Of a stretch of DNA of 64,000 nucleotides, positions 1 through 64,000 are shown piece after piece. The notes under the pieces are model-generated. The model was given only the letters and a program-made list of their open reading frames with translations, was not told where the DNA came from and ran no database searches. The DNA is from Candidatus Acidiferrales bacterium (lineage in GTDB: Bacteria; Acidobacteriota; Terriglobia; Acidiferrales; 2-02-FULL-67-57), in assembly GCA_965247455.1 (NCBI GenBank), contig CBDFHE010000017.1, positions 3,048 through 67,047 of the forward strand. Reading direction: 5' to 3'. Position 1 is the first letter of the stretch. Each line of letters opens with the position of its first letter. A program made the translations under genes and the position numbers.

Positions 1-2
1 GT

Positions 3-152
3 ACGCCGGGCAGGAAGTCCACTATTGCGGTTTGTCCGTCTTGCCAAGAAGGGTTTCAAAAGGACCCTAGTTATTACATCAGCCGGTTAGAAGGCACGAT
101 ACCTAGTGAAGGGGTGGTCGGGCATGATGGAGGTTCTGTTAGGCAAGAGTAA
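3..152 (+). CDS. 3' end of a gene running in from the window edge, possibly YHS-like domain
   Basis: Frame 3 reads ...IAVCPSCQEGFQKDPSYYISRLEG...RQE-stop (TAA 150-152); C-x2-C-x3-F-x2-DP-x2-Y resembles YHS domains; 5' part is outside the window. Confidence 0.3.
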   Translation, partial: TPGRKSTIAVCPSCQEGFQKDPSYYISRLEGTIPSEGVVGHDGGSVRQE

Positions 153-383
153 AAACTAAGCTGCCCGTATACCTCCGACCCAGGCTTCCAAGACCTGCTG
201 CGGTGGATGAGCTTCCCCCCGTAAAGAACACGGGGCAGGCGGAGTAGGCCCTTCGCGTTGACTTGCCTGCAGGCGGGGCCTCGCCTGCACTAAAACTGTC
301 CCGAAGCCCAGCAGAGCCTCCGCCTCTCAACGGGAGAAATAGGATTTACCTTACTCCAACCGCGGTGAAGCCACGTATCAATT

Positions 384-778
384 GGGGCTTATAAATGAAC
401 GTTGACAACCATGAGTCCAGTGCGGATTCGGAGGGTTTGACACAGACCGCGCCCGTGAGATATCATTTGTTCAGCATGGGTAGCAACAAGTCCACAGGAG
501 GTCCAGCCAGATGAATATCTACCGCATTTTGTTCATCCTGGGTATGGGCGTGCAGGGAAAGCACGAAATTACTCGTCAAGGCCGACACCGTGAACGGATT
601 GAAGGACGGTGATGTCTACATCTTAAAAATCGGAGAGGAAGTCGTTGCGGTCGTGCCGAAGTCCAACGTGGGCTCTTATCCATAAAGCGTCAACCAGACT
701 GGCAGCGAAGATGTCTAACGCTCCAAGAACTTCAATTCCAGCTCCTTGACGAATTGTCAACGTTCATTTATAAGCCCC
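384..778. mobile_element. Non-autonomous IS derivative (395 bp) with passenger ORF, possibly IS1595-related
   Basis: Perfect 25-bp terminal inverted repeats GGGGCTTATAAATGAACGTTGACAA (384-408 / 754-778); 8-bp direct repeat TATCAATT on both sides (376-383, 779-786); no transposase inside. Confidence 0.85.
511..685 (+). pseudogene. Small passenger ORF (~57 aa) with an apparent +1 frameshift
   Basis: AGGAGG before ATG 511; removing one A in CACGAAATTACTC gives MNIYRILFILGMGVQGKHELLVKADTVNGLKDGDVYILKIGEEVVAVVPKSNVGSYP-stop. Confidence 0.35.
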
Positions 779-1158
779 TATCAATTAGGGGGCTATTTCC
801 CGACCTTCAAGTCCTGTGCGTTCAGTAAATCCTTGGTAGTAAAGAACTTGTGTGGGGGGACCTGCGTCCTAGCGAACAATAGGACTTATTTTCCTATTTA
901 AATTTCCTGGTCGAGCATATCACTATAGGAGTGTCTGAGCAGGCGTCTACCTGAGAATCCGGGGGAGGCCAAGAGGAACTGTCCCGAGCGACAGTGTGTT
1001 ATGGCCTCCGAACAGCAGAGTCTTAATTCCCAAGCCGACACGTGTACCTACTCCTCCAGGCTCGAAGAGGTTTGGGCCACCGCTTACGTCGCAGGGAGCA
1101 TGCCCGATTTAGAACGCGTGACCAAGTCTTACTTAGCTAGGGTATAGCTGCAGGCCTG

Positions 1159-2361
1159 ATGATGAGCAGCCGAAAAACCAACATCGAGCAACTGTTGAAA
1201 GCGCGAGCTCGGATCGACCTGAAGCTGAGTCGCCTGAAGACTCCTGTCACTGTTCTCTTCAGCGATGTCGTCGGCTCTACTTCCTACTTCGAGCGCTTCG
1301 GCGACGCGGCTGGCCTGGCGTTGGTCCAGCGGCACGCCGATCTAGCGGCTAACCTCGCGGCTGAGTTCCGCGGCAGAGTCATCAAGACCATAGGCGATTC
1401 GGTGATGGCTGTGTTCCCAGAACCTGTACTTGCCGTCCGTGCGGCAGTCGAGATTCAGCGCCGCCTGCTGTGGTGCGACCAGACTTTGCCCGAACTCGAG
1501 GAGTTGCAGGTTCGCATCGGAATCAATCACGGTCTCGTTTTTCGCCACGACAAAGATGTGTATGGCGATGTGGTCAACGTCGCGGCCCGCATCACAAAGC
1601 ACACTGGGCCAGCGCAGATTCTCGTCTCCAGTAATGTGCGGGAGGTTATCTCGCTCGAAGCAGATATACCCTGCACATTTTCGGGCAAGCTGACCCTTGA
1701 AGGAAAGTCAGACAAAGAAGACGTCTATGAAGTCATCTGGACCGATGACGCAACGTATGCTGAGGTGCGGCAAGAGGCCACCGAGCTTTCGCACCCACCT
1801 GTCGCAGCCACGGGGAATGGTATTCCTGGACCTCAACATCGACTCCATGCTGTCAGGACACTCATAGCCGCGAGACTAGTTGCGGCACTTATTACCGTGC
1901 ACATGATGAGTCCGGCACCGAAGCCGCCTGAAAAGCCAGCAATGGAGAAAGAAGCCGCGGCAAAGATGGAAAGCGCACTAGTTGCACTCCAACCGGCGGG
2001 ACGAACTGCTTCTACCCGCCAACACGTGAGAAACTCCCCGACAGGATCTTCCGAGGTCGACCCGGCGCCGAGCTTCTACCTTAGGGTCGCTAGGAGTGCC
2101 AACCAGTCAGAGGCAAATAAACAGGCGCGACTACTGCAGAAGCAGAAATTTCGCACCGTTGTGGCGTATAGGCGTCGCTGGTACCCTCCATGGAAGCGCT
2201 TCTATGAAGTGCTGGTTGGCCCGTACCAGGGTCTAAAGCGAGCTGAAACTGCGCGGCGTCGCTTGGAACACCAAGGCTTCGAAACAGTTCGTTTGGTGAA
2301 GAAGTTTATGACAAAGGGCGCAAAACCCCGCTTAGCAAGTTTGTCTTCCTTCCTGGAGTAG
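1159..2361 (+). CDS. Class III adenylate cyclase with C-terminal SPOR-like domain
   Basis: Motifs TVLFSDVVGST, KTIGDSVM, DVYGDVVNVAARI; hydrophobic segment LIAARLVAALITV; C-terminal FYLRVA...YEVLVGPY..LKRAETARRRLEHQGF typical of SPOR. Confidence 0.85.
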   Translation: MMSSRKTNIEQLLKARARIDLKLSRLKTPVTVLFSDVVGSTSYFERFGDAAGLALVQRHADLAANLAAEFRGRVIKTIGDSVMAVFPEPVLAVRAAVEIQRRLLWCDQTLPELEELQVRIGINHGLVFRHDKDVYGDVVNVAARITKHTGPAQILVSSNVREVISLEADIPCTFSGKLTLEGKSDKEDVYEVIWTDDATYAEVRQEATELSHPPVAATGNGIPGPQHRLHAVRTLIAARLVAALITVHMMSPAPKPPEKPAMEKEAAAKMESALVALQPAGRTASTRQHVRNSPTGSSEVDPAPSFYLRVARSANQSEANKQARLLQKQKFRTVVAYRRRWYPPWKRFYEVLVGPYQGLKRAETARRRLEHQGFETVRLVKKFMTKGAKPRLASLSSFLE

Positions 2362-2524
2362 GTACCCTATCTGCACAGTTTTACGCCGAGCTGTTGCGCT
2401 CCGACCCCTGCTTCCAATCCCTCCTCCGCCGCCTGAACTTCCCGGACTAGGCTCTTCGCGTTGACTTGCCTGCGGGCGGGGCGAAGATGGCCGGAGATTC
2501 TCCGCATTGGATAACCCAGAAACG

Positions 2525-2666
2525 GGTAGTGGGTCATTTTGGAAATGTGAATCTCACGCCGAGCCCCGTGGCACCTGCCACGGGGTGCTTTTGCCGCCCA
2601 TCCACCCGGCGGCGGGTGCCGCCGGGCTCAGCGGTAAAGGTAACGTCATCAAACTGACCCACTACC
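2525..2666. mobile_element. MITE family A (142 bp), IS1-like termini
   Basis: 17-bp TIR GGTAGTGGGTCA(T/G)TTTG with 1 mismatch; 8-bp TSD CAGAAACG (2517-2524, 2667-2674); internal GC hairpins. Confidence 0.9.
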
Positions 2667-2807
2667 CAGAAACGTGACACCGAGGCTTGAGCGGGTGTAA
2701 AGCGTTACAATCAGTGGTTTGGGTCCTACAAGAAATCCGGTGAGCGAAAGAAGGAAGACTTTTACTGCGCTCACTCCGATTGACCCGGAGATTTGAACGG
2801 CACTAGA

Positions 2808-4307
2808 TCAACGGCCAGCACCTCGCCTGGCCCTCTGCCACTCGACAAACCGCACGGCAGCGAGACGCGCCGCCGCATCTGGGACATCACGGATTTCCTG
2901 CAAGATCGCAGTATTGGGCTCTCCCCTTCCGATCAGATGCAGTCGGTAATAACCACGGCTATGGAGGAATACGGTGCGCTTCATTCCCGGACGTCGTACA
3001 GGCGCGGAGAAGCTGACATACGCGTAGTTGCCGGTCACCGGCATTGCGTAGTAGGAATCATCTGCGGCCAAAAGCTCACTGAGCACGTCTCGGCCGCCCT
3101 CGTCGAGAGCCTCCAGCGGAGGTACGTTCTCGACCGATAGTGCCTTGTCACTGCTATAATCGATGACAAAAGAGTTGAGAGCCCAGAAGCCCGCCGGCGG
3201 GCGAACCCGAATGCGCAACTGACGGCCGGGTACCCGGCTTACGTCGAGGAGGACGACACGGTCCTCGGCGATGAACGGTCCGCCGCCGGGTAAAATTCCA
3301 CGCAGCTCCCACCCGGTGGGTTCTTCGACATACAGCTTGAGCGCGTAAAGCTCTTCTCGGAGAGCCCAGGCGTGCAATGCGTTCGCTCCCGTCTGGTCGT
3401 GGTCGATTGACGCATACCAAGCTTCCAAATTGCGACCGCGGAGCTCGAGCATGGCCTTAATCATGTAGGAGCCCCACAGCCCGGTGGCCACCTTCGCTAC
3501 CAGCTTTGCGGAAGTCGCGTCCTTCGGTTTGGGAAAGCTCATTACAATCTCGTGCCTTACGTTGCCATTGACATCAGCCACCGCCTCGGATTCCCAGATG
3601 AGCCTGTCGATTGCCTCCAGCCAGGGAAGCAGGTCACGTCCTGTGTGATCTCGGGCAGACGTCAGACGCTGGGGTGCAGCAAGCGTGGAAAAATTGCCCC
3701 ACTCGTCAGCAACTACTCGGGTTCCCGCCGGGTGGTCGACCACTTGAAGCTCCATAAGATTCGTGAACTGGTCCTCCAGTACTTCGTTAGTGATCATCAG
3801 GCGGTAGAGCCCCTTTTCCGCCCGGAGGTGTTCAAGTTCGCTGTAGTCGTCCCGTTCGAGCCCACGGGTGATAGCGCCACCGTAAGGCTCGGCATCAAAG
3901 ATGTATTGGGTTCCGTCCCATGAATAGATGAAGGGGCATGATTCCTTGGTCGCCGCAACAATAACAGCGGCAACGAGGATTGCACAAACCGCAACCGCCG
4001 CCACCAATCCGATAGTGCGCGCCCTTGACAGCTCCTTCCGTTCCACCCAGAAGCGCTGCACCCGAGCAAGGGAGATTTCGTACGGCGCTCCGTCCGCAGA
4101 GGCATAGATCGTGTCGTTCTTTACCGAGGCTCCCGGAGGGTCGAAGCGGATGTCCTCGCCCTCCACAGTTGTGATTCCGACAATTCTTTCTTTTCCAGGT
4201 TCCTTAACTTCTGTTGGATCCAACCGCCGAGTCTTTGTGACCGCGCAACCCGTAAGCTGCGTCAGAAGCGTGAAGATGACAACGATGACCACAAGCCGAT
4301 TTGTCAT
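2808..4307 (-). CDS. Putative lipoprotein of unknown function
   Basis: Likely start MTNRLVV with lipobox LTGC; internal hydrophobic helix followed by ESCPFIYSWDG, a motif seen in ASPIC/UnbV-associated proteins. Confidence 0.7.
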   Translation of the reverse strand: MTNRLVVIVVIFTLLTQLTGCAVTKTRRLDPTEVKEPGKERIVGITTVEGEDIRFDPPGASVKNDTIYASADGAPYEISLARVQRFWVERKELSRARTIGLVAAVAVCAILVAAVIVAATKESCPFIYSWDGTQYIFDAEPYGGAITRGLERDDYSELEHLRAEKGLYRLMITNEVLEDQFTNLMELQVVDHPAGTRVVADEWGNFSTLAAPQRLTSARDHTGRDLLPWLEAIDRLIWESEAVADVNGNVRHEIVMSFPKPKDATSAKLVAKVATGLWGSYMIKAMLELRGRNLEAWYASIDHDQTGANALHAWALREELYALKLYVEEPTGWELRGILPGGGPFIAEDRVVLLDVSRVPGRQLRIRVRPPAGFWALNSFVIDYSSDKALSVENVPPLEALDEGGRDVLSELLAADDSYYAMPVTGNYAYVSFSAPVRRPGMKRTVFLHSRGYYRLHLIGRGEPNTAILQEIRDVPDAAARLAAVRFVEWQRARRGAGR

Positions 4308-4534
4308 GAGTTCCTTGCAGTCCAAAGTCTGCTGGCACTCAACAAGATATTGTGGGGTGACTTGCATGCTTTGCCTACCTTTGCGGGAAGAGGGATTGAG
4401 GCCGCAGCGAAACTTGTTCTAGGTTGACCTAGCGAAACAAAATCACAAAAACCGCTTTAGATTTTCTTTTGCGCCTAGACAGCACGCGCCAAGTATAACC
4501 TTAGAGAAGAGGGTGTCACCGGGGAGATTTTGTT

Positions 4535-5921
4535 TGTAGCTGCAAAGTGAGAATGTCCTATTTGCGCAAAGTAGGAATGTCCTCTTTCATCAGGGCCAGG
4601 AGGGACGATGAGAGAGGAGCGAATCGAATTGAGCCAACGGGAGCAGGATCGGTTGAAGGTACTCCACCAAGTCGAGCAGGGCTATCTGACCCAGGTGGAA
4701 GCGGGCCGGCGGGTGCAGGTGAGCGTACGCCACCTGCGGCGTCTGCTGAGACGGGTGCGGGCGGAGGGGGACAGGGGCGTAGTGCATCGGCTGCGGGGGC
4801 GGCCCTCGAACCGGAAGATTCCAGCGGCCCTCCAGGGGCGCATCCTGGCCCAGGTGCGGCGGCGCTACGCCGACTTTGGGCCCACGCTGGCCAGCGAGCA
4901 CCTGGCGCGAGATGGGTGGCAGGTCAGCCGGGAGACGCTGCGGCAGTGGATGACCGCCGCCGGGCTGTGGCGGTCGCGCCGGCAGCGGAGGCCGGCGGTG
5001 CACGTCTGGCGAGAGCGGCGGGCCGCCTTCGGCGAGTTGGTGATGATGGACAGCTCGCCCTATCGCTGGTTGGAGCGGCGCGGACCTCCCGTGCAGTTGA
5101 TCGCGCTGATCGACGACGCTACCAGCCGGGTCTGGGGCCGCTTCGCCGCCCAGGACTCGACCGAGGAAAACCTGCGCACCCTGGCAGGCTGGCTCCGGCG
5201 CTGGGGACGGCCGCGGGCACTCTATACCGACAAAAGCAGCCTGTTCCGCACCACCCGCTCGGCCCGGCTCGACGAGCAGCTCGGCGGTCAGCCGGCCCGC
5301 ACCCAGATCGGGCGGGCCCTGCAGGAGTTGGGGATCGAGTGGATTCCCGCCCACAGCCCCCAGGCCAAGGGGCGCATCGAGAGACTATTCGGCACCTTGC
5401 AGGACCGCCTGGTCAAGGAGATGCGCCTGGCCGGGGTGCACACGGTGGAGCAGGCCAACCGCTTCCTGGCAGCAGTCTTCCTGCCTTTCTGGGAGCAGCG
5501 CTTCACCGTCGCTCCGCGCCAGCCGCACGATGCCCACCGCCCGCTGGGAGGCACCCAGCGGCTGGAGTCAATCCTGAGCGTGCGCGAACCGCGCCGGGTG
5601 GCAGGCGACTACACCGTGCGCTGGCAGGGCCAGCGCTGGGCGATCCCGCGCGCCCAGGTGCGAGCGGGGTTGCGGGGGGCGCGGGTGGAGGTCGAACGGC
5701 GGCTCGACGGCAGCCGCTGGGTCCGCTTCCGCGGCTCTTATCTCAGCCTGCGGCCCTGCCCGAGCCCGCCGCCCGCGCCCGCAACCCCCTTCGGCCTACG
5801 GCCTACGGGGCTTGCGGGCCCAAGGAAAGGCAAACGAAAGTACATTCCCCCTCCCGATCACCCTTGGAGGAGGACATTTCTATCTGGCAAAAAACCGGGA
5901 CATTTCTACTTTGCGTTGACA
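4535..5921 (+). mobile_element. IS1202-family (formerly ISNCY) insertion sequence
   Basis: Ends TGTAGCTGCAAAGTGAGAATGTCC / GGACATTTCTACTTTGCGTTGACA; subterminal repeated boxes; 15-bp TSD CGGGGAGATTTTGTT (4520-4534, 5922-5936). Confidence 0.88.
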
Positions 5922-5981
5922 CGGGGAGATTTTGTTGAGAGCAGAAAAAGACCCGTCCGAAAACAGAGAAAAAAAGGATAG
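4608..5981 (+). CDS. DDE transposase (IS1202/ISNCY type)
   Basis: N-terminal HTH, motifs MMDSSPY, IDDAT, LYTDK, SPQAKGRIERLF; the frame runs through the right end. Confidence 0.92.
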   Translation: MREERIELSQREQDRLKVLHQVEQGYLTQVEAGRRVQVSVRHLRRLLRRVRAEGDRGVVHRLRGRPSNRKIPAALQGRILAQVRRRYADFGPTLASEHLARDGWQVSRETLRQWMTAAGLWRSRRQRRPAVHVWRERRAAFGELVMMDSSPYRWLERRGPPVQLIALIDDATSRVWGRFAAQDSTEENLRTLAGWLRRWGRPRALYTDKSSLFRTTRSARLDEQLGGQPARTQIGRALQELGIEWIPAHSPQAKGRIERLFGTLQDRLVKEMRLAGVHTVEQANRFLAAVFLPFWEQRFTVAPRQPHDAHRPLGGTQRLESILSVREPRRVAGDYTVRWQGQRWAIPRAQVRAGLRGARVEVERRLDGSRWVRFRGSYLSLRPCPSPPPAPATPFGLRPTGLAGPRKGKRKYIPPPDHPWRRTFLSGKKPGHFYFALTRGDFVESRKRPVRKQRKKG

Positions 5982-6353
5982 GACCTGACACCCAAGAACC
6001 GGTTCAGTTCTAATGTTAGAGTTGGGCCTGTCATTAGAAGGTCAAGATAGCAAAGAACAAGCATTCGACCGAACAGATGCTTGCTGGAAGGACAAGGCAT
6101 TCTGAGTGACTTGCTCCCCGCTTCCAATCCCTCTTCCGCCGCCTGTTTGCCGGCGGGCAGGCCTGCCCGCCTCGGGCGGGTTTATCCGCCGTGGCGGACG
6201 ACGGGGAAGCTTCTTGGCAATTGATTCTATTGCGCCTTCTCTCACGGGTTGCTATAAATCCCAAGCGTAGGTTCGGGGGCCTTTGGGGGATTCTCAGTAG
6301 CAACTTCTTCGGGTGTCAAGCATCTATAATTGAAACAGCAAAGAGGGGGGCGA

Positions 6354-6683
6354 ATGGCTAACTATCTTCTGATTGAATCGCGCGACCCGTTCGAGGCCCG
6401 CGACGTTTCCTATTTCTACAGCCTGGCCGCGGACCTCGCCGCCCAGGGCGACAAAGTAACCCTCTTCCTGGTTCAAAACGGGGCCTTGGCGTCGAGAAAA
6501 GATGCCAAGGGAAATCCGCTCGGCACTGTCTTGAAAGGCAAGGTCGAGGTCTTGGTGGATTCCTTTTCGCTCAAGGAGCGCGGCATCCAGGACTCGGAGC
6601 GGCACCCATCGGTCAAGCCCGCCGACATTGACGCCCTGGTGGACCACATCATGGCGAATGGGACGAAAGTCCTCTGGCACTGA
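6354..6683 (+). CDS. DsrE/DsrH(TusB)-like protein
   Basis: VTLFLVQNGAL...DSFSLKERGI pattern; RBS GAGGGGGG; first of three co-oriented DsrE-fold genes. Confidence 0.75.
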   Translation: MANYLLIESRDPFEARDVSYFYSLAADLAAQGDKVTLFLVQNGALASRKDAKGNPLGTVLKGKVEVLVDSFSLKERGIQDSERHPSVKPADIDALVDHIMANGTKVLWH

Positions 6684-6697
6684 GGGAGGCACAAACA

Positions 6698-7105
6698 ATG
6701 GCAAAAACACTAACCATTTCCATCATGGAACCCCCCTATGAGTCCGCGAACTCGACCACATCGTTGCGGATCATTGATGCAGCCCTCCGCAAGGGGATCA
6801 ACGTTAACGTGTTCGCCTACGAGGGCGCCGTCAGCCTGACGGTCAAGGACCAGAAGCCCCACCCCAACCCCGTCCACGGAACCTCGGTGGAGGAAGAGAA
6901 GCACCCCACCACCAAGGACTTTGTCGCGGGCCTGTTCGAGCTGGCCAAAGAGAACGGAGTCAAACTGGACTGGCTCAACTGCGGTCTCTGCGTGGACGAG
7001 CGCGGCGCTGGCAACTGGATCGAGGGCCCGCGGCGGGGTGGTCCGCCGGAATTCCACGAGTGGGTGCAAGAGCCCGATGCCACCCTCGTGATTCCGACCA
7101 AATAA
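6698..7105 (+). CDS. DsrE/TusD-like sulfur relay protein with CxxC
   Basis: ISIMEPPYES, VFAYEGAV, NCGLCVDERG at the position of the DsrE/TusD active cysteine. Confidence 0.8.
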   Translation: MAKTLTISIMEPPYESANSTTSLRIIDAALRKGINVNVFAYEGAVSLTVKDQKPHPNPVHGTSVEEEKHPTTKDFVAGLFELAKENGVKLDWLNCGLCVDERGAGNWIEGPRRGGPPEFHEWVQEPDATLVIPTK

Positions 7106-7119
7106 AAGGAGCTTGCGCC

Positions 7120-7503
7120 ATGAAAAAGATTCTCTGCGTTGTGGAGACCGCCTACCGCGGCACCCAAGAGGAACAAGACAACGCCGTACTCTGGCTCACC
7201 CACGCCCTGAAAAAGGCCGGGAGTGAGATGGGGGTGCTGTTGCGGGGGAACGCCGTCAACTATGCCGTCGCCAGCCAGGACCCCACCGGGGTCGTCATCG
7301 GCAAGCTCCCCATCGAGCACCCTCCCTATCCCCACAAGGACCTGCTCAAGATGAAGGAGGCCGGCATTCCCGTCCGCGTCGTGCGGGAGGACGCTGAGGA
7401 GCGCGGCATTTCTCCCCAGAGCCTGGTCAAGGATTTCACCCTCGTCAGCGGTAGCGAGCTGGCCGGGCTGTTCTCCCAGTACGACCAGGTCTGGCACTGG
7501 TAG
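7120..7503 (+). CDS. DsrF/TusC-like protein
   Basis: VLLRGNAVNYA, VREDAEERGI, C-terminal YDQVWHW; RBS AAGGAG. Confidence 0.75.
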   Translation: MKKILCVVETAYRGTQEEQDNAVLWLTHALKKAGSEMGVLLRGNAVNYAVASQDPTGVVIGKLPIEHPPYPHKDLLKMKEAGIPVRVVREDAEERGISPQSLVKDFTLVSGSELAGLFSQYDQVWHW

Positions 7504-7576
7504 CCGGCGGCTCGTTGCAACTCTGTAGCTGGGTTTGCTCAGCAGATCTGCGCGGGTTCACAAAAGGAGGATTGAA

Positions 7577-7891
7577 ATGAAGACGCTTTATCTGGTTCTT
7601 GCGATCATTGGCGCGGTGCTTCCCTATGCTTTCTTCATTCAGCATTTCTCAAGCGAGGGCGTCAGTCTTCCTGGATTTGTGGCAGCCCTATTCGCAAATC
7701 CGGCCGCGGGTGGTTTCACAACAGACTTTCTCCTCACTTCAGCAGTGTTTTGGATATTCATGTTTCATCAGCGCAGTCGAGAGAAAGGCCCGCGTCCAAT
7801 CCTTTTCATTGTGCTCAACTTCCTCATTGGCCTTTCCTGCGCCTTCCCCGCTTACCTGTATGCCAGAGAGCGGAAGGAAGAAACGGCTTGA
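7577..7891 (+). CDS. Small membrane protein, DUF2834-like
   Basis: RBS AGGAGG; three hydrophobic helices; FANPAAGGFTTD and IGLSCAFPAYLYARE patterns. Confidence 0.7.
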   Translation: MKTLYLVLAIIGAVLPYAFFIQHFSSEGVSLPGFVAALFANPAAGGFTTDFLLTSAVFWIFMFHQRSREKGPRPILFIVLNFLIGLSCAFPAYLYARERKEETA

Positions 7892-8034
7892 GGGGTCAAT
7901 CCTTCGCTCCATGCCAGAGGGGGTAATCGAGCAGAGCGATTGCATCGACCCGGGCCTGCTGGCGAGGCGTGGTCCCAATAGTCGAACGTCAGTTATGGCT
8001 TGAACCGCAACACCCCGCAACAAGAGTAATAGGC

Positions 8035-8070
8035 CAGGCAACCCGCTTCTTGCGCTATAATTCAAACAGA
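8035..8070 (+). promoter_or_regulatory. Sigma70-like promoter segment, copy 1 of a 36-bp direct repeat
   Basis: CAGGCAACCC...TTGCGCTATAATTCAAACAGA; perfect TATAAT; 31/36 identical to 9092-9127. Confidence 0.6.
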
Positions 8071-8088
8071 TCATCCCGGCTGTTAGGC
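8066..8088 (+). other. Right half of an integron attC site (L', R' core GTTAGGC)
   Basis: CAGATCATC...GTTAGGC; the GTTRRRY core at 8082-8088 is the exact complement of GCCTAAC at 9012-9018. Confidence 0.55.
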
Positions 8089-8119
8089 GGATCAACGCCT
8101 GAGTTAGGAGCCATTACTT

Positions 8120-8995
8120 GTGAAATGTTCAATTGCCCCGATTGCCGCAGCGCTGATTGTTTTGGTTTGCTTTGGGCAGCGAGCCCCGGCCCAGGAGCGG
8201 CGTCCGCCGATCATCGACATGCACCTGCACGCCGGCCCGGACGACAGTCTTCGCCAGCGCGTGGTCGCACTGATGGATGAGTCCAACATTGTCAAAGCAT
8301 TTCTTAGCGGCTCGCTGGAGGATGTCTACAGCTGGACTGCTGCTGCCCCGGGTCGATTCATTCCCTCGCCAATGTTCCCGGTGTCTGGGATAAACGGTTT
8401 TCCCGACATCGACAGTTTGCGTGCTGAATATCTTGCTGGCCGGCTTCACGGGATGGGTGAAATTACGTCTCAGTATTTAGGTATTCCGCCCAACGCGCCT
8501 AGCTTGGAACCGTTCTTTGCATTGGCCGAAGAGCTAGACCTTCCGGTCCTCATCCATATAGAGGGCATCGGCGCTCCGCACCCGACCTTTCGCTCGTCGG
8601 CAGGGCATCCGCTTCTCCTGGAGGAGGTACTGGTCCGCCACCCGAAACTCCGAATCTATCTGGAGAATGCCGGCTATCCATTTCTTCACGAGATGATCGC
8701 TTTGATGTTCCAATATCCCCAGGTTTATGCCGACCTATCGACCATTACTTGGCGCTTGCCGCGCGAGGCCTTTCACGATTACCTCAGCGCCCTTATCCGC
8801 GCCGGCTTCGGAGAGCGGCTAATGTTCGGGTCCGATGCCTCACCCTCGCGGCCGCATATGATCCCTCAAGCTGTTGAGGGCATCGAGTCTGCCTCATTTC
8901 TCACTGACGAACAGAAGCGCGACATTTTCTATAACAATGCGGTGAGGTTTCTACGATTGAGTAAGGAGACAATTGCTAAACATCATGGTCAGTAA
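8120..8995 (+). CDS. Secreted amidohydrolase (Amidohydro_2 family)
   Basis: Signal peptide; IIDMHLH, GMGEI, VLIH, RLMFGSD, DIFYNNAVRFL motifs. Confidence 0.85.
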   Translation: MKCSIAPIAAALIVLVCFGQRAPAQERRPPIIDMHLHAGPDDSLRQRVVALMDESNIVKAFLSGSLEDVYSWTAAAPGRFIPSPMFPVSGINGFPDIDSLRAEYLAGRLHGMGEITSQYLGIPPNAPSLEPFFALAEELDLPVLIHIEGIGAPHPTFRSSAGHPLLLEEVLVRHPKLRIYLENAGYPFLHEMIALMFQYPQVYADLSTITWRLPREAFHDYLSALIRAGFGERLMFGSDASPSRPHMIPQAVEGIESASFLTDEQKRDIFYNNAVRFLRLSKETIAKHHGQ

Positions 8996-9011
8996 AGAAC
9001 ACGGAGAGACG

Positions 9012-9051
9012 GCCTAACACGCCGATGAAGCTGACGGTCGGCTTCGCCGCC
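9012..9051 (+). other. Left half of an integron attC site (R'' GCCTAAC, L'' box), truncated
   Basis: GCCTAAC-ACGCC-GATGAAGCTGAC 17 bp after the stop codon; canonical RYYTAAC + 5-nt spacer + L'' layout; no matching GTTRRRY downstream. Confidence 0.6.
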
Positions 9052-9091
9052 CGGCGTAGCGCCCCGGCCGATAAGGCAAAGAGAAAGGAGT

Positions 9092-9127
9092 CAGGCAACC
9101 CCGCCGTTGCGCTATAATTCAAACAGA
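9092..9127 (+). promoter_or_regulatory. Sigma70-like promoter segment, copy 2
   Basis: TTGCGCTATAATTCAAACAGA upstream of ATG 9147 with a purine-rich RBS. Confidence 0.6.
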
Positions 9128-9146
9128 GGGGGGAAGGAAGGGTACC

Positions 9147-9794
9147 ATGCTACGGAAAGCACTTCTCGCCGCAACGCTGGCGTTGCTGCTCCCCTCACTG
9201 CTGCTGGCCGCCTACACCGTCGTGCTCAAGGACGGGCGTCGCATCGAAGCGCGCAGCCGCTACCTGGTGTACAAGGGGATGGTGAGGTTCACCGGCCTCG
9301 ATGGCCGCGCCTACCAGTTCCCCCTGACCGAGGTGAACCTGCTCGCCACCAACGAAGCCAACCGAACTGCTGATAAACCCAAGCGTAAGGTCTGGACCAA
9401 TGACGACCTGCAACACCTCAAGCCCGGCGCCCCTATCAGCGTGATGGGCGGGGCGCGACCGGCGGCATCCGCTACCGGCGAGCCGGGAGAAGCAGCAGCG
9501 GACGGGGCCGCCGAATCCGCCCCCAACCCGCAAGACACCCGCGAGTACTGGCAGGAACGCTTGAAGCCGCTGCGGGATGAGTTGGCACAGATCGAACGAC
9601 AGTTGCGGCAATTCCGCACCGGCCGGGGCCAGGCCGCCTCCAACGTCATCGACGTCAACACCAATGCCGGTGGCATCGGCGTCGCTGACGCCCTCCAGCG
9701 GCTGGAGCGCCGCCGGACTGAAATCCAGCAGGAGATTACCGCCCTCCAAGCCGAAGCTCGCCGCAAGGGCGTTCCCCCCGGCTACGTCCGCTAG
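9147..9794 (+). CDS. Secreted hypothetical protein (DUF4124-like, coiled-coil C-terminus)
   Basis: Signal peptide, KVWTNDDL motif, EYWQERL...coiled coil ending GVPPGYVR. Confidence 0.65.
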   Translation: MLRKALLAATLALLLPSLLLAAYTVVLKDGRRIEARSRYLVYKGMVRFTGLDGRAYQFPLTEVNLLATNEANRTADKPKRKVWTNDDLQHLKPGAPISVMGGARPAASATGEPGEAAADGAAESAPNPQDTREYWQERLKPLRDELAQIERQLRQFRTGRGQAASNVIDVNTNAGGIGVADALQRLERRRTEIQQEITALQAEARRKGVPPGYVR

Positions 9795-9941
9795 TTTCAC
9801 CCGACCGTTCCGACGCCCCTTCCTGTCAGTCCGCCTGCCCGCCACGGCGGGTCTGCCTTCCCAACGCCGCGCAGGCAGGAATGTCTGCGCTACCGTATCC
9901 TTGAGCGCCCCAGGCTGCGCCATGACCCGGCCGGGCCTTCC

Positions 9942-10721
9942 TCACGCCAGCAGGTCCAAGACGTCAATCACGAAATGCACCACCATCAGCCAGTAGAGGT
10001 CTCGCCGCCAGAGAAAAAACACCGAGAACCCCAGCGTAACGGCGAAAGCGAACAAGATGTTCAGCCAACCCAGGTAGGCGTGCCCGGCGCTGAACACCAA
10101 CGCCGGAAACAGAACCGCAAAGGGCAGGCTCCCGCTCCAGCGGTAGGTCCAGACGATGGCGAACCCGCGGAAGAAAGTCTCCTCCACCACCGCCGCCGTG
10201 AGCGCCAACGCCACCGAGAGCACCCGTTCCCCCGTCCACAGCGGCACCATCCAGTAGAGCCCGGCCTCCGCCAAACTGTAGTTGGGCCGGTGCAGCAGCG
10301 CCGCGCCCAGGAAAAATCCCACCAGCCCCAGCGCCACTGTCACCCGCCGGGCGTCCAGCCGCGGAAAGCCAACGCCGGCCAGCCGCTCCTCCTTGACCGC
10401 AAACACCACCAGCATCAACACGAACAGGCCCCACTGCTTGAAAATGGTGAAGCCGATCCAGGAGGCGCGGTAGAGGATGTCGCGGTTTTCCAGGTAGGCG
10501 CGCACCGCCGGGTGGTAGAACTGCGCGTACTGCACCAGCAGCGCCACCCCCAGCAGCACGGCTACGGGAAGAAAGCTGCGCTCTTGCTCGTGCTCGATCC
10601 CGGGCTCGCGCTCCGGCTCGGCTTCGGGCGCCGTCCAGCGCTCGAACTCTCCCAGCCAGCGCGTGAGCCGGTGGCACAAGCGGGGCTGGTTGGCCTCCTG
10701 ACTGTAGATTCGCAGTTCCAT
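9942..10721 (-). CDS. CPBP (CAAX/Abi) family intramembrane glutamic endopeptidase
   Basis: EETFFRGF, FSAGHAY, LMVVHFVID motifs; multiple TM helices; likely start MELRIY. Confidence 0.85.
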   Translation of the reverse strand: MELRIYSQEANQPRLCHRLTRWLGEFERWTAPEAEPEREPGIEHEQERSFLPVAVLLGVALLVQYAQFYHPAVRAYLENRDILYRASWIGFTIFKQWGLFVLMLVVFAVKEERLAGVGFPRLDARRVTVALGLVGFFLGAALLHRPNYSLAEAGLYWMVPLWTGERVLSVALALTAAVVEETFFRGFAIVWTYRWSGSLPFAVLFPALVFSAGHAYLGWLNILFAFAVTLGFSVFFLWRRDLYWLMVVHFVIDVLDLLA

Positions 10722-10740
10722 TCGCGCTCCCAAGACTATA

Positions 10741-11505
10741 ATGACTGAGATGAGCCGCAAACGGAAAAGGACGCGGTTACTGGCCGCACTCTGCGCCCTC
10801 CTCCTGACCGCCTGCCTGGCCCCGGCCGCTGACCAGCAGGATTGGGCCCGCCAACGGGCCCGCATGGTCGAGCAGACCATGGCGCACCCGCGCGACGCGC
10901 GCGACCCGGTGCGCGACCCTCGCGTGCTCCGCGCTCTGCGCCGCGTCCCCCGCCACGAGTTTGTCCCCGCACCGCTGCGCTCGGCGGCTTACCAGGACCG
11001 CCCCCTGCGCATCGGCCACGACCAGACCATCTCGCAGCCCTACATGGTGGCGAAGATGACCGAGCTGCTTCGGCCTCAATCCACCCACCGCGTGCTGGAG
11101 GTGGGCACCGGCTCCGGCTACCAGGCCGCGGTGCTGGCCGTCCTGGTCAAAGATGTTTATACCATCGAGATTGTCGCCCCGCTGGCCGAGCAGGCGCGGC
11201 AGCGGCTGGAGCGCCTGGGCTACGCCAATGTCCACGTGCGCGCCGGCGACGGCTACCTGGGCTGGCCGGAGGCGGCGCCTTTCGACTCCATCGTTGTCAC
11301 CGCCGGCGCCACCCACCTGCCCCCGCCGCTGCTGGAGCAGCTCAAGCCCGGCGGGCGCATGGTCATTCCGCTCGGCCAGCCTCCCTACGGGCTGGAGTTG
11401 CGCGTCGTGCATCGCGGCCAGACGCCCCAGGACCTGCGCATCGAGCGCATCATGCCCGTGGCTTTTGTACCTCTTACAGGAGGCCACGAAAAACCGAAAC
11501 AATAG
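10741..11505 (+). CDS. pcm: Protein-L-isoaspartate O-methyltransferase
   Basis: VPRHEFVP, QTISQPYMVA, VLEVGTGSGYQAAVLA, GDGYLGWPEAAPFD. Confidence 0.95.
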   Translation: MTEMSRKRKRTRLLAALCALLLTACLAPAADQQDWARQRARMVEQTMAHPRDARDPVRDPRVLRALRRVPRHEFVPAPLRSAAYQDRPLRIGHDQTISQPYMVAKMTELLRPQSTHRVLEVGTGSGYQAAVLAVLVKDVYTIEIVAPLAEQARQRLERLGYANVHVRAGDGYLGWPEAAPFDSIVVTAGATHLPPPLLEQLKPGGRMVIPLGQPPYGLELRVVHRGQTPQDLRIERIMPVAFVPLTGGHEKPKQ

Positions 11506-11908
11506 TTCGGCAATTCCACCCCGTCGCCGGAGTTTACCGCGAGATCTTCTCCGAGGGGTCCCCCTCACCGGCAAGCGCGCCCGCCCCAAGCAGTAAGCCC
11601 CTCTTGCTGTCCTGAAACCACCCCCTTCCCGGCACGCTCAACCGCCCCCACCGATGCTATACCGATTGTGAGAGTTATTAACCGCAGGCGTCGCTCAACT
11701 TTTTGCAATAGTTGCCGACATAACTTGTGAAGGCTGTTGCCCTGAGAAAAACGTGCGCCCAGGGACAGGAACGGCTAGCGGCTTGACCAAATGAAAGGAC
11801 ATTCGTCCCCAAGGTAGACTTTCGAGAGATGGCCGACCAGACGCAGAATTCCCTCCGGATCTCCGCGCGCGCAAGCGCCCAAAGCTTCCTGCATCGGACT
11901 CGATTGGC

Positions 11909-14203
11909 ATGAAAAAAAGCAAGATTCCGAAACAACTGGTTTGGGCGGTGGTCGCCGTCTGCGTGCTGCCGCTTCTGCTAAATCTTGTGGGAGTGGATTT
12001 CGGATCACCGCGTCTTCCCCTGGAGGTGCCTGCCGTTTCGGGAATGGCCTCCCATGAATTGACCGATGCAATGCATCGAGTATTGTCGGGAAGCCATATT
12101 CATACGCTGCTGGAGTGGAGTGCCTTCTGTGTAGCCATCTTCACCGTCTTCCTGGCCTTCATCCACTTCAAGATCGCGCGCGATATCACCACTCCGGTTA
12201 TCGGGGTAGCCTTGTTTTTCGCCGGCTGCATGGATGCCTTTCACACCCTGGCGGCTGACCGCTTGATCGACTCGGTGGCCGACAACCGCAACCTGATCCC
12301 CTTCACCTGGGCCATCTGCCGGCTCTTCAACGCTCTCATCATGATTGTCGGTGTGGGCATTCTCCTCCTGAGGAAGTCTGGAGCGAAACAGCGGGGTCCT
12401 GGTTTTGTCATGGGTATCAGCTTGGTCTTCGGTCTGGCCGCCTATGGGATTATCCATGTCTGTGCCACCACCGCCCTGCTGCCGCAGACCATGTTTCCCG
12501 ACTCCCTGGTGACCCGGCCCTACGACGTGATTCCGCTGGTGTTGTTCCTGTTTGCGGGAATCATCGTTTACCCGCGCTTCTACCGCAAGACGCCGAGTCT
12601 GTTTTCGCATGCGGTGATGATCAGCGCGATTCCCGAAGTGGCCACTCAGCTCTACATGGCATTCGGGTCCACCGCGCTCTTTGACAACCATTTCAACATC
12701 GCCCATTTCCTCAAGATCATTGCCTACCTGGTGCCGTTGGTCGGGCTGGCTCTGGACTACGTCGAAACCCACCGCGAACAGAGGCTCGTCGTCGCACAGC
12801 TGGAGGAAGCGCAGCAGATCCTGAAGACGCGAACCATGCAGGTGGAACAAGCCAACCAGGAACTGAGAATCGAGATTTTCGAGCGCAAGTGGGCCGAGAA
12901 AACCCTGCAGGAGAGGAACGCGCTCGTGCAATTGCTGCAGAGTGTAACGGCCGCCGCCAATGAAGCCTCCACGGTGCAAGAGGCGATGCAGGTTTGCCTG
13001 GACCAGATTTGTGGCCATACGGGCTGGTCCGTCGGTCACGTCTATGTCCCGGCGGAAGATTCCAGCGGCGAACTGGTTTCCACTACTATCTGGCACTTCA
13101 GTCACACCGAGAAATTTGAAGCATTTCGGAAAATGAGTGAGGCAACCCGATTCGCACCCGGCATCGGGTTGCCGGGCCGGGTGTTCTTCTCCGGTAAGCC
13201 TGCCTGGATCAAGGACGTCACCAAGGATCCCACTTTTCTGCGCGCAAGAGCCTCCTCAGACATCCACGTCCGCGGAGCTTTCAGTTTCCCTGTCTTGGTG
13301 GGGTCAAAGGTTGCCGCTGTGCTGGAATTCTACTCCGCCCAGCCTCAGGAAATCGACGAGAAGTTGCTGCAAGCCATTACTTACCTGAGCACACAGCTCG
13401 GGCGCGTGATTGAGCGCAAGCAGGCCGAGGAAAACCTACAAGCCCTCGCGGCTCGATTGGAACAGAGCAACCACGCGCTGCAGAACTTTGCTTCCGTGGC
13501 CGCCCACGACCTGAAGGAGCCGCTTCGCAAAGTCCTCATGTTTGGCGACCGGCTGCAGGCCAAGTGCAACCAAGTGCTGACGGATCAGGGACGCGACTAC
13601 TTGGATCGAATGCTGGGTGCGGCGGCACGGATGCAGATCCTGATCGACGACCTGCTCGCCTATTCGCAAGTTACGACTGCGGCCCAGCCCTTCGTTCCGG
13701 TCAATCTCGTTAAGGTATTGCAAGAAGTGTTGTTCGATTTGGAAGTACGCATCGCGCAGGAAGGTGCGCTGGTGGAAATCGGCGCGCTGCCCACGATTGA
13801 CGCCGATCCGACGCAGATGCGCCAATTGCTGCAGAACCTGATCAGCAATGCGCTGAAATTCCACCGGGAGGAAGAAATCCCGGTGGTAAGCATCCGCGGC
13901 AAAGTCTTTAACGACAGGATGCAACCCCCGGAGGGAAACTCGCCTGGTGACGGGCTTTGTCAAATTATCGTGGAAGACAACGGCATCGGTTTCGACCAAA
14001 AGTATACCGACCGCATCTTTGGTGTTTTTCAGCGCCTGCATGGTCGCCAGGAGTACGAGGGGGCCGGTATAGGCCTGGCACTCTGCCGCCAGATTGCCGA
14101 GCGCCACGGCGGCAGCATCACCGCCAAGAGCGCACCGGGCCAGGGGGCAACTTTTATGATTGACTTACCAATCAAACAGCGCCACGAGGAAAACGCAGCA
14201 TGA
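11909..14203 (+). CDS. Sensor histidine kinase (MASE3-like membrane domain, GAF, HisKA, HATPase)
   Basis: HTLLEW...GCMDAFHTLA membrane domain; GAF; H-box AAHDLKEPLRK; N/G boxes NLISNALKF, DNGIGF, GAGIGLA. Confidence 0.92.
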   Translation: MKKSKIPKQLVWAVVAVCVLPLLLNLVGVDFGSPRLPLEVPAVSGMASHELTDAMHRVLSGSHIHTLLEWSAFCVAIFTVFLAFIHFKIARDITTPVIGVALFFAGCMDAFHTLAADRLIDSVADNRNLIPFTWAICRLFNALIMIVGVGILLLRKSGAKQRGPGFVMGISLVFGLAAYGIIHVCATTALLPQTMFPDSLVTRPYDVIPLVLFLFAGIIVYPRFYRKTPSLFSHAVMISAIPEVATQLYMAFGSTALFDNHFNIAHFLKIIAYLVPLVGLALDYVETHREQRLVVAQLEEAQQILKTRTMQVEQANQELRIEIFERKWAEKTLQERNALVQLLQSVTAAANEASTVQEAMQVCLDQICGHTGWSVGHVYVPAEDSSGELVSTTIWHFSHTEKFEAFRKMSEATRFAPGIGLPGRVFFSGKPAWIKDVTKDPTFLRARASSDIHVRGAFSFPVLVGSKVAAVLEFYSAQPQEIDEKLLQAITYLSTQLGRVIERKQAEENLQALAARLEQSNHALQNFASVAAHDLKEPLRKVLMFGDRLQAKCNQVLTDQGRDYLDRMLGAAARMQILIDDLLAYSQVTTAAQPFVPVNLVKVLQEVLFDLEVRIAQEGALVEIGALPTIDADPTQMRQLLQNLISNALKFHREEEIPVVSIRGKVFNDRMQPPEGNSPGDGLCQIIVEDNGIGFDQKYTDRIFGVFQRLHGRQEYEGAGIGLALCRQIAERHGGSITAKSAPGQGATFMIDLPIKQRHEENAA

Positions 14204-14288
14204 GCAAAAAACAGAGTCCAGTCACGATCTTATTGGCTGAGGATGATCCGGACGACCGCATGGTCGTCCAAGAGGCTTTCGACGAGAA
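14200..14288 (+). pseudogene. Response regulator, N-terminal ~30 codons only
   Basis: [29 protein letters not shown] overlapping the kinase stop (ATGA); receiver similarity ends before the phospho-acceptor Asp. Confidence 0.8.
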
Positions 14289-14657
14289 CAACTGGGCCAG
14301 GAGTACCCCGACACCAACGAAGGCCGCGGCGCGGCTCTCTATCCGCTCTGGCGGTCCCCCAACGGCACGCAGTCGGTGCTGGGCCCGGTGCTGTTTGTTT
14401 TGATGGGCATGGTGGGGTTGGTCTTGCTGATCGCCTGCGCCAACGTCGCCAACCTGCTGCTGGCACGCGCCACTGCCCGGCGGAAAGAGATCGCCATCCG
14501 ATTGTCGCTGGGCGCCCACCGGGTGCGGTTAGTCCGCCAGCTTCTGACCGAAAGTGTACTGCTTTCGCTGCTGGTCGCCGTGGCGCTGCTGGCCTGCTAC
14601 GTGCCCGCCCGGCGCGCCACCAAAGTCGATCCGATGGTCGCCTTGCGCTACGAATAA
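14289..14657 (+). pseudogene. ADOP-type (MacB/FtsX duplicated) ABC permease remnant with internal deletion
   Basis: [14 protein letters not shown]...[18 protein letters not shown]...TESVLLSLL joined in frame to terminal [25 protein letters not shown]; no own start. Confidence 0.85.
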
Positions 14658-14670
14658 ACGGAAAACCGGC

Positions 14671-15213
14671 TCAACTAACTCGGGCGCGTTTCACCAGCCA
14701 GGCCACGCTCGCCAGCATCCCCACCCAGCCCAGCGCCCGCGTCCACCCAGCGATCAAAGTATCGTGTGGCAAAATCCCCAGGCGGGAAAAAATCTGGAAC
14801 CAATCGTGCCCGCCCAGGCTGGGATCGCCCACCGTCACCAGCGGCAGCATCTGGGCGCGGGCGTCCGCCATGTAGGTGGCAATGTAGAGAAAGTTTTCGA
14901 AGAAAAAGAAGGCGGCAAAAGCGGCTCCGGTGGTCTGCCGGTGGAAAACAAAATAAGCAGCCAGCCCCAACGGCACCAATAACTCCAGCAGCGTCCCGCC
15001 CCACAACCCCAGCGTCGCGCCCAACCAACCGAAGAGCAGGTGACCGGCTTCGTGGACAATCAGGTTGACGTGGTCAATCAGCAGAAAGCCGTCGTCATCG
15101 GCCAGCGCGTGCAGCAGAAACAGTCCGTAGAACACCAGCCAGCCCGCCAGCGCCGCCTTCGACACCGGCTGCCACTCTTCCTCCAGCGCCTCTAGGAACT
15201 CCCGTGGGATCAT
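14671..15213 (-). CDS. Membrane protein with HExxH motif (M50-like metallopeptidase)
   Basis: IVHEAGHLLF and GHDW motifs, several TM helices. Confidence 0.65.
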   Translation of the reverse strand: MIPREFLEALEEEWQPVSKAALAGWLVFYGLFLLHALADDDGFLLIDHVNLIVHEAGHLLFGWLGATLGLWGGTLLELLVPLGLAAYFVFHRQTTGAAFAAFFFFENFLYIATYMADARAQMLPLVTVGDPSLGGHDWFQIFSRLGILPHDTLIAGWTRALGWVGMLASVAWLVKRARVS

Positions 15214-15247
15214 TTGCGGCCCGAGTTACCACCATTCGGGATGAACG

Positions 15248-15643
15248 TTAGCGGAGTGCTTTCAGCGCAGCCTCGGCGTCAGACACGGCCAAGTAGGCGC
15301 TGGCCTCGGCGGCGCCTTTGGCCGCGCCGGTGTAGGCGTAGTGAATGTTGATGCCGGCATCACCGAGCTTTTTTGAGACGCTGCCCAACTGCCCGGGCTG
15401 GTCCGGCAGCGCGAAACTCACCAGTTCCTCTTCGGTGGTCTTCCAACCGCGTTGCGTGAAAATCTCTTTCGCCTCCGCCGCTTTGTCCACCACCATCCGC
15501 AACGCGCCGCTCCCTTCCACGACCGAGGCCACCAGCGCCAGGATGTTCACCTTCTTCGCGCCCAGGGCGTCTGCCACCTCACCCAGTATCCCCGGGCGGT
15601 CTTGTACCCACACCGTAAGCTGCTTGGTTTTTTGCATTGCCAT
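15248..15643 (-). CDS. Tandem ACT-domain protein
   Basis: QDRPGILGEV...NILA and PDQPGQLGSV...INIHYAY. Confidence 0.85.
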   Translation of the reverse strand: MAMQKTKQLTVWVQDRPGILGEVADALGAKKVNILALVASVVEGSGALRMVVDKAAEAKEIFTQRGWKTTEEELVSFALPDQPGQLGSVSKKLGDAGINIHYAYTGAAKGAAEASAYLAVSDAEAALKALR

Positions 15644-15904
15644 GTTTCCCCCTCACTTTCGACTCGACGCTCCCGACCTTCGTGTGAAGCCTACTCCGGC
15701 GCTGCACCCGCGGTCAATCACCGACTCCGTTTCCCGCGCCCATACAGCAAGCGGGCGAGTTTTCCTGCTTCCATCAGCCCCTTGACTCCTACTACCCTCA
15801 GTCCGGAAGAGGTGCGGAGTTTATCCCCGTACGGGGACACCTGCTCCCGTTTTGTGGGTTGCAGTTTCAACCGCGACAACACCGGACTGCTCCTTCCGGG
15901 GGCT

Positions 15905-16612
15905 TTAGCCCCTGAGGTATTTCTTCACCGCCCGCAGCACCCGGTTGAACATCGCCGGGGTCAGCCGCCCGGTCTGGGTGTTCTGCTGGCTGGAATGGAA
16001 GGAATCAAACAACCAAACCGTCCGCGCGCCGCCGGGCCAGGGCAGGTCATAGTGCGCTCCGTGGCCAAAGGGAAACGCGGCCAGGCTTTTGATCTGCCCG
16101 TGCTGCTGCAACAACCGCAAGTAAGTATCGTGCGCGATCCGGCCCAGCGCCAGCACGGCGCGCACGTTAGTCAACAGGCGGAATTCTTCTTCCAGAAACG
16201 GTCGGCAGTTCGATTGCTCCTGCGGCGTGGGTTTGTTCTGCGGCGGTGCGCATCGCAGCGACGCGGTGATGTAGCAGTTGGTGAGCTTCAAGCCGTCGTC
16301 GCGACTGACGGAGGTGGGCTGGTTGGCGAACCCGGCCCGGTGGAGGCCGCGAAAGAGGAAATCGCCCGCGCGGTCGCCGGTGAACATCCGTCCGGTGCGG
16401 TTGGCGCCGTGGGCTGCCGGTGCCAGTCCCAGCACCAGCAGTTGTGCGCGCGGGTCGCCGAAGCCCGGCACCGGCCGTCCCCAATACTCCCAGTCGCGGA
16501 ACATGCGGCGCTTCTCCCGCGCCACCTGCTCCCGCCAACGCACCAGCCGCGGACACTTCCGGCAGTTGATGACCTGCCGGTTGAGCAGGACAAACTGCCG
16601 CTGCGTAGTCAT
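15905..16612 (-). CDS. Uracil-DNA glycosylase family 5 (UdgB, 4Fe-4S)
   Basis: CRKCPRL, GLAPAAHGANRTGRMFTGD, RCAPPQNKP, FHSSQQNT. Confidence 0.92.
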   Translation of the reverse strand: MTTQRQFVLLNRQVINCRKCPRLVRWREQVAREKRRMFRDWEYWGRPVPGFGDPRAQLLVLGLAPAAHGANRTGRMFTGDRAGDFLFRGLHRAGFANQPTSVSRDDGLKLTNCYITASLRCAPPQNKPTPQEQSNCRPFLEEEFRLLTNVRAVLALGRIAHDTYLRLLQQHGQIKSLAAFPFGHGAHYDLPWPGGARTVWLFDSFHSSQQNTQTGRLTPAMFNRVLRAVKKYLRG

Positions 16613-16636
16613 CAGAATCCAAGGGGTACGGCTTCT

Positions 16637-17989
16637 CTACTGTTCGACCGTGGGAGCTTCGGCCATCGCCTGCTCGATTTCCTTGACGGTGCGGGGGAGG
16701 GATGCGGTCAGCAGCACGGCGCCGTCCTCGGTCACCAGCACGATGTCCTCGATGCGCACGCCCAGGTTTTCTTCCGGGATGTAAATCCCCGGCTCAATCG
16801 TGACGATCATCCCCGGCGCAAGCGCCCGGGTGGGATCGCCGGCGTCGTGCACCTGCAAGCCGATGTGGTGGCCGAGCCCGTGGATGAAATACTTTCCCAG
16901 CGGCTCGCCCTTCCGGTCTTTCCCGTGCGTATTGATGTAGTCATAGGCGATGCGGTAGAGCGAGTGCTCGCCCGTGCGCGCAAAGCTCATCCCCGGCTTC
17001 ACCGCCGCGATGGCGGCGTTCTGCGCCCCCAGCACGATTTCGTAAATTTCCTGCTGCCGCGGGCTGAACTTGCCGCCCACCGGAAGCGTGCGCGTGATGT
17101 CGGCGGCGTAGCCTGCGCACTCGGCTCCGACGTCAATCACCACCAGCTCGCCCGCCTGCATCTGCCGGCAGTTTTGGTTGTAGTGCAGCACGGTGGAGTT
17201 GAACCCCGAGCCCACAATCGGAATGTAGGCCGGCCGCTCGCACCCAGCGCGCTTGAAGGTGTACTCCATCAGCGCTGCAATCTCGTACTCGTGCAGGCCC
17301 GGCCGCAGCGCCTGCATCGCTTCCCGGTGCGCCTCCATCGAATGCTTGATGGCAAGGCGCAGCAACTCCTGCTCACTCTCCGACTTCACCTGCCGCAGCG
17401 CACTCAGTGTCTTGCGCACATCCTGCCACTCCGCCAACGGCGCCTGCTCCCGCAACCACCGCAGCCAGCGCGCGGCGTGGGCGGAGTCCACCTCTGCTCC
17501 CGGCGCGGGAAACAGTGTGTAGAGGTTCGGGAAGGCAGCAGCAGCCCGTTCCAGTGCGTGGCGAAGTTCGGCCACGGATTGGACCACGGCGACGCCCGTG
17601 CGCACGGCAGCGTCCGTGCCCGTTGGGCCAATGCGAACGCCGTCCCAGCGCTCGCGGCGCTTGTCGCGCGGCGGCAGGAAGAGCGTTTCCGGCGGCAGCT
17701 TGGCCGCCTTGGCTTCGTCGGTCTGCGGGACCAGCAGCAGCGCCGCGCCGGGCTCCTCATGCCCGGTGAGGTAGTAAAAGCTCTCCTCCTGGCGAAACGT
17801 GTACAGCAATGAAACATTTGAAACTTCGCTCCCGTACCCGAACAGAACGACAGGCGAGCCCACGCGTTCGAGCAGGCGCGCGCGCCGGGCGGCGTATTCT
17901 TCCGGCGCCTCCTTGATGCGTCCCGTCGCCGGCAGCGCGCCCGCCAGCAAACCGACGAGCAAAACCAGCGCAAGTGGTTTCTGTCTCAT
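16637..17989 (-). CDS. Xaa-Pro aminopeptidase (M24B), with signal peptide
   Basis: IDVGAE, ADITRT, HGLGHHIGLQVHD, TIEPGIY, GVRIED; likely start MRQKPLAL. Confidence 0.92.
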   Translation of the reverse strand: MRQKPLALVLLVGLLAGALPATGRIKEAPEEYAARRARLLERVGSPVVLFGYGSEVSNVSLLYTFRQEESFYYLTGHEEPGAALLLVPQTDEAKAAKLPPETLFLPPRDKRRERWDGVRIGPTGTDAAVRTGVAVVQSVAELRHALERAAAAFPNLYTLFPAPGAEVDSAHAARWLRWLREQAPLAEWQDVRKTLSALRQVKSESEQELLRLAIKHSMEAHREAMQALRPGLHEYEIAALMEYTFKRAGCERPAYIPIVGSGFNSTVLHYNQNCRQMQAGELVVIDVGAECAGYAADITRTLPVGGKFSPRQQEIYEIVLGAQNAAIAAVKPGMSFARTGEHSLYRIAYDYINTHGKDRKGEPLGKYFIHGLGHHIGLQVHDAGDPTRALAPGMIVTIEPGIYIPEENLGVRIEDIVLVTEDGAVLLTASLPRTVKEIEQAMAEAPTVEQ

Positions 17990-18164
17990 CCGATGGTCTC
18001 CTCTCTGTGTGCTCTGCGTCTCTGCGGTGGACGGTTCAAGGCCCCTCCTGCGGTGTGTTCCAGCAAAGCCCATCTGCACAGCCGAGGCGCAAGGCAGGCC
18101 GAACAAGAAGACTACTTCCCCTGCCGGAGCGGCTCACCCAAAAGGAATTTCTGCACGGGGAAAG

Positions 18165-19778
18165 CTACAACGTCTCCGCCGGCTGCTGCAAGCGCTCCGG
18201 CCAAACCAGCCAAGCCAGCCGCTCCCAGTAGGGCTGCGTGAGCGACAGCAAGCCGGTGTAGAGATACCCCCAGAGGAAAAGAGACAGGAACGGGACGGTG
18301 GCGTAGTTGCCGTTGAAGAACGCATACTGCGTGGCCCAGACGAAATACGCGCCCAGAGCCAACTCCACCCACGGCAGCCAGTTGCGGTCAGCCGAGCGAT
18401 AGACCCGGGCGTAGCAGGGCACTCGGGCGTCTTCGACTCGGTACTTGGGCGTGCGCACAAACGCCGACTGCACCCCTCCGATGGCTTCCAGCACAGCGTG
18501 CGCATTGCGCAGCGCCATCCCGATGCCCACCGCCATCAACAGCGGCAGAAAGAAAAACGTCTGCTTCCATGTGCGCGGATACAGCTCCTTCTGCGCCACC
18601 AAGTAGAACGTTGAAACCGAACAGGTGGCGGCCAGGAACAGCGGCAGGTCAATCCACAACACCTGCCACCAGCCCTGGCAGAAGCGCACGATCATGGCCG
18701 GCAGCAAAAGAATCGAAAGCGCCACCATCAGCGGATAGCTGATGCACGCCGTCAGATGGTAGAAGGCTTCCAGCTTGACCCGCCAGGGCAGGGGCGCGCG
18801 CCAGATTCGCGGAAGAATCTTCCTGGCGGTTTGCATCAAACCCTTGGCCCAGCGCGCTTGCTGCGCCTTGAAGGCGTTTATATCCACTGGCAGCTCTGAA
18901 GGCGCCTCCACCTCGGGCAGAAAGAGGAACCGCCAGCCGCGCAACTGCGCGCGGTAGCTGAGGTCGGTGTCTTCGGTCAGGGTATCGTGTTCCCAGCCGC
19001 CGGCGTCTTCGATCGCCGCCCGGCGCCACACCCCTGCAGTACCATTGAAGTTGAAGAAGAGACCAGCGCGGCAGCGGCCGCCGTGTTCGAGCACGAAGTG
19101 GGCGTCGAGCAGAATCGCCTGCACGCGGGTGAGCAGCGAGTAGTTGCGGTTGACGTAAGTCCAGCGTGTCTGCACCATCCCCACCCGGGGATTGGAAAAG
19201 TGGGGCAGCGTGCGGCGCAGGAAGTCCGGGGCGGGGATGAAGTCGGCGTCGAAGAGGGCGATGAACTCCCCCCGCGCCTGCGCCAGCCCCTGGGCCAGCG
19301 CGCCGGCTTTGTAGCCGCTGCGGTGGCTGCGATGGAAGTGGCGGATGCGCACGCCCTGCGCGGCGTAGCGAGCCACGGCGGCGCGGGCCACCGCCACCGT
19401 CTCATCGGTGGAGTCGTCCAGCACTTGGATTTCGAGGCGCTCGCGCGGATAGTCGAGCCGCACCACCGCGTCCAAGAGGCGCGCCACCACGTACTTCTCG
19501 TTGTAGAGTGGAAGCTGTATGGTAACCTGCGGCCACTCGGCCGGCGGCGGCGGCTCAACCGGCCGGTTGCGGCGGTACTTCTTATAGAGATAGATGAGAC
19601 GGAAGCGGTGCAGGCCGTAGAAGCTCAGCGTGATCAGAATCGCGAAGTAGGGAATGAGGAACAGCAGGTCAAACCCGTTCAACGAGTACTTGCCGCGAAA
19701 GGGATCGGGTTCGAACAGGAAGCGCAGGTAGCGCTCGACGGCATTGCTCAAAACCAAACTGGCTGCAAGCAGGCCCAT
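18165..19778 (-). CDS. GT2 glycosyltransferase (cellulose synthase-like)
   Basis: QLPLYNE, DDSTDET, GYKAGAL, DADF, TEDTDLS, QQARW. Confidence 0.92.
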   Translation of the reverse strand: MGLLAASLVLSNAVERYLRFLFEPDPFRGKYSLNGFDLLFLIPYFAILITLSFYGLHRFRLIYLYKKYRRNRPVEPPPPAEWPQVTIQLPLYNEKYVVARLLDAVVRLDYPRERLEIQVLDDSTDETVAVARAAVARYAAQGVRIRHFHRSHRSGYKAGALAQGLAQARGEFIALFDADFIPAPDFLRRTLPHFSNPRVGMVQTRWTYVNRNYSLLTRVQAILLDAHFVLEHGGRCRAGLFFNFNGTAGVWRRAAIEDAGGWEHDTLTEDTDLSYRAQLRGWRFLFLPEVEAPSELPVDINAFKAQQARWAKGLMQTARKILPRIWRAPLPWRVKLEAFYHLTACISYPLMVALSILLLPAMIVRFCQGWWQVLWIDLPLFLAATCSVSTFYLVAQKELYPRTWKQTFFFLPLLMAVGIGMALRNAHAVLEAIGGVQSAFVRTPKYRVEDARVPCYARVYRSADRNWLPWVELALGAYFVWATQYAFFNGNYATVPFLSLFLWGYLYTGLLSLTQPYWERLAWLVWPERLQQPAETL

Positions 19779-19787
19779 GGCTAGCTA

Positions 19788-21149
19788 ATGCTACGCTCCC
19801 CCTCCCGAAGCCGTGCCGTCCTCAGCTCGCTGGCTCTGTTGGCCGCGCTGCTGGAAGGCCTGTTTCTGCTGTTGCGGCGCTTCCATCCCTTCGATGAGAA
19901 CACCCCCGAGGTGGTCGCAATTTCCCTGGCCGCCACTGTCGTCTATCTGCTGGCGGCCTATCTCGCCTGCCGGCCGGGAGCCTCGGGCCGCGCTGCCCTG
20001 CTCATCGTACTCCTGTCAGCAGTGGCCTTTCGAGCCACGTTGCTGCCGCCCTCGCTCTCCCATGACATGTACCGCTACGTCTGGGAAGGCAACATCCAAC
20101 TCAGCGGCCACAACCCCTATCTCTCAGCGCCGGCCGACCCTGCCTTGGAAGCCCTTCGCACCGACCACTACCACCGCTTTCCGGGCAAGAATGTCACCAC
20201 CGCCTACGGCCCCACCACCCAACTGCTGTTCCGGCTGACCGCCGCTTTGGGCGGCGTGCTCGCTTTCAAGCTGGCGAGCGTAGTCTTCGACCTCGGCACG
20301 CTCTTGCTGCTGATGGGAATCCTCACGTCTCGCGGACTGCCGCCCGCGCGCGCCCTCCTCTATGGCTGGTGTCCGCTGGTGGTGCTGGAATTTGCCGGCA
20401 GCGGCCACAACGACTCGCTGCCGGTCTTCCTGCTCCTGTTGGCCAGCGGCCTGATTATAGAGGAGCGGCGTTCGATGTCAATCGCGACGTTGGCAGCGGC
20501 CAGCATGAGCAAATGGTTCGCGGGAGTTCTGGCGCCTCTATTCCTTCTGCGCGCCGGCTGGCGCAGCCTGCCGGTGTTCGCGGGCGTGGCGGCGCTGCTC
20601 TGGTGGCCCTACCGCACGGCCGAGTGGAAATTGCTGGCCGGCGCCGCCACCTACGGCGAAAAATGGCGCAACAACGAGAGTCTCTACGCGCTGCTGCTGG
20701 ATGCCAGTGGGCAGGAAGCCCTGGCCGCCGGAGTCGCCGCCGGCGTGTTGGTGGGATTGGCCTTGCATCTGGCCTGGCAGCGGGCCGAGCCGCTGCGCGC
20801 TACCTACTTATTGATGGCGACCGTGTTGCTGCTCTCGCCCAGCGTCTTTCCCTGGTACGTCACCTGGCTGGTGCCTTTCCTCTGCTTCTTTCCGCATCCG
20901 GCTTTTCTGCTTTTCACCGGGACGGTGCTGCTCAGCTATCACGCGCTAATTGATTTCACTGCTTTGGGCGTGTGGCGCTACGACCCGTGGCTGGTTTGGC
21001 TGGAATACGGGCCGGTGTATGCGCTGCTGGGGTGGGGCTGGTGGCGCGGCCACCGGGAAGAAACTACTGCCGCGCTAGCCTCTCAGCAGGTCAGAACCGG
21101 AGCACGATTCCGGTCTGCACCCGGATGTTCTGGGCAAAATCCTAATTGA
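19788..21149 (+). CDS. Polytopic GT-C (GT87/DUF2029-like) glycosyltransferase
   Basis: SHDMYRYVWEG..Q..GHNPY, YGP, WCPLVVLEFAGSGHND, PWYVTW. Confidence 0.8.
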   Translation: MLRSPSRSRAVLSSLALLAALLEGLFLLLRRFHPFDENTPEVVAISLAATVVYLLAAYLACRPGASGRAALLIVLLSAVAFRATLLPPSLSHDMYRYVWEGNIQLSGHNPYLSAPADPALEALRTDHYHRFPGKNVTTAYGPTTQLLFRLTAALGGVLAFKLASVVFDLGTLLLLMGILTSRGLPPARALLYGWCPLVVLEFAGSGHNDSLPVFLLLLASGLIIEERRSMSIATLAAASMSKWFAGVLAPLFLLRAGWRSLPVFAGVAALLWWPYRTAEWKLLAGAATYGEKWRNNESLYALLLDASGQEALAAGVAAGVLVGLALHLAWQRAEPLRATYLLMATVLLLSPSVFPWYVTWLVPFLCFFPHPAFLLFTGTVLLSYHALIDFTALGVWRYDPWLVWLEYGPVYALLGWGWWRGHREETTAALASQQVRTGARFRSAPGCSGQNPN

Positions 21150-21717
21150 TGAATCCGCCCTGGTGGACGGGGATGTAATCCACCTGGAAGGCGCGCAGGG
21201 CAATGAAGGGGCTCAGCCGCACATCCAACCCGCCCCCGGCGGCCAAAGCGAAATCGGTTTCCGATTGGGCAGGCACGAGCCCTCCAGAAAAGGGAAAGCT
21301 CGAGAGCCGGGTGCGGGTTGCGCCCAGGAGCACATGGACAAACGCGGTCGCGCCCGCTCCGCGGAAGGTGAAGCGTGGCCCGAAAAGAAATTGCTGGGTG
21401 CTGAAGTTCACATCAGTCGTGCAGCCTGGCGGGGGCGGAAAGACCGCAATGCAGGCCAGCGTCGGGTCCAGCGTCGGCACGTCTCCAAACTGGCCGGCAA
21501 AATCAGCGGTGAAGCAGAAAAATCGGCTGCTGTTGAGGCTGAGGTTCGCGCCCCAACCGTTGGCATTCCGGCGACCCGACAAAGAGGACAAAGGGAAAAG
21601 ACCCTCATCTAGGTTGGCGTAGGAGTAGCCGCCGAAGATTTCCACTCGGGGATGCTGAGCCCGCGCCGACACACCGACGACCAAAACCACTGCCACAAGG
21701 AACACGAGTTTACGCAT
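21091..21717 (-). CDS. Outer-membrane beta-barrel protein with an in-frame TAG 17 codons before the natural end
   Basis: Signal peptide, VEIFGGYSY, FLFGPRF, GGGLDV; after TAG (21142-21144) the frame continues DFAQNIRVQTGIVLRF-TGA with terminal Phe. Confidence 0.8.
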
Positions 21718-21826
21718 GAAGCCCTCCTCCTTACCTGGTGGAAAACCGCTCCGTCCGGGCCGAACTACTGGGTTCCCAGGCAACCTGGCTTACTTGTATG
21801 GACGCAACGCAGACGTAGGGGGTTGC

Positions 21827-22978
21827 TTAGACGTTAACGGTCAGGGTGGTGTCGATGCGCGCCTGACCGTCGGCGGTGCGGGTGACGGAACGATAGAGCG
21901 TGTCGCGCTCCACCGGCTCGCGCCCGGCCTCGCGAATCAGCCGCAGCAGTTCGGACCGCCGCAGACCCTGCGCGGTAGTGGCGCCGGCGTCGTGGTAGAT
22001 CTTCTCCTCAATCACGGTGCCGTCGATGTCGTCAGCGCCGAAGCGCAGCGCCACCTGCGCGATGCGCGGCGTGAGCATGATCCAGTAGGCCTTGATGTGA
22101 GGAAAGTTGTCGAGCAGCAGGCGGCTGGCGGCGATGTTTTTCAAGTCGAGAAAACCGGTGGGCTTGGGGAGGTGAGAGAGCGCGGTGTTCTCCGGATGGA
22201 AGGCGAGCGGGATGAAGGTGACGAAGCCGCGGGTTTCGTCCTGCAACGCGCGCAGCTTGAGCAGGTGATCGACGCGCTCCTCTTCGGTCTCGATGTGGCC
22301 GTAGAGCATGGTGGCGTTGGAGCGCAAACCCAGCTCGTGGGCAGTGCGCGCAATTTGGAGCCACAGTTGCCCGGAGGTCTTATGGTCGCAGATGACCTTA
22401 CGCACCCGGGGATGGAAAATCTCTGCGCCGCCGCCGGGGAGCGAGTCGAGCCCCACCTGTTTCAACTTCAGCAGCACATCTCGCGTGGGCAGCTTGGTGA
22501 TCCTGGCGAGGTAGCCGATCTCGACCATGGTGAAAGCCTTCAAGTGCACCTGGGGGAAGCGCTGCTTGAGGCCGCGAATCAGGTCGAGGTAGTAGTCGAA
22601 CGTCAGGTCGGGGTGCAGCCCGCCCACGATGTGGAACTCGGTGACCGCCTCGGTGATGCCGCTGGCCGCGGTTCGGAAAGCCTCTTCCAGCGCCATGGTG
22701 TAGGCGCCGGGAGCGTCGGGGTCGCGCCCGAAGGCGCACAGGCGGCAGTGGGCCACGCAGACGTTGGTGGGGTTGATGTGCCGGTTAATGTTGTAGTAGC
22801 AGACGTTGCCGTGCAGGCGCTCGCGGACCGAGTTCGCCAGCCAGCCCAGCGCCAACAGGTCCGGGGTGCGGTAGAGCGACAGGCCATCCTCAAACGTCAG
22901 CCGCTCGCCCGTCTGCACTTTTTCAGCAACCGGCGCCAGCCGCTTGTCTTCAATTTGGAGTTTTGCCTGCACGTTCAA
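21827..22978 (-). CDS. mqnE: Aminodeoxyfutalosine synthase (radical SAM)
   Basis: NINPTNVCVAHCRLC, HIVGGLHP, SLPGGGAEIF, SNATMLYGH, FPHIKAYW. Confidence 0.9.
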   Translation of the reverse strand: MNVQAKLQIEDKRLAPVAEKVQTGERLTFEDGLSLYRTPDLLALGWLANSVRERLHGNVCYYNINRHINPTNVCVAHCRLCAFGRDPDAPGAYTMALEEAFRTAASGITEAVTEFHIVGGLHPDLTFDYYLDLIRGLKQRFPQVHLKAFTMVEIGYLARITKLPTRDVLLKLKQVGLDSLPGGGAEIFHPRVRKVICDHKTSGQLWLQIARTAHELGLRSNATMLYGHIETEEERVDHLLKLRALQDETRGFVTFIPLAFHPENTALSHLPKPTGFLDLKNIAASRLLLDNFPHIKAYWIMLTPRIAQVALRFGADDIDGTVIEEKIYHDAGATTAQGLRRSELLRLIREAGREPVERDTLYRSVTRTADGQARIDTTLTVNV

Positions 22979-23071
22979 GCTTGTTGCCCAGCGGCAGGGG
23001 CCCCGCGGAGCGGGACAGGCCGCCGGGTTGGACTTTATTACTCCATTTTAACTACCCGTCCGGAAGAGGTG

Positions 23072-23090
23072 CCTGCCTACCGCAGGCAGG
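23072..23090. repeat. 19-nt hairpin micro-element
   Basis: CCTGCCTACCGCAGGCAGG inside a larger GGAAGAGGTG...GCACCCGCTTCC hairpin. Confidence 0.85.
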
Positions 23091-23149
23091 CTTCGCACCC
23101 GCTTCCCGACCTCGTCTAACCCCGTGGCCCCTGCCACGGGGAAACTTAC

Positions 23150-24097
23150 TCAATACAAAATATCCGCTCCCCAGAAAACCAACAGCAAAATACTAATATA
23201 GCCGTTCACGGTAAAAAATGCAGCATTGACCTTGCTCAGATCGTCGGGCTTAACCAGCGAGTGCTCGTAAGCCAGCAGGGCCGCGACCAGCAGCAAGCCT
23301 GCGTAGGCTACCACACCTAACCCCGCCAACGCCGCCAGCCAAGCCAGCAAACCCAGCATCAGCAAGTGCAGCGCGCGCGAGACCCACAGCGCTCCGGCAA
23401 TGCCGAGGCTGACCGGAACCGAGAACAGTCCCGTCTTGCGGTCGAACTCTACGTCCTGGCAGGCGTAGATGATGTCGAAGCCCGCCACCCAGAACATCAC
23501 CGCCACCGTCAGGATGAAAATCCGCCAGTCGAGCGCACCGCGCACCGCAACCCACGCCCCGGCGGGCGCCATGCCCAGGCAGAACCCCAGCACCCAATGG
23601 CTCAAGGTGGTGAAGCGCTTGGTGTAGGAGTAGAGCAGCAGCACTGCCAGCACCAGCGGCGCAAGGCGAAAGGCCAGCGGGTTCAACTGCCAGGCAGCGA
23701 AAATCAGTGCCGCCGATGAGACCACGACGAACGCCCAGGTAAAGCGCAGCGAGAGCTTCCCGGTCGGCAGCTCGCGCGCGGCGGTGCGCGGGTTAATCTT
23801 ATCGTAGCGCAGGTCGGCGATGCGGTTGAACGCCATCGCGGCGCTGCGCCCGCCCACCATCGCCACCACAATCCAGAAAACCTGCTGCCCGGTCGGCCAG
23901 CCCTCCGCCGCCAGCAGCGCGCCCAGAAAAGCAAACGGCAGCGCGAAGATCGAGTGCTCGAACTTGATCATCCGCAACGTCATCAGCAAAGGACGAAACA
24001 GGAAACTCGAAAAGCGAAACTCGGTATTCTCTCCTTCAAGAACGAGTTTCGAATTTCGAATTTCGAGTTTCAACATCATCCTTTGGTGCCTTTCCAC
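23150..24097 (-). CDS. UbiA-family prenyltransferase (menaquinone, MqnP-like); true start probably near 23983
   Basis: MIKFEHSIFALPF, NRIADLRYDKINPRTAARELP, GFDIIYACQD. Confidence 0.9.
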   Translation of the reverse strand: MERHQRMMLKLEIRNSKLVLEGENTEFRFSSFLFRPLLMTLRMIKFEHSIFALPFAFLGALLAAEGWPTGQQVFWIVVAMVGGRSAAMAFNRIADLRYDKINPRTAARELPTGKLSLRFTWAFVVVSSAALIFAAWQLNPLAFRLAPLVLAVLLLYSYTKRFTTLSHWVLGFCLGMAPAGAWVAVRGALDWRIFILTVAVMFWVAGFDIIYACQDVEFDRKTGLFSVPVSLGIAGALWVSRALHLLMLGLLAWLAALAGLGVVAYAGLLLVAALLAYEHSLVKPDDLSKVNAAFFTVNGYISILLLVFWGADILY

Positions 24098-24684
24098 TGG
24101 TACTGCTTGTCCTGTGGCAGGCCGAGCTTTTCCAGCAATCGCAGGCAGAACTGGTTGACCAGCTCAGCGAGGGCTTCCGCGCCGTGGTAGTAGCCCGGGT
24201 TGATGGGATAAATAGTCGCGTCGGCACGCGCCAGCCGCAGCATGTTTTCCAGGTGAATCTGGTTGAGGGGGGTGTCGCGCCAGCAGAGCAGCAGCGGGCG
24301 GCCTTCCTTCAGGTGGACGTCGGCGGCGCGGCGCATCAGGTTGTCGGAGATGCCGCCCGCAATCGCCCCCAGCGTCCCCATCGAGCAGGGAATGACGACC
24401 ATGGCGTCGGTGGCGTAGCTGCCGCTGGCGATGGAAGCGCCGATGTTGGCGTTGTGCAGGTACTCGAACTTCTTGTCGGCGCGGCCTACCAGCACGGCGG
24501 GAATCTTCTCGGCCTCGCGGCAGGAGATACCCAACTCCGCCCGCAGGACGCGTTGCCCGCCGCTGGAGACCACTACGTGCACGCGCGCCACTCGCTTCTC
24601 GGCCGCCAGCAGTTGCAGCAGACGCTGCGCGTAAGCCGCGCCGGAGGCGCCGCTGATGCCGACTACGATGGTCTTGCCCGCCAT
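24076..24684 (-). CDS. ubiX: Flavin prenyltransferase UbiX
   Basis: VGISGASGAAY, ASIASGS, PCSMGTLGAIA, RRAADVHLKEGR; RDTP instead of RETP. Confidence 0.88.
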   Translation of the reverse strand: MAGKTIVVGISGASGAAYAQRLLQLLAAEKRVARVHVVVSSGGQRVLRAELGISCREAEKIPAVLVGRADKKFEYLHNANIGASIASGSYATDAMVVIPCSMGTLGAIAGGISDNLMRRAADVHLKEGRPLLLCWRDTPLNQIHLENMLRLARADATIYPINPGYYHGAEALAELVNQFCLRLLEKLGLPQDKQYQWKGTKG

Positions 24685-24808
24685 GGCCTTGTCGGAAGTA
24701 ACCGTTCCCCTCGGGAGGATGAACCCGCAGTCTAGGCCGCCCCGCTCTGCCGCGTCAAGGAACCTTAAGAGGGATAGTGTAGAATGAGTGTTCCCTTCGG
24801 TGACTCCC

Positions 24809-25555
24809 ATGACCGAGAACGAGATTCGCAAAATGCTGGAGCAGGTGCGGCGGGGGAAGCTAGCGCCAGCGGCGGCGCTGGAGCGGCTGCGGCGGCTGCC
24901 GTTTGAAGACCTGGGCTTCGCCAAGATCGACCACCACCGCTCCCTGCGCCAGGGCTACGCCGAGGTCATCTTCGCCCCCGGCAAGCGCCCCGAGCAGGTG
25001 GCGAGCATCGTCCGGCGGATGACGAAGAACCGCCACAACGTTCTGATTACGCGCGGCGACCGCAAGCTCTACCAGCGGGTCAAGCGGGTGGCGCGCGCGG
25101 CGCGTTTCCATGAGCTCTCCGGCGCCATCAGCATCCGCAAAACGAAAGAGATCATGGGCAAGGGTTTGGTCCTGGTGGTCTCCGCCGGGACGTCGGACAT
25201 CCCCGTAGCCGAGGAAGCGCAGGTGACAGCGGAACTCATGGGCAACCGGGTGGAGGTGCTCTACGACGTGGGGGTGGCCGGCATCCACCGCCTGATGCAG
25301 CATGGCGAAAAGTTGAGCGAGGCGCGCGTGATTGTCTGCGTGGCGGGGATGGAAGGCGCGCTGCCGACGGTGGTGGGGGGGCTGGTGCGGGTGCCGGTGA
25401 TTGCGGTGCCGACCAGCGTGGGCTACGGCGCCAGCTTCCAGGGAGTGGCGGCGCTGCTGGCGATGCTGAACAGTTGCGCCTCCAACGTGGCCGTGGTCAA
25501 CATCGACAATGGGTTTGGCGCCGGCTGCCTGGCCAGCGTCATCAACCGGCTGTGA
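24809..25555 (+). CDS. larB: Nickel pincer cofactor biosynthesis protein LarB
   Basis: FAKIDHHR, SAGTSDIPVAEEA, DVGVAGIHRL, AGMEGALP, PTSVGYGA, VNIDNGFGA. Confidence 0.92.
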   Translation: MTENEIRKMLEQVRRGKLAPAAALERLRRLPFEDLGFAKIDHHRSLRQGYAEVIFAPGKRPEQVASIVRRMTKNRHNVLITRGDRKLYQRVKRVARAARFHELSGAISIRKTKEIMGKGLVLVVSAGTSDIPVAEEAQVTAELMGNRVEVLYDVGVAGIHRLMQHGEKLSEARVIVCVAGMEGALPTVVGGLVRVPVIAVPTSVGYGASFQGVAALLAMLNSCASNVAVVNIDNGFGAGCLASVINRL

Positions 25556-25663
25556 TAAGGCGGGTGCCCCGTAGTAGGATAAACCCCGCAACGCCTCCAA
25601 GCTGTGTTGTCTAATTGCAGAGGGGTCAGAGCAGCTAAACTCAATCGAGGAGCGAACGTCATC

Positions 25664-25978
25664 ATGGGAAGAATCTTCCGCAAGCAAGTGCTGGTCTGTA
25701 CGGTGGACGGTGAAGGACGCTGCGCGCCGAAAGGCGGCAAGGAAACCTTTCAGAAGTTCCGCGAGGAGGTGAAGGCGCGCGGCCTCGATGTCCTCGTCAC
25801 CTCGCTGGGTTGCACCGGCCAGCACGGCTGCGGGCCGACGGTGGTGGTCCACCCCGACGGCATCTGGTACAAGGAGGTCACGCCCGCCGTGGTTCCGGAA
25901 ATTGTGGAGCAACACTTGGTGGGCGGCAAGGTGGTGGAGCGCCTCATCAACCCGGAGCGTGCCGTCAAAGCGGAATGA
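25664..25978 (+). CDS. Thioredoxin-like [2Fe-2S] ferredoxin
   Basis: LVCT..C...GCTGQHGCGPTVVVHPDGIWY...IVEQHLVGGKVVERL. Confidence 0.88.
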   Translation: MGRIFRKQVLVCTVDGEGRCAPKGGKETFQKFREEVKARGLDVLVTSLGCTGQHGCGPTVVVHPDGIWYKEVTPAVVPEIVEQHLVGGKVVERLINPERAVKAE

Positions 25979-26094
25979 GAAGCCGGAAACCCGCCTACGC
26001 CAAGGCTTCGGCGGGCAGGTCGTCGAGCAACACTTGGTGGGCGGCAAGGTGGTGGAGCGCCTCATCAACCCGGAGCGCGCCGTCAAAGCCGAAT
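25907..26094 (+). repeat. 70-bp direct repeat of the ferredoxin 3' end around a 30-nt hairpin
   Basis: 25907-25976 vs 26025-26094, 2 mismatches; spacer contains CCCGCCTACGCCAAGGCTTCGGCGGGCAGG (25990-26019). Confidence 0.92.
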
Positions 26095-26389
26095 CACAAA
26101 TACGCGGGTGCCCGTACAGGGGTAAACTCCGCCCCTCTTCCAAGCTGTCTTTTATTGGCAGGGGCCTTTCAGCGGCGTTTGCAAAGCGCGAAAGCGGGTG
26201 CCCATACGGGTAAGCTTCGCACCCCTTCCAAACTGGATTTTCCTTCTCTCGCCCCGTCAGGGCACGGCTTTAGCCGTGCCGTAGAGTAGCTAACCAAACA
26301 GACACGGCTTCAGCCGCTGAGGTTCGAGGCAGGACGGCAGGGCACAAGGCTCCTCCCTGCCCGAAGGTTGCGCGACAAACTCCTCCACG

Positions 26390-27688
26390 CTAACTGGTGA
26401 AGACGCGGGTGAAGATGGCGTCCACGTGGCGGAGGTGGTGGCGGAGGTCGAAAGCGGCGTCGATCTCTTGCTGCGAAAGCTTGCCGGTGATGCGCCCGTC
26501 GGCCAGGATCAGCGTCTTGAAGTCCTGTTTGCTCTCCCAGACTTTCATGGCGGCTTCCTGCACCCACTGGTAGGCTTCGCTGCGCGGAACGTCCTTGCGC
26601 ACCAGCGCCAGCAAGACCGCCTCGGAAAAGATCAGCCCGCGGGTGGACTCCAGGTTCTCGCGCATGCGCTCGGGATAGACGCGCAGTTGCTCGACCAGCG
26701 CGGCGGCCTTGTCGAGCATAGTGTCGAGCAAGATGGTGGAGTCGGGCAGGATGACGCGCTCGACCGAGCTGTGGCTGATGTCGCGCTCATGCCAGAGCGC
26801 CACGTTTTCCAGCGCCGCCTGGGCATTGGCCCGCACCAACCGCGCCAGCCCGCAGAGTTGCTCAGCGGTGATGGGATTGCGCTTGTGCGGCATGGCGGAG
26901 CTGCCGCGCTGGCCGCGCCCGAAGTGCTCTTCCGCTTCCCGCACCTCGGTGCGTTGCAGGTGGCGAACTTCCAAGGCGATCTTTTCCAGCGAAGCAGCAA
27001 TCACCGCCAGCGTCGTCAAGTAGTGAGCGTGGCGGTCGCGCTGGATGATTTGCGTGCTGACGGGCGCGGGCTGGAGCTTCAGCCGCTCGCAGATGCGCCG
27101 CTCGATTTCGGGACCGAGGTGAGCGAAGGTGCCGACCGCGCCGGAGATTTTCCCCACTTCCATATCGGCGGCCGCCTGCTGGAAGCGCCGACGGTTGCGC
27201 TCCAGCTCGCTGGCCCAGTTCGCCAGCACCAGGCCAAAGGTGGTGGGCTCGGCGTGGACGCCGTGGGTGCGCCCGACCATGACCGTATCTTTGAACTCGT
27301 AGGCGCGCTGCTTGAGGACGTCAGCCAGGCGCGCCAGCCCTTGCCGGAGCAAGTCGTTGGCCTCTCGCAGCAGGAGTGCCAGCGCGGTGTCGAGCACATC
27401 GGAACTGGTGAGGCCGTAGTGCAGGTAGCGGGCTTCGAGGCCGGCCTGCTCGGCGACGGCCAGAGTGAAGGCGATGAGGTCGTGGCGAACTTCGCGCTCG
27501 ATTTCCGCCACCCGCTGGGGCGAGGGCGGCTGGGCTGAAGCGCGCAGCTTCTGCGCGGTTTCCCGAGGCACCTGCCCGCATTCGGCCAGAGCGTCGGTGG
27601 CGGCCAGTTCGACTTCCAGCCACTTGGCTAGCTTGTTCTCGTCGGTCCAGACGCGGCCCATGGCCGGCCGGGTGTAACGCGGAATCAC
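26390..27688 (-). CDS. purB: Adenylosuccinate lyase
   Basis: IPRYTRP, HYGLTSSD, GRTHGVHAEPTTFG, GSSAMPHKRNPI, WHERDISHSSVER. Confidence 0.96.
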   Translation of the reverse strand: MIPRYTRPAMGRVWTDENKLAKWLEVELAATDALAECGQVPRETAQKLRASAQPPSPQRVAEIEREVRHDLIAFTLAVAEQAGLEARYLHYGLTSSDVLDTALALLLREANDLLRQGLARLADVLKQRAYEFKDTVMVGRTHGVHAEPTTFGLVLANWASELERNRRRFQQAAADMEVGKISGAVGTFAHLGPEIERRICERLKLQPAPVSTQIIQRDRHAHYLTTLAVIAASLEKIALEVRHLQRTEVREAEEHFGRGQRGSSAMPHKRNPITAEQLCGLARLVRANAQAALENVALWHERDISHSSVERVILPDSTILLDTMLDKAAALVEQLRVYPERMRENLESTRGLIFSEAVLLALVRKDVPRSEAYQWVQEAAMKVWESKQDFKTLILADGRITGKLSQQEIDAAFDLRHHLRHVDAIFTRVFTS

Positions 27689-27837
27689 GCGGCGCTCCCT
27701 CCACTCGCAGCAACAACGGCGCAAACGCATAATCATAACCGATTTGCAGTAAAGAAAAACACCTACCACAGAGGCACAGAGCGCACAGAGGAAAAAGAGA
27801 AAGGCTGTGGGCCACGCCGAGGGCGCTGGGATCAGCG

Positions 27838-29097
27838 CTAGTCGCTGGACTCAAGGCGGTAAGGTTTCTTCTTGTAGGAGGACGCCAGCCGGGTAACTTC
27901 GCGGTCGGCGGACAAGCGGATGACTTGGTCGTACTTCGCCAGGGCTTTTTCCCGCTCGCGCCTACGGTCGAAAATTCGGCCTTGCTCCAGCAGCGCCCAA
28001 GCCAGCACTGCCTCCTTCGCTTCGGCCACCTCTTCCACCCGATGGAAAGAGTCCAGCGCGGCATCGAGGTCTCCGGCGGCGGCTTCCACCCGGCCGAGTT
28101 CCAGCCAGACATCTTCCGGCCCCAGGATGCGGGGGTTGTGGGACCGGGCGGCCAGCTCGGCCACAAGCTGCCGGAAGGCTTGCCGGGCCTCAGGGTAGCG
28201 CTGCTGGCGACGATAGACGCGCGCGAGTTCGTAGGGAAAGAGAGGATTGCGGGGGTAGTCAATCCGCAGGCCTTCCAACAGACGCCGGGCGCGGTCCAGT
28301 TGCTGTTCGCGCAGACAGGCTACGGCCAGCAGCACGCGGGCGTACCCGCGCAGGAATTCCCCCCGCTCGGCGGCCTCTCGCAGGTATTCCAAGCCGCGCG
28401 GGCGACTGCCGCGCGCGCCCAGAAAGAAGAGGAAGAAGCGCTGGACGCGCGGCAAGCTGCCCAGGACGTAGTCGTGGACGCCGAGGGTGACGCCAGCGTC
28501 GCCGATCCCCGGGTGCAACCGCCGGAGTTTCTTGTGGGCGTCGTAGGCTTTCTCGCCCAGGCGCACTCCTCGCACGTACTTGCCCTCAACTCCAGCGGCG
28601 TAATTGGCCCGCGCGCCGTAGGCCAACCCCAGAGCAAACAAACCGTCGGGGTCTTGTGGATTCTCTTTCAGCCGGCTGCGCGCCAAGTCCTGGGCTGCGG
28701 CTACAACATCGTAGAAACGCCGCTTCAGCTCCGGGTCAGGCGAAACGCGCCGCTGGCGAAGGAACTCATCGCCGGTGACGAAGAGCTGGCTCTGCAAGGT
28801 GCCCTGCCAGGCGAGGATCTCATAGAGGAAGGCCGAAGCCCAAAAGGCGCGGGCGGCGGCGCTGGCCGGTTCGGCCTCAGTCACTTCGCGGAACAGATCG
28901 CGCGCGGTGGCAAATTCCAGGTTGTAGAGGAGATTAAAGGCGGTGTGGAGTTTCTGTTCGCTTTCACGGGAGACAGCGGCAGCAGTGCGAAGTTGCGTCG
29001 GCGGCAAGGCCGGCGCCTCCTACGCGCGGGCCGCGGCAGAATACACCCCCGCCAGCGCCATCAGTGTCAAGAATGCCAGTCTAGCCCACACACGCAT
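27838..29097 (-). CDS. Secreted TPR protein with an in-frame TAG at codon 26
   Basis: ATG 29097 gives signal peptide MRVWARLAFLTLMALAGVYSAAARA, then TAG (29020-29022), then the same frame as the 389-aa TPR ORF. Confidence 0.75.
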
Positions 29098-29156
29098 CGT
29101 GCTTTTCTATCTACCTACTTCCTAAGATGCAAGCAAAGGATAGGCAACGAGCCCGA

Positions 29157-29957
29157 CTAGAGGCGAAGGGGTGCGAGAGGGGCGCTGCGGGGGGTGACGT
29201 GGAGTTCGGGCGGGCCGGCCAAGGAAAGGGGAAAGCGGGTGCGGCGGCGCTCCAGCGCCTGGGTGGCGGCCAGCCGGGCAACTTCCGGGGAGTTATTGTT
29301 CTCGCTCAGGTGCGCCAGAACCAAGTGGCTGGCGGCGCCGTCGAATTCAAACTCCAGGAATTCGGCCAGGGCGTGGTTGGAGAGGTGGCCGAGGCGGCTC
29401 ATCACCCGCTGTTTGATGAACCAGGGATAGGGGCCGCGGCGCAGCATCTCCAAGTCGTGATTGGCTTCCACGACCAGACAGTCGCAGCCGCGCAGGTGCT
29501 CTTTGACCAGCGTGGTCAGGAAGCCCAGGTCCACCGCAATGGCGAGCTTGACGCCTTCGGCCTGGAAGCGGAAAGCGACCGGGTCGGACGCGTCGTGGGG
29601 CACGAGGAAAGGCGCCACCTCGATGTCGCCGACGGTGAAGCGCTGCCCGGGCTGGAAGTGCTCGACGCGCGGCAGCCGCTGCCCTTCCCGCAGGGCCTGG
29701 CGGGTACCTTCGGCCAGATAGACGGGCGCACGGAACTCTTCGGCCAAAGCGGCGGCGTGGCCGGCGTGGTCGGCGTGCTCGTGCGTCAGGACGATACCGT
29801 CGAGGCCATTGGGACGCAGGCCGGCTTCGGCCATGCGTTTGCGAATGGTGCGCTTGGAGAGCCCGGCGTCAATCAGCAGGCGCGTGCGGGCGGTGGAGAG
29901 AAGGGCGGCGTTGCCCGACGAACCGCTGCCCAGGATAGTGAACTCGACCGCCGTGAC
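29157..29957 (-). CDS. MBL-fold metallo-hydrolase (YycJ/PhnP-like)
   Basis: Frame extends upstream of the listed ORF through FTILGSGSSGNAALL...LIDAG; THEHADH, HDASDP, EANHD, HLSN; start codon position reads GTC. Confidence 0.88.
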   Translation of the reverse strand, partial: VTAVEFTILGSGSSGNAALLSTARTRLLIDAGLSKRTIRKRMAEAGLRPNGLDGIVLTHEHADHAGHAAALAEEFRAPVYLAEGTRQALREGQRLPRVEHFQPGQRFTVGDIEVAPFLVPHDASDPVAFRFQAEGVKLAIAVDLGFLTTLVKEHLRGCDCLVVEANHDLEMLRRGPYPWFIKQRVMSRLGHLSNHALAEFLEFEFDGAASHLVLAHLSENNNSPEVARLAATQALERRRTRFPLSLAGPPELHVTPRSAPLAPLRL

Positions 29958-30072
29958 CCTGCCCTCCCAGTGGCTGGCACTGGTGTAACAGGAAAGCCGC
30001 CGAGCGTCAACCGCGAAACGCGGCGTTACGATTCCAGCAAATTGAACGACGCTCTCGCCGCTGGGGCAAGAC

Positions 30073-30837
30073 TCAATGAGCGACCACGAAGTCTTGCCGG
30101 GCCCAGCCGAAGTTGGCGTTGGCGGGGTCCATGGCCAGCACCATCAACTCGACCACGCCCCCGCCGGAAGGCACAAGCTCGCCGGCGAAAGCGAGCGTGG
30201 TTTCCGCTATGACGTCGCCGTCGTGCAGCAGCCGCGCCACGACCTGAATCTTGTCGGCGTCCCAGAGCCCACCGGGCTCGGTGGGGCACCCTCAAGCCAT
30301 GGTGACTTTGACCCGCACCGGCAAGGGCTGGCCCACGGCGGGGCGGACGTCGGAAGCGGGCGCGAGCAGCGCGACGATGAAGCCGTGAATCTCCAGCAGC
30401 ACGCCCTCGCCCAGCAGGTGCTGCCCCGGAACCAGCAGCAGGGTCTTAGAAGCGCGCTGGGTGGCCTGCGGGTTGCCCAGCGGGCCTTCAGCAGTAATCT
30501 CAACTACGGTGGGCCGCGCGAGTTGGAGCGTGGCCAGGAAGCCGGCGGTGCCGGGCGTGTCGTAAACCGTGGCGCCCCGCGCGCGGGGCTTGACCATGAT
30601 CAACTCGGTATTGCCGCTTCTCCCCTTCTGCACACCCTGAGCGAGAACCGTGCCGGTAGCGACCTCCCGGATGGTGATGCGGGCGCCGCCGACTGGGTCT
30701 TGAATGACTTTGGCGTCGCGGGAGACAGCCCGAACCATGACTTTGGTGAGGATTGCTTGCGCAGCGGCAGGGAGCCCGCCGGCAGCCACGCCGATCGCCA
30801 AAGCCGTCGCCAATACGAATCTGCTTTTCTGCATCAT
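30073..30837 (-). CDS. Probable secreted selenoprotein with U-G-C motif (254 aa, Sec182)
   Basis: Signal peptide; VKVTMA-TGA(30292-30294)-GCPTEPGGLWDAD...AMDPANANFGWARQDFVVAH-TGA(30073); stem-loop right after the UGA. Confidence 0.78.
30256..30291 (-). promoter_or_regulatory. Candidate bacterial SECIS element
   Basis: Upper stem GAGCCC/GGGCTC with loop GGU starting 18 nt after UGA; lower stem CCCA/UGGG plus further pairs. Confidence 0.7.
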
Positions 30838-31072
30838 TGCACCTCTCCATCTCATGTTAGAACTTGCGTACCAAGTTCCAGCGAAGGCGTCAAGAAGGTT
30901 TTTCCGTTGGCTCCCATGTGCCCAAGCAGTTGATTGGTTGCGGAGGTCGTCCGAGAGCTGTATCGAGTTTGTCTGTTCTGGTCGGTTGCAGCTTGCGCGG
31001 ACACGCCGCGAAGGGTTAGACTGCCTCCCCTCGGTTGATCCCGCAAAGTGCACTCAAGAGGAGGGCAATCCT

Positions 31073-31603
31073 ATGGCAGCGGTGAACCCAGTACCGAAAG
31101 AGAAAGCGGCAGCGGAAGTGCAGGACCTTTATAACGGAATGACGAAGAAGTTCGGGCGCATGCCCAACATCTTCGCGGTGATGGCGCACCGCCCGGCCGT
31201 GCTGAAGAATTTTGTGCCGTTCTACGTCGCAACGGTGGGCGAGGGAACAATTGAACCCAAGTACAAGGAGCTTGCCTACCTGAAGACTGCACTGCTGAAC
31301 GGCTGCGAGTATTGAACCCGCGCGCACACTGCTTCGGCGAAGCAGGCAGGGGTTACGGAAGAACAAATCAAGGCAATGCAGTTTTACCAGCGCAGCCCGT
31401 TGTTCGACGAGAAAGAGAAAGCCACGCTGCTCTACGCAGAGCGCGTAACCCGGGGAGCCGCCGGCTTGCGCGAGCGCGCGCTGGAGGAGTTGAAATACTT
31501 TTACCCCGAAGACCAGATTGTGGAACTGACGCTGGTGATCTGCGCGGCCAATTTCACCAACCGATTCAACGACGCGCTGCAGGTGGAACCCGACCTGGGC
31601 TGA
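31073..31603 (+). CDS. AhpD/CMD-family peroxidase-related selenoprotein (CxxU, 176 aa, Sec81)
   Basis: RBS GAGGAGG; ...KELAYLKTALLNGCEY-TGA(31313-31315)-TRAH...FDEKEKATLLYAERVT...QIVELTLVICAANFTNRFNDAL in one frame. Confidence 0.88.
31316..31354 (+). promoter_or_regulatory. Candidate bacterial SECIS element
   Basis: Perfect 7-bp stem CTGCTTC/GAAGCAG with loop GGC starting 20 nt after UGA; basal pairing AACCC/GGGTT. Confidence 0.75.
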
Positions 31604-31666
31604 AGCGAGGGCGCGCCGCTCCTGGTTGGGTGAGGCAGGTGCGCCTGCCCCTGGAGTTGGCGACGG

Positions 31667-32959
31667 TCAGCAGGCCAACTGGTCCCGGCGGAGCTCGAAA
31701 CCGTCCAGCTTGCCGAGAACGGCAGCGGCCACCAACTGCGGCTGGAAGAAGTCGCGCGCGGCCTGCTGGATTTCTTCCGCGGTCACGGCTTCGACCCGGG
31801 CGAGGATCTCCTCCGGGTCGTACACCCGCCCGAAATAAATCTGCTGCCGAGCCAGGCTGCCCATACGGGCTGAAGTGGACTCCAGCGAGAGCATCAATCC
31901 ACCCTTGAGGTTGTCTTTGGCCCGCCGCAGCTCGTCCGCCGGCACCGGCTCGCGCTTCAACAGACTGAACTCTTCCAGGATCAAGCGTAGCACCTGCTGG
32001 ACGCTTTCGTGCCCGGTGCCGGCCGAAACCGACAGGCAGCCGGTGTCGCGGTAAGCGCTGGCGTCGGCAAAAATGGAATACACCAGGCCGCGCTGCTCCC
32101 GCACTTTCTGGAACAGCCGGGAACTCATTCCGCCACCCAGGATGAGGCTCAGCAAACTGACAATATAGCGCCGCTGGTCCGGGAGCGGGGAACAGGGCAC
32201 GCCCAGGCAGAGTTGGACTTGTTCCAACTCCGGCTTGGGGCTCGTCACCAGGGCCGCGTGGGCGCGCGGCCGGTGATCATTCGCCTCCGGTCCGCCCTCG
32301 CGACTGGGTTCGAGCCGGTTGAACTGTGCCGCCACCAGCTCGACAAAGCGCTCATGGTGCAAGCGGCCGGCGGCGGTGATCAGCATGCGCTCGGGACAGT
32401 ACCAGCGCTGGAAAAAGTTGCGCACCGACCGGCTGTCGAACTGGAGCACACTTTCTTTGGTGCCCAGAATGGGCCGCCCGATGGAGTGGTGAGGCCAGAA
32501 GTTTTGCGTGAAGGTTTCCTGGACCAGGTATTCCGGGTTGTCTTGCTCCATCTTGATTTCTTCCAGGATGACGCCCTGCTCTTTGCGCAGGTCCTCTTCC
32601 CGGAACAACGGCTCCAGCACCAAGTCAGCCAGGACGTCCAGGGCTCGCGGCAGGTGCTCATCCATCACCTTGGCATTGAAGCAAATGATCTCCTTGGAGG
32701 TGAAGGCGTCCATGTGCCCACCCACCGAGTCCAGCTCCATGGCGATCTGCTCGGCGCTGCGGCTGGTGGTGCCCTTGAAGACAGTGTGCTCGATGAAGTG
32801 GCTGATCCCGTTCACTTCCGCGGGCTCGGCCCGCGAGCCGCTCTTCACCCAAATGCCCAACGCCACCGAGCGCACGTGCGGCATCTGCTCGGTCAGAATC
32901 GTCAGCCCGTTGGCGAGCGTCTCTTGGCGCACACCTCGAACGTCGGTGGACACAATCAC
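31667..32959 (-). CDS. M16 family zinc peptidase
   Basis: GISHFIEHTVFKGT (HxxEH), DAFTSKE, VILEEIKM, GGGMSSRLFQKVRE. Confidence 0.93.
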   Translation of the reverse strand: MIVSTDVRGVRQETLANGLTILTEQMPHVRSVALGIWVKSGSRAEPAEVNGISHFIEHTVFKGTTSRSAEQIAMELDSVGGHMDAFTSKEIICFNAKVMDEHLPRALDVLADLVLEPLFREEDLRKEQGVILEEIKMEQDNPEYLVQETFTQNFWPHHSIGRPILGTKESVLQFDSRSVRNFFQRWYCPERMLITAAGRLHHERFVELVAAQFNRLEPSREGGPEANDHRPRAHAALVTSPKPELEQVQLCLGVPCSPLPDQRRYIVSLLSLILGGGMSSRLFQKVREQRGLVYSIFADASAYRDTGCLSVSAGTGHESVQQVLRLILEEFSLLKREPVPADELRRAKDNLKGGLMLSLESTSARMGSLARQQIYFGRVYDPEEILARVEAVTAEEIQQAARDFFQPQLVAAAVLGKLDGFELRRDQLAC

Positions 32960-33044
32960 CTTCTTACTTTATCACTGAGAAAGCCGGCCCGGTGCTCCCC
33001 CGGCCGGCCTGGAAAAACGCTCCCTGTGGGAGCAACAACGAAGC

Positions 33045-33857
33045 TCAGTTGCCGCCGTTGGCGTCCGCCTCCGGCGTCTCTTTCCGCAAGCGCTCCTGGA
33101 GCGCGAACTGCTCGTCTGCCCGCTGGAACCACTCCTCGCGCTCTTGGGAGGTAGCGACGATGTCGGCTTTCTGGCGGTACATCAGGTTCAAGTAAGAGAT
33201 GGCATCGATGTAGGTGGGATTGATCTCGATTGCCTTTTCCAGCATTTCGCTGCCCTCTTCCACCAGGGCAGAGTTTTCGTCCGCCAACTGCCGGAGCGAA
33301 CGACGGGGCAAGGGGACGTCGGGGCGCAACCCCAGCTCAGCTCTCTTGGCCATGTTCGCTTTGAAAGCAAGGGTCCAGTCGATGACCCCGATGGAGTAGT
33401 AGTTCTCGGGGTTCTGCGGGTCAACCTCGATCAAGCGACGCCGGAACTCCTTGGCCTTGTCGAAGAATTCGCGTATGCCCTGGTCGGATTGCTCCGATCC
33501 GCTCAGGCCGTAGTACAGGCTGGCGATGTAGCCCAAGGCCGTCAGGTTTCCCGGCTCCACCTCCAGCACCTTCTCGAATTCGCCAATGGCGGTCCGGGCA
33601 AACTGTACGTTCTGCTCATCGGGGGAGCCGGGGACAAACTGCGAGGCGAAAGCGATGGCCAAGTACACCCGCGCGGTCAACAAGTCAGGGTCGTGTTCGA
33701 TGGACTGCTTGAAGTGCTCGACCGCGGATTCGAACTCGCCCCCCTTGAAGGCACGCACGCCCTTGTTCAATTCGTCGCGAGCCTTGAGCTTGCTGCACCC
33801 GCTGGCCGCCAGCAACAGGAAAATCACTACAATGGTCAGACTAGTGGACGAACGCAT
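33045..33857 (-). CDS. TPR lipoprotein associated with the TonB/ExbBD cluster
   Basis: Lipobox ASGC; KLKARDELNKGV; TPR-like helices. Confidence 0.75.
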   Translation of the reverse strand: MRSSTSLTIVVIFLLLAASGCSKLKARDELNKGVRAFKGGEFESAVEHFKQSIEHDPDLLTARVYLAIAFASQFVPGSPDEQNVQFARTAIGEFEKVLEVEPGNLTALGYIASLYYGLSGSEQSDQGIREFFDKAKEFRRRLIEVDPQNPENYYSIGVIDWTLAFKANMAKRAELGLRPDVPLPRRSLRQLADENSALVEEGSEMLEKAIEINPTYIDAISYLNLMYRQKADIVATSQEREEWFQRADEQFALQERLRKETPEADANGGN

Positions 33858-33905
33858 CCTTACTCCTCGGTAAACAGTTGTACGGATGATCGAGGGTAGC
33901 CAGCG

Positions 33906-34349
33906 CTACTCCCCCCTCTCGATCTTGGCCGTGATTAAGCCGATCTTGTCCACGCCAGCACCCTTGGCAATGTCAATCGCGCGCGCGACGTGGGAAAATT
34001 CCAGGTCATCCGCCCCCTTCACGAAGGCCACTTTCTCCGCCCGGGTCTTGAAGATGCCTTGCAACCGCGGCCCCAGGGTTCTCCAGGTCACGTCCTGCTG
34101 ATTGATCCTCAGGAGCACTCCCGTGCACCTGACGTTGGCGCACTCGAGCTGGATGGCTACCGTCCTGAGGTCGACATCCAACTGTTGCTGGTCGGGCGGC
34201 GGGGGTTGCGGCACCAGCGCGTCCAAGCCCTTGGGCGTCAGCGGGGTGACCACCATGAAAATGATGATCAGCACCAGCAGAATGTCAATCAAGGGGACGA
34301 TGTTGGGATCAGCCATCGCACCCTTGCCCTTTCCCATACTGATTCCCAT
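33906..34349 (-). CDS. exbD: Biopolymer transporter ExbD/TolR
   Basis: NIVPLIDILLVLIIIFMV; VKGADDLEF. Confidence 0.9.
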   Translation of the reverse strand: MGISMGKGKGAMADPNIVPLIDILLVLIIIFMVVTPLTPKGLDALVPQPPPPDQQQLDVDLRTVAIQLECANVRCTGVLLRINQQDVTWRTLGPRLQGIFKTRAEKVAFVKGADDLEFSHVARAIDIAKGAGVDKIGLITAKIERGE

Positions 34350-34377
34350 CGGGTTCCTCCTTGTCCTCTCGGTCGGG

Positions 34378-34845
34378 CTACAAGCCGCCTGTCGCCCCGG
34401 TCACCGCCTGCACCGGGATGGGCGGCCCTGTGAGCGCTCGCTGCTCGGTCAGCAGGCCGATCTGGTCCACGCCCACGGCGCGAATTTCATCCACAAGTTT
34501 CACTACGTCGCCGTAGCGGGCGCGGGCATCGCTCTTGACGTAGACGGACTTGTCCAGGCGCTCCTCGAGCATCTCACTGACTTTCTCCACCACCTGCTCC
34601 AACAGAACCTGCTGATTGCCGAGGTAGTACCGGCCGTCGCGCGACACCGCCAGCATCACGGCATCGTCCTTGTCGGCATCCTTCATGTCGCGGGGGTTAT
34701 CGGTTTTGGCCATCTCCACGCTGAAGCCCTTTTGCAGCATGGGTGTGATCACCATGAAAATGATCAGCATGACCAGCATGATGTCGGCCATCGGCACCAC
34801 GTTGATGTCCGGCATCAAGTCCGGCGCTTTGGGTTTGTAGCCCAT
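34378..34845 (-). CDS. exbD: Biopolymer transporter ExbD/TolR
   Basis: INVVPMADIMLVMLIIFMVITP; KSDARARYG. Confidence 0.9.
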   Translation of the reverse strand: MGYKPKAPDLMPDINVVPMADIMLVMLIIFMVITPMLQKGFSVEMAKTDNPRDMKDADKDDAVMLAVSRDGRYYLGNQQVLLEQVVEKVSEMLEERLDKSVYVKSDARARYGDVVKLVDEIRAVGVDQIGLLTEQRALTGPPIPVQAVTGATGGL

Positions 34846-34857
34846 GACGGTCCGCTC

Positions 34858-35565
34858 CTACTTCTTCCGACGCATGATGAAGTAGTTGATCAGCTCTTTG
34901 GAGCTGTTGTCCATCTCTACGTCGAAAGATTCGATCTTGCCGGTGAAGTAGTTGTACGCCCAGACGGCGGGCACCGCCACGAACAATCCCAGCGCGGTAG
35001 CGACCAGAGCTTCGGCAATACCGCCCGCCACGGCCGACAAACCGGTGGTCTTCGCCTCCGCAATGCCCTTGAAGGCGTTAATGATGCCCACCACAGTTCC
35101 GAACAACCCCACGAAAGGAGCGGTGGCGCCAATGGTGGCCAAGCCGCCCAGGCCGCGCTTGAGTTCGGCGTGCACGATGGCGACTGAACGCTCCAATCCG
35201 CGCTGGCTGGCATCAATCACCTCTTTTTCCGGCAAGCCGGTGGAGGCTTGGAACTCCGATAAGCCGGTGGCCACCACCTTGGCGATGTGGCTCTTCTTGC
35301 TGCGCTCGGCCACGCGGATGGCGTCATCCAGATTGCCTTCGCGCAAAGAGCCGGCCACCGCCTGCACGAAGTAGCGGGACTGCTTGCGGGCCGCTGAGTA
35401 AGTGACCCAGCGGTCAATCATCACTCCCACTGACCAGGCCGACATGATGAACAGGATGACCACCACCAGCTTGGCCAGGAGGCCCATCGCCTGCCACATA
35501 CTCTGCAGGTCCCAGCCGACTTCCTGCAACAGCCATAACCCCGTCAGATACAAGTTGGCATACAT
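34858..35565 (-). CDS. exbB: MotA/TolQ/ExbB proton channel protein
   Basis: LATIGATAPFVGLFGTV.GII.AF; GIAEALVATALGLFVAVPA. Confidence 0.92.
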   Translation of the reverse strand: MYANLYLTGLWLLQEVGWDLQSMWQAMGLLAKLVVVILFIMSAWSVGVMIDRWVTYSAARKQSRYFVQAVAGSLREGNLDDAIRVAERSKKSHIAKVVATGLSEFQASTGLPEKEVIDASQRGLERSVAIVHAELKRGLGGLATIGATAPFVGLFGTVVGIINAFKGIAEAKTTGLSAVAGGIAEALVATALGLFVAVPAVWAYNYFTGKIESFDVEMDNSSKELINYFIMRRKK

Positions 35566-35641
35566 ATCTTCTTTCCCCTCCCGTAAAATGTGCCCTTCAT
35601 TCGGCTCCGAGTACCATACTACCCCTACTGACTTGGCCTAA

Positions 35642-36346
35642 TTAGCCAAGCTTGAAGATTACATCAATGTAAGTTATTACTTCCACCGGCTGGTCGTTCA
35701 ACAACGTGGGCGCGTAGCGCCACTGCTTCACAGCCTGCAAGGCCGATTGCACCAGCAACGGATGTCCTTGAATGACTCTCAGGTTCTGGATGCTGCCATC
35801 CTTGGCAATAATGGCTTCCAGCCGCACCACACCTTGAATCCGCGCCTGCCGGGCGATGGGCGGATAGGTCGGGCTTATTTTGCGAATCACCTTGGCACCC
35901 TGCACGCCGGAGCTGACCCGAATCGGCTTCTGCGGTGGAGGCGGCGGTGCGGCGGACGGAATGCCTCCCAGCACGCCGCCCATCACACCTCCGATCTGAC
36001 CGCCGGGCACACCACCGGGGACGCCGAAAGCCACGCCACCCAAGTCTTCCTCGATGACGGCGACCTTTTTCGGAATGGCCTTGGGCGTGCGCAGTTTTCC
36101 CGCCTGTATCTGAGTGACCTTCCGGCGCACCATACGCCGAATCGGCTTGGCCGACGGTGGCGGCGGAGGCGGCGGAGGCGGAGCGGTCAGGAAGGTAAGC
36201 CGCATGGACTCCGGCAGCGCTTCGGTTTGGATCAAACCCACCAGAACCAATGCCCCCAGCAGCACTGTCTGCAAGGAAGTGGAGATCACATAGGCCCACG
36301 GTTTTTTACGCTTGGCCACAGAGGACTCCAAGATGCTCTCAAACAT
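35642..36346 (-). CDS. tonB: Energy transducer TonB
   Basis: N-terminal TM, poly-Pro linker, YPPIARQARIQGVV...AVKQWRY.P. Confidence 0.92.
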   Translation of the reverse strand: MFESILESSVAKRKKPWAYVISTSLQTVLLGALVLVGLIQTEALPESMRLTFLTAPPPPPPPPPSAKPIRRMVRRKVTQIQAGKLRTPKAIPKKVAVIEEDLGGVAFGVPGGVPGGQIGGVMGGVLGGIPSAAPPPPPQKPIRVSSGVQGAKVIRKISPTYPPIARQARIQGVVRLEAIIAKDGSIQNLRVIQGHPLLVQSALQAVKQWRYAPTLLNDQPVEVITYIDVIFKLG

Positions 36347-36349
36347 GAT

Positions 36350-37600
36350 TCAGCGCCCCCTTCGCTCTGCCATATTAGCTTTTTCCTTCCGCTTCACGAC
36401 CTCGACCTGTTCTGATTTGGGAAGAGCTGTAGGTCGGCCCCAACTCCTCCCTCGCTCGCTCCAGCCTACCACAATTGGGCTGGCAATAAAAACAGAAGAA
36501 TAAGTGCCCACCAGCACCCCCACCAGCAGCGTAAATCCGAAGCCGTGCAGCACCTCTCCTCCCAGCAAGAATAACGCCAGAACCGCCAGGAATGTCAACC
36601 CCGAAGTGAGCACGGTGCGGCTGAGCGTCTGGTTGATGCTGCGGTTCACCAGGGCCGGAAACGACTCCCGCCGCAGCAGGCGGACGTTCTCCCGGATGCG
36701 GTCGAAGGTCACGATCGTGTCATTGACGGAAAACCCCACCAGCGTGAGCAGCGCGGCCACGATGTTTAGATTGAACTCGTAGTCGAACAGCGCAAGAAAA
36801 CCAACCGTAATCAGCACGTCGTGGAAGACGGCGATGACCGCCGCCATCCCGTACACCCACTCCCGGAACCGAACTCCAATGTAAAACAGCACCCCGGCCA
36901 GCGCCAAGCCCGTGGCCAGCAACGCCTGCTGGCGGAGCTGCTGCCCCACGCGCGGCCCCACCACCTCCACGTTCCGCACCACAAACGGCGCCAGCATCGC
37001 CTCTTCTTCCAGCCCGTTCACCACCGCCGGCGGCACCCCTTCCAGCCCGCGCAACTCCTCCAGGCTGCCCAGCAATCCTCCCCTCTGTGTATCGCGGAAG
37101 TCTGTGATGTTTCTCGCAATCTCCTGGTAGCGGCTGGCGGCTTCGGTGGGGCGGCCGCTCAGGCCGATGGGATCCAAACGCACCAGCGCCTCGCGCAGCG
37201 AAGCGGTTCCGACGGCGTTGAGGTCCAGCCGGTCGGCAGGCACCTCGTAGGTAGCGCGCAACGCAGCCAGGATTGCCTGCCGGCTGGTGTCCAGGGCTTC
37301 GTCCTCGTTCTCCGCTTGCTCGGCCCCGATGATGACTTCGTAGTTCTCCACGCGGCCATAGCGCTGAAGCGTGCTCGATCCGATCCCTTCCGCGCGCAGG
37401 CCGGCGCGCAGGCGGTTCAGTTCGGGCGCTTCCGCAAACTTAACGTACACCAGCGTGCCACCTTTGAAGTCCACCCCGTAGCGCAGCCCGCCCCCCAGCA
37501 CCAGTGAGCCAACCCCCGCCAGCAACAACACCAGCGAGAGGCCGAGGAACGGCCACTTCGCCCGCAGGAAATCGAACTTGGGTTCGCGAAACAGCTCCAT
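36350..37600 (-). CDS. secF: Protein translocase subunit SecF
   Basis: GVDFKGG, VGPRVG, GFSVNDTIVTFDRIRE, RTVLTS, GTYSS. Confidence 0.96.
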   Translation of the reverse strand: MELFREPKFDFLRAKWPFLGLSLVLLLAGVGSLVLGGGLRYGVDFKGGTLVYVKFAEAPELNRLRAGLRAEGIGSSTLQRYGRVENYEVIIGAEQAENEDEALDTSRQAILAALRATYEVPADRLDLNAVGTASLREALVRLDPIGLSGRPTEAASRYQEIARNITDFRDTQRGGLLGSLEELRGLEGVPPAVVNGLEEEAMLAPFVVRNVEVVGPRVGQQLRQQALLATGLALAGVLFYIGVRFREWVYGMAAVIAVFHDVLITVGFLALFDYEFNLNIVAALLTLVGFSVNDTIVTFDRIRENVRLLRRESFPALVNRSINQTLSRTVLTSGLTFLAVLALFLLGGEVLHGFGFTLLVGVLVGTYSSVFIASPIVVGWSERGRSWGRPTALPKSEQVEVVKRKEKANMAERRGR

Positions 37601-37603
37601 AGT

Positions 37604-39256
37604 TCAAATACTCAAAGCCGACGGACGCACCTGCCGGCCCAACACAAATTCAAAAATTGCCCGCGAGACGTACACCGCCGTGAACAGATTGGCGAACAGG
37701 CCGATGGTCAGCGTGACCGCAAATCCCTTCACCGGCCCGGTGCCGAACATAAACAGGAAGATGGCGGCGATGATGGTGGTGGCATTGGTGTCGAAGATGG
37801 TGGTGAAGGCGCGGTCGAAGCCGTTCTCCATCGCCGCCACCACACTCTTGCCCACCCGCAGTTCTTCCCGGATACGCTCAAAGACCAGCACGTTGGCGTC
37901 CACCGCCATGCCGATGGTCAGCAGCACCCCGGCAATCCCCGGCAGCGTGAGCGTGGCGCCGAAGTAAGCCAGCACCGCCAGCAAAATCAGCAGGTTCAGC
38001 ACCAACGAAATCAGCGCGTTTATGCCCGACCGGTGGTAATAGAACAGCATGAAAAGCACCACGCCGACGAAGCCCACCGACACCGCCGTGAAGCCGGCGC
38101 GGATGGAGTCCGCCCCCAGCGACGGCCCCACCGTGCGCTCCTCCAGGTACTTGATTGACGCCGGCAGCGAACCCGAGCGCAACACCAACGCTAGGTCGGC
38201 CGCCTCTTGGAAGGTAAACGTCCCGGTGATGCGCCCCGAGTCGTCAATCCGGCTCTGGATGTTGGCCACCGAGCGGATGCGGTTGTCCAGCACCACCGCC
38301 AGCGGCCGCCCCACGTTGCGCTCGGTGAAGGGCCCAAAGCGGGCAGCGCCGTCGGTGCTGAGCGTGAAGTCAATCTCGTAGCTCCCCGGCATCTCCGGGT
38401 TCACCGCCGCGCGGGCGTTGCGTAGGTCGCGCCCGGTCACCACCGAGCTGCGGCTCACGACGTACCAACCGCTGGTGCCGGCCTCAAGTGAGCGCAGCAG
38501 CATGGTGTCCGGGGGCAGAATTCCGCCCCGGGTGCTCAGGGTCTCGCCCTCACTCCCAAACGGGCCGTCTTCCACCAGCTTGATCTCCAGCATGGCGGTG
38601 GATTGCAAAATGCTCTTCACCCGCGCCGGGTCGTCCACGCCCGGCAGTTGCACCAGGATTTCCCACTCGCCCCGGCCGTGCTCGGCAATGGTGGGCTCGC
38701 TCACCCCCAGGGCATCTATACGTTGCCGAATGGTCTGGATCGAGTTGCGCAGCGCTTCCTGCCGGACCTGAACCTGCAAGCTAGGAGTCATCTCCAGCAC
38801 GAAGCCGGATTGCTCGGTCGGCAAACTGCCCAGGGCGTAGGCGCCCCCGCCCACGGTGCTGGGGCTGGTGTAGTTCACTTGCAGGAAATCTCTCGCTTGC
38901 CCCAGTTGCTCGGCCGGGATGCCTGAAATCTGGATGTGGGTAGGGTCCGGCTTGCGGATGCTGCCGAAGCCGATGGCCTCTTCGCGCAGCAGCGTGCGCA
39001 GGCGCTCGGCCACCTGGTCGGTCTCCGAATTGATGGCTTCTGCCACCTGCACCTGCAAGATTAGGTGCATGCCGCCGCGCAGGTCGAGGCCCAGGTTGAT
39101 GCGGTCGCCCAAGTTGCCGCGCAACTCGTCGGTGCTGGTGGGGAAGGCGAACTGCGCCCCGCCGTCCGTCCCCTTGCGGAAGCACAGCAGCCCGAACAGG
39201 CAGACGAGGATGACGCCGAAGATCAGCGTCGCCTTCCAGCGGAGGTTCCGAGTCAT
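37604..39256 (-). CDS. secD: Protein translocase subunit SecD
   Basis: LGLDLRGG, LGVSEP, VQLPG, LRSGSLP, VGPSLG, GMAVDANVL. Confidence 0.96.
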   Translation of the reverse strand: MTRNLRWKATLIFGVILVCLFGLLCFRKGTDGGAQFAFPTSTDELRGNLGDRINLGLDLRGGMHLILQVQVAEAINSETDQVAERLRTLLREEAIGFGSIRKPDPTHIQISGIPAEQLGQARDFLQVNYTSPSTVGGGAYALGSLPTEQSGFVLEMTPSLQVQVRQEALRNSIQTIRQRIDALGVSEPTIAEHGRGEWEILVQLPGVDDPARVKSILQSTAMLEIKLVEDGPFGSEGETLSTRGGILPPDTMLLRSLEAGTSGWYVVSRSSVVTGRDLRNARAAVNPEMPGSYEIDFTLSTDGAARFGPFTERNVGRPLAVVLDNRIRSVANIQSRIDDSGRITGTFTFQEAADLALVLRSGSLPASIKYLEERTVGPSLGADSIRAGFTAVSVGFVGVVLFMLFYYHRSGINALISLVLNLLILLAVLAYFGATLTLPGIAGVLLTIGMAVDANVLVFERIREELRVGKSVVAAMENGFDRAFTTIFDTNATTIIAAIFLFMFGTGPVKGFAVTLTIGLFANLFTAVYVSRAIFEFVLGRQVRPSALSI

Positions 39257-39271
39257 AAGCGCGGGTGTGGA

Positions 39272-39619
39272 CTAACCCTTGGGCTCCTCCCCCGGGGCCT
39301 GCTGGTGGCCGGCAATGTGACTCCGCAGAATCTCCACCTTCACCTGCTCGGCGATGCGCAAGTGCACTGTGCTGCCCCGCAACGCCACGATGGTACCGTG
39401 GAGGCCCCCGCTGGTCACCACCTTGTCGCCGGTCTTCAGCGCCACCAGCATTGCTTGCTGGCGCTTGCGCTGCCGCTGCGCCGGACGAATCAGCAAGAAG
39501 TAGAAAATAACCAGGACAATCAGGAAGGGAAACAACGCCCCTATGATGCCGGGCTGCTGCTGCGCCTGCGCCAACCCCGCCACCGGAGACGCAAGCAAAA
39601 TACTGGCACCTTCGAGCAA
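39272..39619 (-). CDS. yajC: Preprotein translocase subunit YajC
   Basis: IFYFLLIRP, LKTGDKVVTSGGLHG. Confidence 0.93.
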   Translation of the reverse strand: MLEGASILLASPVAGLAQAQQQPGIIGALFPFLIVLVIFYFLLIRPAQRQRKRQQAMLVALKTGDKVVTSGGLHGTIVALRGSTVHLRIAEQVKVEILRSHIAGHQQAPGEEPKG

Positions 39620-39732
39620 GCGGAACCCCCTTCGGAGGAAAGTGAACCCGCCCCCGCTCCACGCGAACGGGGCGACCCAAACCAGAGAGGATGCCCGACG
39701 CTAACTCCTCTTGTCAAGCCGCGATTCCGCTT

Positions 39733-39933
39733 GGCTGTGGGTCTTTTTGAAAATGGGAAGCTCACGCCGAGCCCCGGGGCTTGTCCTGCCTGTCCCGAGC
39801 GTAGGCGAGGGAAGCGAAGCCGAAGGGCACCTGCCACGGGGCGCTTGTGCCGCTTTTCCGCCCGGCGGCCTGCCTGCGGTAGGCAGGCAGGTGCCCCGCT
39901 GGAAGGTACGGGACAGGCCGCCGGGCTCAGCGG
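39733..39933. mobile_element. Decayed copy of MITE family A carrying three inserted hairpin modules
   Basis: Colinear with 2525-2640 after removing inserts at ~39781-39828, 39869-39887 and ~39894-39917; right TIR not found. Confidence 0.75.
39869..39887. repeat. 19-nt hairpin micro-element
   Basis: CCTGCCTGCGGTAGGCAGG; absent at the same site of the intact MITE (2525-2666). Confidence 0.9.
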
Positions 39934-40013
39934 CCAACCAACAGTAGGCAAGCGGCGGGGCACAAGGCCCCGCCCTACCCCGCTGCTGGGCACAGAAACA
40001 GGTAGGGCAGGGG

Positions 40014-40032
40014 CTTGCCTGCCTCAGGTAGG
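40014..40032. repeat. 19-nt hairpin micro-element (variant)
   Basis: CTTGCCTGCCTCAGGTAGG interrupting GTAGGGCAGGGG|CTTGCC. Confidence 0.6.
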
Positions 40033-40122
40033 CTTGCCGAAGGGCCCCTGCGTTCTGCTCTTGGGAGAACACCCTCACGGCGACCGTGGAACCGAGCACG
40101 TGAGGTCTGCGACACCGAGGCG

Positions 40123-41723
<1,601 letters not shown>

Positions 41724-41769
41724 AAACATTTGCTTTTAGGTATAGACGTATATCAATGTGAGGTGACCC

Positions 41770-42584
41770 ATGAAAGCAACTGCAAACGAACAGAAAGAAA
41801 AAGTCCGCGCCGCCTACGGCGAAGTTGCCCGCACCCGCGACGCCCACACAGCCGCCGCCTGCTGCGAGCCGACCTGCTGCGCCTCATCCGGCCACGCGCC
41901 TGACTACAGCCCGGAGGAGATTGCCTCCGTCCCGCAAGGGGCCTACCTGGGTGAGGGCAGCGGCAACCCGATTCGCGCCGCCCGACTGCAACCGGGTGAG
42001 CGCGTAGTTGACCTGGGCTGCGGCGCGGGCATGGACACTTTTCTGGCCGCCAACCAGGTAGGAAAAGCTGGGCACGTCATCGGCCTCGACATGACGCCGG
42101 AGATGCTGGAGCGGGCACGCACCAACGCCGCCCGTAGCGACTATCCCCAGGTGGAGTTCCGCCAGGCGGACATCGAGCACCTGCCCCTCCCCCCAACTCC
42201 GCCGACGTGGTGCTGAGCAACTGTGTCATCAACCTGGCACCGGACAAAGCCGCCGTCTATCGCGAAATCTTCCGCGTGCTCAAGCCGGGCGGGCGATTCG
42301 CCGTGGCCGACATCGTGCTGCGCGGCGAGGCCGACCTGATTCACCAAGCAGCGGAGAAGCTGGCACCCGGCAGTTGCGTCGCGACCGCCTTGGAACAGAA
42401 CGCATACCTCGAAACTATTCGCGGCGCCGGGTTTGAGTCAGTGGAAATAGTGGCCGAGCGCCCGGCCCTCTCTCAGCCTCAAGTGGCCGAAGCAGCCCGG
42501 AAGCTCGGCTTCGATCCAGAAGACAAACGCGTGAGCGCGGAAGCGGTCACCCTGGTAGGGCGCAAGCCGGCCCAAGCCAACTAA
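41770..42584 (+). pseudogene. arsM: Arsenite methyltransferase-like gene split by a 1-bp deletion in a C-run
   Basis: VVDLGCGAGMD, IGLDMT, ADIEHLPLP then SADVVLSNCVINL, LKPGGRF, SCVA in another frame; C6 run at 42189-42194. Confidence 0.78.
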
Positions 42585-42604
42585 CCCATTCGAAAAACAC
42601 GAAA

Positions 42605-42634
42605 GCCCTCGGCGAACATAGGCTCGCCGAGGGC
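42605..42634. terminator. Hairpin between convergent arsM and rpoD
   Basis: Perfect 11-bp stem GCCCTCGGCGA/TCGCCGAGGGC, 8-nt loop; weak U-tracts. Confidence 0.55.
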
Positions 42635-42654
42635 CGAATTTTCCCGCCGACCGC

Positions 42655-44349
<1,695 letters not shown>

Positions 44350-44703
44350 TTTCCTCCACCCGTCTTGCTCCAAGGCGAACGGCCGGACGGCCTCCGCCGG
44401 GCCTGGGGGTTAATCGATTAAGATGGAAACAGTTATCAGGATTTCCTTCGATTCTCAGCGCGCCGACGCACCCCTCCACGACTCGCCACACTAGATTAGA
44501 TCGAACCAGCCGCCTAAACCTTCCGCCAAAACCTTTCTAAATTAGCAGGTAAGCCCGCCCGCCGTCAACTCGTCTCCGGCAAAGGTAGTGTCTTAATTTC
44601 ACACCGAGCCCCCAGGCCCCTGCCTGGGGGAAGCGAAAATCCCTGCGGCGGGGGCCGCAGGGCTCGGTGTGATTTGGGCCGAGTTCCGAATCGCTCAAAT
44701 TAA

Positions 44704-46373
44704 CCCGGATTTCCGATTTGGCTGTGGTACCGTATCGCCAGGACCAGTCGCTGCGCCTTGAGTTTTGGGGCTCCGACGTAAGGAACCACACTACGGAGGG
44801 TGACACCCGGTGGGTGAATTACAACACGAGCCATTCCAGTTCGCGTTCAACGGCTTCTTGAAAGTCGCGTTCCAGGGATCGCGCGTCACTTCTGACGCTG
44901 GCCTCATTCTGGTGCGCGAGTTGGATGAACGTCTGGGGCTGGAGACACTCATCGCCGAGCACCTGAGCGATTCCCGACAGGGGATGAACACCCAGTTCAG
45001 CGTGGTGGATCTCCTGCGGCAGTCGGTCTACAGTCGCCTCGCGGGCTACGAAGATCTCAACGACGCGGGGCGCGTGTCGGCAGACCCAACATTTCGTCTC
45101 ATCGGGTCGCCAAAGCGCTGGGACCGGGGTGCGGCGCTGACATCGACGCTGCATTGGTTCGAGACAGAGCTGCTGACCCACGAGGAGAATCTCGTCGGGT
45201 TGAGGGCCGTGAACCGGGAGGTGCTTGCACAGGCCGAGATGGCGACGCGCGCCGACCGGATCGTGCTCGACATGGATTCGAGCGAGAGCCCGGTGCATGG
45301 GGCGCAGGAAGGGAGCGCCTATAACGGGCACTTCGAGTCCGTCTGCTACCACCCGCTGTTTCTGTTCACCGAGCATGGGGACTGCCTCGCCGCCACGCTG
45401 CGGCCAGGCAACGTGCATAGCGCCGACGACTGGGACGACCTGCTCGTACCGGAGATTGACCGGCAGCAGGTGGAGGGCAAGCGCGTAGCGTTCCGCGCAG
45501 ACGCCGCGTTCGCGAAGCCCGAGATCTACGACGCGCTCGAGCAGCGCGACGTGGACTATGCCATTCGCATGCCGGCGAACAAGAGCTTGGAGCTGGAAAT
45601 CGAAGACATCCTCTTTCGTCCGCCGGGACGGCCGAGCTGCAAGCCCTTGGTGCGCTACCAGAGTTTCCGCTATCAGGCCAAGAGCTGGACCACGCCCAGA
45701 CGGATCGTCGCCAAGGTGGAGCACCACCAAGGTGAGCTGTTCCCTCGCGTCGGCTTCATCGTGACCAACACGGCCCTCCCGAGCCGCTCGGTCGTGCGGT
45801 TTTACAACAAGCGCGGTACGGCGGAGCAATGGATCAAGGAAGGCAAGCAGGCCACCCACTGGACGCGGCTGTCGTGCCATCGTTTCCGGGCGAACGAGGT
45901 GCGCCTGCAACTGAGCGTCCTGGCCTACAATCTGGGCAACTTGTGGCGCAGACTGGTCCTTCCGCTGCGGGTCAAGCGCTGGTCGCTCACGAGTCTCCAG
46001 CAGCGACTGGTGAAAACTGGGGGCCGGCTGGTGAAGCATGCGCGGTACTACTGGCTTCTGCTGGCGGAAGGGCATCTCACGCGGCGGCTGTTCGGCGACA
46101 TGCTGCGGAGGATCTGGGCGCTACCCGTGCCGGCAGGCTGACGCGCGGCCTGAAGTGCAACGAAGCCCGCCCGGCGATGACACGGGGCACACGTGTGGAG
46201 CGGTGTCTGAGAAATGCCCGAAAAGCAGGGGTTCCAGTCGGTCGCACGTCGGCGCGGGCTCAGATGAAGGCCTTTGAAGCTGAGCGATTGTGCGACGATC
46301 GAAGTTTTTGTGCGATCGGCGGCGATCGGGTGTATAAACGTGCCATCAGGGGCAGGCAAAACGGAAATCCCGG
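44704..46373 (+). mobile_element. IS1380-family insertion sequence
   Basis: 17-bp TIR CC(C/G)GGATTTCCG(A/T)TTTG; 5-bp TSD ATTAA (44699-44703, 46374-46378). Confidence 0.92.
44810..46141 (+). CDS. IS1380-family DDE transposase
   Basis: TSDAGL, GYEDLND, LDMDSS, YNGHF, FRADAAF, YNKRGTAEQWIKEGK. Confidence 0.95.
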   Translation: MGELQHEPFQFAFNGFLKVAFQGSRVTSDAGLILVRELDERLGLETLIAEHLSDSRQGMNTQFSVVDLLRQSVYSRLAGYEDLNDAGRVSADPTFRLIGSPKRWDRGAALTSTLHWFETELLTHEENLVGLRAVNREVLAQAEMATRADRIVLDMDSSESPVHGAQEGSAYNGHFESVCYHPLFLFTEHGDCLAATLRPGNVHSADDWDDLLVPEIDRQQVEGKRVAFRADAAFAKPEIYDALEQRDVDYAIRMPANKSLELEIEDILFRPPGRPSCKPLVRYQSFRYQAKSWTTPRRIVAKVEHHQGELFPRVGFIVTNTALPSRSVVRFYNKRGTAEQWIKEGKQATHWTRLSCHRFRANEVRLQLSVLAYNLGNLWRRLVLPLRVKRWSLTSLQQRLVKTGGRLVKHARYYWLLLAEGHLTRRLFGDMLRRIWALPVPAG

Positions 46374-46843
46374 ATTAAGACACTACCCCGGCAAATGGCA
46401 CTGGCGAACAATTCTGTTGAAAGTGAGGCGAGGAGGCCAGTAGCGACGAAGAAGCCGGAGGCTTCTTCGTCGGCTTTATCTCCCTCCAGAAACCGCCCTA
46501 TGCCGGAAAGCAACGCCAACTACCTGGTTTAAAATGGCTTAGCCCTGAACCCCCCGCAACCACGACCCCACAGACGCTGCAGCGAACTACCAGGGGGGTA
46601 TCTTCTCAACTTGCGGGATTAACTCGCTTAAAAGAAACTGCTTAGCGGCGGGAACTAGTTTCAAAATCATGTTTTTTTCTGCTTCTTTCCACCTCCTTCT
46701 CTGCCAGACGAGCCAGCGGCAATTCTTTCCGCCACCACCCCAGAATAGCTGAAATCCCCTCCCCGCTCAACCCGCACCCTCACTTTACTTTCAACAGAAA
46801 AACCTACAGACGGGAAGGAACTTGGCGAAGCTCAGACGGTGGG

Positions 46844-47119
46844 TTAGTCGGCGCCGGTCGGGGCCTCGCTGGGCTGCACGCTGATGTAGCGGCCCAGGTG
46901 GCCTTTTTTCTCGAACAGCACAATGCCGTTGGCGGTGGCGAAGAGGGTGTCGTCGCGGCCGCGGCCGACGTTGGCGCCGGCCTTGTAAGGCGTGCCGCGC
47001 TGGCGGACGAGGATGGAGCCGGCGTGCACCCACTGGCCGCCGAAGCGCTTGATGCCCAGCCGCTTGGCTTGGCTGTCGCGCCCGTTGGTGCTGCTGCCCT
47101 GACCTTTTTTGTGCGCCAT
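46844..47119 (-). CDS. rpmA: 50S ribosomal protein L27
   Basis: [22 protein letters not shown]...GRDDTLFA. Confidence 0.97.
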
Positions 47120-47122
47120 GGC

Positions 47123-47446
47123 TTACTCCGATGCGTGGCCGGAAATCGCAGTGATTTTGACCGCGGTGTAGGGCTGGCGGTGCCCGCGCATGATCTTGTA
47201 CTGGCTGTTCTTTTTGAACTTGAAGACGCGCACCTTGGCACCCTTGCCTTGCTCGACGATGGTGCCGCTGACTTTGGCCTTGGCCAGCAGGGGCGTACCG
47301 GTGGCGAGCTTGTTCTTTTCCTGCACCGCCAGCACTTCCTTGAAGGTGACTTTGCCGCCTGCCTTGCCGGGCAGGCTCTCGACGCGGATAACCTCGTCTT
47401 TGGCTACGCGGTACTGCTTGCCGCCGCTGCGAATGACTGCGTACAT
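47123..47446 (-). CDS. rplU: 50S ribosomal protein L21
   Basis: MYAVIRSGGKQYRV...GHRQPYTAVKI. Confidence 0.97.
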   Translation of the reverse strand: MYAVIRSGGKQYRVAKDEVIRVESLPGKAGGKVTFKEVLAVQEKNKLATGTPLLAKAKVSGTIVEQGKGAKVRVFKFKKNSQYKIMRGHRQPYTAVKITAISGHASE

Positions 47447-47621
47447 CAGAACTTCGGCTCCCCTTGCAAACAAGCCATTATAGGGGCGCTCGCGCCGGGT
47501 GTCAACGAGGTGTACTCGTCCAGTAGATTAGTGACACTTGGCCTCCTTTGATTGGGATTGCCACTGGGCCAGAAACTCGTGGGGAGTGAGGTAGCCCAGG
47601 GCTTGGTGCGGACGCACGGTG

Positions 47622-47640
47622 CCTGCCTGCCGCAGGCGGG
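47622..47640. repeat. 19-nt hairpin micro-element in transposase
   Basis: CCTGCCTGCCGCAGGCGGG; removal restores codons TAC AAC ACC GTG. Confidence 0.92.
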
Positions 47641-47837
47641 TTGTAGACGCGCTCCCACGCCTGCAACTCCTGATTGAGGGCCGCGATCTCCAGGGAGCAC
47701 TCCGTGACTTCACAAAACTCCTCCCGATGGGTGCGCTGGGCCCGCTCGACGCAGCCGTTGAGTTTGGGCGAGCGGGGCGGCAGCACGAACAGTTTCAACC
47801 CCCGCTGCTGGCAGGCCTCTTCGAAGACGGCGGCGAA

Positions 47838-47856
47838 CCTGCCTACCGCAGGCAGG
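47838..47856. repeat. 19-nt hairpin micro-element in transposase
   Basis: CCTGCCTACCGCAGGCAGG; removal restores AGT GAG TTC GCC. Confidence 0.92.
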
Positions 47857-48405
47857 CTCACTGCCGCCATTGACCTGCAGAGCTCGCAGCGGGAAGGGCA
47901 GGCGTTGCTGCAGGGTGTCGAGGAAGCGGGCCGCAGCGCTGGCCGTGGCTCGGCGGTGGACCTCGACCACGTCCCAGCGGCAGATTACAGCGCGAGCCGT
48001 AAAGTGCTTGAGGACCACGCCCGGCAGAGGCCGCAACTCCAGGGTATCGACTTGCACCAGATCGCCGGGCTGGGAGATGCAGTAATCCTTGGGCTTACGC
48101 ACGGCATAGGGCCGCCGCCCGCCGCGCCGGTGCGCGCGGACCGCCCGGCGGGGCGCTTCCACCAGCCGACCGCGCCTCTTCAGTTCCGTGAGGATGCGTC
48201 CCACCATCGAGGTGGACACCCCCACCCCTTCCCGGCGGAGCAAGACCACCAGTTTGCCTTCCCCCACCGGGGGCGCAACCGCCGCAGTCTCCGCACCCGT
48301 TCGGCCCACTGGGGGCTCCAGGTGGGCCGGCGTCAACGGTGGGGCCGGCGGAACCGCTCCTCCAGGCTCGCGAGGTGGTGGGGATCATAGCGGCGTTTCC
48401 AGCGG

Positions 48406-48424
48406 CCTGCCTGCCGCAGGCAGG
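48406..48424. repeat. 19-nt hairpin micro-element in transposase
   Basis: CCTGCCTGCCGCAGGCAGG; removal restores TTC TAC CGC TGG. Confidence 0.92.
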
Positions 48425-48686
48425 TAGAAGGTCGGCCGGCTGATCCCGAAGTGCCGGCAGGTCAGGGCCGCGTTGCGCCCCCGGGTGCGGTAGTAGTCCA
48501 TCCACTGCACCCGGACGCGAGCGGCCCGGCTCAATTCCACTCCGGCCCGCCCGTACGGGCGGGGTAGTCTTCTTGAGATGATTTGCATGGTGACACTCTA
48601 CCAAGAGTCACCCATCATTCTGAACGAGTACAAGCACGGTGAGAGGCGCGCACCCATTTGGCTGGGCTCGTGTAGAATAACTCGCG

Positions 48687-49967
48687 ATGCTGGAACTGGC
48701 CTACGTGCGCGAACACTTGGAGCGGGTCAAAAAAACTTTCCGCGACCGCGGCCTCGAGGGCGCGGCGTTGGATGAGTTCGTCGCGCGCGACCAGGAGCGG
48801 CGCGACGCCATCACCCAGGTGGAAACCCTGAAGGCGGAGCGCAACCGCGCCAGCGGGGAGATCGGGCGGCTGAAAAAAGAGGGCCAGGACGCCTCCGCTC
48901 TGATGGCGCAGATGAAAGAGACCTCCGCCCGCATCAAGCAACTGGACAAGCGCGCGGCCGAGCTGGACAAAGAAATGAGGGATTTTCTTTTGACGGTTCC
49001 TAACCTCCCGCACCAGAGCGTGCCGGTGGGCCGCTCCGTCGAAGACAACGCCGAAGTCCGGCGCTGGGGCGAGCCGCCCAAGTTCGACTTTGAGCCCAAG
49101 GCGCACTGGGAGTTGGGCCCGGCGCTGGGCATCCTGGACTTGGAGCGCGCGTCCAAGATTGCCGGGGCGCGCTTTGCGCTCTATTCGGGCCTGGGCGCCC
49201 GGCTGGAGCGGGCGCTGGCCAACTTCATGCTCGATCTCCACACCCGCAAGCACGGCTACACGGAAGTTCTGCCGCCGTTCATCGTCAACTCGACCTCGCT
49301 GGTGGGCACCGCCCAGTTGCCCAAGTTCGCCGCGGACCTGTTCAAGCTGGAAGGCACCGACTACTGGCTGATTCCCACCGCCGAGGTGCCGGTGACCAAC
49401 ATGTTTCGCGACGAAACCCTCGACGCCGACCAACTGCCGCTGAAGCTGGTGGCCTGGACGCCCTGCTTCCGCTCCGAGGCCGGCAGCTACGGCAAGGAGA
49501 CCCGCGGCATCGTGCGCCAGCACCAGTTCCAGAAAGTGGAACTGGTCAAGTTCGTCCGGCCGGAGCAGAGCTACGAGGAGCTGGAGTCGCTCACCCGCGA
49601 GGCGGAAACCATTTTGCAGCAGCTCGGTTTGCCCTATCGCGTGATGGCGCTCTCGACCGGCGACCTGGGCTTCGCCGCCGCCAAGACCTACGACCTGGAA
49701 GTGTGGCTGCCGGGGGAGAACAGCTACAAGGAGATTTCTTCCTGCTCGAACTTTGAGGCTTTTCAGGCGCGCCGCACCGGCATCCGCTATCGGCTGCCGG
49801 GCAAGAAGAAGAGCGACTACGTCCACACGCTGAACGGTTCCGGGCTGGCCATCGGACGCACCTGGATGGCACTGGTAGAAAACTATCAGCAGGCGGACGG
49901 CTCGGTGGTGGTTCCGGAGGTGTTGCGGCCCTACTTAGATGGCGTCAAGCGGCTGGAAGCGCGCTAG
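48687..49967 (+). CDS. serS: Serine--tRNA ligase
   Basis: [45 protein letters not shown]. Confidence 0.97.
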
Positions 49968-50157
49968 CTCATGCGGCAGACCGGGCTGCGGGGCGGGCAG
50001 GCGAGCGACGCTCGCCCTTCACCTTGACACTTCCACGTGGGGCACGATAGAAAGGCAGGGTGTTTCTCCGGGCAGGGGCTGCTCCTGCGCCGGGGAGTGG
50101 GGCCTGGGGGGCTAACATCGGGCCAGTTTCGTCCGATGGTAGAGGACAGGAGAATCA

Positions 50158-50976
50158 GTGGCACTTCAAACCGCCGAACTGGAAAGGGTTAAGGAGCAGA
50201 TTCGCGGCCTGGGCCGGCGCGACTGGCTGTGGTGGAGCCTGGGCTTGCTCTCCCTGTTGTTGGTCGGGGGCGGACTGATGCACCTGTTCCTTCGGCGCGC
50301 GCCCGATGCAGCCGCCAGGCCCGTGGAACTGACACTGGGGCAGGCGGTTGCCTACCTGTACGCGGTGGCGGTGGCGGTGGTGGCCTTCCAGATTTACAGC
50401 TTGTTGCGAAACAAGGAATCGCGAAAGAGGCAGGTGGAACTCCTGCTGGAGACGCTCAAGAACGAAGTGGGGCGTCTGGAGAGCCTGCGGGACCCCATGA
50501 CGCAGGTGTACAACCGCAACTGCTTGGACGAGCTACTGGCGATGGAGATCAGGCGCTCCGAGCGCTATACCAAGCCCTTTGCGGTCGTCTTGATGGACAT
50601 TGACAACTTCAAGAGCATCAACGACCGCTTTGGCCACTTGAAGGGCGATTACGTGCTCATGGAGGTTGCTCAGATCCTTCGCACCTGCGTGCGCGGGGCC
50701 GACTACATCATCCGGTACGGGGGCGACGAATTTATCCTGCTGCTTCCCGATACCGATCAGGAGGGCGCAGAAATAGTTGTGGAGCGTCTCCAGAAAAAGA
50801 TCACAGATTGGGACACTCGCAACGAAGAGGGACGCTTTGAGCTGACCATCAGCGCCGGCATCAGTATATTCACCCAAGGGAGGGAAGCCTCCGAACTCGT
50901 CACCGAGGCCGACCAGCGAATGTACGAAGTGAAGCAGAGCCGCGCCTCCGCCTCCAGCACCCAAGCTACCCCGTAG
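50158..50976 (+). CDS. Membrane-anchored diguanylate cyclase
   Basis: Two TM helices; DPMTQVYNR, DIDNFKSINDRFGH, RxxD I-site, RYGGDEF. Confidence 0.92.
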   Translation: MALQTAELERVKEQIRGLGRRDWLWWSLGLLSLLLVGGGLMHLFLRRAPDAAARPVELTLGQAVAYLYAVAVAVVAFQIYSLLRNKESRKRQVELLLETLKNEVGRLESLRDPMTQVYNRNCLDELLAMEIRRSERYTKPFAVVLMDIDNFKSINDRFGHLKGDYVLMEVAQILRTCVRGADYIIRYGGDEFILLLPDTDQEGAEIVVERLQKKITDWDTRNEEGRFELTISAGISIFTQGREASELVTEADQRMYEVKQSRASASSTQATP

Positions 50977-50998
50977 TCTCCTTTTTTCTGGATTGGTC

Positions 50999-51907
50999 TC
51001 AGGAATCTTGCTGGCGAATGCCCACCGGAAACTCGTGCGCGATTCCGGGCGCGGTCAGAGGCTCGAACTGAATGGTGGTGTGGGTGATGTGGAAGTCCCG
51101 CGCCAGCAGCGCGTTCAGTTGGTCGAGAATCTTCCCGCTCTCACTGGTGCTCATCTCTCCGATTCGCACGTGGCAGGAAAGCGCATGCGAGCGGGCGGCC
51201 AGCGACCAGATGTGGATGTCGTGTACTTCCTCCACGCCCGGAACCGCCAGCATGGCGCGCGCCACCTCTTTCACCTCCAGGTTGCGCGGAGTGCCTTCCA
51301 GTAGAATGTGAGTCGTTTCTCGGAGGATACCCCAGGCACTCCACAGCACTCCGGCACCGATGGCGAAGCTGAGGATGGGGTCGAGGACGTAGAGACTGGT
51401 GGCGGCCATGACGAAGGCGCCCGCCAGAATGCCAACGTTGGAGACGGCGTCGCCGGCGTTGTGGATGAGCACGGTGCGCAGGTTCAAATCCTTTCGCCCG
51501 CGCCACATCGCCCAGGCAATGCCTCCATTGATTACGATTCCCAGCGCCGCCACCCACAGCATGAGATCAGTATTGACGGCACGGGGAGCCAGGATGCGCC
51601 GGTAGGCTTCCCAAAAGATGTAGAAGGCGATGCCCACCAGCGCCAGCGCATTCACGAACGCTGCCAGGACGCCGCTGCGCTGGTAGCCGTAGGTGCGCTG
51701 CGGGTCAGCCGGCATGCGTTGAACGTAGAGCGCGACCAGGGAGAGAAGCATCGCGGGCACGTCGCTGAGGTTGTGCACGGCGTCGGAAATCAGGGCGAGC
51801 GAGCCGGCCAGGTAACCGGCGGCGAACTCCACCACCACAAAGATCAGGTTGATGCCCAGCGACCACCTTAGAGCACGATCCATTCCCGGCGCTTCGTGCA
51901 CATGCAT
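50999..51907 (-). CDS. Cation diffusion facilitator (CzcD/ZitB-like)
   Basis: SLALISDAVHNLSD, TYGYQR, HNAGDA, VHDIHIWSL, HTTIQFE. Confidence 0.93.
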   Translation of the reverse strand: MHVHEAPGMDRALRWSLGINLIFVVVEFAAGYLAGSLALISDAVHNLSDVPAMLLSLVALYVQRMPADPQRTYGYQRSGVLAAFVNALALVGIAFYIFWEAYRRILAPRAVNTDLMLWVAALGIVINGGIAWAMWRGRKDLNLRTVLIHNAGDAVSNVGILAGAFVMAATSLYVLDPILSFAIGAGVLWSAWGILRETTHILLEGTPRNLEVKEVARAMLAVPGVEEVHDIHIWSLAARSHALSCHVRIGEMSTSESGKILDQLNALLARDFHITHTTIQFEPLTAPGIAHEFPVGIRQQDS

Positions 51908-52030
51908 GGAGAAAAGTGTAGCGAAGCAGGGCGAGGGAAGCAAATCACCGTTCTCCCTCACTGCGGTTTTCCCCTGGTCGCGGGTCGATCCCACAAACAA
52001 ACTGGCGGTCCGGAAGAGGTGCCTGTCTAC

Positions 52031-52049
52031 CTCGCCTACCGCAGGCAGG
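52031..52049. repeat. 19-nt hairpin micro-element (variant)
   Basis: CTCGCCTACCGCAGGCAGG inside a GGAAGAGGTG... hairpin. Confidence 0.65.
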
Positions 52050-52200
52050 CTCCGCCCCCGCTCTGCATCCATTGGGCCTCCGCCGTGAGCGAAAAGCCGA
52101 CGAAAAATCCGCCGCGGCGGATTCTTCGCCGCTACCTGGCTGCTTGCAACTAATCTGCGAGTGTGCGTTTGGCGAGAGAGGGAAGCGGGGCGAAGAAAAG

Positions 52201-52449
52201 CTAGGCGTCAAGCCCCAGGTCCTGCGCCAGTTGGTCGGGGTCGAAGGGGCTGGCGGCGAACCAGCGCCCATCCACCTCGAAAGTGGGAACTTTGCGTTTG
52301 CCCTGGTTCTTCTCGACGATCAGATCGGCGGCGGCGGGCTGCTCGTCAATGTTGACGGTCTCGTAGGCCAGGCCGCGCTCGTCCAGGAAGCGCTTGGCGT
52401 TGCGGCAATCACCGCACCAGGGAGATACATATATGCGAATGTTCGCCAT
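52201..52449 (-). CDS. Glutaredoxin/NrdH-like protein
   Basis: SPWCGDC, KVPTFEVDG. Confidence 0.88.
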   Translation of the reverse strand: MANIRIYVSPWCGDCRNAKRFLDERGLAYETVNIDEQPAAADLIVEKNQGKRKVPTFEVDGRWFAASPFDPDQLAQDLGLDA

Positions 52450-52550
52450 CGTTGGTGTTCTTTCCTTCTACCTTTCGGCCAGGTAGAAGCGCACTTTAAT
52501 AGATGAACTCGGGGCCGCGGGGGATTTAAATCCGCGGACTCCGCACCCGG

Positions 52551-53012
52551 CTAGGGCGCGTGGGTGGGTTCTTCCGCTTGGCGGCCGGCGGCGACGGCGT
52601 GGCCGGCCTTGCCCGCCACCTGCAGGCGGATAAGCGCCCGCTGCAAAGCCACTTGGGCGCGGTTGAAGTCAACCTTCGGGTCGCCGACGTGTTGCAAGCG
52701 CTCCTCGGCACGCTTCTGCGCTTGGCGGGCGCGCGCGACGTCGATTTCCTCCCCGCGCTCGCCCGTTTCCGCCAGGACGATAACCCGGCCGGGCAACACC
52801 TCCACGAAGCCCCAGAAGATGCTGAGGTAACTCCAGCGGGTTCCCTTGCGGTAGCTGAGCTCGCCCGTTTGGAGTTCGCTCAGCAGGGGCGAGTGGCCGG
52901 GCAGAATTCCGAGGTAGCCGTTGCGGCCCGGCACCTGTACTTCGTGCACCTCTTCGCGCACCATCTGCTGCTCGGGCGTGACCACCTGTAGTTCTATGGA
53001 TTCAGGAATCAA
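52551..53012 (-). CDS. atpC: ATP synthase epsilon subunit
   Basis: VVTPE, GYLGILPGHSPL, GFVEV. Confidence 0.96.
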   Translation of the reverse strand: MIPESIELQVVTPEQQMVREEVHEVQVPGRNGYLGILPGHSPLLSELQTGELSYRKGTRWSYLSIFWGFVEVLPGRVIVLAETGERGEEIDVARARQAQKRAEERLQHVGDPKVDFNRAQVALQRALIRLQVAGKAGHAVAAGRQAEEPTHAP

Positions 53013-53022
53013 GGTCGCCGCC

Positions 53023-54486
<1,464 letters not shown>

Positions 54487-54890
54487 CTAGTGCTTTGTGT
54501 GACTCGTGATTGGTGACTCGAAACTCGTGCCGCCGAGGCTTGAAGCGATCGCCCCAGGGCGCTCAAGAGTTGACTCACGGATCGGCACAATTGATTCACC
54601 GTATCGAATTCTTGTTGGTTCATGTAACTCAAATCTTTGCTCAAGAGGGAGAAGTACCGCGTTTCCTCGGCCTCTCCGTTGGCGATCCGCAGGCTCCGCA
54701 AAAGCTCCTTGGTGGTTCGCCGTCCATAACCTTCCGCGATGTTTGCCGCCACCGAACTCGACGCGCGCCGCAACTGGGAAATCAGCCCGAAGCGCTCGTC
54801 TTGCGGGAATCCTCGTGTGGTCCCATAGATTTCCAGTGTCAAATCGTAGACTTTCTTCCACGCTTCCAACTCCTGAAAACTTTTGAGCAT
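54487..54890 (-). CDS. Four-helix-bundle (IVS/bAvd-like) protein
   Basis: FQELEAWK, FPQDERFGLISQLRRA..SVAANIAEGYGR; flanked by 7-mer tandem repeats. Confidence 0.9.
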
Positions 54891-54927
54891 CGATCTTCAC
54901 TGGTCGCAGGTCGCTGGTCACCGGTCG

Positions 54928-55842
54928 CTACAAAGCGGCGGCGCCGCTGACAATCTCAATCAGCTCGCGCGTAATCTGGGCCTGGCGCACCTTGTTCATG
55001 TGCAGGGTGAGCCGGTCGATCATCTCCGACGCGTTGGTGGTGGCCGCATCCATGGCGGTCATGCGGGCGGCGTGCTCGGCGGCATTGGACTCCAGCAGCG
55101 CGCGGAAGATTTGCACCTCCACATGCCGCGGCAGCAGCCGCCCGAACAGCTCCGCCGGCGGCTGCTCGTAGAGGTAGTCCACCTGCGTTTCTCCCGCCTC
55201 TTCCTGTGCGGTCGCTTCTTCTTCCGGCACGGCCAGGTCTCCTTCGGTGCGCGTGGGAAGAACGCCTTCAATCGGCAGCAGTTTTTCGGTGATGAGCCGC
55301 TGGGTCAGGATGCTCTTGAACTCGTTGTAGATAAGGTAGACCGCGTCCACCTGCTCGGTGCGGTAGAGATCAATGACGCGCGCGGCCACTTCTTTGGCGT
55401 TGGAGTAATCCACCCCGCGCAGGAACAGGTTGACGTGCTCGGCCACCAGATCGCGTTGGCGGCGGCGGAAGTAGTCGCGGCTTTTCTTCCCGATGGCAAT
55501 CAGTTGCGGCTGGGCGCCGTTGGTGCGCGCCGCCAGGAAGCGCTCGGCCAGGCGCAGCACGTTGGTGTTGAACGGCCCGCACAGGCCTTTGTCGCCGCTG
55601 AGCACCAGAACCAGGATGCGTTTTTCCGGGCGCTTGACCAGCAAGGGATGCGCGCGCGCCTCGGTGCGCTGCGCCAGTGAGCGCAACACCGTCAGCATCT
55701 GCCCGGCGTAGGGGCGGGCGTTGAAGACGCGCTCCTGCGCGCGGCGCAGCTTGGCCGCCGAAACCAGCTTCATCGCCCGGGTAATCTTCTGCGTGTTCTT
55801 GACCGAGCGGATGCGGCGGCGAAAATCAATCAGGGTCGGCAT
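54928..55842 (-). CDS. atpG: ATP synthase gamma subunit
   Basis: KITRAMKLVSAAKL, DKGLCGPFN, EHAARMTAM, RQAQITRELIEI. Confidence 0.97.
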   Translation of the reverse strand: MPTLIDFRRRIRSVKNTQKITRAMKLVSAAKLRRAQERVFNARPYAGQMLTVLRSLAQRTEARAHPLLVKRPEKRILVLVLSGDKGLCGPFNTNVLRLAERFLAARTNGAQPQLIAIGKKSRDYFRRRQRDLVAEHVNLFLRGVDYSNAKEVAARVIDLYRTEQVDAVYLIYNEFKSILTQRLITEKLLPIEGVLPTRTEGDLAVPEEEATAQEEAGETQVDYLYEQPPAELFGRLLPRHVEVQIFRALLESNAAEHAARMTAMDAATTNASEMIDRLTLHMNKVRQAQITRELIEIVSGAAAL

Positions 55843-56002
55843 CGACTCTTCTTTTCTCCGACAAACCCACAGGCGGAAGCCTGTGGGCTGAACCAAACTA
55901 ATTCTGCCCGAAGTTGTTCAGCCCAGCGGCTTCTGCCGCTGGGAGTTCCCGCACCGGCTAAAGCCCGGTGCGTTCGCGCGCGGCTCTCGACCCGGCTGAA
56001 GC

Positions 56003-56021
56003 CCTGCCTGCGGCAGGCAGG
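56003..56021. repeat. 19-nt hairpin micro-element
   Basis: CCTGCCTGCGGCAGGCAGG interrupting GGCTGAAGC|CGTGCCC. Confidence 0.9.
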
Positions 56022-56061
56022 CGTGCCCTGACAACGAGAAGATTCCGTAGCACTCCTCATT

Positions 56062-57597
<1,536 letters not shown>

Positions 57598-57636
57598 TCT
57601 GTCGTGCCTCCCTTGCTATCTGCCCGACGCGCGCCC

Positions 57637-58200
57637 CTACAGACGGGTCAACTGCGCTTGCATGCGGCGCAGGTGCGCTTTCACGGAGCCGTCGTAGATG
57701 GTGCCGCCCAGGCGGGCCACCACCCCGGCCAGAATTTCCGGGTCCTGCTGGAAGCGGAGCTCAACCGCCGAACCGGTCAGATCCGCCAGGCGCCCTTCCA
57801 GCAATTTCTTTTGTGTGTCGCTCAACTCGGTGGCGGTGGTGACCTCCACCGGAACGATGCCCAGCCGGGCATAGACTTCCTGGTCGAAAGCCTGCACCAC
57901 GGCGTCGAGCTGGTTGAGGCGGCGGTTCTCGGCCAGCACGGCCAGGAAGTTGCGCGTCAACTCGCTCCACTTCAGCGCGCCGCGCAGGCGGTCGAGCAGG
58001 GCCTGCTTTTGTTCCTTACTCACAGCCGGGTTGGCAAGGGCGTTGCGCAGTCCGGCGTGCCCGTTGAGCAGCGCGGCGAACTCGGCCAGTTGCCGCTTCA
58101 CGCTTCGCACTTCTTTTTGCTTGCGGGCCTCCGCGAGTTTGGCCTCAAAAAGGATGTCAGCCAAAGCGCGGGCGTAGCGGCGAGCCAGAGCGCGGGCCAT
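57637..58200 (-). CDS. atpH: ATP synthase delta subunit
   Basis: ARRYARAL...DPEILAGVV.RLG.TIYDGSV. Confidence 0.93.
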   Translation of the reverse strand: MARALARRYARALADILFEAKLAEARKQKEVRSVKRQLAEFAALLNGHAGLRNALANPAVSKEQKQALLDRLRGALKWSELTRNFLAVLAENRRLNQLDAVVQAFDQEVYARLGIVPVEVTTATELSDTQKKLLEGRLADLTGSAVELRFQQDPEILAGVVARLGGTIYDGSVKAHLRRMQAQLTRL

Positions 58201-58203
58201 AGC

Positions 58204-58791
58204 CTAGTGCCTCCGCTCCGCGCCCGATTGGGCGGTGCTCGGGGTCGAGAAGTTTTTGATGAAAGCCTGGAAGAGAGTTGCGTGCGTCTTGGGGCTGAGT
58301 TGCCGGCGGATGCGCTCCTCGGCCAGGCTGACGGCCAAGCGAGCGGCGTAGGCGCACAGTTCCAAGCGGGCGGCGCGGCCGGCAGATTCAATCTCGGCTT
58401 TGGAGGTGGCCAGGATGCGGTCGGCTTCGCGCTGCGCGGTTTCGCGGATGCGCTCCAGTTGCGCGGCGGCATCAGTCTCGGCGTCGCGGCGCATCTGCTC
58501 GGTTTCTTGGTGCAGGCCGGCGAGGCGTTGCTCAATCGTGCGCAGGCGTTGCTGGGAGGACTCCTGCTGGCGGCGGGCCTGGTCGATTTCGGTGCGGATG
58601 CCCTGGCGGATTTCGGCGAATTTGCGTTTGAGCGGGGTGCGGGCAAGGTAGGCGCCGCCGCCGAAGACCACCAGGAAGTTGATCCACTTGAAAATCAGTT
58701 CGGAGCTGTTGCCGCCTTCGCCCTCGGCCGCCAGAACCGGCAGGCAGGCGAGCAAAACCAGCAGCAGGAGAAGAAGTGCTCGACCCATCAT
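58204..58791 (-). CDS. atpF: ATP synthase b subunit
   Basis: FKWINF TM segment plus coiled coil; operon position. Confidence 0.85.
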   Translation of the reverse strand: MMGRALLLLLLVLLACLPVLAAEGEGGNSSELIFKWINFLVVFGGGAYLARTPLKRKFAEIRQGIRTEIDQARRQQESSQQRLRTIEQRLAGLHQETEQMRRDAETDAAAQLERIRETAQREADRILATSKAEIESAGRAARLELCAYAARLAVSLAEERIRRQLSPKTHATLFQAFIKNFSTPSTAQSGAERRH

Positions 58792-59267
58792 GCGTTGCGG
58801 CCTCGTCGGCTGCCCGCGGCCGGGCGCTCCGGTGCCAGCAAGCTGTTGGCGATCTGTTCGGCCAGGAGCTGGCTTTGGGCGCCGAGGGCCTGCTTGGCTT
58901 GCTCGACGTCGCGGGCAATGTCGAGCCGGGCCTGGCGGGCCGACTGGTTGGCCTGCTCGCGGGTGGTGTGCAGGATGCGGCTGCGCTCGTCGAGGGCGGC
59001 GTGGCGGGCGGCTTCCTGCTGCCGATAGATTTCGGCCCGGCCCTGCCGCAGCGCCTCCTCGTACTGGCGCAGCTTTTCATCGGCGCCGGCCATGAGCTCG
59101 TCAGCCTGCCGGCGGGCGCCCTCGGTGGCGGCCTGGCGCTGGGCCAGCACACACTCCAGCGGACGCCAGAAACTCCAGCGCAGAAAGAGGTAGAAAGCGA
59201 AGACAATAATCGCGGTGGGCAAAGCGCCCCAGAGAAGGTCGGCCAATTGGTGGACGATGGAATCCAT
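58788..59267 (-). CDS. ATP synthase b' subunit
   Basis: N-terminal TM (FYLFLRWSFWRPL) plus coiled coil; operon position. Confidence 0.85.
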   Translation of the reverse strand: MDSIVHQLADLLWGALPTAIIVFAFYLFLRWSFWRPLECVLAQRQAATEGARRQADELMAGADEKLRQYEEALRQGRAEIYRQQEAARHAALDERSRILHTTREQANQSARQARLDIARDVEQAKQALGAQSQLLAEQIANSLLAPERPAAGSRRGRNA

Positions 59268-59377
59268 CTGCCTGCTCGTTGGGAGTTACAAAAGGACTCT
59301 ACCCGACTCCCCGTGGAGAGCAAAGAGTAAGATTTCTAACACAGGGGCGCGAATCGGTCAAGACAGGTGGGCGCTCT

Positions 59378-59507
59378 GGCAGTGTCTTGATTTCGCACCG
59401 AGCCCCCAGGCCCCTGCCTGGGGGAAGCAAAAAGCCCTGCGGCGGGGGCCGCAGGGCTCGGTGTGAATTGGGGTTGAGTTTGGAATCGCTCAAATTAGGA
59501 CACTACC
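59378..59507. mobile_element. MITE family B, uninterrupted copy
   Basis: TIR GGCAGTGTCTTGATTT / AAATTAGGACACTACC; flanking repeat GGGCGCTC(T/C); near-identical to 44584-44703. Confidence 0.88.
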
Positions 59508-59583
59508 GGGCGCTCCGGAAGTGGTCTGGAGGTTAGAAAAACTTAAGAAAGCGAGCGCAGAATAAGCGGGCCGAAGGGTCAGG

Positions 59584-60042
59584 TCAGCGACCGCGTCCCG
59601 GTCCGCGCGCGCGGCCTCCGGCAGCACGAGCCCGGCGGCGTCCTTGTGCGCCGGGACGCGCCTGGCCGCTGTTGCGCTGGGCGCGGCGACGGTGAAGCTG
59701 GCCGTGGCGCTTGGCGAAGCGCTTCTTCGCCTGTTTCACGCGCCGCTTGTCCTTGCGCAGCTTGGCCCCGGCCTCGCGCGCCTGCGGGCTGTCCTTGCCG
59801 GACTCGTCCACCGCTTGGCGGTAAGTCTGGCGGTCGGTTTGGAGCCGCTCGCGGGCCTGGGCAAACCGTTCTTGGGCTTTCTGGTGGAGTTCGCGGTGGC
59901 GGTTCTGTCGGTCGGTTTGTTCGGTTGCGGTTGGGTCGTTGCTGGGATCGTTGGCGTCTTGCGCGGCCAGGCCGACGGGCAAAAGCAAAGCCGCCCCCAG
60001 CGCGGAGGCTAGCATCCAGCGAATGAAGTTGCTCGATTGCAT
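59584..60042 (-). CDS. Hypothetical secreted helical protein with Arg-rich tail
   Basis: Signal peptide ending LAA-Q; RBS AGGAGAG; coiled-coil pattern. Confidence 0.6.
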   Translation of the reverse strand: MQSSNFIRWMLASALGAALLLPVGLAAQDANDPSNDPTATEQTDRQNRHRELHQKAQERFAQARERLQTDRQTYRQAVDESGKDSPQAREAGAKLRKDKRRVKQAKKRFAKRHGQLHRRRAQRNSGQARPGAQGRRRARAAGGRARGPGRGR

Positions 60043-60189
60043 GATTATCTCTCCTTTCGCCCTCGCCCCTGCCTTTCAAACAGTTCAACCCCGGCGGGGC
60101 GGAAAAGTTGCGGCATCTGGAAAGAGTTCTTGCCCCAGAGGTGCAGAGAACACAGAGAACTCGCAGGGAATTCCTCTGCGCTCTCTGCG

Positions 60190-60208
60190 CCTGCTTGCCG
60201 CAGGCAAG
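60190..60208. repeat. 19-nt hairpin micro-element (variant)
   Basis: CCTGCTTGCCGCAGGCAAG interrupting CTCTCTGCG|TCTCAGCGGTG. Confidence 0.8.
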
Positions 60209-60375
60209 TCTCAGCGGTGGAGCGGTTGGTTTCCGGCCCTGGCGCTATTCGTAGCGGAGGGCGAGCAGGGGATCGAAGTTGGTAGCGCGGTGCGGGAGAG
60301 AGTTGCGGCGGCTGCGAAGCGGGTGATAGCATTCTCCATCGGCTGGTCGCGGCCGCGGGGGATAAGGAGATACGC

Positions 60376-61545
60376 ATGGCCTTTCAAGGGGTTGACTTCC
60401 TCGAACTCGACTCGCTGCTGACGGAAGACGAAAAAGTGGTGCGGGCTTCGGTGCGGCAGTGGGTGGAGGAAAACGTCAAGCCCATCATCGAGAAGCACGC
60501 GCAGGCCGGCACCTTCCCCACCGAATTGATCCCTGAGGTCGGCCGGCTGGGATACCTGGGAGCGAACCTGGAAGGCTATGGCTGCGCCGGGATGTCGGCG
60601 GTGGAGTACGGCCTGATTATGCAGGAGCTGGAGCGGGGCGACTCCGGCCTGCGCAGCTTCGCCTCGGTGCAGGGCGCGCTGGTGATGTATCCCATCCTCA
60701 CCTACGGCTCCGAGGAGCAGAAGCAGAAGTGGCTGCCGCGTTTGCAGAAAGGCGAGGCCCTGGGCTGCTTCGGGCTGACCGAGCCCGGCTTCGGGTCGAA
60801 CCCCGGCGGGATGCTGACCACGGCGCGCAAGCAGGGCGAGGGCTACGTGCTGAACGGCGAGAAGCTCTGGATCACCAACGGCTCGGTGGCCGACGTGGCG
60901 GTGGTGTGGGCCAAGGACGACGACGGAAAGATTGGCGGCTTCCTGGTAGAGAAGGGCACGCCGGGCTTGAAGGCCTGGGACGTGCACGACAAGTATTCGC
61001 TGCGGGCGTCCATCACCAGCGGGCTGGCGCTGAGCGACTGCAAGATTCCCGCTTGCAACCGCCTGCCGAAGGCCGACGGGTTGCGGGCGGCGCTCGGCTG
61101 CCTGACGCAGGCGCGCTACGGCATCGGTTGGGGCGCGCTGGGCGCGGCCATGGAGTGCTACCAGACCGCGCTCGATTATGCCAAGGAGCGTAAGCAGTGG
61201 GCGGGCAAGCCCATCGGCAGCCACCAGTTGGTGCAGGAGAAGCTGGTGTGGATGCTGACGGAAATCACCAAAGGTCAACTGCTGGCCTTGCAAGTGGGCC
61301 GGCTGAAGGAGAAAGGCAAAGCGACCTTTGCGCACGTCTCGCTGCTGAAGAAGAACAACGTTTGGGTGGCGCTGGAGAGTGCGCGGAAGGCGCGCGACAT
61401 CCTGGGCGCGAATGGGATTACCGGCGACTACCCGGTCTTCCGCCACATGGTGAACCTGGAGTCGGTGTACACCTACGAGGGCACGCACGACATCCACACG
61501 CTCATCCTCGGCCAGCACATCACCGGCCTCCCGGCGTATGAATAG
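60376..61545 (+). CDS. Acyl-CoA dehydrogenase (glutaryl-CoA dehydrogenase-like)
   Basis: FGLTEPGFGS, KLWITNG, ARYGIGWG, LGANGI, YTYEGTHDIH. Confidence 0.92.
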   Translation: MAFQGVDFLELDSLLTEDEKVVRASVRQWVEENVKPIIEKHAQAGTFPTELIPEVGRLGYLGANLEGYGCAGMSAVEYGLIMQELERGDSGLRSFASVQGALVMYPILTYGSEEQKQKWLPRLQKGEALGCFGLTEPGFGSNPGGMLTTARKQGEGYVLNGEKLWITNGSVADVAVVWAKDDDGKIGGFLVEKGTPGLKAWDVHDKYSLRASITSGLALSDCKIPACNRLPKADGLRAALGCLTQARYGIGWGALGAAMECYQTALDYAKERKQWAGKPIGSHQLVQEKLVWMLTEITKGQLLALQVGRLKEKGKATFAHVSLLKKNNVWVALESARKARDILGANGITGDYPVFRHMVNLESVYTYEGTHDIHTLILGQHITGLPAYE

Positions 61546-61625
61546 CGGAAGGGCGGGTGCCCGTACAGGTACACTGAGCGCCCCTTCCGGACTGGATTAA
61601 TAGTTTTTGGGGAGGTGAAGTAAAA

Positions 61626-62609
61626 ATGCAGCGCGATCTTTCCCTGGACTTTTTGCGAGTGGTAGAGGAGGCGGCGATTGCGTCGGCGCGCACCATGGGC
61701 TTAGGCGACCGCCACGCTGCCGACAAGGCCGCCACCGAAGCCATGCGCAAGGAGTTGGCCACGGTTCCGATCAAGGGCCGCATCGTCATCGGCGAGGGGG
61801 AGCGCGACGAAGCCCCCATGCTCTTTATCGGCGAGCAGGTGGGCGCCGCGCCGAAGGACGGCGACAACTTTCCCGAAATCGATATCGCCGTCGATCCATT
61901 GGAAGGCACCAACCTCTGCGCCGCCGGCAAGCCCAACGCCATAACAGTGATGGCGGCCAGCGAACGCGGCGGGCTGCTGCACGCGCCCGACATCTACATG
62001 CAGAAGCTGGCGGTGGGCCCGAGCTGCAAGGGAGCGGTGGATTTGGAAGCGCCGGTCAAGGATAACCTGCGCGCCATCGCCCAGCGCCTGGACCGGGAGG
62101 TGGAGGACCTGGTCGTCGTGGTGCTCGACCGCCCGCGACACGAGCAGTTGATTAAAGATATTCGCACCGCCGGCGCGCGCATCCGGCTGATCTCGGACGG
62201 CGACGTGGCGCCGGCCATCGCCGCTGCCGTCATCGGCTCGGGCGTGCATGCGGTGATGGGCATCGGCGCTGCACCCGAGGGCGTCCTGGCCGCCGCCGCC
62301 CTGCGTTGCCTGAGCGGCGAGATGCTAGGCCGGCTGGTGACCATCAGGCCCGGAGACGTGGAGCGCATGGAGAAGATGGGGATCAAAGACCCCAAGCGCA
62401 TCTATCGCACCGAGGAACTGGCGCCGGGCAAGAACATCGTCTTCGCCTGCACCGGCGTCACCAGCGGCGACCTGCTGCGCGGCGTGCGCTTCTTTGGCGA
62501 AGGCGACCGCACCCACTCGCTGGTCATGACCCTCCAGCCCCACAACGTACGCTTCGTGGACGCGGTCCACGTTGACCGCGAGGGCGACTGCAAGATCCGC
62601 TTCTCCTAG
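61626..62609 (+). CDS. glpX: Class II fructose-1,6-bisphosphatase
   Basis: [41 protein letters not shown]. Confidence 0.96.
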
Positions 62610-62684
62610 GCCGGACCGGAGAATAGCGACTGGAGACGGGAACAATCCGGCGGTTGTTTCCGTAAAACAGGGTGAGGGGAGGGT

Positions 62685-63332
62685 GTGCCAACGATTAGTG
62701 TGAACTCTTTGAACCAAGAAGGTCGGCGGGGTGAACCCCGCCGTTGGCGGGACGAGCCCCGCTTACTGCGGGACGAGCGCGGCGGAACGCTGCAGGTGAT
62801 CTTGGCCATCGTCGGCGGGATCATCGCGCTGTGCGTGCTGGTGGCGGTCTGGGCGGTGCAACGCTACGTCCACATCGAAGTGGACGACAGCGGCGGGGAA
62901 AAGCGAGTCGAGATCAGCACGCCCTTCGGCGGCATCACGGTGGAAGAGGCGGAGGACGCGGCCCGCGACCTCAAGCTGCCAGTCTATCCCGGCGCGCGGC
63001 CCGATGACGAGAGCGCTTCGGTGCGCCTGTGGGGAGAAATCGGGGATGAGAAGGGCGCGCTCGACATCACCGTCGCCAAGTTCCACACCCGGGATTCCCT
63101 GGAGCAGGTGGACGCCTTCTACCGCGAGCAGCTTGGGGCTGAGTTCAAGCGCCAGGAGGGCCGCATCAGCGTTCGCGCTTTCAAGCACTGGAAGGGGCAC
63201 AGCCGAGTCGAATTCGACGGCGTGCTCTTCGCCGATGAATCCGCCACCCGCATGCGGGGCGTGGGCCTGGAGCCCAAGTCGTCCGGGGTGGAGATCACCT
63301 TGTTCGATGTTCGGGAAGAAGGCGAGCAGTAG
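62685..63332 (+). CDS. Hypothetical membrane-anchored protein
   Basis: One TM helix, LPVYPGA motif; GC-biased codon usage; start uncertain. Confidence 0.6.
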   Translation: MPTISVNSLNQEGRRGEPRRWRDEPRLLRDERGGTLQVILAIVGGIIALCVLVAVWAVQRYVHIEVDDSGGEKRVEISTPFGGITVEEAEDAARDLKLPVYPGARPDDESASVRLWGEIGDEKGALDITVAKFHTRDSLEQVDAFYREQLGAEFKRQEGRISVRAFKHWKGHSRVEFDGVLFADESATRMRGVGLEPKSSGVEITLFDVREEGEQ

Positions 63333-63420
63333 CGGATAGGGCTGCTAGCGCCGCCGTGCCACGCGGGAGTTCTCTCCGTGTTTTCTGTGCCTCGGTGGTG
63401 AAAGCCTTTCACCGCCGGGA

Positions 63421-63439
63421 CTTGCCTGCGGCAAGCAGG
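63421..63439. repeat. 19-nt hairpin micro-element (variant)
   Basis: CTTGCCTGCGGCAAGCAGG in an intergenic CAGAG-type repeat. Confidence 0.75.
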
Positions 63440-63458
63440 CGCAGCGACCGCTGAGAGG

Positions 63459-63920
63459 TCACCTGGCCTTGGTTGCCCCGCCTGTCCTGCTTGTCCGGAG
63501 CGCAGTCGAAGGGCGCTTTTTCTTCTTCCTTTTCGCACTACGGGGCGGGCGCTCGTAGGCGCAGCCGAACCAGCGCACCGCTTCTTCCAGGTGCGCGCGC
63601 GAGCTGAGTTCCACTTCCACCCAGCCGGTGAACCCCAGCCTTGACGGCCGGACGGCCTTGCGCTTGAGCGCGCGCTCGGCGTCGGCCGGCCGCAGCCGCA
63701 TCCAGGCATAGGTGGGCTCGCCGGGGCGGCCCAGCCACTCTGGTTTCTTCTTGCTGAGGGCGCGGTTGACGTAGCAGCCCAGCATCTGCTTGCCGCGGAA
63801 GAAAGCCAGCGCGCCCATCATGGGTCGCGCTTGCACGCCCGGCCAGGAGAGCAGCTCCGCCCGCAGGACTTCGCCTAGCTCATCCTCCAGCGGCCGCGTG
63901 CTCCAGTCAGCTTTCCGCAT
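63459..63920 (-). CDS. Hypothetical protein (possibly TfoX/MmcQ-like fold)
   Basis: LLSWPGV.ARPMMG..AFFRGK pattern; 153-aa ORF. Confidence 0.5.
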   Translation of the reverse strand: MRKADWSTRPLEDELGEVLRAELLSWPGVQARPMMGALAFFRGKQMLGCYVNRALSKKKPEWLGRPGEPTYAWMRLRPADAERALKRKAVRPSRLGFTGWVEVELSSRAHLEEAVRWFGCAYERPPRSAKRKKKKRPSTALRTSRTGGATKAR

Positions 63921-64000
63921 CAGCAGTAGCTTATCACTGCGCGCGCGCGCGGTTTTTCTCTGCGTCCTCTGCCGGTGAAACAGTTCGCCACAGAGACACA

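Follow-up and report, generated by a model that had tools for sequence, protein, structure and literature searches.

The hairpin element described here, which we call E (19 nt, 5'-CCTGCCTGCGG[C/T]AGGCAGG-3'), is a real mobile hairpin, REP-like yet far smaller and pan-phylum in its occurrence. Few mobile DNA elements seen to date are smaller or more widespread. The window, meaning the whole 64-kb stretch of DNA that was analysed, comes from an uncultured Acidobacterium and contains 10 CCTGCCTRCSGYAGGCAGG-type 19-mers (Table 1), and every one of the ten copies claimed in an earlier note on this DNA is present at its coordinate. Five are exact CCTGCCTRCSGYAGGCAGG copies and five carry 1 to 3 mismatches, against a chance expectation in dinucleotide-preserving shuffles of 0.00 exact and 0.15 near copies. 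As computed for single-stranded DNA, the C allele forms a stem of 8 bp and a loop of 3 nt (-8.0 kcal/mol), and the T allele a stem of 7 bp and a loop of 5 nt (-6.9 kcal/mol). Seven copies are intergenic, and three lie within a pseudogene, that of a dead IS481-family transposase. Each window copy stands singly; E seldom occurs in tandem or nested pairs. The copy at 23072 is part of a composite, GTCCGGAAGAGGTG-E-CTTCGCACC.

TABLE 1 Copies of E and associated features in the 64-kb window
Feature	Position	Strand	Description
E copy	23072..23090	-	Exact, T allele (read on the minus strand: CCTGCCTGCGGTAGGCAGG); spacer flanked by two minus-strand genes
E copy	39869..39887	+	Exact, T allele; tgt-yajC spacer
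E copy	40014..40032	-	Decayed, 3 mismatches
E copy	47622..47640	-	1 mismatch; within the dead transposase gene of the IS481 family, codons YN / TVRPH on either side
E copy	47838..47856	-	Exact, T allele; transposase gene, between GGSE / FAA
E copy	48406..48424	-	Exact, C allele; transposase gene, between RPTFY / RWKRRY
E copy	52031..52049	-	2 mismatches; comes after GTCCGGAAGAGGTG, like the 23072 copy
E copy	56003..56021	+	Exact, C allele; atpG-atpA spacer
E copy	60190..60208	-	2 transitions, uncompensated; intergenic, divergent genes
E copy	63421..63439	+	2 transitions, uncompensated; intergenic, convergent genes
Dead IS481-family insertion sequence	47510..48628	-	Host of three E copies
Probable decayed 20-nt E variant	6142..6161		Three transitions from the 20-nt consensus CCTGCCTGCCGGCAGGCAGG

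E enters DNA as an exact 19-nt unit, and the target is neither duplicated nor lost. The dead IS481-family element, whose lesions other than E are one in-frame TGA and one 1-nt deletion, was aligned with an intact copy of the same insertion sequence (L133, about 94% identical). The alignment showed three clean 19-nt gaps, at 47622, 47838, and 48406, with no target base duplicated or missing and a junction ambiguity of at most 1 base. None of the sites had microhomology to E. Removing E in silico restored QTFY/RW, GGSE/FAA, and YN/TVRPH, motifs that are conserved at the protein level in seven homologues. The claim that rebuildable empty sites have no TSD thus holds at the DNA level for these three copies. 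Two further points of the earlier note are also supported: these are inserted elements rather than conserved host signals, and the 19-nt unit is far smaller than ordinary non-autonomous elements. We considered a MITE, that is, a DDE-transposase derivative with TIRs and a TSD, and rejected it because the three reconstructed sites have no TSD.

The window was also compared with related genomes. The copies at 39869, 52031, and 56003 are missing from relatives at 92 to 95% identity. At the 39869 site, E is absent at about 92.6% identity though the flanks still align. That copy sits at the border of a 145-nt block of extra DNA, and the block adjoins the copy at 40014. The latter occurs in an identical mutated form in three relatives (L142 to L144) and is therefore an old insertion. 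The 52031 copy lies within a block of about 190 nt that is missing from two relatives (L136 and L139), the spacer being 250 nt in the window versus 60 nt in them. The atpG-atpA spacer of L136 and L137 cannot be aligned with that of the window and has no E. However, among strains 99.2 to 99.6% identical to the window, no E polymorphism was found over about 18 kb, and every compared copy was shared; the 48406 copy, for instance, is also present in two 99% strains (L119 and L135). Presence/absence differences appeared against the 92 to 95% relatives and not among the closest strains. Transitions account for 9 of the 10 changes in window copies, and no change re-establishes base pairing. Only 8 of 106 E copies fall in open reading frames of at least 120 codons. 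Dispensable DNA is the only place where copies of E persist, and there they undergo neutral decay.

The most unusual property of E, one that the earlier note had no means of seeing, is that an identical sequence occurs in many phyla. We found the identical 19-mer in no fewer than 118 stretches of genome, representing at least 15 phyla, and in many of these phyla it is multi-copy. Many of the E-bearing genomes have 30 to 45% G+C, and the presence of one identical 19-mer across phyla that include such AT-rich hosts is a new finding. The genome to which the window belongs and that of Algoriphagus halophilus SOCE003 both carry many intact copies. Most matches come from metagenome-assembled genomes, but isolate genomes also carry E, one of them complete, and it is found in very small Patescibacteria genomes. 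The flanks of E match host composition. Some copies ride in larger shared repeats (GTCCGGAAGAGGTG-E-..., Acidobacterial, and 'gtcattgcgag'-type repeats), so the copies are not all independent events.

E has a defined strand. Its T12 allele is linked to the central G (58 GCGGT/ACCGC versus 3 GCCGT/ACGGC; P = 3e-14); one strand then has a G.T wobble and the other an A.C mismatch. C12 and T12 coexist in every G+C class. E needs no fixed flanking sequence: among 142 distinct copies with their flank pairs, neither side was fixed and no context was shared, the strongest signals being C at +1 in 56% and T at -1 in only 8%. E does land above chance in hairpin loops that are already present, its own and those of other small repeats among them. 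Empty E sites were enclosed by a perfect stem of 6 bp or longer in 10.7% of cases versus 2.6% of controls (P = 6.5e-5). The target of the 47838 copy is the loop of a potential GGCGGC/GCCGCC hairpin; a GGTG(C)...(G)CACC host hairpin is filled alternatively by E or by another mini-hairpin; and E is nested within E, between G10 and G11, in three loci (L046, L108, and L030). With gene direction as a proxy for replication-fork orientation, the strand of E showed no significant bias relative to the majority coding strand (47:35; P = 0.22) or between co-directional genes (30:19; P = 0.15). By our own count, relative to a GC-skew sign change near 46 kb, also a proxy, a lagging-template rule fits 4 of the 10 window copies.

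We suggest that E may well be a non-autonomous mobile element that consists of one 19-nt hairpin alone and is moved in trans by a Y1 HUH enzyme, although we hold this at a little short of an even chance. In this scenario, E would move as folded single-stranded DNA. A Y1 HUH enzyme (RAYT or IS200-like), encoded elsewhere in the genome and acting in trans, would bind the hairpin, cut both feet of the stem, and re-join the hairpin into exposed single-stranded targets. E would lack a sequence-specific target because there are no guide bases outside the stem. Its identity across phyla could then stem from enzyme and hairpin spreading horizontally as a pair, with the enzyme strictly recognising its hairpin. 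A Y1 enzyme acting on a lone hairpin without flanking guide bases has no known experimental precedent.

The window contained no Y1 gene or other mobilising enzyme, which bears out what the earlier note had said. No Y1 gene flanked by the exact 19-mer was found in the loci selected for E (L001 to L118 and L120 to L132, about 1 Mb) or in a set of Y1 loci (L146 to L226). The only Y1 gene in the E-selected loci is in L093, and its gene-proximal hairpins are of another type. E-like 20- to 21-mers do cluster beside subclass-1.2-type Y1 genes in L093 and L149. However, E-like sequences are no denser around Y1 genes (10 per 206 kb) than across Acidiferrales DNA rich in E (11 per 157 kb). The IS200-like "subclass 1.2" Y1 genes of L146 to L226 are flanked by inverted arrays of 17- to 22-nt hairpins, at 3.3 per kb near the gene versus 0.54 per kb further away. 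These hairpins, with inverted orientation and GT(T)AG-type loops, resemble E in being perfect, with 7- to 8-bp stems and asymmetric 3- to 5-nt loops. They also share cores of the xTGCC...GGCAx kind and, like the T allele of E, have GT(T)AG where the loop meets the 3' arm. They differ from E in having other sequences and in forming gene-adjacent arrays with a period of about 55 nt. The Y1 subclass 1.2 is reported to lack, in general, terminal IS200-type structures, and Y1 classes with high-copy atypical hairpins have been reported in Acidobacteria and Bacteroidetes (PMC6006769). The HUH/Y1 route is plausible but unproven. The hairpin dependence, strand asymmetry, loop preference, and subclass-1.2 arrays of the same architecture speak for it; the lack of a Y1 gene flanked by the exact 19-mer, of a REP foot, and of an invariant target speaks against it, and so do the unraised density of E-like sequences near Y1 genes, the absence of a significant orientation bias, the sharing of every compared copy by the 99.2 to 99.6% strains, and the passenger copies in larger repeats.

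REPs are short, G+C-rich extragenic palindromes with many copies and no TSD; a trans-acting Y1 HUH enzyme is believed to process them in the form of folded single strands, and they are targets of other insertions (PMC8266576, PMC3116915, PMC6006769). E is likewise a short G+C-rich palindromic hairpin, mainly extragenic, with many copies and no TSD. However, at 19 nt it falls below the published REP range of 21 to 65 nt, and it is a lone perfect hairpin, whereas the REP/RAYT unit (REPIN/BIME) is an inverted doublet. E lacks the conserved GT[AG]G (GTAG/GTGG) foot that REPs carry 0 to 2 nt 5' of the hairpin, neither flank being conserved in the 142 distinct copies; the only GTAG is the one inside the T allele, where loop and 3' arm join. 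Each REP sequence is specific to a lineage and inherited for the most part vertically, in contrast to an E that is identical across 15 or more phyla. A RAYT gene flanked by its own repeats is the trait of a REPtron, and we found none flanked by E in the window or in the loci covered. With the IS200/IS605 family and its PATEs, E shares the lack of a TSD, and hairpin-dependent single-strand transposition, with a Y1 enzyme able to act in trans, is an IS200/IS605 trait. Those elements have two subterminal hairpins plus guide tetranucleotides, and E is exactly one hairpin. IS200/IS605 elements insert 3' of an invariant 4- to 5-nt target, and E has no such target. The elements of this family, PATEs included, measure at least 100 nt.

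The small dispersed repeats (SDRs) of Nostoc and further cyanobacteria (Elhai et al., 2008) are reportedly repeats of 21 to 27 nt, much shorter than MITEs, whose mobility shows as presence/absence and which nest within other repeats and in hairpin contexts, all in one phylum. Compared with that description, E is smaller and a perfect hairpin, crosses phyla, and probably differs in sequence. Fungal mitochondria harbor mobile G+C-rich palindromic clusters and double-hairpin elements, short hairpins that invade AT-rich genomes, including genes. These are organellar, longer, in some cases accompanied by target duplications, and unrelated to E in sequence. We rejected E as a CRISPR repeat: the window has no arrays, and two close pairs in other loci are tandem duplications with identical 'spacers'. 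An intrinsic terminator was also rejected, since a T-rich tail on either strand accompanies only 14 of 148 copies and three copies lie inside coding sequence. No Rfam 15 covariance model matched at the gathering score anywhere in the window.

Other machinery could mobilise E, although we think this unlikely: a structure-specific nuclease plus ligase, a tyrosine or serine recombinase acting on the palindrome, or host repair that ligates hairpin oligonucleotides into nicked loops. Such routes would suit an element that is linked in its exact form to no Y1 gene, lacks a foot, guide motif, or fixed target, varies at the palindrome centre in its 20- to 21-nt variants, and occurs in the very small Patescibacteria genomes. 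However, the strand asymmetry and loop preference indicate a folded single strand rather than a dimer-bound duplex palindrome, and no recurrent candidate gene was found near E. For a tyrosine recombinase, the 3-nt spacer of E is below known core-site lengths.

It is improbable that E is instead written from a template, whether a reverse transcriptase or primase-polymerase reads it off a small, conserved RNA or DNA or snap-back synthesis at breaks makes (CCTG)2-loop-(CAGG)2. A conserved master template would fit identity in distant phyla combined with neutral decay; one arm consists of two CCTG units and the other of their complement, and centre length differs among the rare variants. However, no variant was found with arms of one or three units, E matches no Rfam family or RNA gene, the window has no reverse transcriptase gene, and the insertion sites lack microhomology to E. 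The coexistence of C12 and T12 across all G+C classes also argues against this origin.

We regard it as very improbable that E is not itself the mobile unit but travels mainly with larger repeats and through recombination between these, kept for host use, for instance as a terminator, RNA-stability hairpin, or protein-binding site. The copies inside larger shared repeats, and the location of the 39869 and 52031 copies within larger extra-DNA blocks, would agree with this. The three clean 19-nt-only insertions in coding sequence do not, nor do the 142 distinct flank pairs with no context in common, the lack of compensatory changes in decayed copies, the scarcity of T-rich tails, or the same sequence in AT-rich genomes of unrelated phyla. 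A sequencing or assembly artefact, or chance, is already effectively refuted: although metagenome-assembled genomes supply most matches, the window holds 10 copies where shuffles gave 0 to 0.15, independent assemblies of related strains share the same insertions, E occurs in isolates and in various projects and assemblers (judged by record and contig names), and its flanks have the composition of the host.

Within the Y1 HUH model, a wider reading is possible, although we rather doubt it. E might be the visible tip of a hidden class of 17- to 22-nt "mini-REP" hairpin transposons that remodels the intergenic DNA of environmental bacteria. E would then be the smallest transposable element known, a bare hairpin without guide or target bases that passes horizontally through most bacterial phyla in the company of a small Y1 HUH gene, of either the IS200-like subclass 1.2 type or the class 3 type. 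Its insertion into single-stranded hairpin loops might rival point mutation in neutral DNA; the dead insertion sequence has three E insertions versus two other disabling lesions.

The earlier note had also grouped further "CCTG-initiated relatives" of 18 to 30 nt with E. As one class this does not stand, for it mixes at least three unrelated repeat families. The sequence at 6142 is a plausible decayed variant, and rare minor variants of E, 20 to 21 nt long, differ in the length of the palindrome centre. The other proposed relatives belong to other families: those at 6162, 9834, and 25990 (minus strand) share a hairpin of another type, CCTGCCCGCC...GGCGGG, and those at 39789 and 63481 are copies of an unrelated repeat of about 50 nt.

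E, the 19-nt hairpin element, is a mobile unit that is inserted exactly and without target-site duplication (TSD). A search of the window with CCTGCCTRCSGYAGGCAGG found 5 exact copies, and 10 copies when up to three mismatches were allowed. Dinucleotide-preserving shuffles gave 0.00 exact and 0.15 near matches by chance. All ten positions listed in the earlier note were exact, five being recovered as exact and five as near matches. When folded computationally as single-stranded DNA, the C allele of E has a stem of 8 bp and a loop of 3 nt (-8.0 kcal/mol); in the allele with T at position 12, the stem is 7 bp and the loop 5 nt (-6.9 kcal/mol).

A frame-specific G+C map and domain searches indicate that the window is an ordinary chromosomal region, with a G+C content of about 63%. 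Five of its proteins have cluster-mates labelled Acidobacteriota or "Candidatus Acidiferrales". Seven copies of E are intergenic, and three lie within a dead IS481-family element. The density in non-coding window DNA is about 1 per kb, and the 19-mer is absent from the intact IS copies. Rfam and tRNA scans of the window gave no matches. The first 4,000 nt have a lower G+C content (54 to 58%) and encode an adenylate-cyclase/SPOR protein and a 519-aa ORF without a family match. The cumulative GC skew is lowest near 46 kb; this minimum could reflect a replication origin or merely the IS elements clustered there. In the ATP synthase operon, atpD and atpG are separated by a four-helix-bundle gene, which encodes a 23S rRNA-intervening-sequence protein (TIGR02436) and weakly matches DGR Avd; the gene is also present in relatives.

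Positions of features in the window, and in external loci (L numbers) where named
Feature	Position	Remark
E, ten copies	23072, 39869, 40014, 47622, 47838, 48406, 52031, 56003, 60190, 63421	19 nt
Chromosomal genes		secDF-yajC-tgt, rpoD, rplU-rpmA, serS, atp operon
ISNCY-family IS	4608-5981	intact; in related strain also beside rpmA, there broken by IS3
IS1380-family element	44810-46141	
IS481-family element	about 47510-48628	dead
TIGR02436 gene	54474-54890 (-)	
14-mer GTCCGGAAGAGGTG	15801-15814, 23058-23071, 52008-52021; L084 ~4858-4872; L132 ~2945-2986	opens GGTG(C)...(G)CACC hairpin
~50-nt repeat	~39790-39838, ~63470-63520; L108 7638-7690, 4520-4570	
22-nt CCCnnnnGGC hairpins	2564-2585, 2605-2626, 23120-23141, 44609-44630, 44641-44662, 55866-55887, 55922-55943, 59403-59424, 59433-59458	
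CCTGCCCGCC...GGCGGG hairpins	6162-6180, 9834-9852, 25990-26019 (-)	

The dead IS481-family element records three insertions at base resolution. Its transposase gene (minus strand) is broken by E at RPTFY/RWKRRY, NGGSE/FAAVF, and VYN/TVRPHQALGY (slashes mark the insertions). Removing exactly the three 19-mers gave a single reading frame, save for one TGA and one 1-nt deletion. The repaired transposase has an intact relative, P0001 (334 aa, 93% identity). The DNA encoding P0001, locus L133, is about 94% identical to the window copy and has three clean 19-nt gaps. No base is duplicated or lost at these empty sites, and the junction ambiguity is at most one base, which bears out the earlier proposal that rebuilt empty sites lack a TSD. 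In addition, seven homologues run through all three sites without a break and with conserved sequence. The 1.1-kb pseudogene carries 3 E insertions versus 2 other disabling changes. At the density of about 1 per kb, three copies in the element fit random insertion into dispensable DNA; by our rough Poisson estimate, about 1.25 copies are expected and the probability of three or more is about 0.13. An 18-nt hairpin at 48546 was rejected as an in-frame insertion, because the homologues are not shorter there. The related strain L135 has an IS3 element inserted in the dead IS481 at about window position 47725.

We then compared lineages. Three independent assemblies of near-identical strains (L119, L134, and L135; 99.2 to 99.6% identical to the window) keep every E in the compared regions (39869, 40014, 47622, 47838, 48406, 52031, and 56003). 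No clean E-only polymorphism was seen in the about 18 kb compared; the other differences are a 74-nt block, an IS3 insertion, and a 30-nt deletion. The 74-nt segment (~39893-39966), missing from the 99.4%-identical L134, has the 7-nt direct repeat GCGGGGC at its borders and shares CGGGACAGGCCGCCGGG with window positions 23011-23027. The difference could be due to a small mobile element in the window or to a deletion by microhomology. The more distant relatives (L136-L145) have 92 to 96% nucleotide identity. Their 20-kb serS-atp loci contain no E copy even at up to three mismatches. The E at 52031 is within a ~190-nt block missing from these relatives, and the spacer holding the E at 56003 cannot be aligned with theirs. 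In the tgt-yajC spacer, which is alignable, the decayed E at 40014 is common to the relatives in an identical mutated form. The exact E at 39869 is missing from them and borders 145 nt of extra DNA directly abutting the old copy at 40014. MAG B25T1B10, which includes L143, has E copies at other places (L084, L105, and L108). We conclude that E has long been active in this clade, at sites that vary from lineage to lineage. The earlier note had proposed presence/absence polymorphism as a test; such polymorphism exists at 92 to 95% identity and at the IS level, but was not seen among near-identical strains in the regions compared.

E has a defined strand, a target without sequence specificity, and a preference for hairpin loops. 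Among the matches listed, 133 exact copies from the window and the 118 genome loci were used for strand analysis. The central 5-mers were mainly GCCGC (39), GCGGC (32), GCGGT (30), and ACCGC (28), with GCCGT (2), ACGGC (1), and ACGGT (1) being rare. Thus, the T allele at position 12 (T12) goes with G at the center of the element (58:3, binomial p = 3e-14). Written by strand, E is CCTGCCTGCGG[C/T]AGGCAGG, on which the T allele makes a G.T wobble; on the opposite strand it makes an A.C mismatch. Both C12 and T12 are found in each G+C class of host. The strongest signals in 142 distinct oriented flank pairs were C at +1 (56%) and a scarcity of T at -1 (8%). These pairs contain no common flanking tetranucleotide, except those from other E-hosting repeats, and the class-3 'CnGA' foot reported for Acidobacteria is absent at E flanks. 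Of the rebuilt empty sites, 10.7% are surrounded by a perfect stem (6 bp or longer, with a loop no larger than 8 nt), versus 2.6% of control positions close by (Fisher p = 6.5e-5). This perfect-stem test was used instead of an earlier MFE-based loop test, which was too crude (17.6% versus 16.3%). The E junction is often the stem-loop boundary of the host hairpin, and in L046, L108, and L030, E is nested in the loop of another E, between G10 and G11.

E occurs in many phyla. A scan of 185,579 species-representative genomes for the exact 19-mer found at least 118 stretches. By record title, the hosts are Patescibacteria of several classes, Bacteroidota, Ignavibacteriota, Acidobacteriota (many of them Acidiferrales), Planctomycetota, Omnitrophota, Thermodesulfobacteriota and other former Deltaproteobacteria, Myxococcota, Gamma- and Betaproteobacteria, Nitrospirota, Elusimicrobiota, Verrucomicrobiota, WOR-3, Marinimicrobia, and others. 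The hosts include isolates, such as Algoriphagus halophilus, with a complete genome, and Galbibacter orientalis DSM 19592. Many hosts have 30 to 45% G+C, and the flanks have the composition of the host. We estimate the chance of the 19-mer pattern in a 35% G+C genome to be about 1e-12 per position, and several contigs have two or more copies. Phage was rejected as a vector, as E is rare in IMG/VR (13 exact stretches) and no Y1 relative is present there. A plasmid vector was rejected because PLSDB plasmids contain no exact copy. Literature searches by literal sequence (19-mers, half sites, and the neighboring 'gtcattgcgag' repeat) and by phrase found no relevant paper.

We tentatively favor, as quite possible, a reading in which E is mobilized in folded, single-stranded form by an enzyme of the Y1 class of HUH single-strand transposases (RAYT, IS200/IS605). 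Supplied in trans, such an enzyme would process the folded single-stranded E and would cut both feet of its stem. Target specificity would then be absent because E carries no guide bases beyond its stem. Pfam and NCBIfam searches of about 40 window proteins found no HUH enzyme, RT, or unusual nuclease, consistent with the earlier remark that the window holds no mobilizing enzyme. ORFs between paired E copies are housekeeping genes only. All-against-all clustering of 131 loci revealed no enzyme gene recurring near E, only generic families. With IS200 and RayT sequences serving as probes only, jackhmmer and tblastn searches for Y1 proteins in the window and the E-selected loci (L001-L118 and L120-L132, about 1 Mb) gave one match, in L093 (Algoriphagus sp.). 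Two exact E copies lie about 3 kb from this gene. By its motifs (DHVH, WQ, and YIQDQEIHH), the gene belongs with the IS200-like "subclass 1.2", described by Quentin et al. 2018 as low-copy, occurring in Cyanobacteria and Bacteroidetes, and generally without IS200-type terminal structures (PMC6006769).

Relatives of the L093 gene were examined in 80 metagenome loci, the best 80 of 492. Perfect 17- to 22-nt hairpins occur at 3.3 per kb within 120 nt of the Y1-gene ends versus 0.54 beyond 500 nt, a sixfold difference. Their loops are GTTA, GTCA, or GTA upstream and the complements TAAC, TGAC, or TAC downstream; therefore, the hairpins are inverted, as in REPtrons. GT(T)AG lies where the loop meets the 3' arm. 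Some of the stems share the core xTGCC...GGCAx with E, and GTAG is also within the T allele of E. These REPtron-like inverted arrays in the Y1-gene loci (L146-L226) differ from what PMC6006769 reports for subclass 1.2. The arrayed hairpins, e.g., TGCATTCC-GTTA-GGAATGCA and CCGTCCC-GTA-GGGACGG, repeat about every 55 nt, and in L226 and L149 the Y1 gene is within ~300-nt direct repeats.

The earlier note had also looked to a RAYT/TnpA(Y1) gene flanked by E hairpins. Among the best 80 of 492 relatives and L093, no Y1 gene is flanked by the exact 19-mer. E-like 20- to 21-mers are near 5 of 81 Y1 genes; L149 has five to six of them, one inserted in a gene-proximal hairpin. Their density is not above that in E-rich Acidiferrales DNA, and the gene-proximal hairpins in L093 and L226 are of types other than E. 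Therefore, the link between E and Y1 is one of architecture and co-occurrence, not a demonstrated partnership. Of the HUH/Y1, REP-like transposition suggested earlier, insertion without TSD was borne out; hairpin-loop preference and strand identity speak in its favor, but no exact-E-flanked Y1 gene was found in the loci examined. A mobilizer other than HUH, for which the clustering likewise gave no recurring gene, is unlikely. Templated synthesis of E is improbable. The size of E is fixed: no arms have three CCTG units, there is no microsatellite-type arm-length variation, and minor variants of 20 to 21 nt differ only at the center. The idea of an excision footprint, with two transposon ends left behind, was rejected on the strand-specific allele and on half-site counts. 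We saw 31 CCTGCCT half-sites (16 inside hairpins, by our own count) versus 14.65 expected, and unattached ones are near the chance rate.

E decays neutrally. In the decayed window copies, nine of ten substitutions are transitions and none restores pairing. At loci below 55% G+C, only 8 of 106 copies are within ORFs of at least 120 codons, and just 14 of 148 copies have a T-rich tail. There is no orientation bias relative to neighboring genes (30:19) or to the majority coding strand (47:35). That E is a passenger only, or is kept for a host function, is very improbable.

In size and behavior, the nearest described phenomenon is the small dispersed repeats reported from cyanobacteria (Elhai et al. 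2008). The surprising features of E are its pan-phylum sequence identity and its base-exact 19-nt insertions. E behaves like a REP; however, it has no GTAG foot, forms no doublets, and is not lineage-specific, and no E-flanked RAYT gene was found in the loci examined. The definition of an IS200/IS605 PATE needs two hairpins and an invariant target, and E fails both. REPs have been known for about forty years, and their mode of multiplication is still unsettled (PMC8266576). E offers clean base-exact events (three empty sites within one gene), a very short substrate (19 nt) whose C/T allele marks the strand, and growable hosts such as Algoriphagus and Galbibacter. Therefore, hairpin cut-out and ssDNA paste-in can be tested directly with oligonucleotides. 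If the pan-phylum spread is horizontal, it contradicts the current view that REP-type elements are bound to lineages and inherited vertically, and E would become the new lower bound on the size of transposable elements. In MAG annotation, E-type hairpins give rise to pseudogenes with frameshifts and to spurious ORFs (with peptides such as PACGRQ and LPAAGR). Because they mark spacers that evolve fast, they are also of use in strain typing.

The window contains 68 perfect hairpins versus 15 to 32 in Markov controls. In the hairpins opened by the conserved GTCCGGAAGAGGTG, the interior is E at 23072, 52031, and L084 and a different mini-hairpin, TCCCC-GTAC-GGGGA, at 15801 and L132. The motif is also present on an IMG/VR contig. 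The ~50-nt repeat has the core CTTGTCCTGCCTGTCCCGAGCGyAGkCGAGGGAAGCGrAGCCGAAGGG. At 39790 it is in the loop of a 22-nt hairpin, CCCCGTGGC-AGGT-GCCACGGGG, which is uninterrupted in L143 and L144, where the repeat is missing. A second hairpin family of 22 nt, CCCnnnnGGC-nnnn-GCCnnnnGGG, has a 9-bp stem with covarying inner bases and a 4-nt loop. Its members are often doublets, 10 to 35 nt apart, and the pair at 44609/44641 is found again at 59403/59433. Other small repeats that are shared across phyla and host E (L007, L011, L037, L047, L050, L067, L098, L107, L109, and others) include 'GTCATTGCGAG...GAAGCAATC', the Acidobacterial 'GTCATCCCGAGCGCAGCGAGG/GATCTGC', and a 'ACCACAGAGGACACAGAG'-type. 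Three window hairpins start with CCTGCCCGCC, end with GGCGGG, and have loops of 3 to 14 nt. Similar CCCGCC...GGCGGG hairpins adjoin the 19-mer in L033, L043, L070, and L117, and these may be a further mini-hairpin family.

What the first reader, a model, noticed from the sequence alone, without database searches (positions are those of the whole stretch)
30073..31603. Divergent two-selenoprotein module sharing one control region and one SECIS style
The two UGA genes are head-to-head across 235 bp, and both SECIS candidates have a 6-7 bp upper stem with a 3-nt GG(C/U) loop 18-20 nt from UGA. Two independent UGAs at Cys-type positions in neighbouring genes are unlikely to be errors. A cytoplasmic peroxidase-like enzyme plus an exported UxC protein could form a co-regulated trans-envelope redox or metal-detox unit that I do not recognise as described.
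Basis: inference. Interest (0 to 1): 0.8.

Follow-up and report, generated by a model that had tools for sequence, protein, structure and literature searches.

The report
Two real selenoprotein genes, head-to-head
Two neighbouring genes of a soil Acidobacterium each use a UGA codon for selenocysteine: one belongs to a known AhpD-like family, and the other is an exported protein from a widespread family that seems never to have been recognised as a selenoprotein, but the pairing itself is a local accident rather than a conserved unit.

Summary
Gene 1 (30837..30073, minus strand) and gene 2 (31073..31603, plus strand) lie head-to-head across 235 bp. Each has one in-frame TGA at a conserved Cys position, followed by a 6-7 bp hairpin with a GGN triloop.

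Both UGAs are Sec codons. For gene 2, a CMD/AhpD-like protein with motif CEYU, 79 of 80 metagenomic relatives keep the TGA, and the hairpin shows compensatory changes. For gene 1, an exported protein with motif UGC, 23 of 73 surveyed species carry the TGA. Their hairpin is fixed at synonymous sites. None of 50 Cys-form genes tabulated can form it.

Gene 2 belongs to a known selenoprotein kind. Gene 1 belongs to a large family of about 260-residue proteins with no Pfam or NCBIfam model. It is modelled as two Ig-like domains and is absent from a 2026 inventory of 119 selenoprotein families. I rate it a likely new selenoprotein family.

The "module" is only partly supported. The same layout occurs only in relatives about 95% identical in DNA. 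One distant lineage independently places a different AhpD-like selenoprotein just downstream of a gene 1 homologue. The shared SECIS style is lineage-wide, and no shared control motif was found.

The parts
30073..30837 (-). Gene 1: exported UGC selenoprotein, 254 codons plus a TGA stop at 30075..30073. It has a signal peptide, is modelled as two Ig-like beta-sandwich domains, and carries U182-G-C184 between them.
   Evidence: Translation. Alignment with 260-residue Cys homologues continues past the TGA. 1266 homologues were found, none with a Pfam domain. No Pfam or NCBIfam hit. AF2 model of homologue P0036 has pLDDT 82.
30754..30837 (-). Signal peptide (MMQKSRFVLATALAIGVAAGGLPAAAQA, with an AQA cleavage motif). 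There are two adjacent ATGs. A GGAGAGG Shine-Dalgarno sequence lies at 30848..30842.
   Evidence: Read from the sequence. Modelled as an N-terminal helix in the homologue. The export call is an inference from the sequence pattern; no predictor was run.
30292..30294 (-). Sec codon (UGA) of gene 1, codon 182.
   Evidence: It aligns with the first Cys of the invariant CGCP(T/I)EPGG motif. 23 of 73 species carry TGA here with the frame conserved downstream.
30265..30279 (-). SECIS core hairpin of gene 1: GAGCCC-GGU-GGGCUC, nt 16-30 after the U of UGA.
   Evidence: MFE -9.1 kcal/mol. 23 of 24 Sec-form sequences tabulated form 6 of 6 pairs, against 0 of 50 Cys-form loci. 99.2% of cells are paired, with one GC/CG compensatory pair.
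30838..31072 (.). 235-bp divergent intergenic region. It must hold both promoters, which were not identified.
   Evidence: No sigma-70-like site and no inverted repeat. It is 89% identical to L013 and L007, no better conserved than the flanks.
31073..31603 (+). Gene 2: cytoplasmic CMD/AhpD-like selenoprotein, 176 codons plus stop, with motif C78-E-Y-U81. An AAGAGGAGGG Shine-Dalgarno sequence lies at 31057..31066.
   Evidence: Pfam PF02627 at 69.3 bits (cutoff 23). TIGR00778 at 42.1 bits (cutoff 27.8). Translation.
31313..31315 (+). Sec codon (UGA) of gene 2, codon 81.
   Evidence: 79 of 80 relatives at 68-77% identity carry TGA here. One has TGT (CQYC).
31329..31345 (+). SECIS core hairpin of gene 2: CUGCUUC-GGC-GAAGCAG, nt 17-33 after the U of UGA.
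   Evidence: MFE -7.6 kcal/mol. 99.7% of cells are paired across 48 distinct sequences. Two pairs show compensatory changes (CG 28, UA 17, GC 2; and CG 46, UA 2). 0 of 500 shuffles reach the observed score.

Best explanation
The locus holds two genuine selenoprotein genes that were brought head-to-head recently in one acidobacterial lineage. They most likely work independently.

**Decoding.** Each mRNA carries a standard bacterial SECIS directly after its UGA: a 12-13 nt spacer, a 6-7 bp G+C-rich stem and a G-G-N triloop. By analogy with characterised bacteria, SelB carrying Sec-tRNA(Sec) would bind this hairpin and insert Sec. That step is inferred.

**Gene 2.** It is a cytoplasmic AhpD/CMD-fold protein whose CxxC redox pair has become CxxU. 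This is a known selenoprotein kind. It probably acts as a peroxide or disulfide reductase using a selenenylsulfide.

**Gene 1.** It is exported through a Sec-type signal peptide. It is modelled as two Ig-like beta-sandwich domains. The U-G-C triad (C-G-C in most relatives) sits in the structured link between the domains, where it can cycle between a selenol/thiol pair and a selenenylsulfide. It belongs to a large uncharacterised family found mainly in Acidobacteriota, and also in Gemmatimonadota, Rhodothermia and Methylomirabilis-like MAGs. About a third of the surveyed species use Sec. I infer a periplasmic thiol/selenol redox or sulfur-handling role.

**Shown versus inferred.** Shown: the gene models, the Sec/Cys correspondence, the SECIS conservation and the lack of conserved linkage. 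Inferred: SelB binding, export and the chemistry of both proteins.
For: **Gene 1 Sec codon**
- The TGA aligns with the first Cys of the invariant CGCP motif, and similarity continues for 72 residues after it.
- TGA occupies this position in 23 of 73 species representatives.

**Gene 1 SECIS**
- In 23 of 24 Sec-form sequences the codons E/Q-P-G-G-L are held as (G/C)AG CCC GGN GGG CU(C/G).
- Stem third positions are fixed, while the loop third base and flanking third positions vary.
- A GAG..CUC to CAG..CUG compensatory change occurs in 4 species.
- 0 of 50 Cys forms can form the stem.

**Gene 2**
- Membership of PF02627 and TIGR00778.
- 79 of 80 relatives keep the TGA.
- The helix is 99.7% paired, with CG, UA and GC at the outer pair coupled to T/I/S and Arg-codon changes. 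The single Cys form has no hairpin.

**Fit to the published bSECIS model**
- Both hairpins meet its criteria (PMC13188914 section 5).

**Gene 1 family**
- No Pfam, NCBIfam or PDB sequence match.
- AF2 pLDDT 82, with two beta-sandwich domains and only generic Ig, FN3 and MG-domain fold matches.
- Absent from the 119-family inventory.

**Linkage is not conserved**
-.
- The neighbours in the window are housekeeping genes.
Against: - No Sec machinery (selA, selB, selC, selD) and no tRNA lie in the 64-kb window, so Sec decoding in this organism is inferred from conservation only.
- A second, phylogenetically distant lineage has an AhpD-like selenoprotein immediately downstream of the UGC gene. Another has a YeeE-type selenoprotein 1.8 kb upstream. 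Some functional or regulatory coupling among these selenoprotein genes therefore cannot be excluded.
- The claim that gene 1's family is unrecognised rests on two model libraries, one review table and a few keyword searches. Supplementary lists of other studies were not checked.
- The function proposed for gene 1 has no direct evidence.
Confidence: 0.8

Rival explanations
1. The two genes form a co-regulated functional unit in which a cytoplasmic AhpD-like selenoenzyme and an exported UGC selenoprotein cooperate in redox defence or metal/metalloid detoxification across the envelope.
For: - Head-to-head layout with a single 235-bp control region.
- Both proteins have two-residue redox motifs containing Sec.
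- An independent tandem juxtaposition occurs in a distant lineage: GGT, then the UGC protein, then a TIGR01926 CFYU selenoprotein (L022, L026, L171).
- Clustering of AhpD-like genes with other selenoprotein genes has precedent (PMC13188914 section 9).
Against: - Linkage is absent from 80 of 80 gene 2 relatives and from all 50 Cys-form gene 1 loci tabulated. It is also absent from the Sec-form lineages outside the window's own group and the L022/L026/L171 group.
- The two products sit in different compartments, and no DsbD/CcdA-type conduit is encoded nearby.
- No shared motif was found in the intergenic region.
- The SECIS similarity is lineage-wide.
Confidence: 0.15
2. The function of gene 1's family is periplasmic handling of inorganic sulfur. 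In this reading the CGC/UGC loop carries or exchanges sulfane sulfur or thiosulfate with SoxA/TsdA-type cytochromes, in a way analogous to the SoxYZ carrier. The Sec form would be a more reactive version.
For: - In 29 Cys-form loci the gene lies divergent from a SoxA/TsdA-type dihaem cytochrome c. The cytochrome is often accompanied by SorA-like, SorB-like and thiosulfate-dehydrogenase-like genes.
- The cytochrome stays adjacent when the Sor genes are absent (L001, L003).
- Sec-form loci sometimes neighbour DoxX/DoxD, a faint DrsE_2 (DsrE-like) hit, a monohaem cytochrome c, or a YeeE thiosulfate-transporter selenoprotein.
- The protein is built of Ig-like domains, as SoxY and SoxZ are (the SoxYZ fold is from my own knowledge), with the Cys motif at the domain junction.
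Against: - The cytochrome- and Sor-linked loci form one clade, so the linkage may be inherited synteny.
- There is no Pfam SoxY or SoxZ hit and no GGCGG swinging-arm motif.
- SoxYZ is not among the top 50 fold matches.
- Most Sec-form neighbourhoods are unrelated housekeeping genes.
- No such genes lie near the window's copy.
Confidence: 0.2
3. One or both TGAs are true stops or sequencing errors, so the genes are truncated or are pseudogenes.
For: Gene callers split both genes at the TGA in every public record seen. No Sec machinery is visible in the window.
Against: - The same TGA is conserved in dozens of independent assemblies.
- Coding signal and amino-acid conservation continue downstream in frame.
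- The TGA aligns with Cys in homologues.
- The adjacent hairpin is under selection at synonymous sites and shows covariation.
Confidence: 0.02

Closest known systems
AhpD-like / CMD-like CxxU selenoproteins (TIGR01926, PF02627; Zhang and Gladyshev metagenome studies, listed in PMC13188914 Table 1)
   Same: Gene 2 has the CMD fold (PF02627) and the AhpD core domain (TIGR00778). Sec replaces the second Cys of the CxxC pair. It has no signal peptide, and a SECIS follows the UGA directly.
   Different: Gene 2 scores below the cutoffs of the named subfamilies: TIGR01926 at 65 bits against 81.8, and NF053654 at 102 bits against 310. It therefore represents a soil-acidobacterial subfamily of its own. 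That subfamily is almost entirely Sec-containing (79 of 80).
Bacterial SECIS consensus (bSECISearch model; E. coli fdhF as archetype)
   Same: Both elements have a small apical loop beginning with GG, an upper stem of 6-7 bp, 18-20 nt between the UGA and the loop, and an MFE of -7.5 kcal/mol or lower. Both lie inside the coding sequence.
   Different: The loop is a minimal triloop with no bulged U. No Rfam model matches either element. The same style appears in three unrelated genes of Acidobacteriota, so it looks like a phylum-level variant.
UGC-motif selenoproteins already listed: DUF1573 domain protein (PF07610) and UGC-containing TlpA family
   Same: They share a Sec-Gly-Cys triad. DUF1573 is, from my own knowledge, also a beta-sandwich domain.
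   Different: None of 85 family members hits PF07610 even at E up to 10, and there is no thioredoxin fold. Gene 1's family has no model in Pfam or NCBIfam.
SoxYZ carrier with the SoxAX cytochrome (sulfur oxidation)
   Same: Both are periplasmic Ig-like domains with a reactive Cys at the junction of the two domains. Both are genetically linked to a SoxA/TsdA-family cytochrome c, in one clade of Cys forms.
   Different: Gene 1's family has no sequence similarity to SoxY or SoxZ. Its motif is CGCP in a structured loop, not a C-terminal GGCGG arm. It is a single polypeptide. Its linkage to the cytochrome is confined to one clade.
Selenoprotein gene clusters and operons (grdAB, the SAO and Tso operons, Prx-like with AhpD-like pairs)
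   Same: Two selenoprotein genes are adjacent, one of them AhpD-like.
   Different: Here the genes are divergent, not co-transcribed, and the adjacency is not conserved beyond close relatives.

Membership tests
Bacterial selenoprotein gene (both genes) | In-frame UGA that aligns with Cys in homologues, with coding conservation continuing downstream | tested here: met
   Gene 1. Gene 2: where the Cys form L157 has CQYC.
Bacterial selenoprotein gene (both genes) | [quoted passage not shown] | tested here: met
   Loops are GGU and GGC. Stems are 6 and 7 bp. Spacing is 18 and 20 nt. MFE is -9.1 and -7.6 kcal/mol. Criteria are taken from PMC13188914. Conservation and covariation are shown.
Bacterial selenoprotein gene (both genes) | The genome encodes selA, selB, selC and selD | not testable with these tools
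   Only the 64-kb window is available. It has no tRNA or Rfam hit, and none of these genes lies within about 10 kb. The window's contig is not in the gene-position index.
Bacterial selenoprotein gene (both genes) | Selenium demonstrated in the protein | not testable with these tools
   Needs 75Se labelling or mass spectrometry.
CMD / AhpD-like CxxU selenoprotein (gene 2) | CMD domain (PF02627) and AhpD core domain (TIGR00778) above the curated cutoffs | tested here: met
   69.3 bits against 23, and 42.1 bits against 27.8.
CMD / AhpD-like CxxU selenoprotein (gene 2) | Sec at the second position of the CxxC redox pair | tested here: met
   The motif is C78-E-Y-U81, conserved as CEYU in 79 relatives.
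TIGR01926 peroxidase-related enzyme (the 'AhpD-like protein' row of the inventory) | Score above the curated cutoff of 81.8 bits | tested here: not met
   Gene 2 scores 65 bits. By contrast the L022 neighbour scores 152 bits and is a member.
NF053654 YciW-related (seleno)protein | Score above the curated cutoff of 310 bits | tested here: not met
   101.9 bits.
DUF1573 UGC selenoprotein (gene 1) | Match to PF07610 | tested here: not met
   No hit for gene 1 at E up to 0.1, or for 85 family members at E up to 10.
SoxY / SoxZ carrier (gene 1) | SoxY or SoxZ domain match and a C-terminal GGCGG carrier motif | tested here: not met
   No Pfam or NCBIfam hit. The motif is CGCPTEPGG and is internal. 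SoxYZ is not among the top 50 Foldseek matches, which is inconclusive at the level of single domains.
   The same layout is found only in relatives about 95% identical in DNA. Linkage is seen in 0 of 80 gene 2 loci and 0 of 50 Cys-form loci. One further independent juxtaposition involves a different CMD subfamily.

The most novel reading that the evidence does not exclude
The UGC/CGC two-Ig-domain protein defines a new class of periplasmic chalcogen redox or carrier proteins. Its hinge-loop selenenylsulfide would exchange sulfur or selenium species with SoxA/TsdA-type cytochromes. In some lineages it would be functionally paired with cytoplasmic AhpD-like selenoproteins, making the head-to-head pair in this window a real, recurrently assembled selenium-dependent stress unit.
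Probability: 0.12. Interest if true: 0.7.

Novelty: new member of a known kind. Interest (0 to 1): 0.42.

Why it matters
Nearly all catalogued bacterial selenoproteins have thioredoxin-like or otherwise well-known enzyme folds, and most were catalogued from marine or anaerobic organisms. This case adds an exported, Ig-like, UGC-motif family that is common in soil Acidobacteriota.

Public gene calls cut every Sec-form of the family seen here into fragments, an N-terminal one of about 180 residues and in some records a second of about 63. A model for this family, and for the soil CEYU subfamily of AhpD-like proteins, would correct many annotations. It would also enlarge the known selenoproteome of a dominant soil phylum.

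The paired Sec-form and Cys-form data give an unusually clean natural experiment on SECIS constraints inside coding sequence: a 6-7 bp stem, a GGN triloop and synonymous sites frozen only in the Sec forms.

The two-gene module itself does not appear to be a general biological unit.

Tried and rejected
- **Rfam.** Both the whole window at gathering thresholds and 29900-31800 at E up to 10 gave no hit. No tRNA was found in the window.
- **Homologue search for gene 2.** The large protein-database search failed three times with time-outs. I used a metagenome DNA scan instead.
- **Window contig.** Two look-ups of the window's own contig in the gene-position index failed, so I could not search for sel genes beyond the window.
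- **Folding energy.** The z-scores of the 70-nt post-UGA stretches are about 0, so energy alone does not single out the SECIS.
- **Fold and sequence searches for gene 1.** Foldseek against PDB and BFVD gave only generic Ig, FN3 and MG-domain matches with TM 0.2-0.34. The viral search was uninformative. A PDB profile search gave nothing.
- **Intergenic region.** Scans for promoters, terminators and repeats found nothing usable. The region is no more conserved than its flanks.
- **Short ORFs next to Sec-form homologues.** I suspected these were split selenoprotein genes, but they turned out to be spurious frames.
- **SoxYZ and DUF1573 membership.** Both were considered and rejected on sequence grounds.
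- **Pseudogene or error reading.** Rejected on conservation.
Full report
**1. What is in the sequence**

Gene 1 lies on the minus strand from 30837 to 30073. It has 254 codons with a single in-frame TGA at 30294..30292, codon 182.
- It begins MMQKSRFVLATALAIGVAAGGLPAAAQA. I read this as a Sec-type signal peptide with an AQA cleavage site.
- The TGA lies in the motif TMA-U-GCPTEPGGLWD.

Gene 2 lies on the plus strand from 31073 to 31603. It has 176 codons with one in-frame TGA at 31313..31315, codon 81, in the motif NGCEY-U-TRAH.
- It has a strong Shine-Dalgarno sequence and no signal peptide.

The two start codons are 235 bp apart (30838..31072).
- Gene 1: GAGCCC-GGU-GGGCUC, 18 nt after the UGA, MFE -9.1 kcal/mol.
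- Gene 2: CUGCUUC-GGC-GAAGCAG, 20 nt after the UGA, MFE -7.6 kcal/mol.

**2. Is it more than chance?**

Folding energy alone says little. The 70-nt stretches after each UGA have z-scores near 0. A TGA followed by a G-first triloop hairpin occurs 20 times in the window, against about 11 in shuffles. Only two of those have an open frame of at least 50 codons on both sides, and they are these two genes. The real evidence is comparative.

**3. Gene 2 is a member of a known selenoprotein kind**

- It matches the carboxymuconolactone decarboxylase/AhpD fold: PF02627 at 69.3 bits against a cutoff of 23, and TIGR00778 at 42.1 bits against 27.8.
- It falls below the cutoffs of the named subfamilies: TIGR01926 at 65 bits against 81.8, and NF053654 at 102 bits against 310.
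- AhpD-like and CMD-like CxxU proteins are listed among known prokaryotic selenoproteins (PMC13188914 Table 1).

A metagenome scan returned 80 relatives at 68-77% identity.
- 79 of them have TGA at the same codon, and one has TGT.
- In 48 distinct sequences the 7-bp helix is 99.7% paired.
- The outermost pair is C-G in 28, U-A in 17 and G-C in 2. It is produced by T/I/S codons (ACC, AUC, AGC) matched to synonymous Arg codons (CGG, CGA, CGC).
- A second pair switches between C-G and U-A.
- No shuffle out of 500 reaches the observed covariation score or the percentage of cells paired.
- The single Cys form has no hairpin.

This is a functional SECIS.

**4. Gene 1 is a real selenoprotein of an unrecognised family**

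A protein search found 1266 homologues, none with a Pfam domain.
- All relatives at 89% identity or more are called as fragments of about 181 residues ending at the TGA.
- Relatives at 55-66% identity are about 260 residues long and carry C-G-C where the window has U-G-C. Similarity continues to the C-terminus.

A scan of one genome per species returned 73 loci. Most are Acidobacteriota. Others are Gemmatimonadota, Rhodothermia (including the cultivated Roseithermus sacchariphilus), a Methylomirabilis MAG and Nitrospira. The two Nitrospira copies have SGS at this position.

23 of the 73 have TGA at this codon and 48 have TGC or TGT.

Codon-level comparison shows selection on the hairpin.
- In 23 of 24 Sec-form sequences the five codons for E/Q-P-G-G-L read (G/C)AG CCC GGN GGG CU(C/G) and form 6 of 6 pairs.
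- The third positions inside the stem are frozen.
- The third base of the loop codon takes all four values, and the flanking Gly, Cys, Pro and Thr codons vary freely.
- Four species carry the compensatory change GAG..CUC to CAG..CUG.
- None of the 50 Cys-form genes tabulated can form the stem. The typical count is 3-4 of 6 pairs, because they use CCG/CCT, GGC/GGT and CTG/TTG.

**5. What gene 1's protein looks like**

- Neither gene 1 nor 85 family members match any Pfam or NCBIfam model. This includes DUF1573 (PF07610), one of the two listed families with a UGC motif; the other, a TlpA-type thioredoxin-fold family, is also unmatched. Only weak beta-sandwich hits appear.
- A profile search of PDB sequences found nothing.
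- An AlphaFold model of the Cys homologue P0036 (85-sequence alignment, pLDDT 82) shows a signal helix and two Ig-like beta-sandwich domains. The CGC lies at residues 181-183 between them.
- Foldseek returns only generic Ig, FN3 and macroglobulin-domain matches.
- The family is not in the 2026 inventory of 119 selenoprotein families. Keyword searches found no report.

I therefore regard it as a likely new selenoprotein family, with the caveat that I did not check supplementary lists of other studies.

**6. Is it a module?**

The identical divergent layout occurs in L013 and L007-L012, with both TGAs kept. Their flanking genes are 94-95% identical in DNA to the window, so they are the same lineage.

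Beyond that lineage:
- None of the 80 gene 2 relatives has a gene 1 homologue nearby, and 51 of them have at least 1 kb upstream. They share no conserved neighbour at all.
- None of the 50 Cys-form gene 1 loci tabulated has a CMD gene within 8 kb, by tblastn and by a custom HMM on six-frame translations read through TGA.
- Sec-form neighbourhoods are heterogeneous: iPGM, GH20, DeoR, M20 peptidase, AspRS, SDR, PurS and others.
- In the window the flanks are housekeeping genes. On one side are MBL-fold hydrolase, TPR protein and adenylosuccinate lyase. On the other are M16 peptidase, TPR protein, ExbBD-TonB and SecDF-YajC-Tgt.
- The 235-bp gap has no sigma-70-like site and no palindrome. It is no better conserved than its surroundings.

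In L022, L026 and L171 the order is gamma-glutamyltranspeptidase, then the UGC gene, then an AhpD-like selenoprotein, all on one strand.
- That neighbour is a different subfamily. It is 26-29% identical to gene 2, is a true TIGR01926 member at 152 bits, and has motif CFYU.
- This lineage is far from the window's in a rough neighbour-joining tree.
- In L168 a YeeE/YedE gene with the known GUxSG Sec motif lies 1.8 kb upstream, together with OsmC and a ferritin-like gene.

So Sec-form copies sit near other selenoprotein genes more often than I would expect by chance. With an assumed CMD frequency of about 0.2% of genes, two independent juxtapositions among roughly 20 lineages would be unlikely. 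That frequency is an assumption, not a measurement. Co-location of selenoprotein genes is a known phenomenon that need not mean a shared pathway (PMC13188914 section 9).

**7. The shared SECIS style**

The TIGR01926 neighbour in L022 and L026 uses ACGGGGA-GGA-UCUCCGU, with the loop at nt 21-23. Three unrelated genes in distant Acidobacteriota therefore share the same design: a 6-7 bp stem and a GGN triloop about 18-20 nt after the UGA. This fits the published bacterial SECIS model. It most simply reflects the SelB of the phylum, not a property of this gene pair.

**8. Clues to function of gene 1's family**

In 29 Cys-form loci the gene is divergent from a SoxA/TsdA-type dihaem cytochrome c.
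- The cytochrome is often accompanied by a SorA-like molybdoenzyme (456 bits, cutoff 600), a SorB-like cytochrome, and a Tat-exported protein distantly related to a thiosulfate dehydrogenase model.
- The cytochrome stays adjacent where the Sor genes are missing.
- These loci form one clade, so the linkage may be inherited synteny.

Taken with scattered DoxX, DsrE-like, cytochrome c and YeeE neighbours of Sec forms, this points weakly to periplasmic sulfur or thiol redox chemistry. A CxC pair is known, from my own knowledge of CGC peptides and CxC active sites, to form a strained redox-active disulfide. U-G-C would form the selenenylsulfide equivalent. This part is inference.

**9. Verdict**

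- Both UGAs are Sec codons and both SECIS elements are functional by comparative criteria.
- Gene 2 is a new subfamily member of a known selenoprotein kind.
- Gene 1 is a likely new selenoprotein family, which makes this a new member of a known kind.
- The head-to-head "module" is lineage-specific, and its functional coupling is unproven.
- Interest is moderate. The value lies in annotation and selenoproteome coverage for a major soil phylum and in a clean SECIS data set, not in a new mechanism.

Noticed in passing
L019:4490-7958 (also L020, L025, L029 and other Cys-form loci); L001:4006-4821: Upstream of Cys-form homologues, and divergent from them, lies a periplasmic sulfur-oxidation-like cluster. 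It holds a Tat-exported protein distantly matching a thiosulfate dehydrogenase model, a SorA-like molybdoenzyme, a SorB-like monohaem cytochrome and a SoxA/TsdA-type dihaem cytochrome c. All such loci belong to one clade.
   Followed up: partly
L022:4-2180; L026:6169-9740; L171:3306-6530: Co-directional gene order: gamma-glutamyltranspeptidase, then the UGC selenoprotein, then a TIGR01926 AhpD-like selenoprotein with motif CFYU. The last gene has its own 7-bp stem and GGA-triloop SECIS.
   Followed up: yes
L168:25-4549: Upstream of a Sec-form homologue lie Pyr_redox_2, OsmC, a YeeE/YedE transporter with an in-frame TGA in the motif G-U-T-S-G (a known Sec family), and a ferritin-like gene that ends 12 nt before the UGC gene. 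HSP20 follows.
   Followed up: partly
window 30073-30837 compared with L013:8001-8801 and L007:3501-4301: The window's copy of gene 1 has two in-frame deletions relative to its closest relatives. It lacks a PTKV repeat after the signal peptide, and it has about 8 fewer residues in the C-terminal domain (ERSTYAGELPLSTAGP becomes ELVPSGGG). The gene is only 86% identical in DNA while its flanks are 94-95% identical, so it evolves faster than its surroundings.
   Followed up: partly
L083:8001-8699; L085:8001-8567: The Nitrospira homologues (40-41% identity) have S-G-S in place of C/U-G-C, so they lack both redox residues.
   Followed up: no
P0116 (405 aa): One homologue carries an N-terminal extension of about 150 residues, with its own Cys-rich start (ACTCVP), fused to the family domain.
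   Followed up: no
window 21827-24097 and 33906-41328: The surrounding genes are housekeeping. On one side are an MqnC-like radical SAM enzyme and a UbiA prenyltransferase, which I read as futalosine-route menaquinone genes (inference). On the other side are ExbD x2, ExbB, TonB, SecF, SecD, YajC and Tgt. No selenium-metabolism genes lie within about 10 kb.
   Followed up: partly
window 27838-29007: A 389-residue TPR protein lies between the MBL-fold hydrolase and adenylosuccinate lyase in the window. It is absent at that place in the close relative L007, where Lactamase_B is followed directly by Lyase_1/ADSL_C.
   Followed up: no

What the first reader, a model, noticed from the sequence alone, without database searches (positions are those of the whole stretch)
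31073..31603. AhpD/CMD-family protein with CxxU split by gene callers
Two in-frame ORFs (31073-31315 and 31376-31603) form one AhpD-like protein if UGA is read as Sec at the second position of the family CxxC-x2-H motif (CEY-U-TRAH). A perfect 7-bp hairpin with loop GGC lies 20 nt downstream. AhpD-like selenoproteins are a known class, but this one would be missed or called a pseudogene.
Basis: partly seen in the sequence, partly recalled or inferred. Interest (0 to 1): 0.68.

Follow-up and report, generated by a model that had tools for sequence, protein, structure and literature searches.

The report
AhpD-like selenoprotein split by gene callers
The two short ORFs are one 176-residue AhpD-like redox enzyme whose in-frame UGA most probably encodes selenocysteine; this protein class has been known since 2005, so the result is mainly an annotation fix, plus a second, unclassified selenoprotein gene next door.

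Summary
Confirmed. ATG 31073 to stop 31603 is one frame of 176 codons, interrupted only by TGA 31313-31315. The Pfam CMD domain (E 2.9e-19) runs across that TGA.

Evidence that the UGA is read as selenocysteine:
- Full-length homologues of 176-177 aa carry Cys at that column.
- Of 83 related loci, 49 carry TGA and 34 carry TGC or TGT.
- All 49 TGA genes have the same 7-bp hairpin, starting 13-14 nt after the UGA, with loop G(G/U)C, 99.4% pairing and three compensatory pairs.
- The hairpin codons show no synonymous variation in TGA genes but vary freely in Cys genes.
- dN/dS is 0.17 on both sides of the TGA.
- TGA ends 22 of 55 window genes, so the genetic code is standard.
- DNA contigs from four public runs and metatranscriptome contigs keep the TGA.

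Sec81 sits where the exposed attacking Cys of AhpD sits, in the motif C78-E-Y-U81-T-R-A-H85 with E66.

AhpD-like CxxU selenoproteins (COG2128) have been known since 2005, so this is a new member of a known kind. Public gene calls do split it into 80 + 75 aa. No sel genes lie in the 64-kb window.

The divergent neighbour (30073-30837, minus strand) is a second selenoprotein. It has a U-G-C motif, its own conserved hairpin, and no Pfam or NCBIfam family.

The parts
31073..31603 (+). Complete coding sequence of the AhpD-like (CMD family) selenoprotein: 176 codons including Sec81, stop TGA 31601-31603.
   Evidence: One frame. Pfam CMD 69.3 bits over residues 41-123, spanning the TGA. Full-length 176-177 aa homologues at 63-76% identity. 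AF2 model pLDDT 92.1 with an AhpD-like fold.
31060..31065 (+). Shine-Dalgarno-like GGAGGG, 7-8 nt before ATG 31073.
   Evidence: Read directly from the sequence. Homologues start at the same MA(A/V)VNP.
31304..31327 (+). Active-site motif C78-E79-Y80-U81-T82-R83-A84-H85 (CxxU-x3-H).
   Evidence: C78, Y80 and H85 are invariant in alignment A1, as is E66 upstream. They align with the PA0269 proton-relay residues Cys48, Tyr50, Cys51 and His55, and E66 with Glu36 (PMC3141380).
31313..31315 (+). In-frame UGA read as selenocysteine (Sec81).
   Evidence: The column is TGA in 49 and TGC/TGT in 34 of 83 related loci. TGA is present in contigs of 4 DNA runs and 4 RNA runs.
31329..31345 (+). SECIS-type hairpin: stem 31329-31335 / 31339-31345 (7 bp), apical loop GGC 31336-31338.
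   Evidence: Present at the same offset in all 49 TGA genes. 99.4% of cells are paired and 3 of 7 pairs show compensatory double changes. Codons GCT-TCG-GCG/TCG-AAG are invariant in TGA genes and variable in Cys genes.
30073..30837 (-). Divergent neighbour: a second candidate selenoprotein. It is a secreted tandem beta-sandwich protein of 254 aa with the motif U-G-C. Sec codon 30292-30294; stop 30073-30075.
   Evidence: The frame stays open, with GC3 0.88, for 72 codons after the TGA. 260-aa homologues have C-G-C at the site. The TGA is kept in L004, L084-L087 and in diverged metagenome lineages L092-L108. No Pfam or NCBIfam hit.
30265..30279 (-). SECIS-type hairpin of the neighbour gene: GAGCCC-GGU-GGGCUC, starting 12 nt after its UGA.
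   Evidence: Sequence. Fold energy -23.7 kcal/mol and conserved in relatives. GAG CCC GGN GGG CTC is invariant in 17 metagenome contigs even though the search pattern allowed synonymous change. Absent from the Cys forms.

Best explanation
Positions 31073-31603 encode a single 176-residue AhpD-like (carboxymuconolactone-decarboxylase fold, COG2128/YciW-type) thiol/selenol oxidoreductase. UGA 31313-31315 is recoded to selenocysteine.

Proposed mechanism:
1. The ribosome reaches the UGA while the 7-bp hairpin (31329-31345, small G-containing apical loop), 13 nt downstream, is still folded.
2. A SelB-type elongation factor carrying Sec-tRNA(Sec) binds this SECIS element and delivers Sec instead of release.
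3. Translation continues through the remaining 95 codons.
4. In the folded protein, Sec81 takes the place of the second, solvent-exposed Cys of the AhpD C-x-x-C-x3-H motif. It sits beside C78, Y80 and H85, with E66 from the preceding helix.
5. Sec81 would act as the attacking nucleophile on an oxidised partner (a peroxiredoxin, a disulfide or a hydroperoxide). C78 then resolves the selenenylsulfide.

Shown here: one gene, the Cys/TGA column, the conserved and covarying hairpin restricted to TGA genes, purifying selection on both halves, transcription across the TGA, the AhpD-like fold, and the relay residues.
Inferred: SelB/tRNA(Sec) dependence, actual selenium incorporation, and the substrate.
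For: - One gene: Pfam CMD spans the TGA. TIGR00778 ahpD_dom scores 42.1 against a cutoff of 27.8. 803 homologues, the best 120 covering 98-100% of the query.
- Sec/Cys column: 30 of 34 aligned proteins have C. Four nearest relatives show 'W', which is TGA translated under another code. At DNA level there are 49 TGA, 31 TGC and 3 TGT.
- SECIS: the same hairpin and offset in all TGA genes. The RNAalifold consensus is this stem only; pairs 23-39, 24-38 and 27-35 show 12, 4 and 1 double changes. 99.4% of cells are paired, against 25-45% when the partners are slid.
- Synonymous sites: entropy is 0-0.14 bit at codons +6 to +9 in TGA genes, against 0.95-1.63 bit in Cys genes.
- Translation of the downstream half: dN/dS is 0.176 upstream and 0.173 downstream of the TGA.
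- Standard code: stop codons in window genes are TAG 23, TGA 22, TAA 10.
- Not a sequencing error: 4 DNA runs and 4 RNA runs keep the TGA, and RNA contigs span it.
- Fold and site: pLDDT 92.1. TM 0.80-0.89 to D. radiodurans AhpD 6k40, S. pneumoniae AhpD 6e8l and Bmp8 6ohi. The relay residues match PA0269. The second Cys of MtbAhpD is the exposed residue that attacks AhpC (PMC6626918).
- A second TGA/Cys gene with its own hairpin lies 236 nt away.
Against: - No selA, selB, selD or tRNA-Sec lies in the 64-kb window or in the flanks of 45 related loci, so decoding capacity is inferred, not seen.
- The hairpin alone is not beyond chance in this GC-rich DNA.
- A proposed lower stem is not supported (59.8% paired).
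- The protein falls below the curated cut-offs of TIGR01926 (65 < 81.8) and NF053654 (101.9 < 310).
- No peroxiredoxin partner gene lies beside it, and no neighbour is conserved across the family, so the substrate is unknown.
- There is no protein-level evidence of selenium.
Confidence: 0.9

Rival explanations
1. The UGA is read through, but not as selenocysteine. An opal-suppressing non-canonical tRNA would insert Cys or Ser, possibly still using the hairpin and a SelB-like factor. Candidates are the allo-tRNAs reported in Acidobacteria or a selC*-type tRNA-Cys(UCA).
For: Such tRNAs exist. Allo-tRNAs are frequent on acidobacterial contigs, and selC* tRNA-Cys(UCA) decodes a Sec UGA as Cys in a test system (PMC5389517). 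The column tolerates Cys. No tRNA-Sec or sel genes were seen in the window.
Against: The TGA-plus-hairpin arrangement is shared by 49 loci labelled Acidobacteriota, Methylomirabilota/Rokubacteria and Gemmatimonadota. That breadth fits the universal bacterial Sec system better than lineage-specific suppressors. selC* was reported in anaerobic Firmicutes, Thermodesulfobacteria, Nitrospirae and Proteobacteria, not in Acidobacteria. Keeping a costly UGA and hairpin merely to insert Cys, when TGC would do, is hard to explain. Methylomirabilota MAGs are reported to be selenoprotein-rich (PMC13188914).
Confidence: 0.05
2. The gene is a pseudogene or a pair of independent small ORFs (80 aa and 75 aa). 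The TGA is then a true stop and the hairpin is incidental.
For: This is how public gene callers treat it. The second ORF has its own ATG at 31376. Hairpins of this size occur by chance after about 2% of TGAs.
Against: - The 20 codons between the TGA and ATG 31376 (TRAHTASAKQAGVTEEQIKA) include the invariant A84 and H85 and the nearly invariant R83, and belong to the CMD domain.
- The TGA is conserved at the same column in 49 loci across phyla.
- Purifying selection is equal on both halves.
- The hairpin shows compensatory changes and frozen synonymous sites only in TGA genes.
Confidence: 0.02
3. The TGA is an assembly or sequencing error, RNA editing, or an organism-wide reassignment of TGA (code 4 or 25), as implied by the 'W' in some database translations.
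For: Database proteins P0001, P0003, P0005 and P0008 show W at the column.
Against: - The same TGA is in contigs of 4 independent DNA runs and in RNA contigs of 4 metatranscriptomes, with no variant at 31313-31315.
- TGA terminates 22 of 55 genes in the window, including this one.
- Homologues have Cys, not Trp or Gly, at the column.
- The 'W' proteins contain TGA in their DNA.
Confidence: 0.01

Closest known systems
AhpD-like selenoprotein family (COG2128/YciW, TIGR01926-type; 'AhpD-like 1' of the Sargasso Sea and GOS selenoproteomes)
   Same: CMD/AhpD fold. Sec lies at the second position of the C-x-x-C motif (CxxU). Cys homologues are widespread. A SECIS hairpin with a small G-containing apical loop lies just after the UGA (PMC1088965; PMC2398784; PMC9312934; PMC13188914).
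   Different: Those families were described from marine metagenomes. This subfamily comes from Acidobacteriota, Methylomirabilota and Gemmatimonadota MAGs. It scores 65 bits on TIGR01926, below the 81.8 cutoff. In the 83 loci sampled, Sec is the majority state and apparently the ancestral one.
NF053654 GroundWater_YciW, 'YciW-related (seleno)protein' (NCBIfam)
   Same: Best NCBIfam hit. The alignment is end to end (residues 1-171 to profile positions 1-171 of 179), and the family is also a (seleno)protein family.
   Different: 101.9 bits against a cutoff of 310, so it is a relative and not a member.
PA0269, the AhpD-like protein of Pseudomonas aeruginosa (PDB 2O4D, 2IJC, 7XW1)
   Same: Best solved relative by sequence (E 4e-25, about 32% identity over the core). 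It has the same helix-turn-helix catalytic motif and the relay Glu36, Cys48, Tyr50, Cys51, His55, equivalent to E66, C78, Y80, U81, H85 here. It has weak peroxidase activity.
   Different: It has Cys, not Sec. It is 145 aa and lacks the N-terminal 40 residues present here.
Mycobacterium tuberculosis AhpD (PDB 1GU9; TIGR00777)
   Same: C-x-x-C-x3-H chemistry. The second Cys (Cys133) is the exposed residue that forms the mixed disulfide with AhpC Cys61 (PMC6626918). That position is Sec here.
   Different: Different chain topology and only a remote match (Foldseek E 2.0, TM 0.36; TIGR00777 17 bits against 191.95). No ahpC gene lies beside the window gene.
Bmp8 debrominase (PDB 6OHI, 6OHJ)
   Same: Top Foldseek hit (TM 0.80-0.82), full-length alignment, Cys-based catalysis in the same fold.
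   Different: Only 23% identity. Nothing here points to halogenated substrates.
Bacterial SECIS elements (consensus: stem-loop just after the UGA with a small apical loop containing G)
   Same: Position directly after the UGA. A 7-bp stem, a 3-nt loop starting with an invariant G, and conservation restricted to UGA-bearing genes (consensus description in PMC1088965).
   Different: No SelB-binding test was done. No Rfam model matches. An extended lower stem is not conserved.

Membership tests
Bacterial selenoprotein gene (Sec-decoded UGA) | In-frame UGA aligned with Cys in homologues (Sec/Cys pair) | tested here: met
   Column 81 is C in 30 of 34 aligned proteins. At DNA level there are 49 TGA, 31 TGC and 3 TGT.
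Bacterial selenoprotein gene (Sec-decoded UGA) | SECIS stem-loop immediately downstream of the UGA, with a small apical loop containing G | tested here: met
   7-bp stem 13 nt after the UGA, loop G(G/U)C, in all 49 TGA genes. 99.4% paired, with 3 compensatory pairs. Synonymous sites are frozen only in TGA genes.
Bacterial selenoprotein gene (Sec-decoded UGA) | The sequence downstream of the UGA is translated (conserved as protein) | tested here: met
   dN/dS is 0.173 downstream against 0.176 upstream. The Pfam domain and the AF2 fold continue through the TGA.
Bacterial selenoprotein gene (Sec-decoded UGA) | Sec machinery (selA, selB, selC, selD) in the same genome | not testable with these tools
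   Only 64 kb is available. No tRNA, no Rfam hit, and no SelA, SelB or SelD among all ORFs of 300 aa or more. Indirect support comes from a second TGA/Cys gene with a hairpin at 30073-30837.
Bacterial selenoprotein gene (Sec-decoded UGA) | Selenium demonstrated in the protein | not testable with these tools
   Needs 75Se labelling or mass spectrometry.
CMD / AhpD-like superfamily (Pfam PF02627; TIGR00778 AhpD core domain) | Profile match above the curated cutoff | tested here: met
   PF02627 scores 69.3 against 23. TIGR00778 scores 42.1 against 27.8.
CMD / AhpD-like superfamily (Pfam PF02627; TIGR00778 AhpD core domain) | All-helical AhpD-like fold | tested here: met
   AF2 pLDDT 92.1 and pTM 0.88, nine helices. 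Foldseek TM 0.80-0.89 to AhpD-like structures, 36 hits at E <= 1e-3.
CMD / AhpD-like superfamily (Pfam PF02627; TIGR00778 AhpD core domain) | Catalytic relay Glu ... C-x-x-C-x3-H | tested here: met
   E66, C78, Y80 and H85 are invariant, and U/C is at position 81. They align with PA0269 Glu36, Cys48, Tyr50, Cys51 and His55.
TIGR01926 'peroxidase-related enzyme' (model cited for the known AhpD-like CxxU selenoproteins) | Score at or above the curated cutoff of 81.8 bits | tested here: not met
   65.0 bits, although the alignment is full length (3-173 to 2-175 of 178). JGI gives this name to many homologues.
NF053654 GroundWater_YciW (seleno)protein | Score at or above the curated cutoff of 310 bits | tested here: not met
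   101.9 bits.
Canonical AhpD (TIGR00777; AhpC-reducing adaptor) | Equivalog-level profile match and an adjacent ahpC gene | tested here: not met
   TIGR00777 scores 17 against 191.95. The neighbours are an M16 peptidase, TPR proteins, an MBL-fold protein and the UGC protein, with no peroxiredoxin.

The most novel reading that the evidence does not exclude
The divergently transcribed neighbour (30073-30837, minus strand) is the first recognised member of an undescribed selenoprotein family. These are secreted proteins with two beta-sandwich domains and a U-G-C (Cys form C-G-C) site followed by PTEPGGLWD. The SECIS is built from the codons GAG CCC GGN GGG CTC. In this lineage it would form a two-selenoprotein redox module with the AhpD-like enzyme. 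Elsewhere its Cys forms sit next to SoxA/TsdA-type dihaem cytochromes, suggesting a sulfur- or selenium-carrier role.
Probability: 0.3. Interest if true: 0.55.

Novelty: new member of a known kind. Interest (0 to 1): 0.32.

Why it matters
For the given finding the value is mostly in annotation. A widespread subfamily of AhpD-like enzymes in Acidobacteriota, Methylomirabilota and Gemmatimonadota is mainly a selenoprotein family (49 of 83 sampled loci). Public gene calls either cut it into 80-aa and 75-aa fragments or translate the UGA as Trp. It also falls below the cut-offs of the curated selenoprotein-aware models. Selenium use by these abundant bacteria is therefore undercounted.

The data set is a clean natural experiment. 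Sec and Cys versions of the same enzyme occur side by side, with at least 7 inferred Sec-to-Cys switches and relic hairpins in some Cys genes. That could be used to study why Sec is kept or lost at the attacking position of a CxxC redox site.

The adjacent U-G-C protein, which has no family assignment, may be of more interest than the finding itself.

Tried and rejected
- An extended lower SECIS stem (31315-31323 with 31346-31354), suggested by RNAfold on the window. Only 59.8% of cells pair across 49 genes, so it was rejected.
- Rfam, at gathering thresholds on the whole window and at permissive E-values on 30000-31700. Nothing relevant; the single hit (IRES_L-myc, E 6.4) is chance.
- tRNA-Sec with ARAGORN in the window and in 45 TGA-bearing loci. 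None found; only Val, Asp and Arg tRNAs.
- sel genes in the window. All ORFs of 300 aa or more were run through Pfam or NCBIfam, and none is SelA, SelB or SelD.
- A conserved gene partner around the AhpD-like gene in 76 loci, using ORF clustering. No cluster is shared by more than 27 loci, and the largest clusters look like shadow ORFs or synteny within the Cys clade.
- A scan for other TGA-split genes in the window by coding signal. It found only the target, its neighbour, and a false positive at the secD/secF boundary.
- Promoter and terminator scan of 30700-31800. No sigma-70-like site and no relevant terminator.
- Fold search for the neighbour protein. Only generic Ig/FN3-like matches (TM <= 0.29) from a medium-confidence model.
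- Pfam on 14 members of the neighbour family at E <= 5. No family.

Full report
**1. What is in the sequence**

Reading 31073-31603 on the + strand in one frame gives 176 codons, a single internal TGA (31313-31315) and a terminal TGA (31601-31603). ATG 31073 is preceded by GGAGGG at 31060-31065.

The mechanical ORF list reports 30704-31315 and 31376-31603. It is the start that homologues use (MA(A/V)VNP...). The two pieces are in frame, since 31376-31073 = 303.

Both halves carry the genome's coding signature: GC at codon positions 1/2/3 is 0.59/0.36/0.74 and 0.64/0.39/0.77.

The hairpin CUGCUUC-GGC-GAAGCAG occupies 31329-31345. Thirteen nt separate the UGA from the stem and 20 nt separate it from the loop. 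The motif is C78-E-Y-U81-T-R-A-H85, which is CxxU-x3-H rather than x2.

**2. One gene, of the AhpD/CMD kind**

With Cys substituted for the stop, Pfam CMD (PF02627) matches residues 41-123 at 69.3 bits (cutoff 23), straight across the TGA.

NCBIfam results:
- TIGR00778 (AhpD core domain): 42.1 bits against a cutoff of 27.8, so above cutoff.
- NF053654, 'YciW-related (seleno)protein': end-to-end alignment but 101.9 bits against 310, so below cutoff.
- TIGR01926, 'peroxidase-related enzyme': end-to-end alignment but 65 bits against 81.8, so below cutoff.

A protein search found 803 homologues. The best 120 are 174-207 aa long, cover 98-100% of the query, and are 63-76% identical.

A profile of 35 of them hits solved AhpD-like structures: PA0269 (E 4e-25), Bmp8 and D. 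radiodurans AhpD. An AlphaFold model built on that alignment has pLDDT 92.1 and superposes on AhpD-like structures at TM 0.80-0.89.

The residues E66, C78, Y80 and H85 are invariant. They align with the PA0269 proton relay Glu36, Cys48, Tyr50, Cys51, His55 (PMC3141380). Sec81 therefore takes the place of Cys51, which is Cys133 in M. tuberculosis AhpD. That is the exposed residue that attacks AhpC, while the first Cys is partly buried (PMC6626918).

**3. Is the TGA a Sec codon?**

(a) The column. In the protein alignment it is Cys in 30 of 34 homologues. It is 'W' in the four nearest ones. Their DNA has TGA there, so a gene caller had applied a TGA=Trp code. In 80 genome contigs plus 3 metagenome contigs, the codon is TGA in 49, TGC in 31 and TGT in 3. 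The TGA genes come from MAGs labelled Acidobacteriota/Terriglobia, Rokubacteria/Methylomirabilota and Gemmatimonadota.

(b) The hairpin. All TGA genes have the same hairpin at the same offset, with loop GGC or GUC.
- RNAalifold on the 49 sequences predicts exactly this 7-bp stem and nothing else.
- Three pairs show compensatory double changes: C-G to U-A in 12 sequences, C-G to U-A in 4, and U-A to C-G in 1.
- 99.4% of cells pair, against 25-45% when the partners are slid by 1-3 columns.

(c) Synonymous sites. Codons +6 to +9 form the stem and loop.
- In TGA genes they are GCT (48 of 49), TCG (49 of 49), GCG (36 of 36 Ala codons at this position) and AAG (48 of 48).
- The same residues in Cys genes use 2-4 synonymous codons each (entropy 0.95-1.63 bit).
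- Flanking codons in TGA genes vary normally. The constraint is therefore on the RNA, and only when the codon is UGA.

(d) Selection. Among TGA genes, dN/dS is 0.176 for the 60 codons before the TGA and 0.173 for the 48 codons after it. The downstream part is translated.

(e) Genetic code. TGA terminates 22 of 55 confident genes in the window, so the code is standard.

(f) Independent sequence data. Assembled contigs from four public DNA runs cover 30000-31700 with no variant at 31313-31315. Metatranscriptome contigs from four runs in two studies cover the gene, and four of them span the unchanged TGA: 31047-31364, 31295-31614, 31236-31613 and 31281-31516.

Taken alone, the hairpin would be weak evidence. 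Its fold z-score is -0.14. About 2% of TGA triplets in this window have a comparable hairpin downstream by chance. The comparative data make it decisive.

**4. Evolution**

On a neighbour-joining tree of the 83 proteins, parsimony places Sec at the root, with at least 7 changes to Cys. One of these leads to a large Terriglobia clade.

Six Cys genes (L047, L050, L059, L062, L070, L073) retain a 6-bp relic of the stem. L050 is sister to a Sec gene. This fits recent Sec-to-Cys replacement.

The tree is only NJ with midpoint rooting, built on the 80 best hits, so the direction of change is provisional.

**5. Sec machinery and surroundings**

The window holds no tRNA and no Rfam family. Every ORF of 300 aa or more has been assigned to something else:
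- PurB, an M16 peptidase, TPR proteins
- ExbB/ExbD/TonB, SecD/SecF, Tgt
- RpoD, SerS, the ATP synthase operon
- MqnE, a UbiA-type prenyltransferase, GlpX
- an acyl-CoA dehydrogenase, a CDF transporter, a histidine kinase
- two transposases

A scan for other TGA-interrupted coding frames found one more, the divergent neighbour on the minus strand:
- It has a signal peptide and about 180 residues, then TGA 30292-30294, then 72 more codons with GC3 0.88, ending at stop 30073-30075.
- Homologues of 260 aa read ...TMA-C-GCPTEPGGLWD..., so the window protein is U-G-C.
- Twelve nt after the TGA lies the hairpin GAGCCC-GGU-GGGCUC.
- A degenerate DNA pattern that allowed synonymous change found 17 metagenome contigs from several diverged lineages. 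All have TGA, 78-80 conserved codons after it (two contigs run further), and invariant GAG CCC GGN GGG CTC.
- Cys forms use GAA CCG GGC GGC TTG or GAA CCC GAT GGC CTG, which form no hairpin.

Two independent Sec/Cys pairs with SECIS-like hairpins, 236 nt apart, are good indirect evidence that this organism decodes Sec.

**6. Mechanism proposed**

- Shown: a single transcribed gene; a UGA at the catalytic Cys column; a conserved, covarying hairpin placed as in bacterial SECIS elements; translation of the downstream half; an AhpD-like fold and relay.
- Inferred from established knowledge of bacterial Sec decoding: SelB carrying Sec-tRNA(Sec) binds the hairpin and inserts Sec at the UGA.
- Inferred from AhpD chemistry (PMC3141380, PMC6626918): Sec81 is the attacking nucleophile and C78 resolves the selenenylsulfide. 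E66, Y80 and H85 form the proton relay.
- Unknown: the substrate. No peroxiredoxin or other conserved partner lies next to the gene.

**7. Rivals**

- Pseudogene or two small genes. Excluded by the conserved domain residues between the TGA and ATG 31376, by 49 conserved TGAs, and by equal purifying selection on both halves.
- Error, editing or code change. Excluded.
- Read-through by a non-Sec suppressor tRNA. Allo-tRNAs are known in Acidobacteria, and selC* tRNA-Cys is known elsewhere (PMC5389517). This cannot be excluded from sequence. It is unlikely given the cross-phylum conservation of the UGA-plus-hairpin arrangement.

**8. Comparison with what is known, and novelty**

AhpD-like proteins with CxxU (COG2128/YciW) were reported as selenoproteins in the Sargasso Sea survey, with 27 sequences (PMC1088965). 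'AhpD-like 1' was the fourth most abundant family in GOS, with 299 sequences (PMC2398784). The family is listed in the 2022 and 2026 reviews and in BSepDB. NCBIfam has several AhpD-related (seleno)protein models.

The finding is therefore a new member, and a distinct soil/sediment subfamily, of a known kind.

Gene calls on close relatives (NCBI GCA_964498345.1 and Logan assemblies) give 80-aa and 75-aa fragments.

**9. Verdict**

Confidence that this is a Sec-decoded AhpD-like oxidoreductase is about 0.9. Interest is modest (0.32) because the class is well known. The unassigned U-G-C neighbour is the more novel lead.

Noticed in passing
window 30073-30837 (minus strand); Sec codon 30292-30294; hairpin 30265-30279: A second selenoprotein candidate is transcribed divergently from the AhpD-like gene. 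It is a secreted protein with two beta-sandwich domains and a U-G-C site (C-G-C in 260-aa homologues). It has a conserved hairpin GAGCCC-GGN-GGGCUC 12 nt after the UGA. Gene callers split it into 181 + 63-65 aa. It has no Pfam or NCBIfam family.
   Followed up: partly
loci L088-L091 (Cys homologues of the neighbour protein): In three independent contigs the C-G-C form lies divergently next to a SoxA/TsdA-type dihaem cytochrome c gene (PF21342, PF00034, PF13442), not next to an AhpD-like gene. This hints at a role in sulfur-compound oxidation. The adjacency to the AhpD-like gene is limited to the window's lineage.
   Followed up: no
proteins P0001, P0003, P0005, P0008; loci L001-L003: Public JGI protein predictions of the nearest relatives carry Trp at the Sec column, because TGA was translated under an alternative code on short contigs. 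Sec is thus hidden as 'W' in the protein database.
   Followed up: yes
loci L047, L050, L059, L062, L070, L073: Six Cys-form genes still carry a 6-bp relic of the SECIS stem (CGCTTC-NNN-GAAGCG). This is consistent with recent Sec-to-Cys conversion. L050 is sister to a Sec gene on the tree.
   Followed up: partly
window 30176 (within the post-UGA part of the neighbour gene): All four public DNA runs, and L004 and L084-L087, have 21 extra in-frame nucleotides (7 codons) here relative to the window. The window's copy has a frame-preserving deletion in the region translated after the UGA.
   Followed up: no
window 4608-5978 (+) and 44810-46138 (+): There are two transposase genes, of the ISNCY family (390 bits) and the IS1380 family (363 bits). 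They lie in an otherwise housekeeping region that includes rpoD, serS, the atp operon and secDF.
   Followed up: no
loci L042, L060, L078: Contigs carrying Terriglobia-type Cys forms of the gene are filed under MAGs labelled Saccharimonadales, Micrarchaeota and Verrucomicrobiia. These are probably binning contamination.
   Followed up: no
window 31419: Metatranscriptome contigs of two runs (X25, X27) read C instead of A. This would change Lys116, which is otherwise invariant in the 35-sequence alignment, to Thr. Depth is low (about 3), so the meaning is unclear.
   Followed up: no

What the first reader, a model, noticed from the sequence alone, without database searches (positions are those of the whole stretch)
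39733..40032. Nested pile-up of hairpin micro-elements inside a dead MITE
Against the intact MITE at 2525-2666, this copy has three precise insertions. One is itself nested (CTTGTCCTG[CCTGTCCCGAGCGTAGGCGAGGGA]AGCGAAGCCGAAGGG), one is the 19-nt hairpin, and one reads CCTGTCCCGTACC... on the other strand. The intact copy supplies the empty site and shows no target duplication. This is direct evidence that several 19-30 nt hairpins are mobile units and prefer existing hairpin DNA.
Basis: seen in the sequence. Interest (0 to 1): 0.68.

Follow-up and report, generated by a model that had tools for sequence, protein, structure and literature searches.

The report
Tiny mobile inserts colonising hairpin DNA
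A decayed miniature transposon between the tgt and yajC genes of an acidobacterium has had its hairpins invaded by 19- and 24-base DNA units. These units insert precisely and without target duplication, which puts them among the smallest mobile DNA described, and the enzyme that moves them is unknown.

Summary
Window 39733-39944 is a degenerate copy of MITE A (intact at 2525-2666). It carries three extra blocks:
- 48 nt at 39780-39827, made of a 24-mer nested inside another 24-mer.
- A 19-nt hairpin (hp19) at 39869-39887.
- A 24-mer on the other strand at 39894-39917.

Thirty further MITE A copies came from a related Acidobacteria MAG. They show the same three sites empty, or filled by one unit, or filled by different units, in combinations that do not follow backbone relatedness. 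Two copies are identical except for the 19 nt.

The orthologous tgt-yajC spacer in the related lineage, seen in two independent assemblies, has the first site empty.

A dead IS481-like transposase gene at 47531-48589 carries three hp19 copies. Removing exactly 19 nt at each restores the reading frame and conserved motifs. Public contigs show two of these sites empty.

In hairpin targets the unit always sits at the 5'-arm/loop junction, on whichever strand reads CCTG. There is no target duplication.

- The 24-mers are not hairpins.
- The two H2 inserts are shared with a copy at another locus, so they were probably inherited.
- Microhomology deletions also remodel this pile-up.

The mobilising enzyme is unknown. 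The closest precedents are cyanobacterial SDRs and REPs that lie inside small palindromes.

The parts
39733..39779 (+). Left arm of the decayed MITE A copy. It has a mutated terminal repeat (GGCTGTGGGTC) and runs to the 5' arm of hairpin H1 (CCCCGGGG; family consensus CCCCGTGG).
   Evidence: 90% identity to 2529-2568.
39780..39827 (+). Insert 1, 48 nt. The outer 24-mer is CTTGTCCTG...AGCGAAGCCGAAGGG (39780-39788 plus 39813-39827). It is split after its 9th base by the inner 24-mer.
   Evidence: The site is empty in the orthologues L003 and L036. The same site holds a single 24-mer in 8 other MITE A copies.
39789..39812 (+). Inner 24-mer CCTGTCCCGAGCGTAGGCGAGGGA, nested in the outer 24-mer.
   Evidence: The same nesting position and a near-identical inner unit occur at L005:5916-5963.
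39828..39868 (+). MITE A backbone. It comprises the end of the H1 5' arm (C), loop ACCT, the 3' arm GCCACGGGG, a spacer, and most of the H2 5' arm (CCCGGCGG).
   Evidence: H1 and H2 are strong hairpins (-12.2 and -13.6 kcal/mol, z about -4).
39869..39887 (+). Insert 2, hp19. CCTGCCTGCGGTAGGCAGG is a 19-nt hairpin with a 7-bp stem and a 5-nt loop. It lies at the 5'-arm/loop junction of H2 on the top strand.
   Evidence: The same site and orientation occur in L027, L028 and L030.
39888..39893 (+). Last base of the H2 5' arm (C), the loop (AGGT), and the first base of the 3' arm (G).
39894..39917 (-). Insert 3, a 24-mer. CCTGTCCCGTACCTTCCAGCGGGG lies at the 5'-arm/loop junction of H2 on the bottom strand.
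   Evidence: A related unit occupies the same site in L030. A 19-nt relative, CCTGTCCCGCTCCGCGGGG, lies in a solitary H2-like hairpin at 23001-23019.
39918..39944 (+). MITE A backbone. It comprises the rest of the H2 3' arm, GCTCAGCGG, and a degenerate CCAACCAACAG that corresponds to CAAATCAACAT in intact copies.
39945..40013 (.). Rearranged right part. It contains the hairpin GGCGGGGC-ACAAG-GCCCCGCC (39954-39974) and a possible remnant of the right terminal repeat (CCCTACC, 39973-39979). No clean right end or target duplication can be recognised.
   Evidence: 39893-39966 is missing in the strains of runs X4 and X5, between GCCCCGC repeats. 39870-40014 is missing in the sister lineage.
40014..40051 (+). 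A 31-nt element related to the 24-mers (CTTGCCTGCCTCAGGTAGGCTTGCCGAAGGG). It sits at the centre of the palindrome GCAGGGG/CCCCTGC. It is retained in the sister lineage and is variable among strains.
   Evidence: Run X9 has 15 extra bases behind 40012.
2525..2666 (+). Intact MITE A, the reference with empty sites. It has 12-bp terminal inverted repeats (GGTAGTGGGTCA/TGACCCACTACC) and an 8-bp target duplication (CAGAAACG).
   Evidence: It belongs to a young subfamily together with L002, L007, L031 and L011.
47531..48589 (-). Dead IS481-like insertion sequence carrying three hp19 insertions, at 48406-48424, 47838-47856 and 47622-47640. This is independent proof that hp19 is a precise 19-nt insert without target duplication.
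22987..23027 (-). Solitary H2-like hairpin (CCCAGCGGC AGGG GCCGCCGGG) with a 19-nt CCTGTCCCGCTCCGCGGGG insert at its bottom-strand arm/loop junction.

Best explanation
Window 39733-40051 is an old, decayed copy of an ordinary MITE. Intact MITE A copies have terminal inverted repeats and an 8-bp target duplication.

The two internal GC-rich hairpins of this copy have been colonised by a separate class of tiny non-coding insert units. Two size classes are seen:
- A 19-nt hairpin, hp19 (CCTGCCTGCGGTAGGCAGG).
- A family of 24-nt units (CCTGTCCYGAGCGNAGCCGAAGGG and variants such as CCTGTCCCGTACCTTCCAGCGGGG). They share the CCTGYCC head and the GG(G) tail with hp19, but they are not hairpins.

Shown by the data:
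- The units are added as exact blocks of 19 or 24 nt, with no target duplication.
- In hairpin targets they always land at the junction between the 5' arm and the loop (...GG^C), on whichever strand then reads 5'-CCTG. The same palindromic hairpin can therefore be hit on both strands, and this copy was.
- They also land inside one another, which gives the nested 24-in-24 block.
- Less often they land in ordinary sequence, where the 19-nt unit breaks reading frames.

Inferred history of this copy:
- The MITE was already in the tgt-yajC spacer before the window lineage and the MAG lineage split.
- The two H2 inserts probably came in with the MITE.
- The 48-nt block at H1 was gained in the window lineage. 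A precise loss in the sister lineage is less likely.
- The right third was scrambled, and related lineages have since deleted 74-145 nt between short repeats supplied by the inserts themselves.

Inferred mechanism: the units are mobilised in trans as single-stranded or extruded-hairpin DNA, by an enzyme that reads structure more than sequence. An HUH/Y1 (RAYT or IS200-like) nuclease-ligase is the best guess. No such gene is in the 260 kb available.
For: Occupancy of the three sites. These counts are for the copies other than the window's 39733 copy.
- Site 1 (H1) is empty in about 22 of the 35 MITE A-like copies parsed. It is filled by one 24-mer in 8.
- The H2 top site holds hp19 in 3 copies and a 24-mer in 1.
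- The H2 bottom site holds hp19 in 8 copies and a 24-mer in 1.
- One ancestral long form cannot explain different occupants at the same site.

Backbone relatedness:
- Insert states are scattered over the backbone clustering.
- The L002 and L011 elements are identical over 142 nt except for the 19-nt unit.
- L019 keeps a footprint (AGGCAGGCC), so real losses are imprecise.

Orthologous locus:
- L003 and the independent contig L036 are 91-94% identical over about 7 kb.
- They differ from the window by only two large indels, both inside this pile-up.
- Site 1 there reads the family's empty consensus GAGCCCCGTGGCACC.

Insertions in the IS gene:
- Deleting exactly 19 nt at three places restores ISRPTFY|RWKRR, GGSE|FAAVF and ERVYN|TVRPHQALG.
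- Pfam HTH_28 and rve_3 (profile positions 2-67 of 67) then run unbroken across the junctions.
- The flanks share only 1-2 nt with the insert ends, so there is no target duplication.
- A contig from run X9 lacks exactly 47838-47856. An X9 loose end shows 48406-48424 empty.

Target preference:
- For 21 of 49 instances, the joined flanks fold below the 5th percentile of random 32-mers.
- The insertion point is always at the 5'-arm/loop junction.
- Examples outside MITE A are L025:2621, L015:269, L017:3568, window 23001 and L035:5683.

Folding and nesting:
- hp19 folds at -6.9 kcal/mol (z = -3.5). Placed in H2 it extends the stem to -25.7 kcal/mol.
- Nesting recurs at L005:5916-5963 and, as hp19 inside an hp19-like hairpin, at L005:7941.
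Against: - No mobilising gene was found. The search was weak: tblastn with two probes recalled from memory, over 260 kb only.
- There is no outgroup to polarise the 48-nt block at this locus. One precise deletion in the sister lineage would be as parsimonious in event count as two insertions.
- The window copy and L030 share the H2 double-occupied state, so those two inserts are not independent events.
- Partial and hybrid forms do not look like clean transposition and hint at copying errors or recombination. Examples are a head without a tail at 63481-63489, a duplicated half unit at L010:6144, and 15 extra bases in run X9.
- About half of the independent sites are not hairpins, so the preference is not a requirement.
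- Apart from the window's own MITE A copies, every copy in the census comes from related MAGs, not from the window's own genome.
Confidence: 0.72

Rival explanations
1. Templated copying without a dedicated transposase. GC-rich hairpins are nicked or broken at the 5' side of the loop. This is where hairpin nucleases such as SbcCD are known to cut (from memory), or it could follow a stalled replication fork. The repair polymerase then copies a short block from another hairpin using 1-3 nt of microhomology. The units spread by gene conversion or template switching rather than by transposition.
For: - There is a 3-nt GGC overlap at every hairpin-target junction.
- Partial and hybrid units exist: a head only at 63481-63489, a duplicated GTAGGCAGG at L010:6144, a 15-nt partial insert in run X9, and an A/B chimeric MITE joined at H2 in L017.
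- Microhomology deletions are frequent in the same region.
- No transposase was found.
Against: - The unit length is quantised (19 or 24 nt) and the ends are constant across unrelated targets.
- The three IS sites have only 1-2 nt of junction overlap and two of them lack a hairpin.
- Orientation relative to the target strand is strictly consistent.
- hp19 copies are near-identical at many loci.
Confidence: 0.17
2. The long form is ancestral. MITE A originally carried the extra blocks, and the short 'intact' copies arose by precise hairpin deletion.
For: - Deletions do occur here: 145 nt in the sister lineage, 74 nt in the strains of runs X4 and X5, and the footprint in L019.
- The filled state can be inherited, as in the window copy and L030.
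- The 3-nt GGC repeats flanking each unit would allow slippage.
Against: - The same site holds different units in different copies.
- Empty copies are the majority. They form the youngest, near-identical subfamily.
- L002 and L011 differ only by the 19 nt.
- The observed deletions use 7-9 nt repeats and are not unit-precise.
- hp19 interrupts a protein-coding frame at three places where the uninterrupted sequence is the conserved one.
Confidence: 0.05
3. Selected structural modules. The hairpins are functional, for example as REP-like mRNA stabilisers or terminators in the tgt-yajC-secDF operon. Their recurrence would then reflect selection or convergence rather than mobility.
For: - The pile-up lies in a transcribed spacer of an operon.
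- hp19 lengthens the H2 stem.
- REPs are credited with such roles (PMC3733652).
Against: - Identical 19-mers inside a transposase reading frame cause frameshifts.
- Presence or absence differs between near-identical copies and between strains.
- The 24-mers have no structure of their own.
- A function after insertion is not excluded, but it does not explain the origin of the units.
Confidence: 0.04
4. Chance similarity or an assembly artefact in a repeat-rich MAG.
For: - The region is repeat-rich, and public short-read contigs break there.
Against: - Shuffle expectations are 0.01 against 9 sites observed.
- Single-copy-depth contigs from at least 4 independent runs reproduce the junctions.
- Two independent assemblies agree on the sister-lineage form.
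Confidence: 0.01

Closest known systems
Small dispersed repeats (SDR4-6) of Nostoc and other cyanobacteria. Elhai et al. 2008, Genome Res 18:1484. The reference was seen, the paper is not held, and the details are from memory.
   Same: - Units of about 20-27 nt.
- No coding capacity.
- Found inserted in one another and in other repeats.
- Mobility was inferred by comparing filled and empty paralogous or orthologous sites.
- No target duplication.
- Mechanism and enzyme unknown.
   Different: - Different phylum (a MAG labelled Acidobacteria) and a GC-rich genome.
- The sequences are not known to be related; this was not tested.
- A sharp target rule is visible here: the 5'-arm/loop junction of GC-rich hairpins, on either strand.
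- The unit lengths are quantised at 19 and 24 nt.
GTAG-tagged REPs lying inside small palindromes (Thermomicrobium roseum GTAG-23; Di Nocera et al. 2013, PMC3733652), and REP/RAYT systems in general.
   Same: - Short palindromic repeats embedded in small GC-rich palindromes of the type CCGSSCC(n3-4)GGSSCGG. This is very like H2, CCCGGCGGC-AGGT-GCCGCCGGG.
- They cluster in blocks.
- Y1/HUH transposases are proposed as the mobilisers.
- Acidobacteria are reported to carry related TIRYT genes.
   Different: - hp19 has its GTAG in the loop, not as an unpaired tag at one end.
- The 24-mers are not palindromes.
- No RAYT or TIRYT gene was found next to any unit in the sequence available.
- hp19 also occurs inside a coding sequence as a frame-breaking insert.
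IS200/IS605 elements and their gene-less derivatives (PATEs). Established knowledge, from memory; PMC6006769 for the superfamily.
   Same: - Insertion without target duplication.
- Dependence on DNA hairpins.
- Strand-specific orientation relative to the target.
- Single-stranded DNA intermediates would explain a liking for extruded hairpins.
   Different: - Those elements have two different subterminal hairpins and insert 3' of a defined 4-5 nt target.
- They are at least 100 nt even when gene-less.
- Here the whole unit is one hairpin, or none, and the only flank regularity is purine^C.
Insertion sequences that target REP hairpins (IS1397, ISKpn1; Tobes and Pareja 2006, cited).
   Same: Insertion is aimed at the loop region of existing extragenic hairpins.
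   Different: Those are full-length IS3-family elements with a transposase and a target duplication, not 19-24 nt units.

Membership tests
MITE (the backbone element, MITE A) | Terminal inverted repeats | tested here: met
   GGTAGTGGGTCA/TGACCCACTACC at 2525-2666 and in most MAG copies. In the 39733 copy the left repeat is mutated and the right one is unrecognisable.
MITE (the backbone element, MITE A) | Target-site duplication of fixed length | tested here: met
   8 bp in intact copies: CAGAAACG (window 2525), CAACTCAC (L002), CGTCGGCG (L011), AAAGACAG (L019). Not recoverable for the 39733 copy.
MITE (the backbone element, MITE A) | Many non-coding copies of about 100-300 nt | tested here: met
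   About 30 copies in 200 kb of MAG loci. Depth is about 50 times single-copy in public runs.
REP / RAYT (GTAG- or CGTC-tagged REPs) | A 20-40 nt imperfect palindrome | tested here: inconclusive
   hp19 is a 19-nt hairpin (z = -3.5). The 24-mers are not hairpins (z from +1.1 to -1.25).
REP / RAYT (GTAG- or CGTC-tagged REPs) | An unpaired GTAG or CGTC tag at one end of the stem-loop | tested here: not met
   The unit boundaries are fixed by the empty sites. They place the GTAG of hp19 in the loop (CCTGCCT-GCGGT-AGGCAGG, where GTAG spans the loop and the start of the 3' arm). The 24-mers have no terminal tag.
REP / RAYT (GTAG- or CGTC-tagged REPs) | A RAYT (Y1/HUH) gene flanked by the repeats somewhere in the genome | not testable with these tools
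   Only about 260 kb is available. tblastn with two recalled probes found nothing.
Cyanobacterial SDR | Dispersed repeats of about 21-27 nt that are seen inserted in paralogous or orthologous sequences without target duplication and nested in each other | tested here: met
   The sizes here are 19 and 24 nt.
Cyanobacterial SDR | Sequence or secondary-structure relatedness to SDR4-6 | not tested
   The paper and its consensus sequences are not held.
IS200/IS605-type (HUH) element or PATE | No target duplication and no terminal inverted repeats of the DDE type | tested here: met
   The three IS sites show exact 19-nt gain with only 1-2 nt of ambiguity. The whole of hp19 is one inverted repeat, however.
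IS200/IS605-type (HUH) element or PATE | Insertion 3' of a specific tetra- or pentanucleotide, in one orientation | tested here: inconclusive
   Orientation relative to the target strand is constant. The flanks share only purine^C: GG^C in hairpins; AA^C, AG^T and TA^C in the IS.
IS200/IS605-type (HUH) element or PATE | Distinct left and right subterminal hairpins, and a tnpA gene in the autonomous member | tested here: not met
   The units are 19-24 nt with at most one hairpin. No tnpA was found (a weak test).

The most novel reading that the evidence does not exclude
These are autonomous-enzyme-dependent mobile units of only 19 and 24 nt, smaller than any transposable element whose mechanism is known. 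They home to the 5'-arm/loop junction of extruded GC-rich hairpins without duplicating the target. The enzyme recognises the shared CCTGYCC...GG ends and DNA structure, and it belongs to no characterised transposon family (or is a new branch of the HUH enzymes). By piling into each other, the units build, lengthen and then break up hairpin clusters, which makes them a main driver of intergenic turnover in this acidobacterial lineage.
Probability: 0.4. Interest if true: 0.8.

Novelty: new variant of a known kind. Interest (0 to 1): 0.62.

Why it matters
How repeats of REP or SDR size spread is a long-standing open question. For most of them, mobility has been inferred only from copy number.

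This case offers unusually clean material:
- The units have exact lengths.
- Filled and empty pairs differ by nothing else.
- Frame-restoring insertions sit in a conserved gene.
- One simple geometric rule describes where the units land in a hairpin.
- Presence or absence is polymorphic among strains in public data.

That makes the mechanism directly testable with oligonucleotide substrates and a short list of candidate enzymes.

There are also practical consequences:
- The units inactivate genes, as in the IS here.
- They create microhomologies that drive deletions.
- They break short-read assemblies, which matters for MAG quality in this group.

Tried and rejected
- MAFFT pairwise alignment of the two MITE copies misplaced everything after the second insert. 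It was replaced by anchor-based parsing.
- Rfam at gathering threshold over the whole window gave no hits.
- The look-up of encoding contigs with the SecD ORF found no exact match, so the window genome could not be extended that way.
- A generic scan for split hairpins (8-nt GC-rich arms with 15-130 nt between them) was swamped by chance arms in this GC-rich DNA. It was used only to pick up a few extra examples.
- The metagenome scan for a third lineage of the orthologous spacer returned only a second assembly of the MAG lineage. The 48-nt block therefore could not be polarised by an outgroup.
- More distant runs (X8-X14) gave contigs too short, and too mixed with other MITE copies, to show an intermediate state with only the outer 24-mer at this locus.
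- tblastn for Y1/HUH transposases with two probe sequences recalled from memory found nothing above noise. This is a weak negative.
- No intact copy of the IS481-like element was present in the loci held. Empty sites came from public contigs instead.
- A search for the unit sequences in the paper library found nothing. Elhai 2008 is not held.
- Cas1-Cas2 off-target integration, integron attC recombination and DDE transposition were each considered and rejected. The inserted sequence is constant, the target is not duplicated, and the unit is too small.
- I looked for an orientation bias of hp19 relative to the GC-skew turning point near 44-46 kb. Nine sites are too few to say anything.

Full report
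**Setting**

The region lies between tgt (40123-41328, minus strand; Pfam TGT, E = 3e-156) and yajC (39272-39619, minus strand; Pfam YajC). yajC is followed by secD and secF. It is therefore the transcribed spacer of a tgt-yajC-secDF operon.

The window is about 62% G+C. A pattern scan of one genome per species found the MITE almost only in a MAG labelled 'Acidobacteria bacterium isolate B25T1B10', which contributed 28 loci, plus a second uncultured MAG. Locus L003 of that MAG is 91-93% identical to window 35968-42862. The window therefore comes from a sister species or strain. Public runs holding the window's own sequence are marine, sediment and vent metagenomes or coded organisms.

**The observation**

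The intact MITE A at 2525-2666 has these features:
- 12-bp terminal inverted repeats.
- An 8-bp target duplication (CAGAAACG).
- Two strong internal hairpins. H1 is CCCCGTGGC-ACCT-GCCACGGGG (-12.2 kcal/mol). H2 is CCCGGCGGC-RGGT-GCCGCCGGG (-13.6 kcal/mol).

- 39780-39827, 48 nt, inside H1.
- 39869-39887, 19 nt, inside H2.
- 39894-39917, 24 nt on the opposite strand, also inside H2.

Its left terminal repeat is mutated and its right third is scrambled. Contigs from several independent runs, at single-copy depth, reproduce the junctions. The repeats are far above chance: 9 sites against 0.01 expected.

**Census of other copies**

Thirty further MITE A copies were parsed with sequence anchors. 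The counts below exclude the window's 39733 copy.

| Site | Empty | Filled |
|---|---|---|
| Site 1 (H1) | about 22 copies | one 24-mer of the CCTGTCCTGAGCAGAGTCGAAGGG type in 8 copies |
| H2, top strand | 11 copies have both H2 sites empty | hp19 in L027, L028, L030; a 24-mer in L012 |
| H2, bottom strand | (as above) | hp19 in 8 copies; a 24-mer in L030 |

Three points follow.
- Different occupants at one site exclude a single ancestral long form.
- The insert states do not follow backbone relatedness.
- In the youngest subfamily (no more than 3.5% divergence), window 2525, L002, L007 and L031 are empty, L011 has one unit and L012 has three.

L002 and L011 are identical over the whole element except for the 19 nt. 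L019 retains a fragment (AGGCAGGCC), so a real loss leaves a scar.

**A geometric rule**

Every insert in a hairpin lies between the 5' arm and the loop, written ...GG^C. It lies on the strand on which the unit reads 5'-CCTG.

H2 is a palindrome, so the bottom-strand site is the mirror image of the top-strand site, and the unit is flipped accordingly. The same rule holds in hairpins outside MITE A: L025:2621, L015:269, L017:3568, L035:5683 and window 23001-23019.

For 21 of 49 instances, the joined flanks fold below the 5th percentile of random 32-mers. Instances where a second insert hides the hairpin are not counted in that figure. About half of the independent sites are hairpins, so this is a strong preference and not a requirement.

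**No target duplication**

At hairpin sites the junction is ambiguous by 3 nt (GGC). This could hide a 3-bp duplication. The question is settled elsewhere in the window.

A dead IS481-like transposase gene on the minus strand (47531-48589) carries three hp19 copies. Removing exactly 19 nt at each restores the frame and these conserved motifs:
- ISRPTFY|RWKRR
- GGSE|FAAVF, which contains the catalytic E of the DDE triad
- ERVYN|TVRPHQALG

Pfam HTH_28 and rve_3 (profile positions 2-67 of 67) then run unbroken across the junctions. The flanks there are not GGC, and the ambiguity is only 1-2 nt. The GG(C) therefore belongs to the unit.

The only frame compatible with all sites is CCTGCCTGCGGTAGGCAGG, a 7-bp stem with a 5-nt loop.

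Public data give the empty alleles directly. A 604-nt contig in run X9 lacks exactly 47838-47856. An X9 loose end continues from 48405 straight into 48425.

**What the units are**

hp19 is a real hairpin (-6.9 kcal/mol, z = -3.5). Placed in H2 it stacks on the arms to give a stem of -25.7 kcal/mol.

The 24-mers do not fold better than shuffles (z from +1.1 to -1.25). Calling them hairpin micro-elements is wrong. They share the CCTGYCC head and the GG(G) tail with hp19, and they vary in the middle. A 19-nt relative, CCTGTCCCGCTCCGCGGGG, also exists. Lengths are quantised at 19 and 24 nt.

**Nesting**

In the window the inner 24-mer splits the outer one after its 9th base. The same architecture, with a near-identical inner unit, recurs at L005:5916-5963, inside the loop of a GTAG-headed REP-like palindrome. 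An hp19 lies in the loop of an hp19-like hairpin at L005:7941.

Depth over 39781-39817 is about 50 times single-copy in public runs. These units or composites are therefore abundant.

**History of this particular copy**

The orthologue in the sister lineage (L003) and an independent metagenome contig (L036) carry the same decayed MITE. Over about 7 kb they differ from the window by only two large indels, both inside the pile-up.

The first indel is at site 1. There the orthologue is empty and reads the family consensus GAGCCCCGTGGCACC. The net difference is 48 nt, which equals two 24-mers. No outgroup was found. Gain in the window lineage is preferred, but a single precise loss cannot be excluded.

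The second indel is 39870-40014. This stretch is absent from the sister lineage. It contains MITE backbone, so this is a deletion, between C(T)TGCCTGC repeats supplied by the inserts.

The strains in runs X4 and X5 lack 39893-39966, between GCCCCGC repeats.

The hp19 plus 24-mer state of H2 is shared with L030, a complete MITE at another locus. It was therefore probably inherited when the MITE transposed.

**Mechanism**

Shown by the data:
- Exact block gain.
- No target duplication.
- A structure-linked and strand-consistent position.
- Self-nesting.
- Trans-dependence, because the units have no coding capacity.

Inferred: a single-strand or hairpin-specific nuclease-ligase. DDE transposition is excluded by the absence of a duplication. 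An HUH/Y1 enzyme fits best for three reasons:
- It leaves no duplication.
- It depends on hairpins.
- It is strand-specific.

Two precedents point the same way. REPs are linked to such enzymes, and acidobacteria carry related TIRYT genes. However, the units fail the defining REP feature, an unpaired GTAG tag at one end. They also lack the two-hairpin architecture of IS200/IS605. No such gene was found in the 260 kb available (a weak test).

The main rival is templated repair copying at nicked hairpins using microhomology. It is favoured by the partial and hybrid units and by the GGC overlap. It is disfavoured by the constant ends, the quantised lengths and the IS sites.

**Comparison with known systems, and novelty**

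The nearest precedents are the following:
- Cyanobacterial small dispersed repeats (Elhai 2008; from memory).
- The note that T. roseum GTAG-23 REPs sit inside small palindromes of the type CCGSSCC(n3-4)GGSSCGG (PMC3733652).

No paper in the library contains these unit sequences.

I file this as a new variant of a known kind. It is the same phenomenon as the very small mobile repeats, in a new phylum. It shows an explicit landing rule, and it comes with unusually direct filled and empty evidence.

Noticed in passing
window 47531-48589 (minus strand): A dead IS481-like insertion sequence with HTH_28 and rve_3 domains. It is broken by three 19-nt hp19 insertions, one stop codon and one further frameshift. 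The IS itself is polymorphic. Runs X1 and X10 hold an allele that skips 47531-48589 (1059 nt) with an 8-nt overlap, which looks like the target duplication. Run X3 has the hp19-bearing form at about twice single-copy depth.
   Followed up: yes
window 44584-44715 and 59378-59508; L017:3377-3600: A second MITE family (B), with the terminal repeat GGTAGTGTC...GACACTACC. It has the same two-hairpin layout as MITE A (CCCCCAGGC-CCCT-GCCTGGGGG and CCCTGCGGC-GGGG-GCCGCAGGG). L017 is an A-left/B-right chimera joined at hairpin H2, which suggests recombination between families at the hairpins.
   Followed up: partly
window 52085-52137; L005:5737-5775 and 5888-5985; L025:190-230: GTAG-headed palindromes of classical REP form (GGTAGCGRCGAWGA...loop...TCWTCGYCG). 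Some carry micro-elements in the loop. These meet the REP tag criterion, unlike hp19, and they hint that a RAYT-like enzyme may exist in this genome.
   Followed up: no
window 22987-23141: Two terminator-like hairpins between convergent genes. One carries a 19-nt insert. Between them lies an hp19 inside another repeat (GTCCGGAAGAGGTG...CTTCGCACCCGCT), which is also present at 52006-52062. The strain in run X14 lacks 23000-23132 (133 nt) at single-copy depth.
   Followed up: partly
window 63421-63513 and 60190-60208: A variant hairpin, CTTGCCTGCGGCAAGCAGG, occurs twice. At 63481-63513 a 9-nt head (CCTGTCCTG) is followed by a full 24-mer with no matching tail. This partial form does not fit clean nesting.
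   Followed up: no
window 41770-42216 and 42207-42584: A SAM-dependent methyltransferase domain is split across two overlapping ORFs (Methyltransf_31 profile positions 3-67 and 77-140). This may be a frameshift or a pseudogene.
   Followed up: no
window 25904-25981 and 26022-26099; 8022-8070 and 9079-9127: A 78-nt direct repeat (94% identity, 118 nt apart) lies at the end of a gene. A 49-nt repeat ending in TTGCGCTATAATTCAAACAGA lies upstream of two genes and looks like a shared promoter.
   Followed up: no
window 2808-4367 (minus strand), 59584-60042 and 63459-63998: ORFs with coding-like composition but no Pfam match. The largest is 519 aa.
   Followed up: no
window about 44000-48000: Cumulative GC skew reaches its minimum here and then rises. 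This could be a replication origin or terminus, or it could be a local effect.
   Followed up: no
L009:1700-1730, L013:7880-7910, L025:60-125: Further hairpin families, such as CCTGCCCGCCCTAGGCGGGCAGG, occupy the same H2 site. L025 has a dense pile-up of at least four such units next to a truncated MITE A.
   Followed up: no
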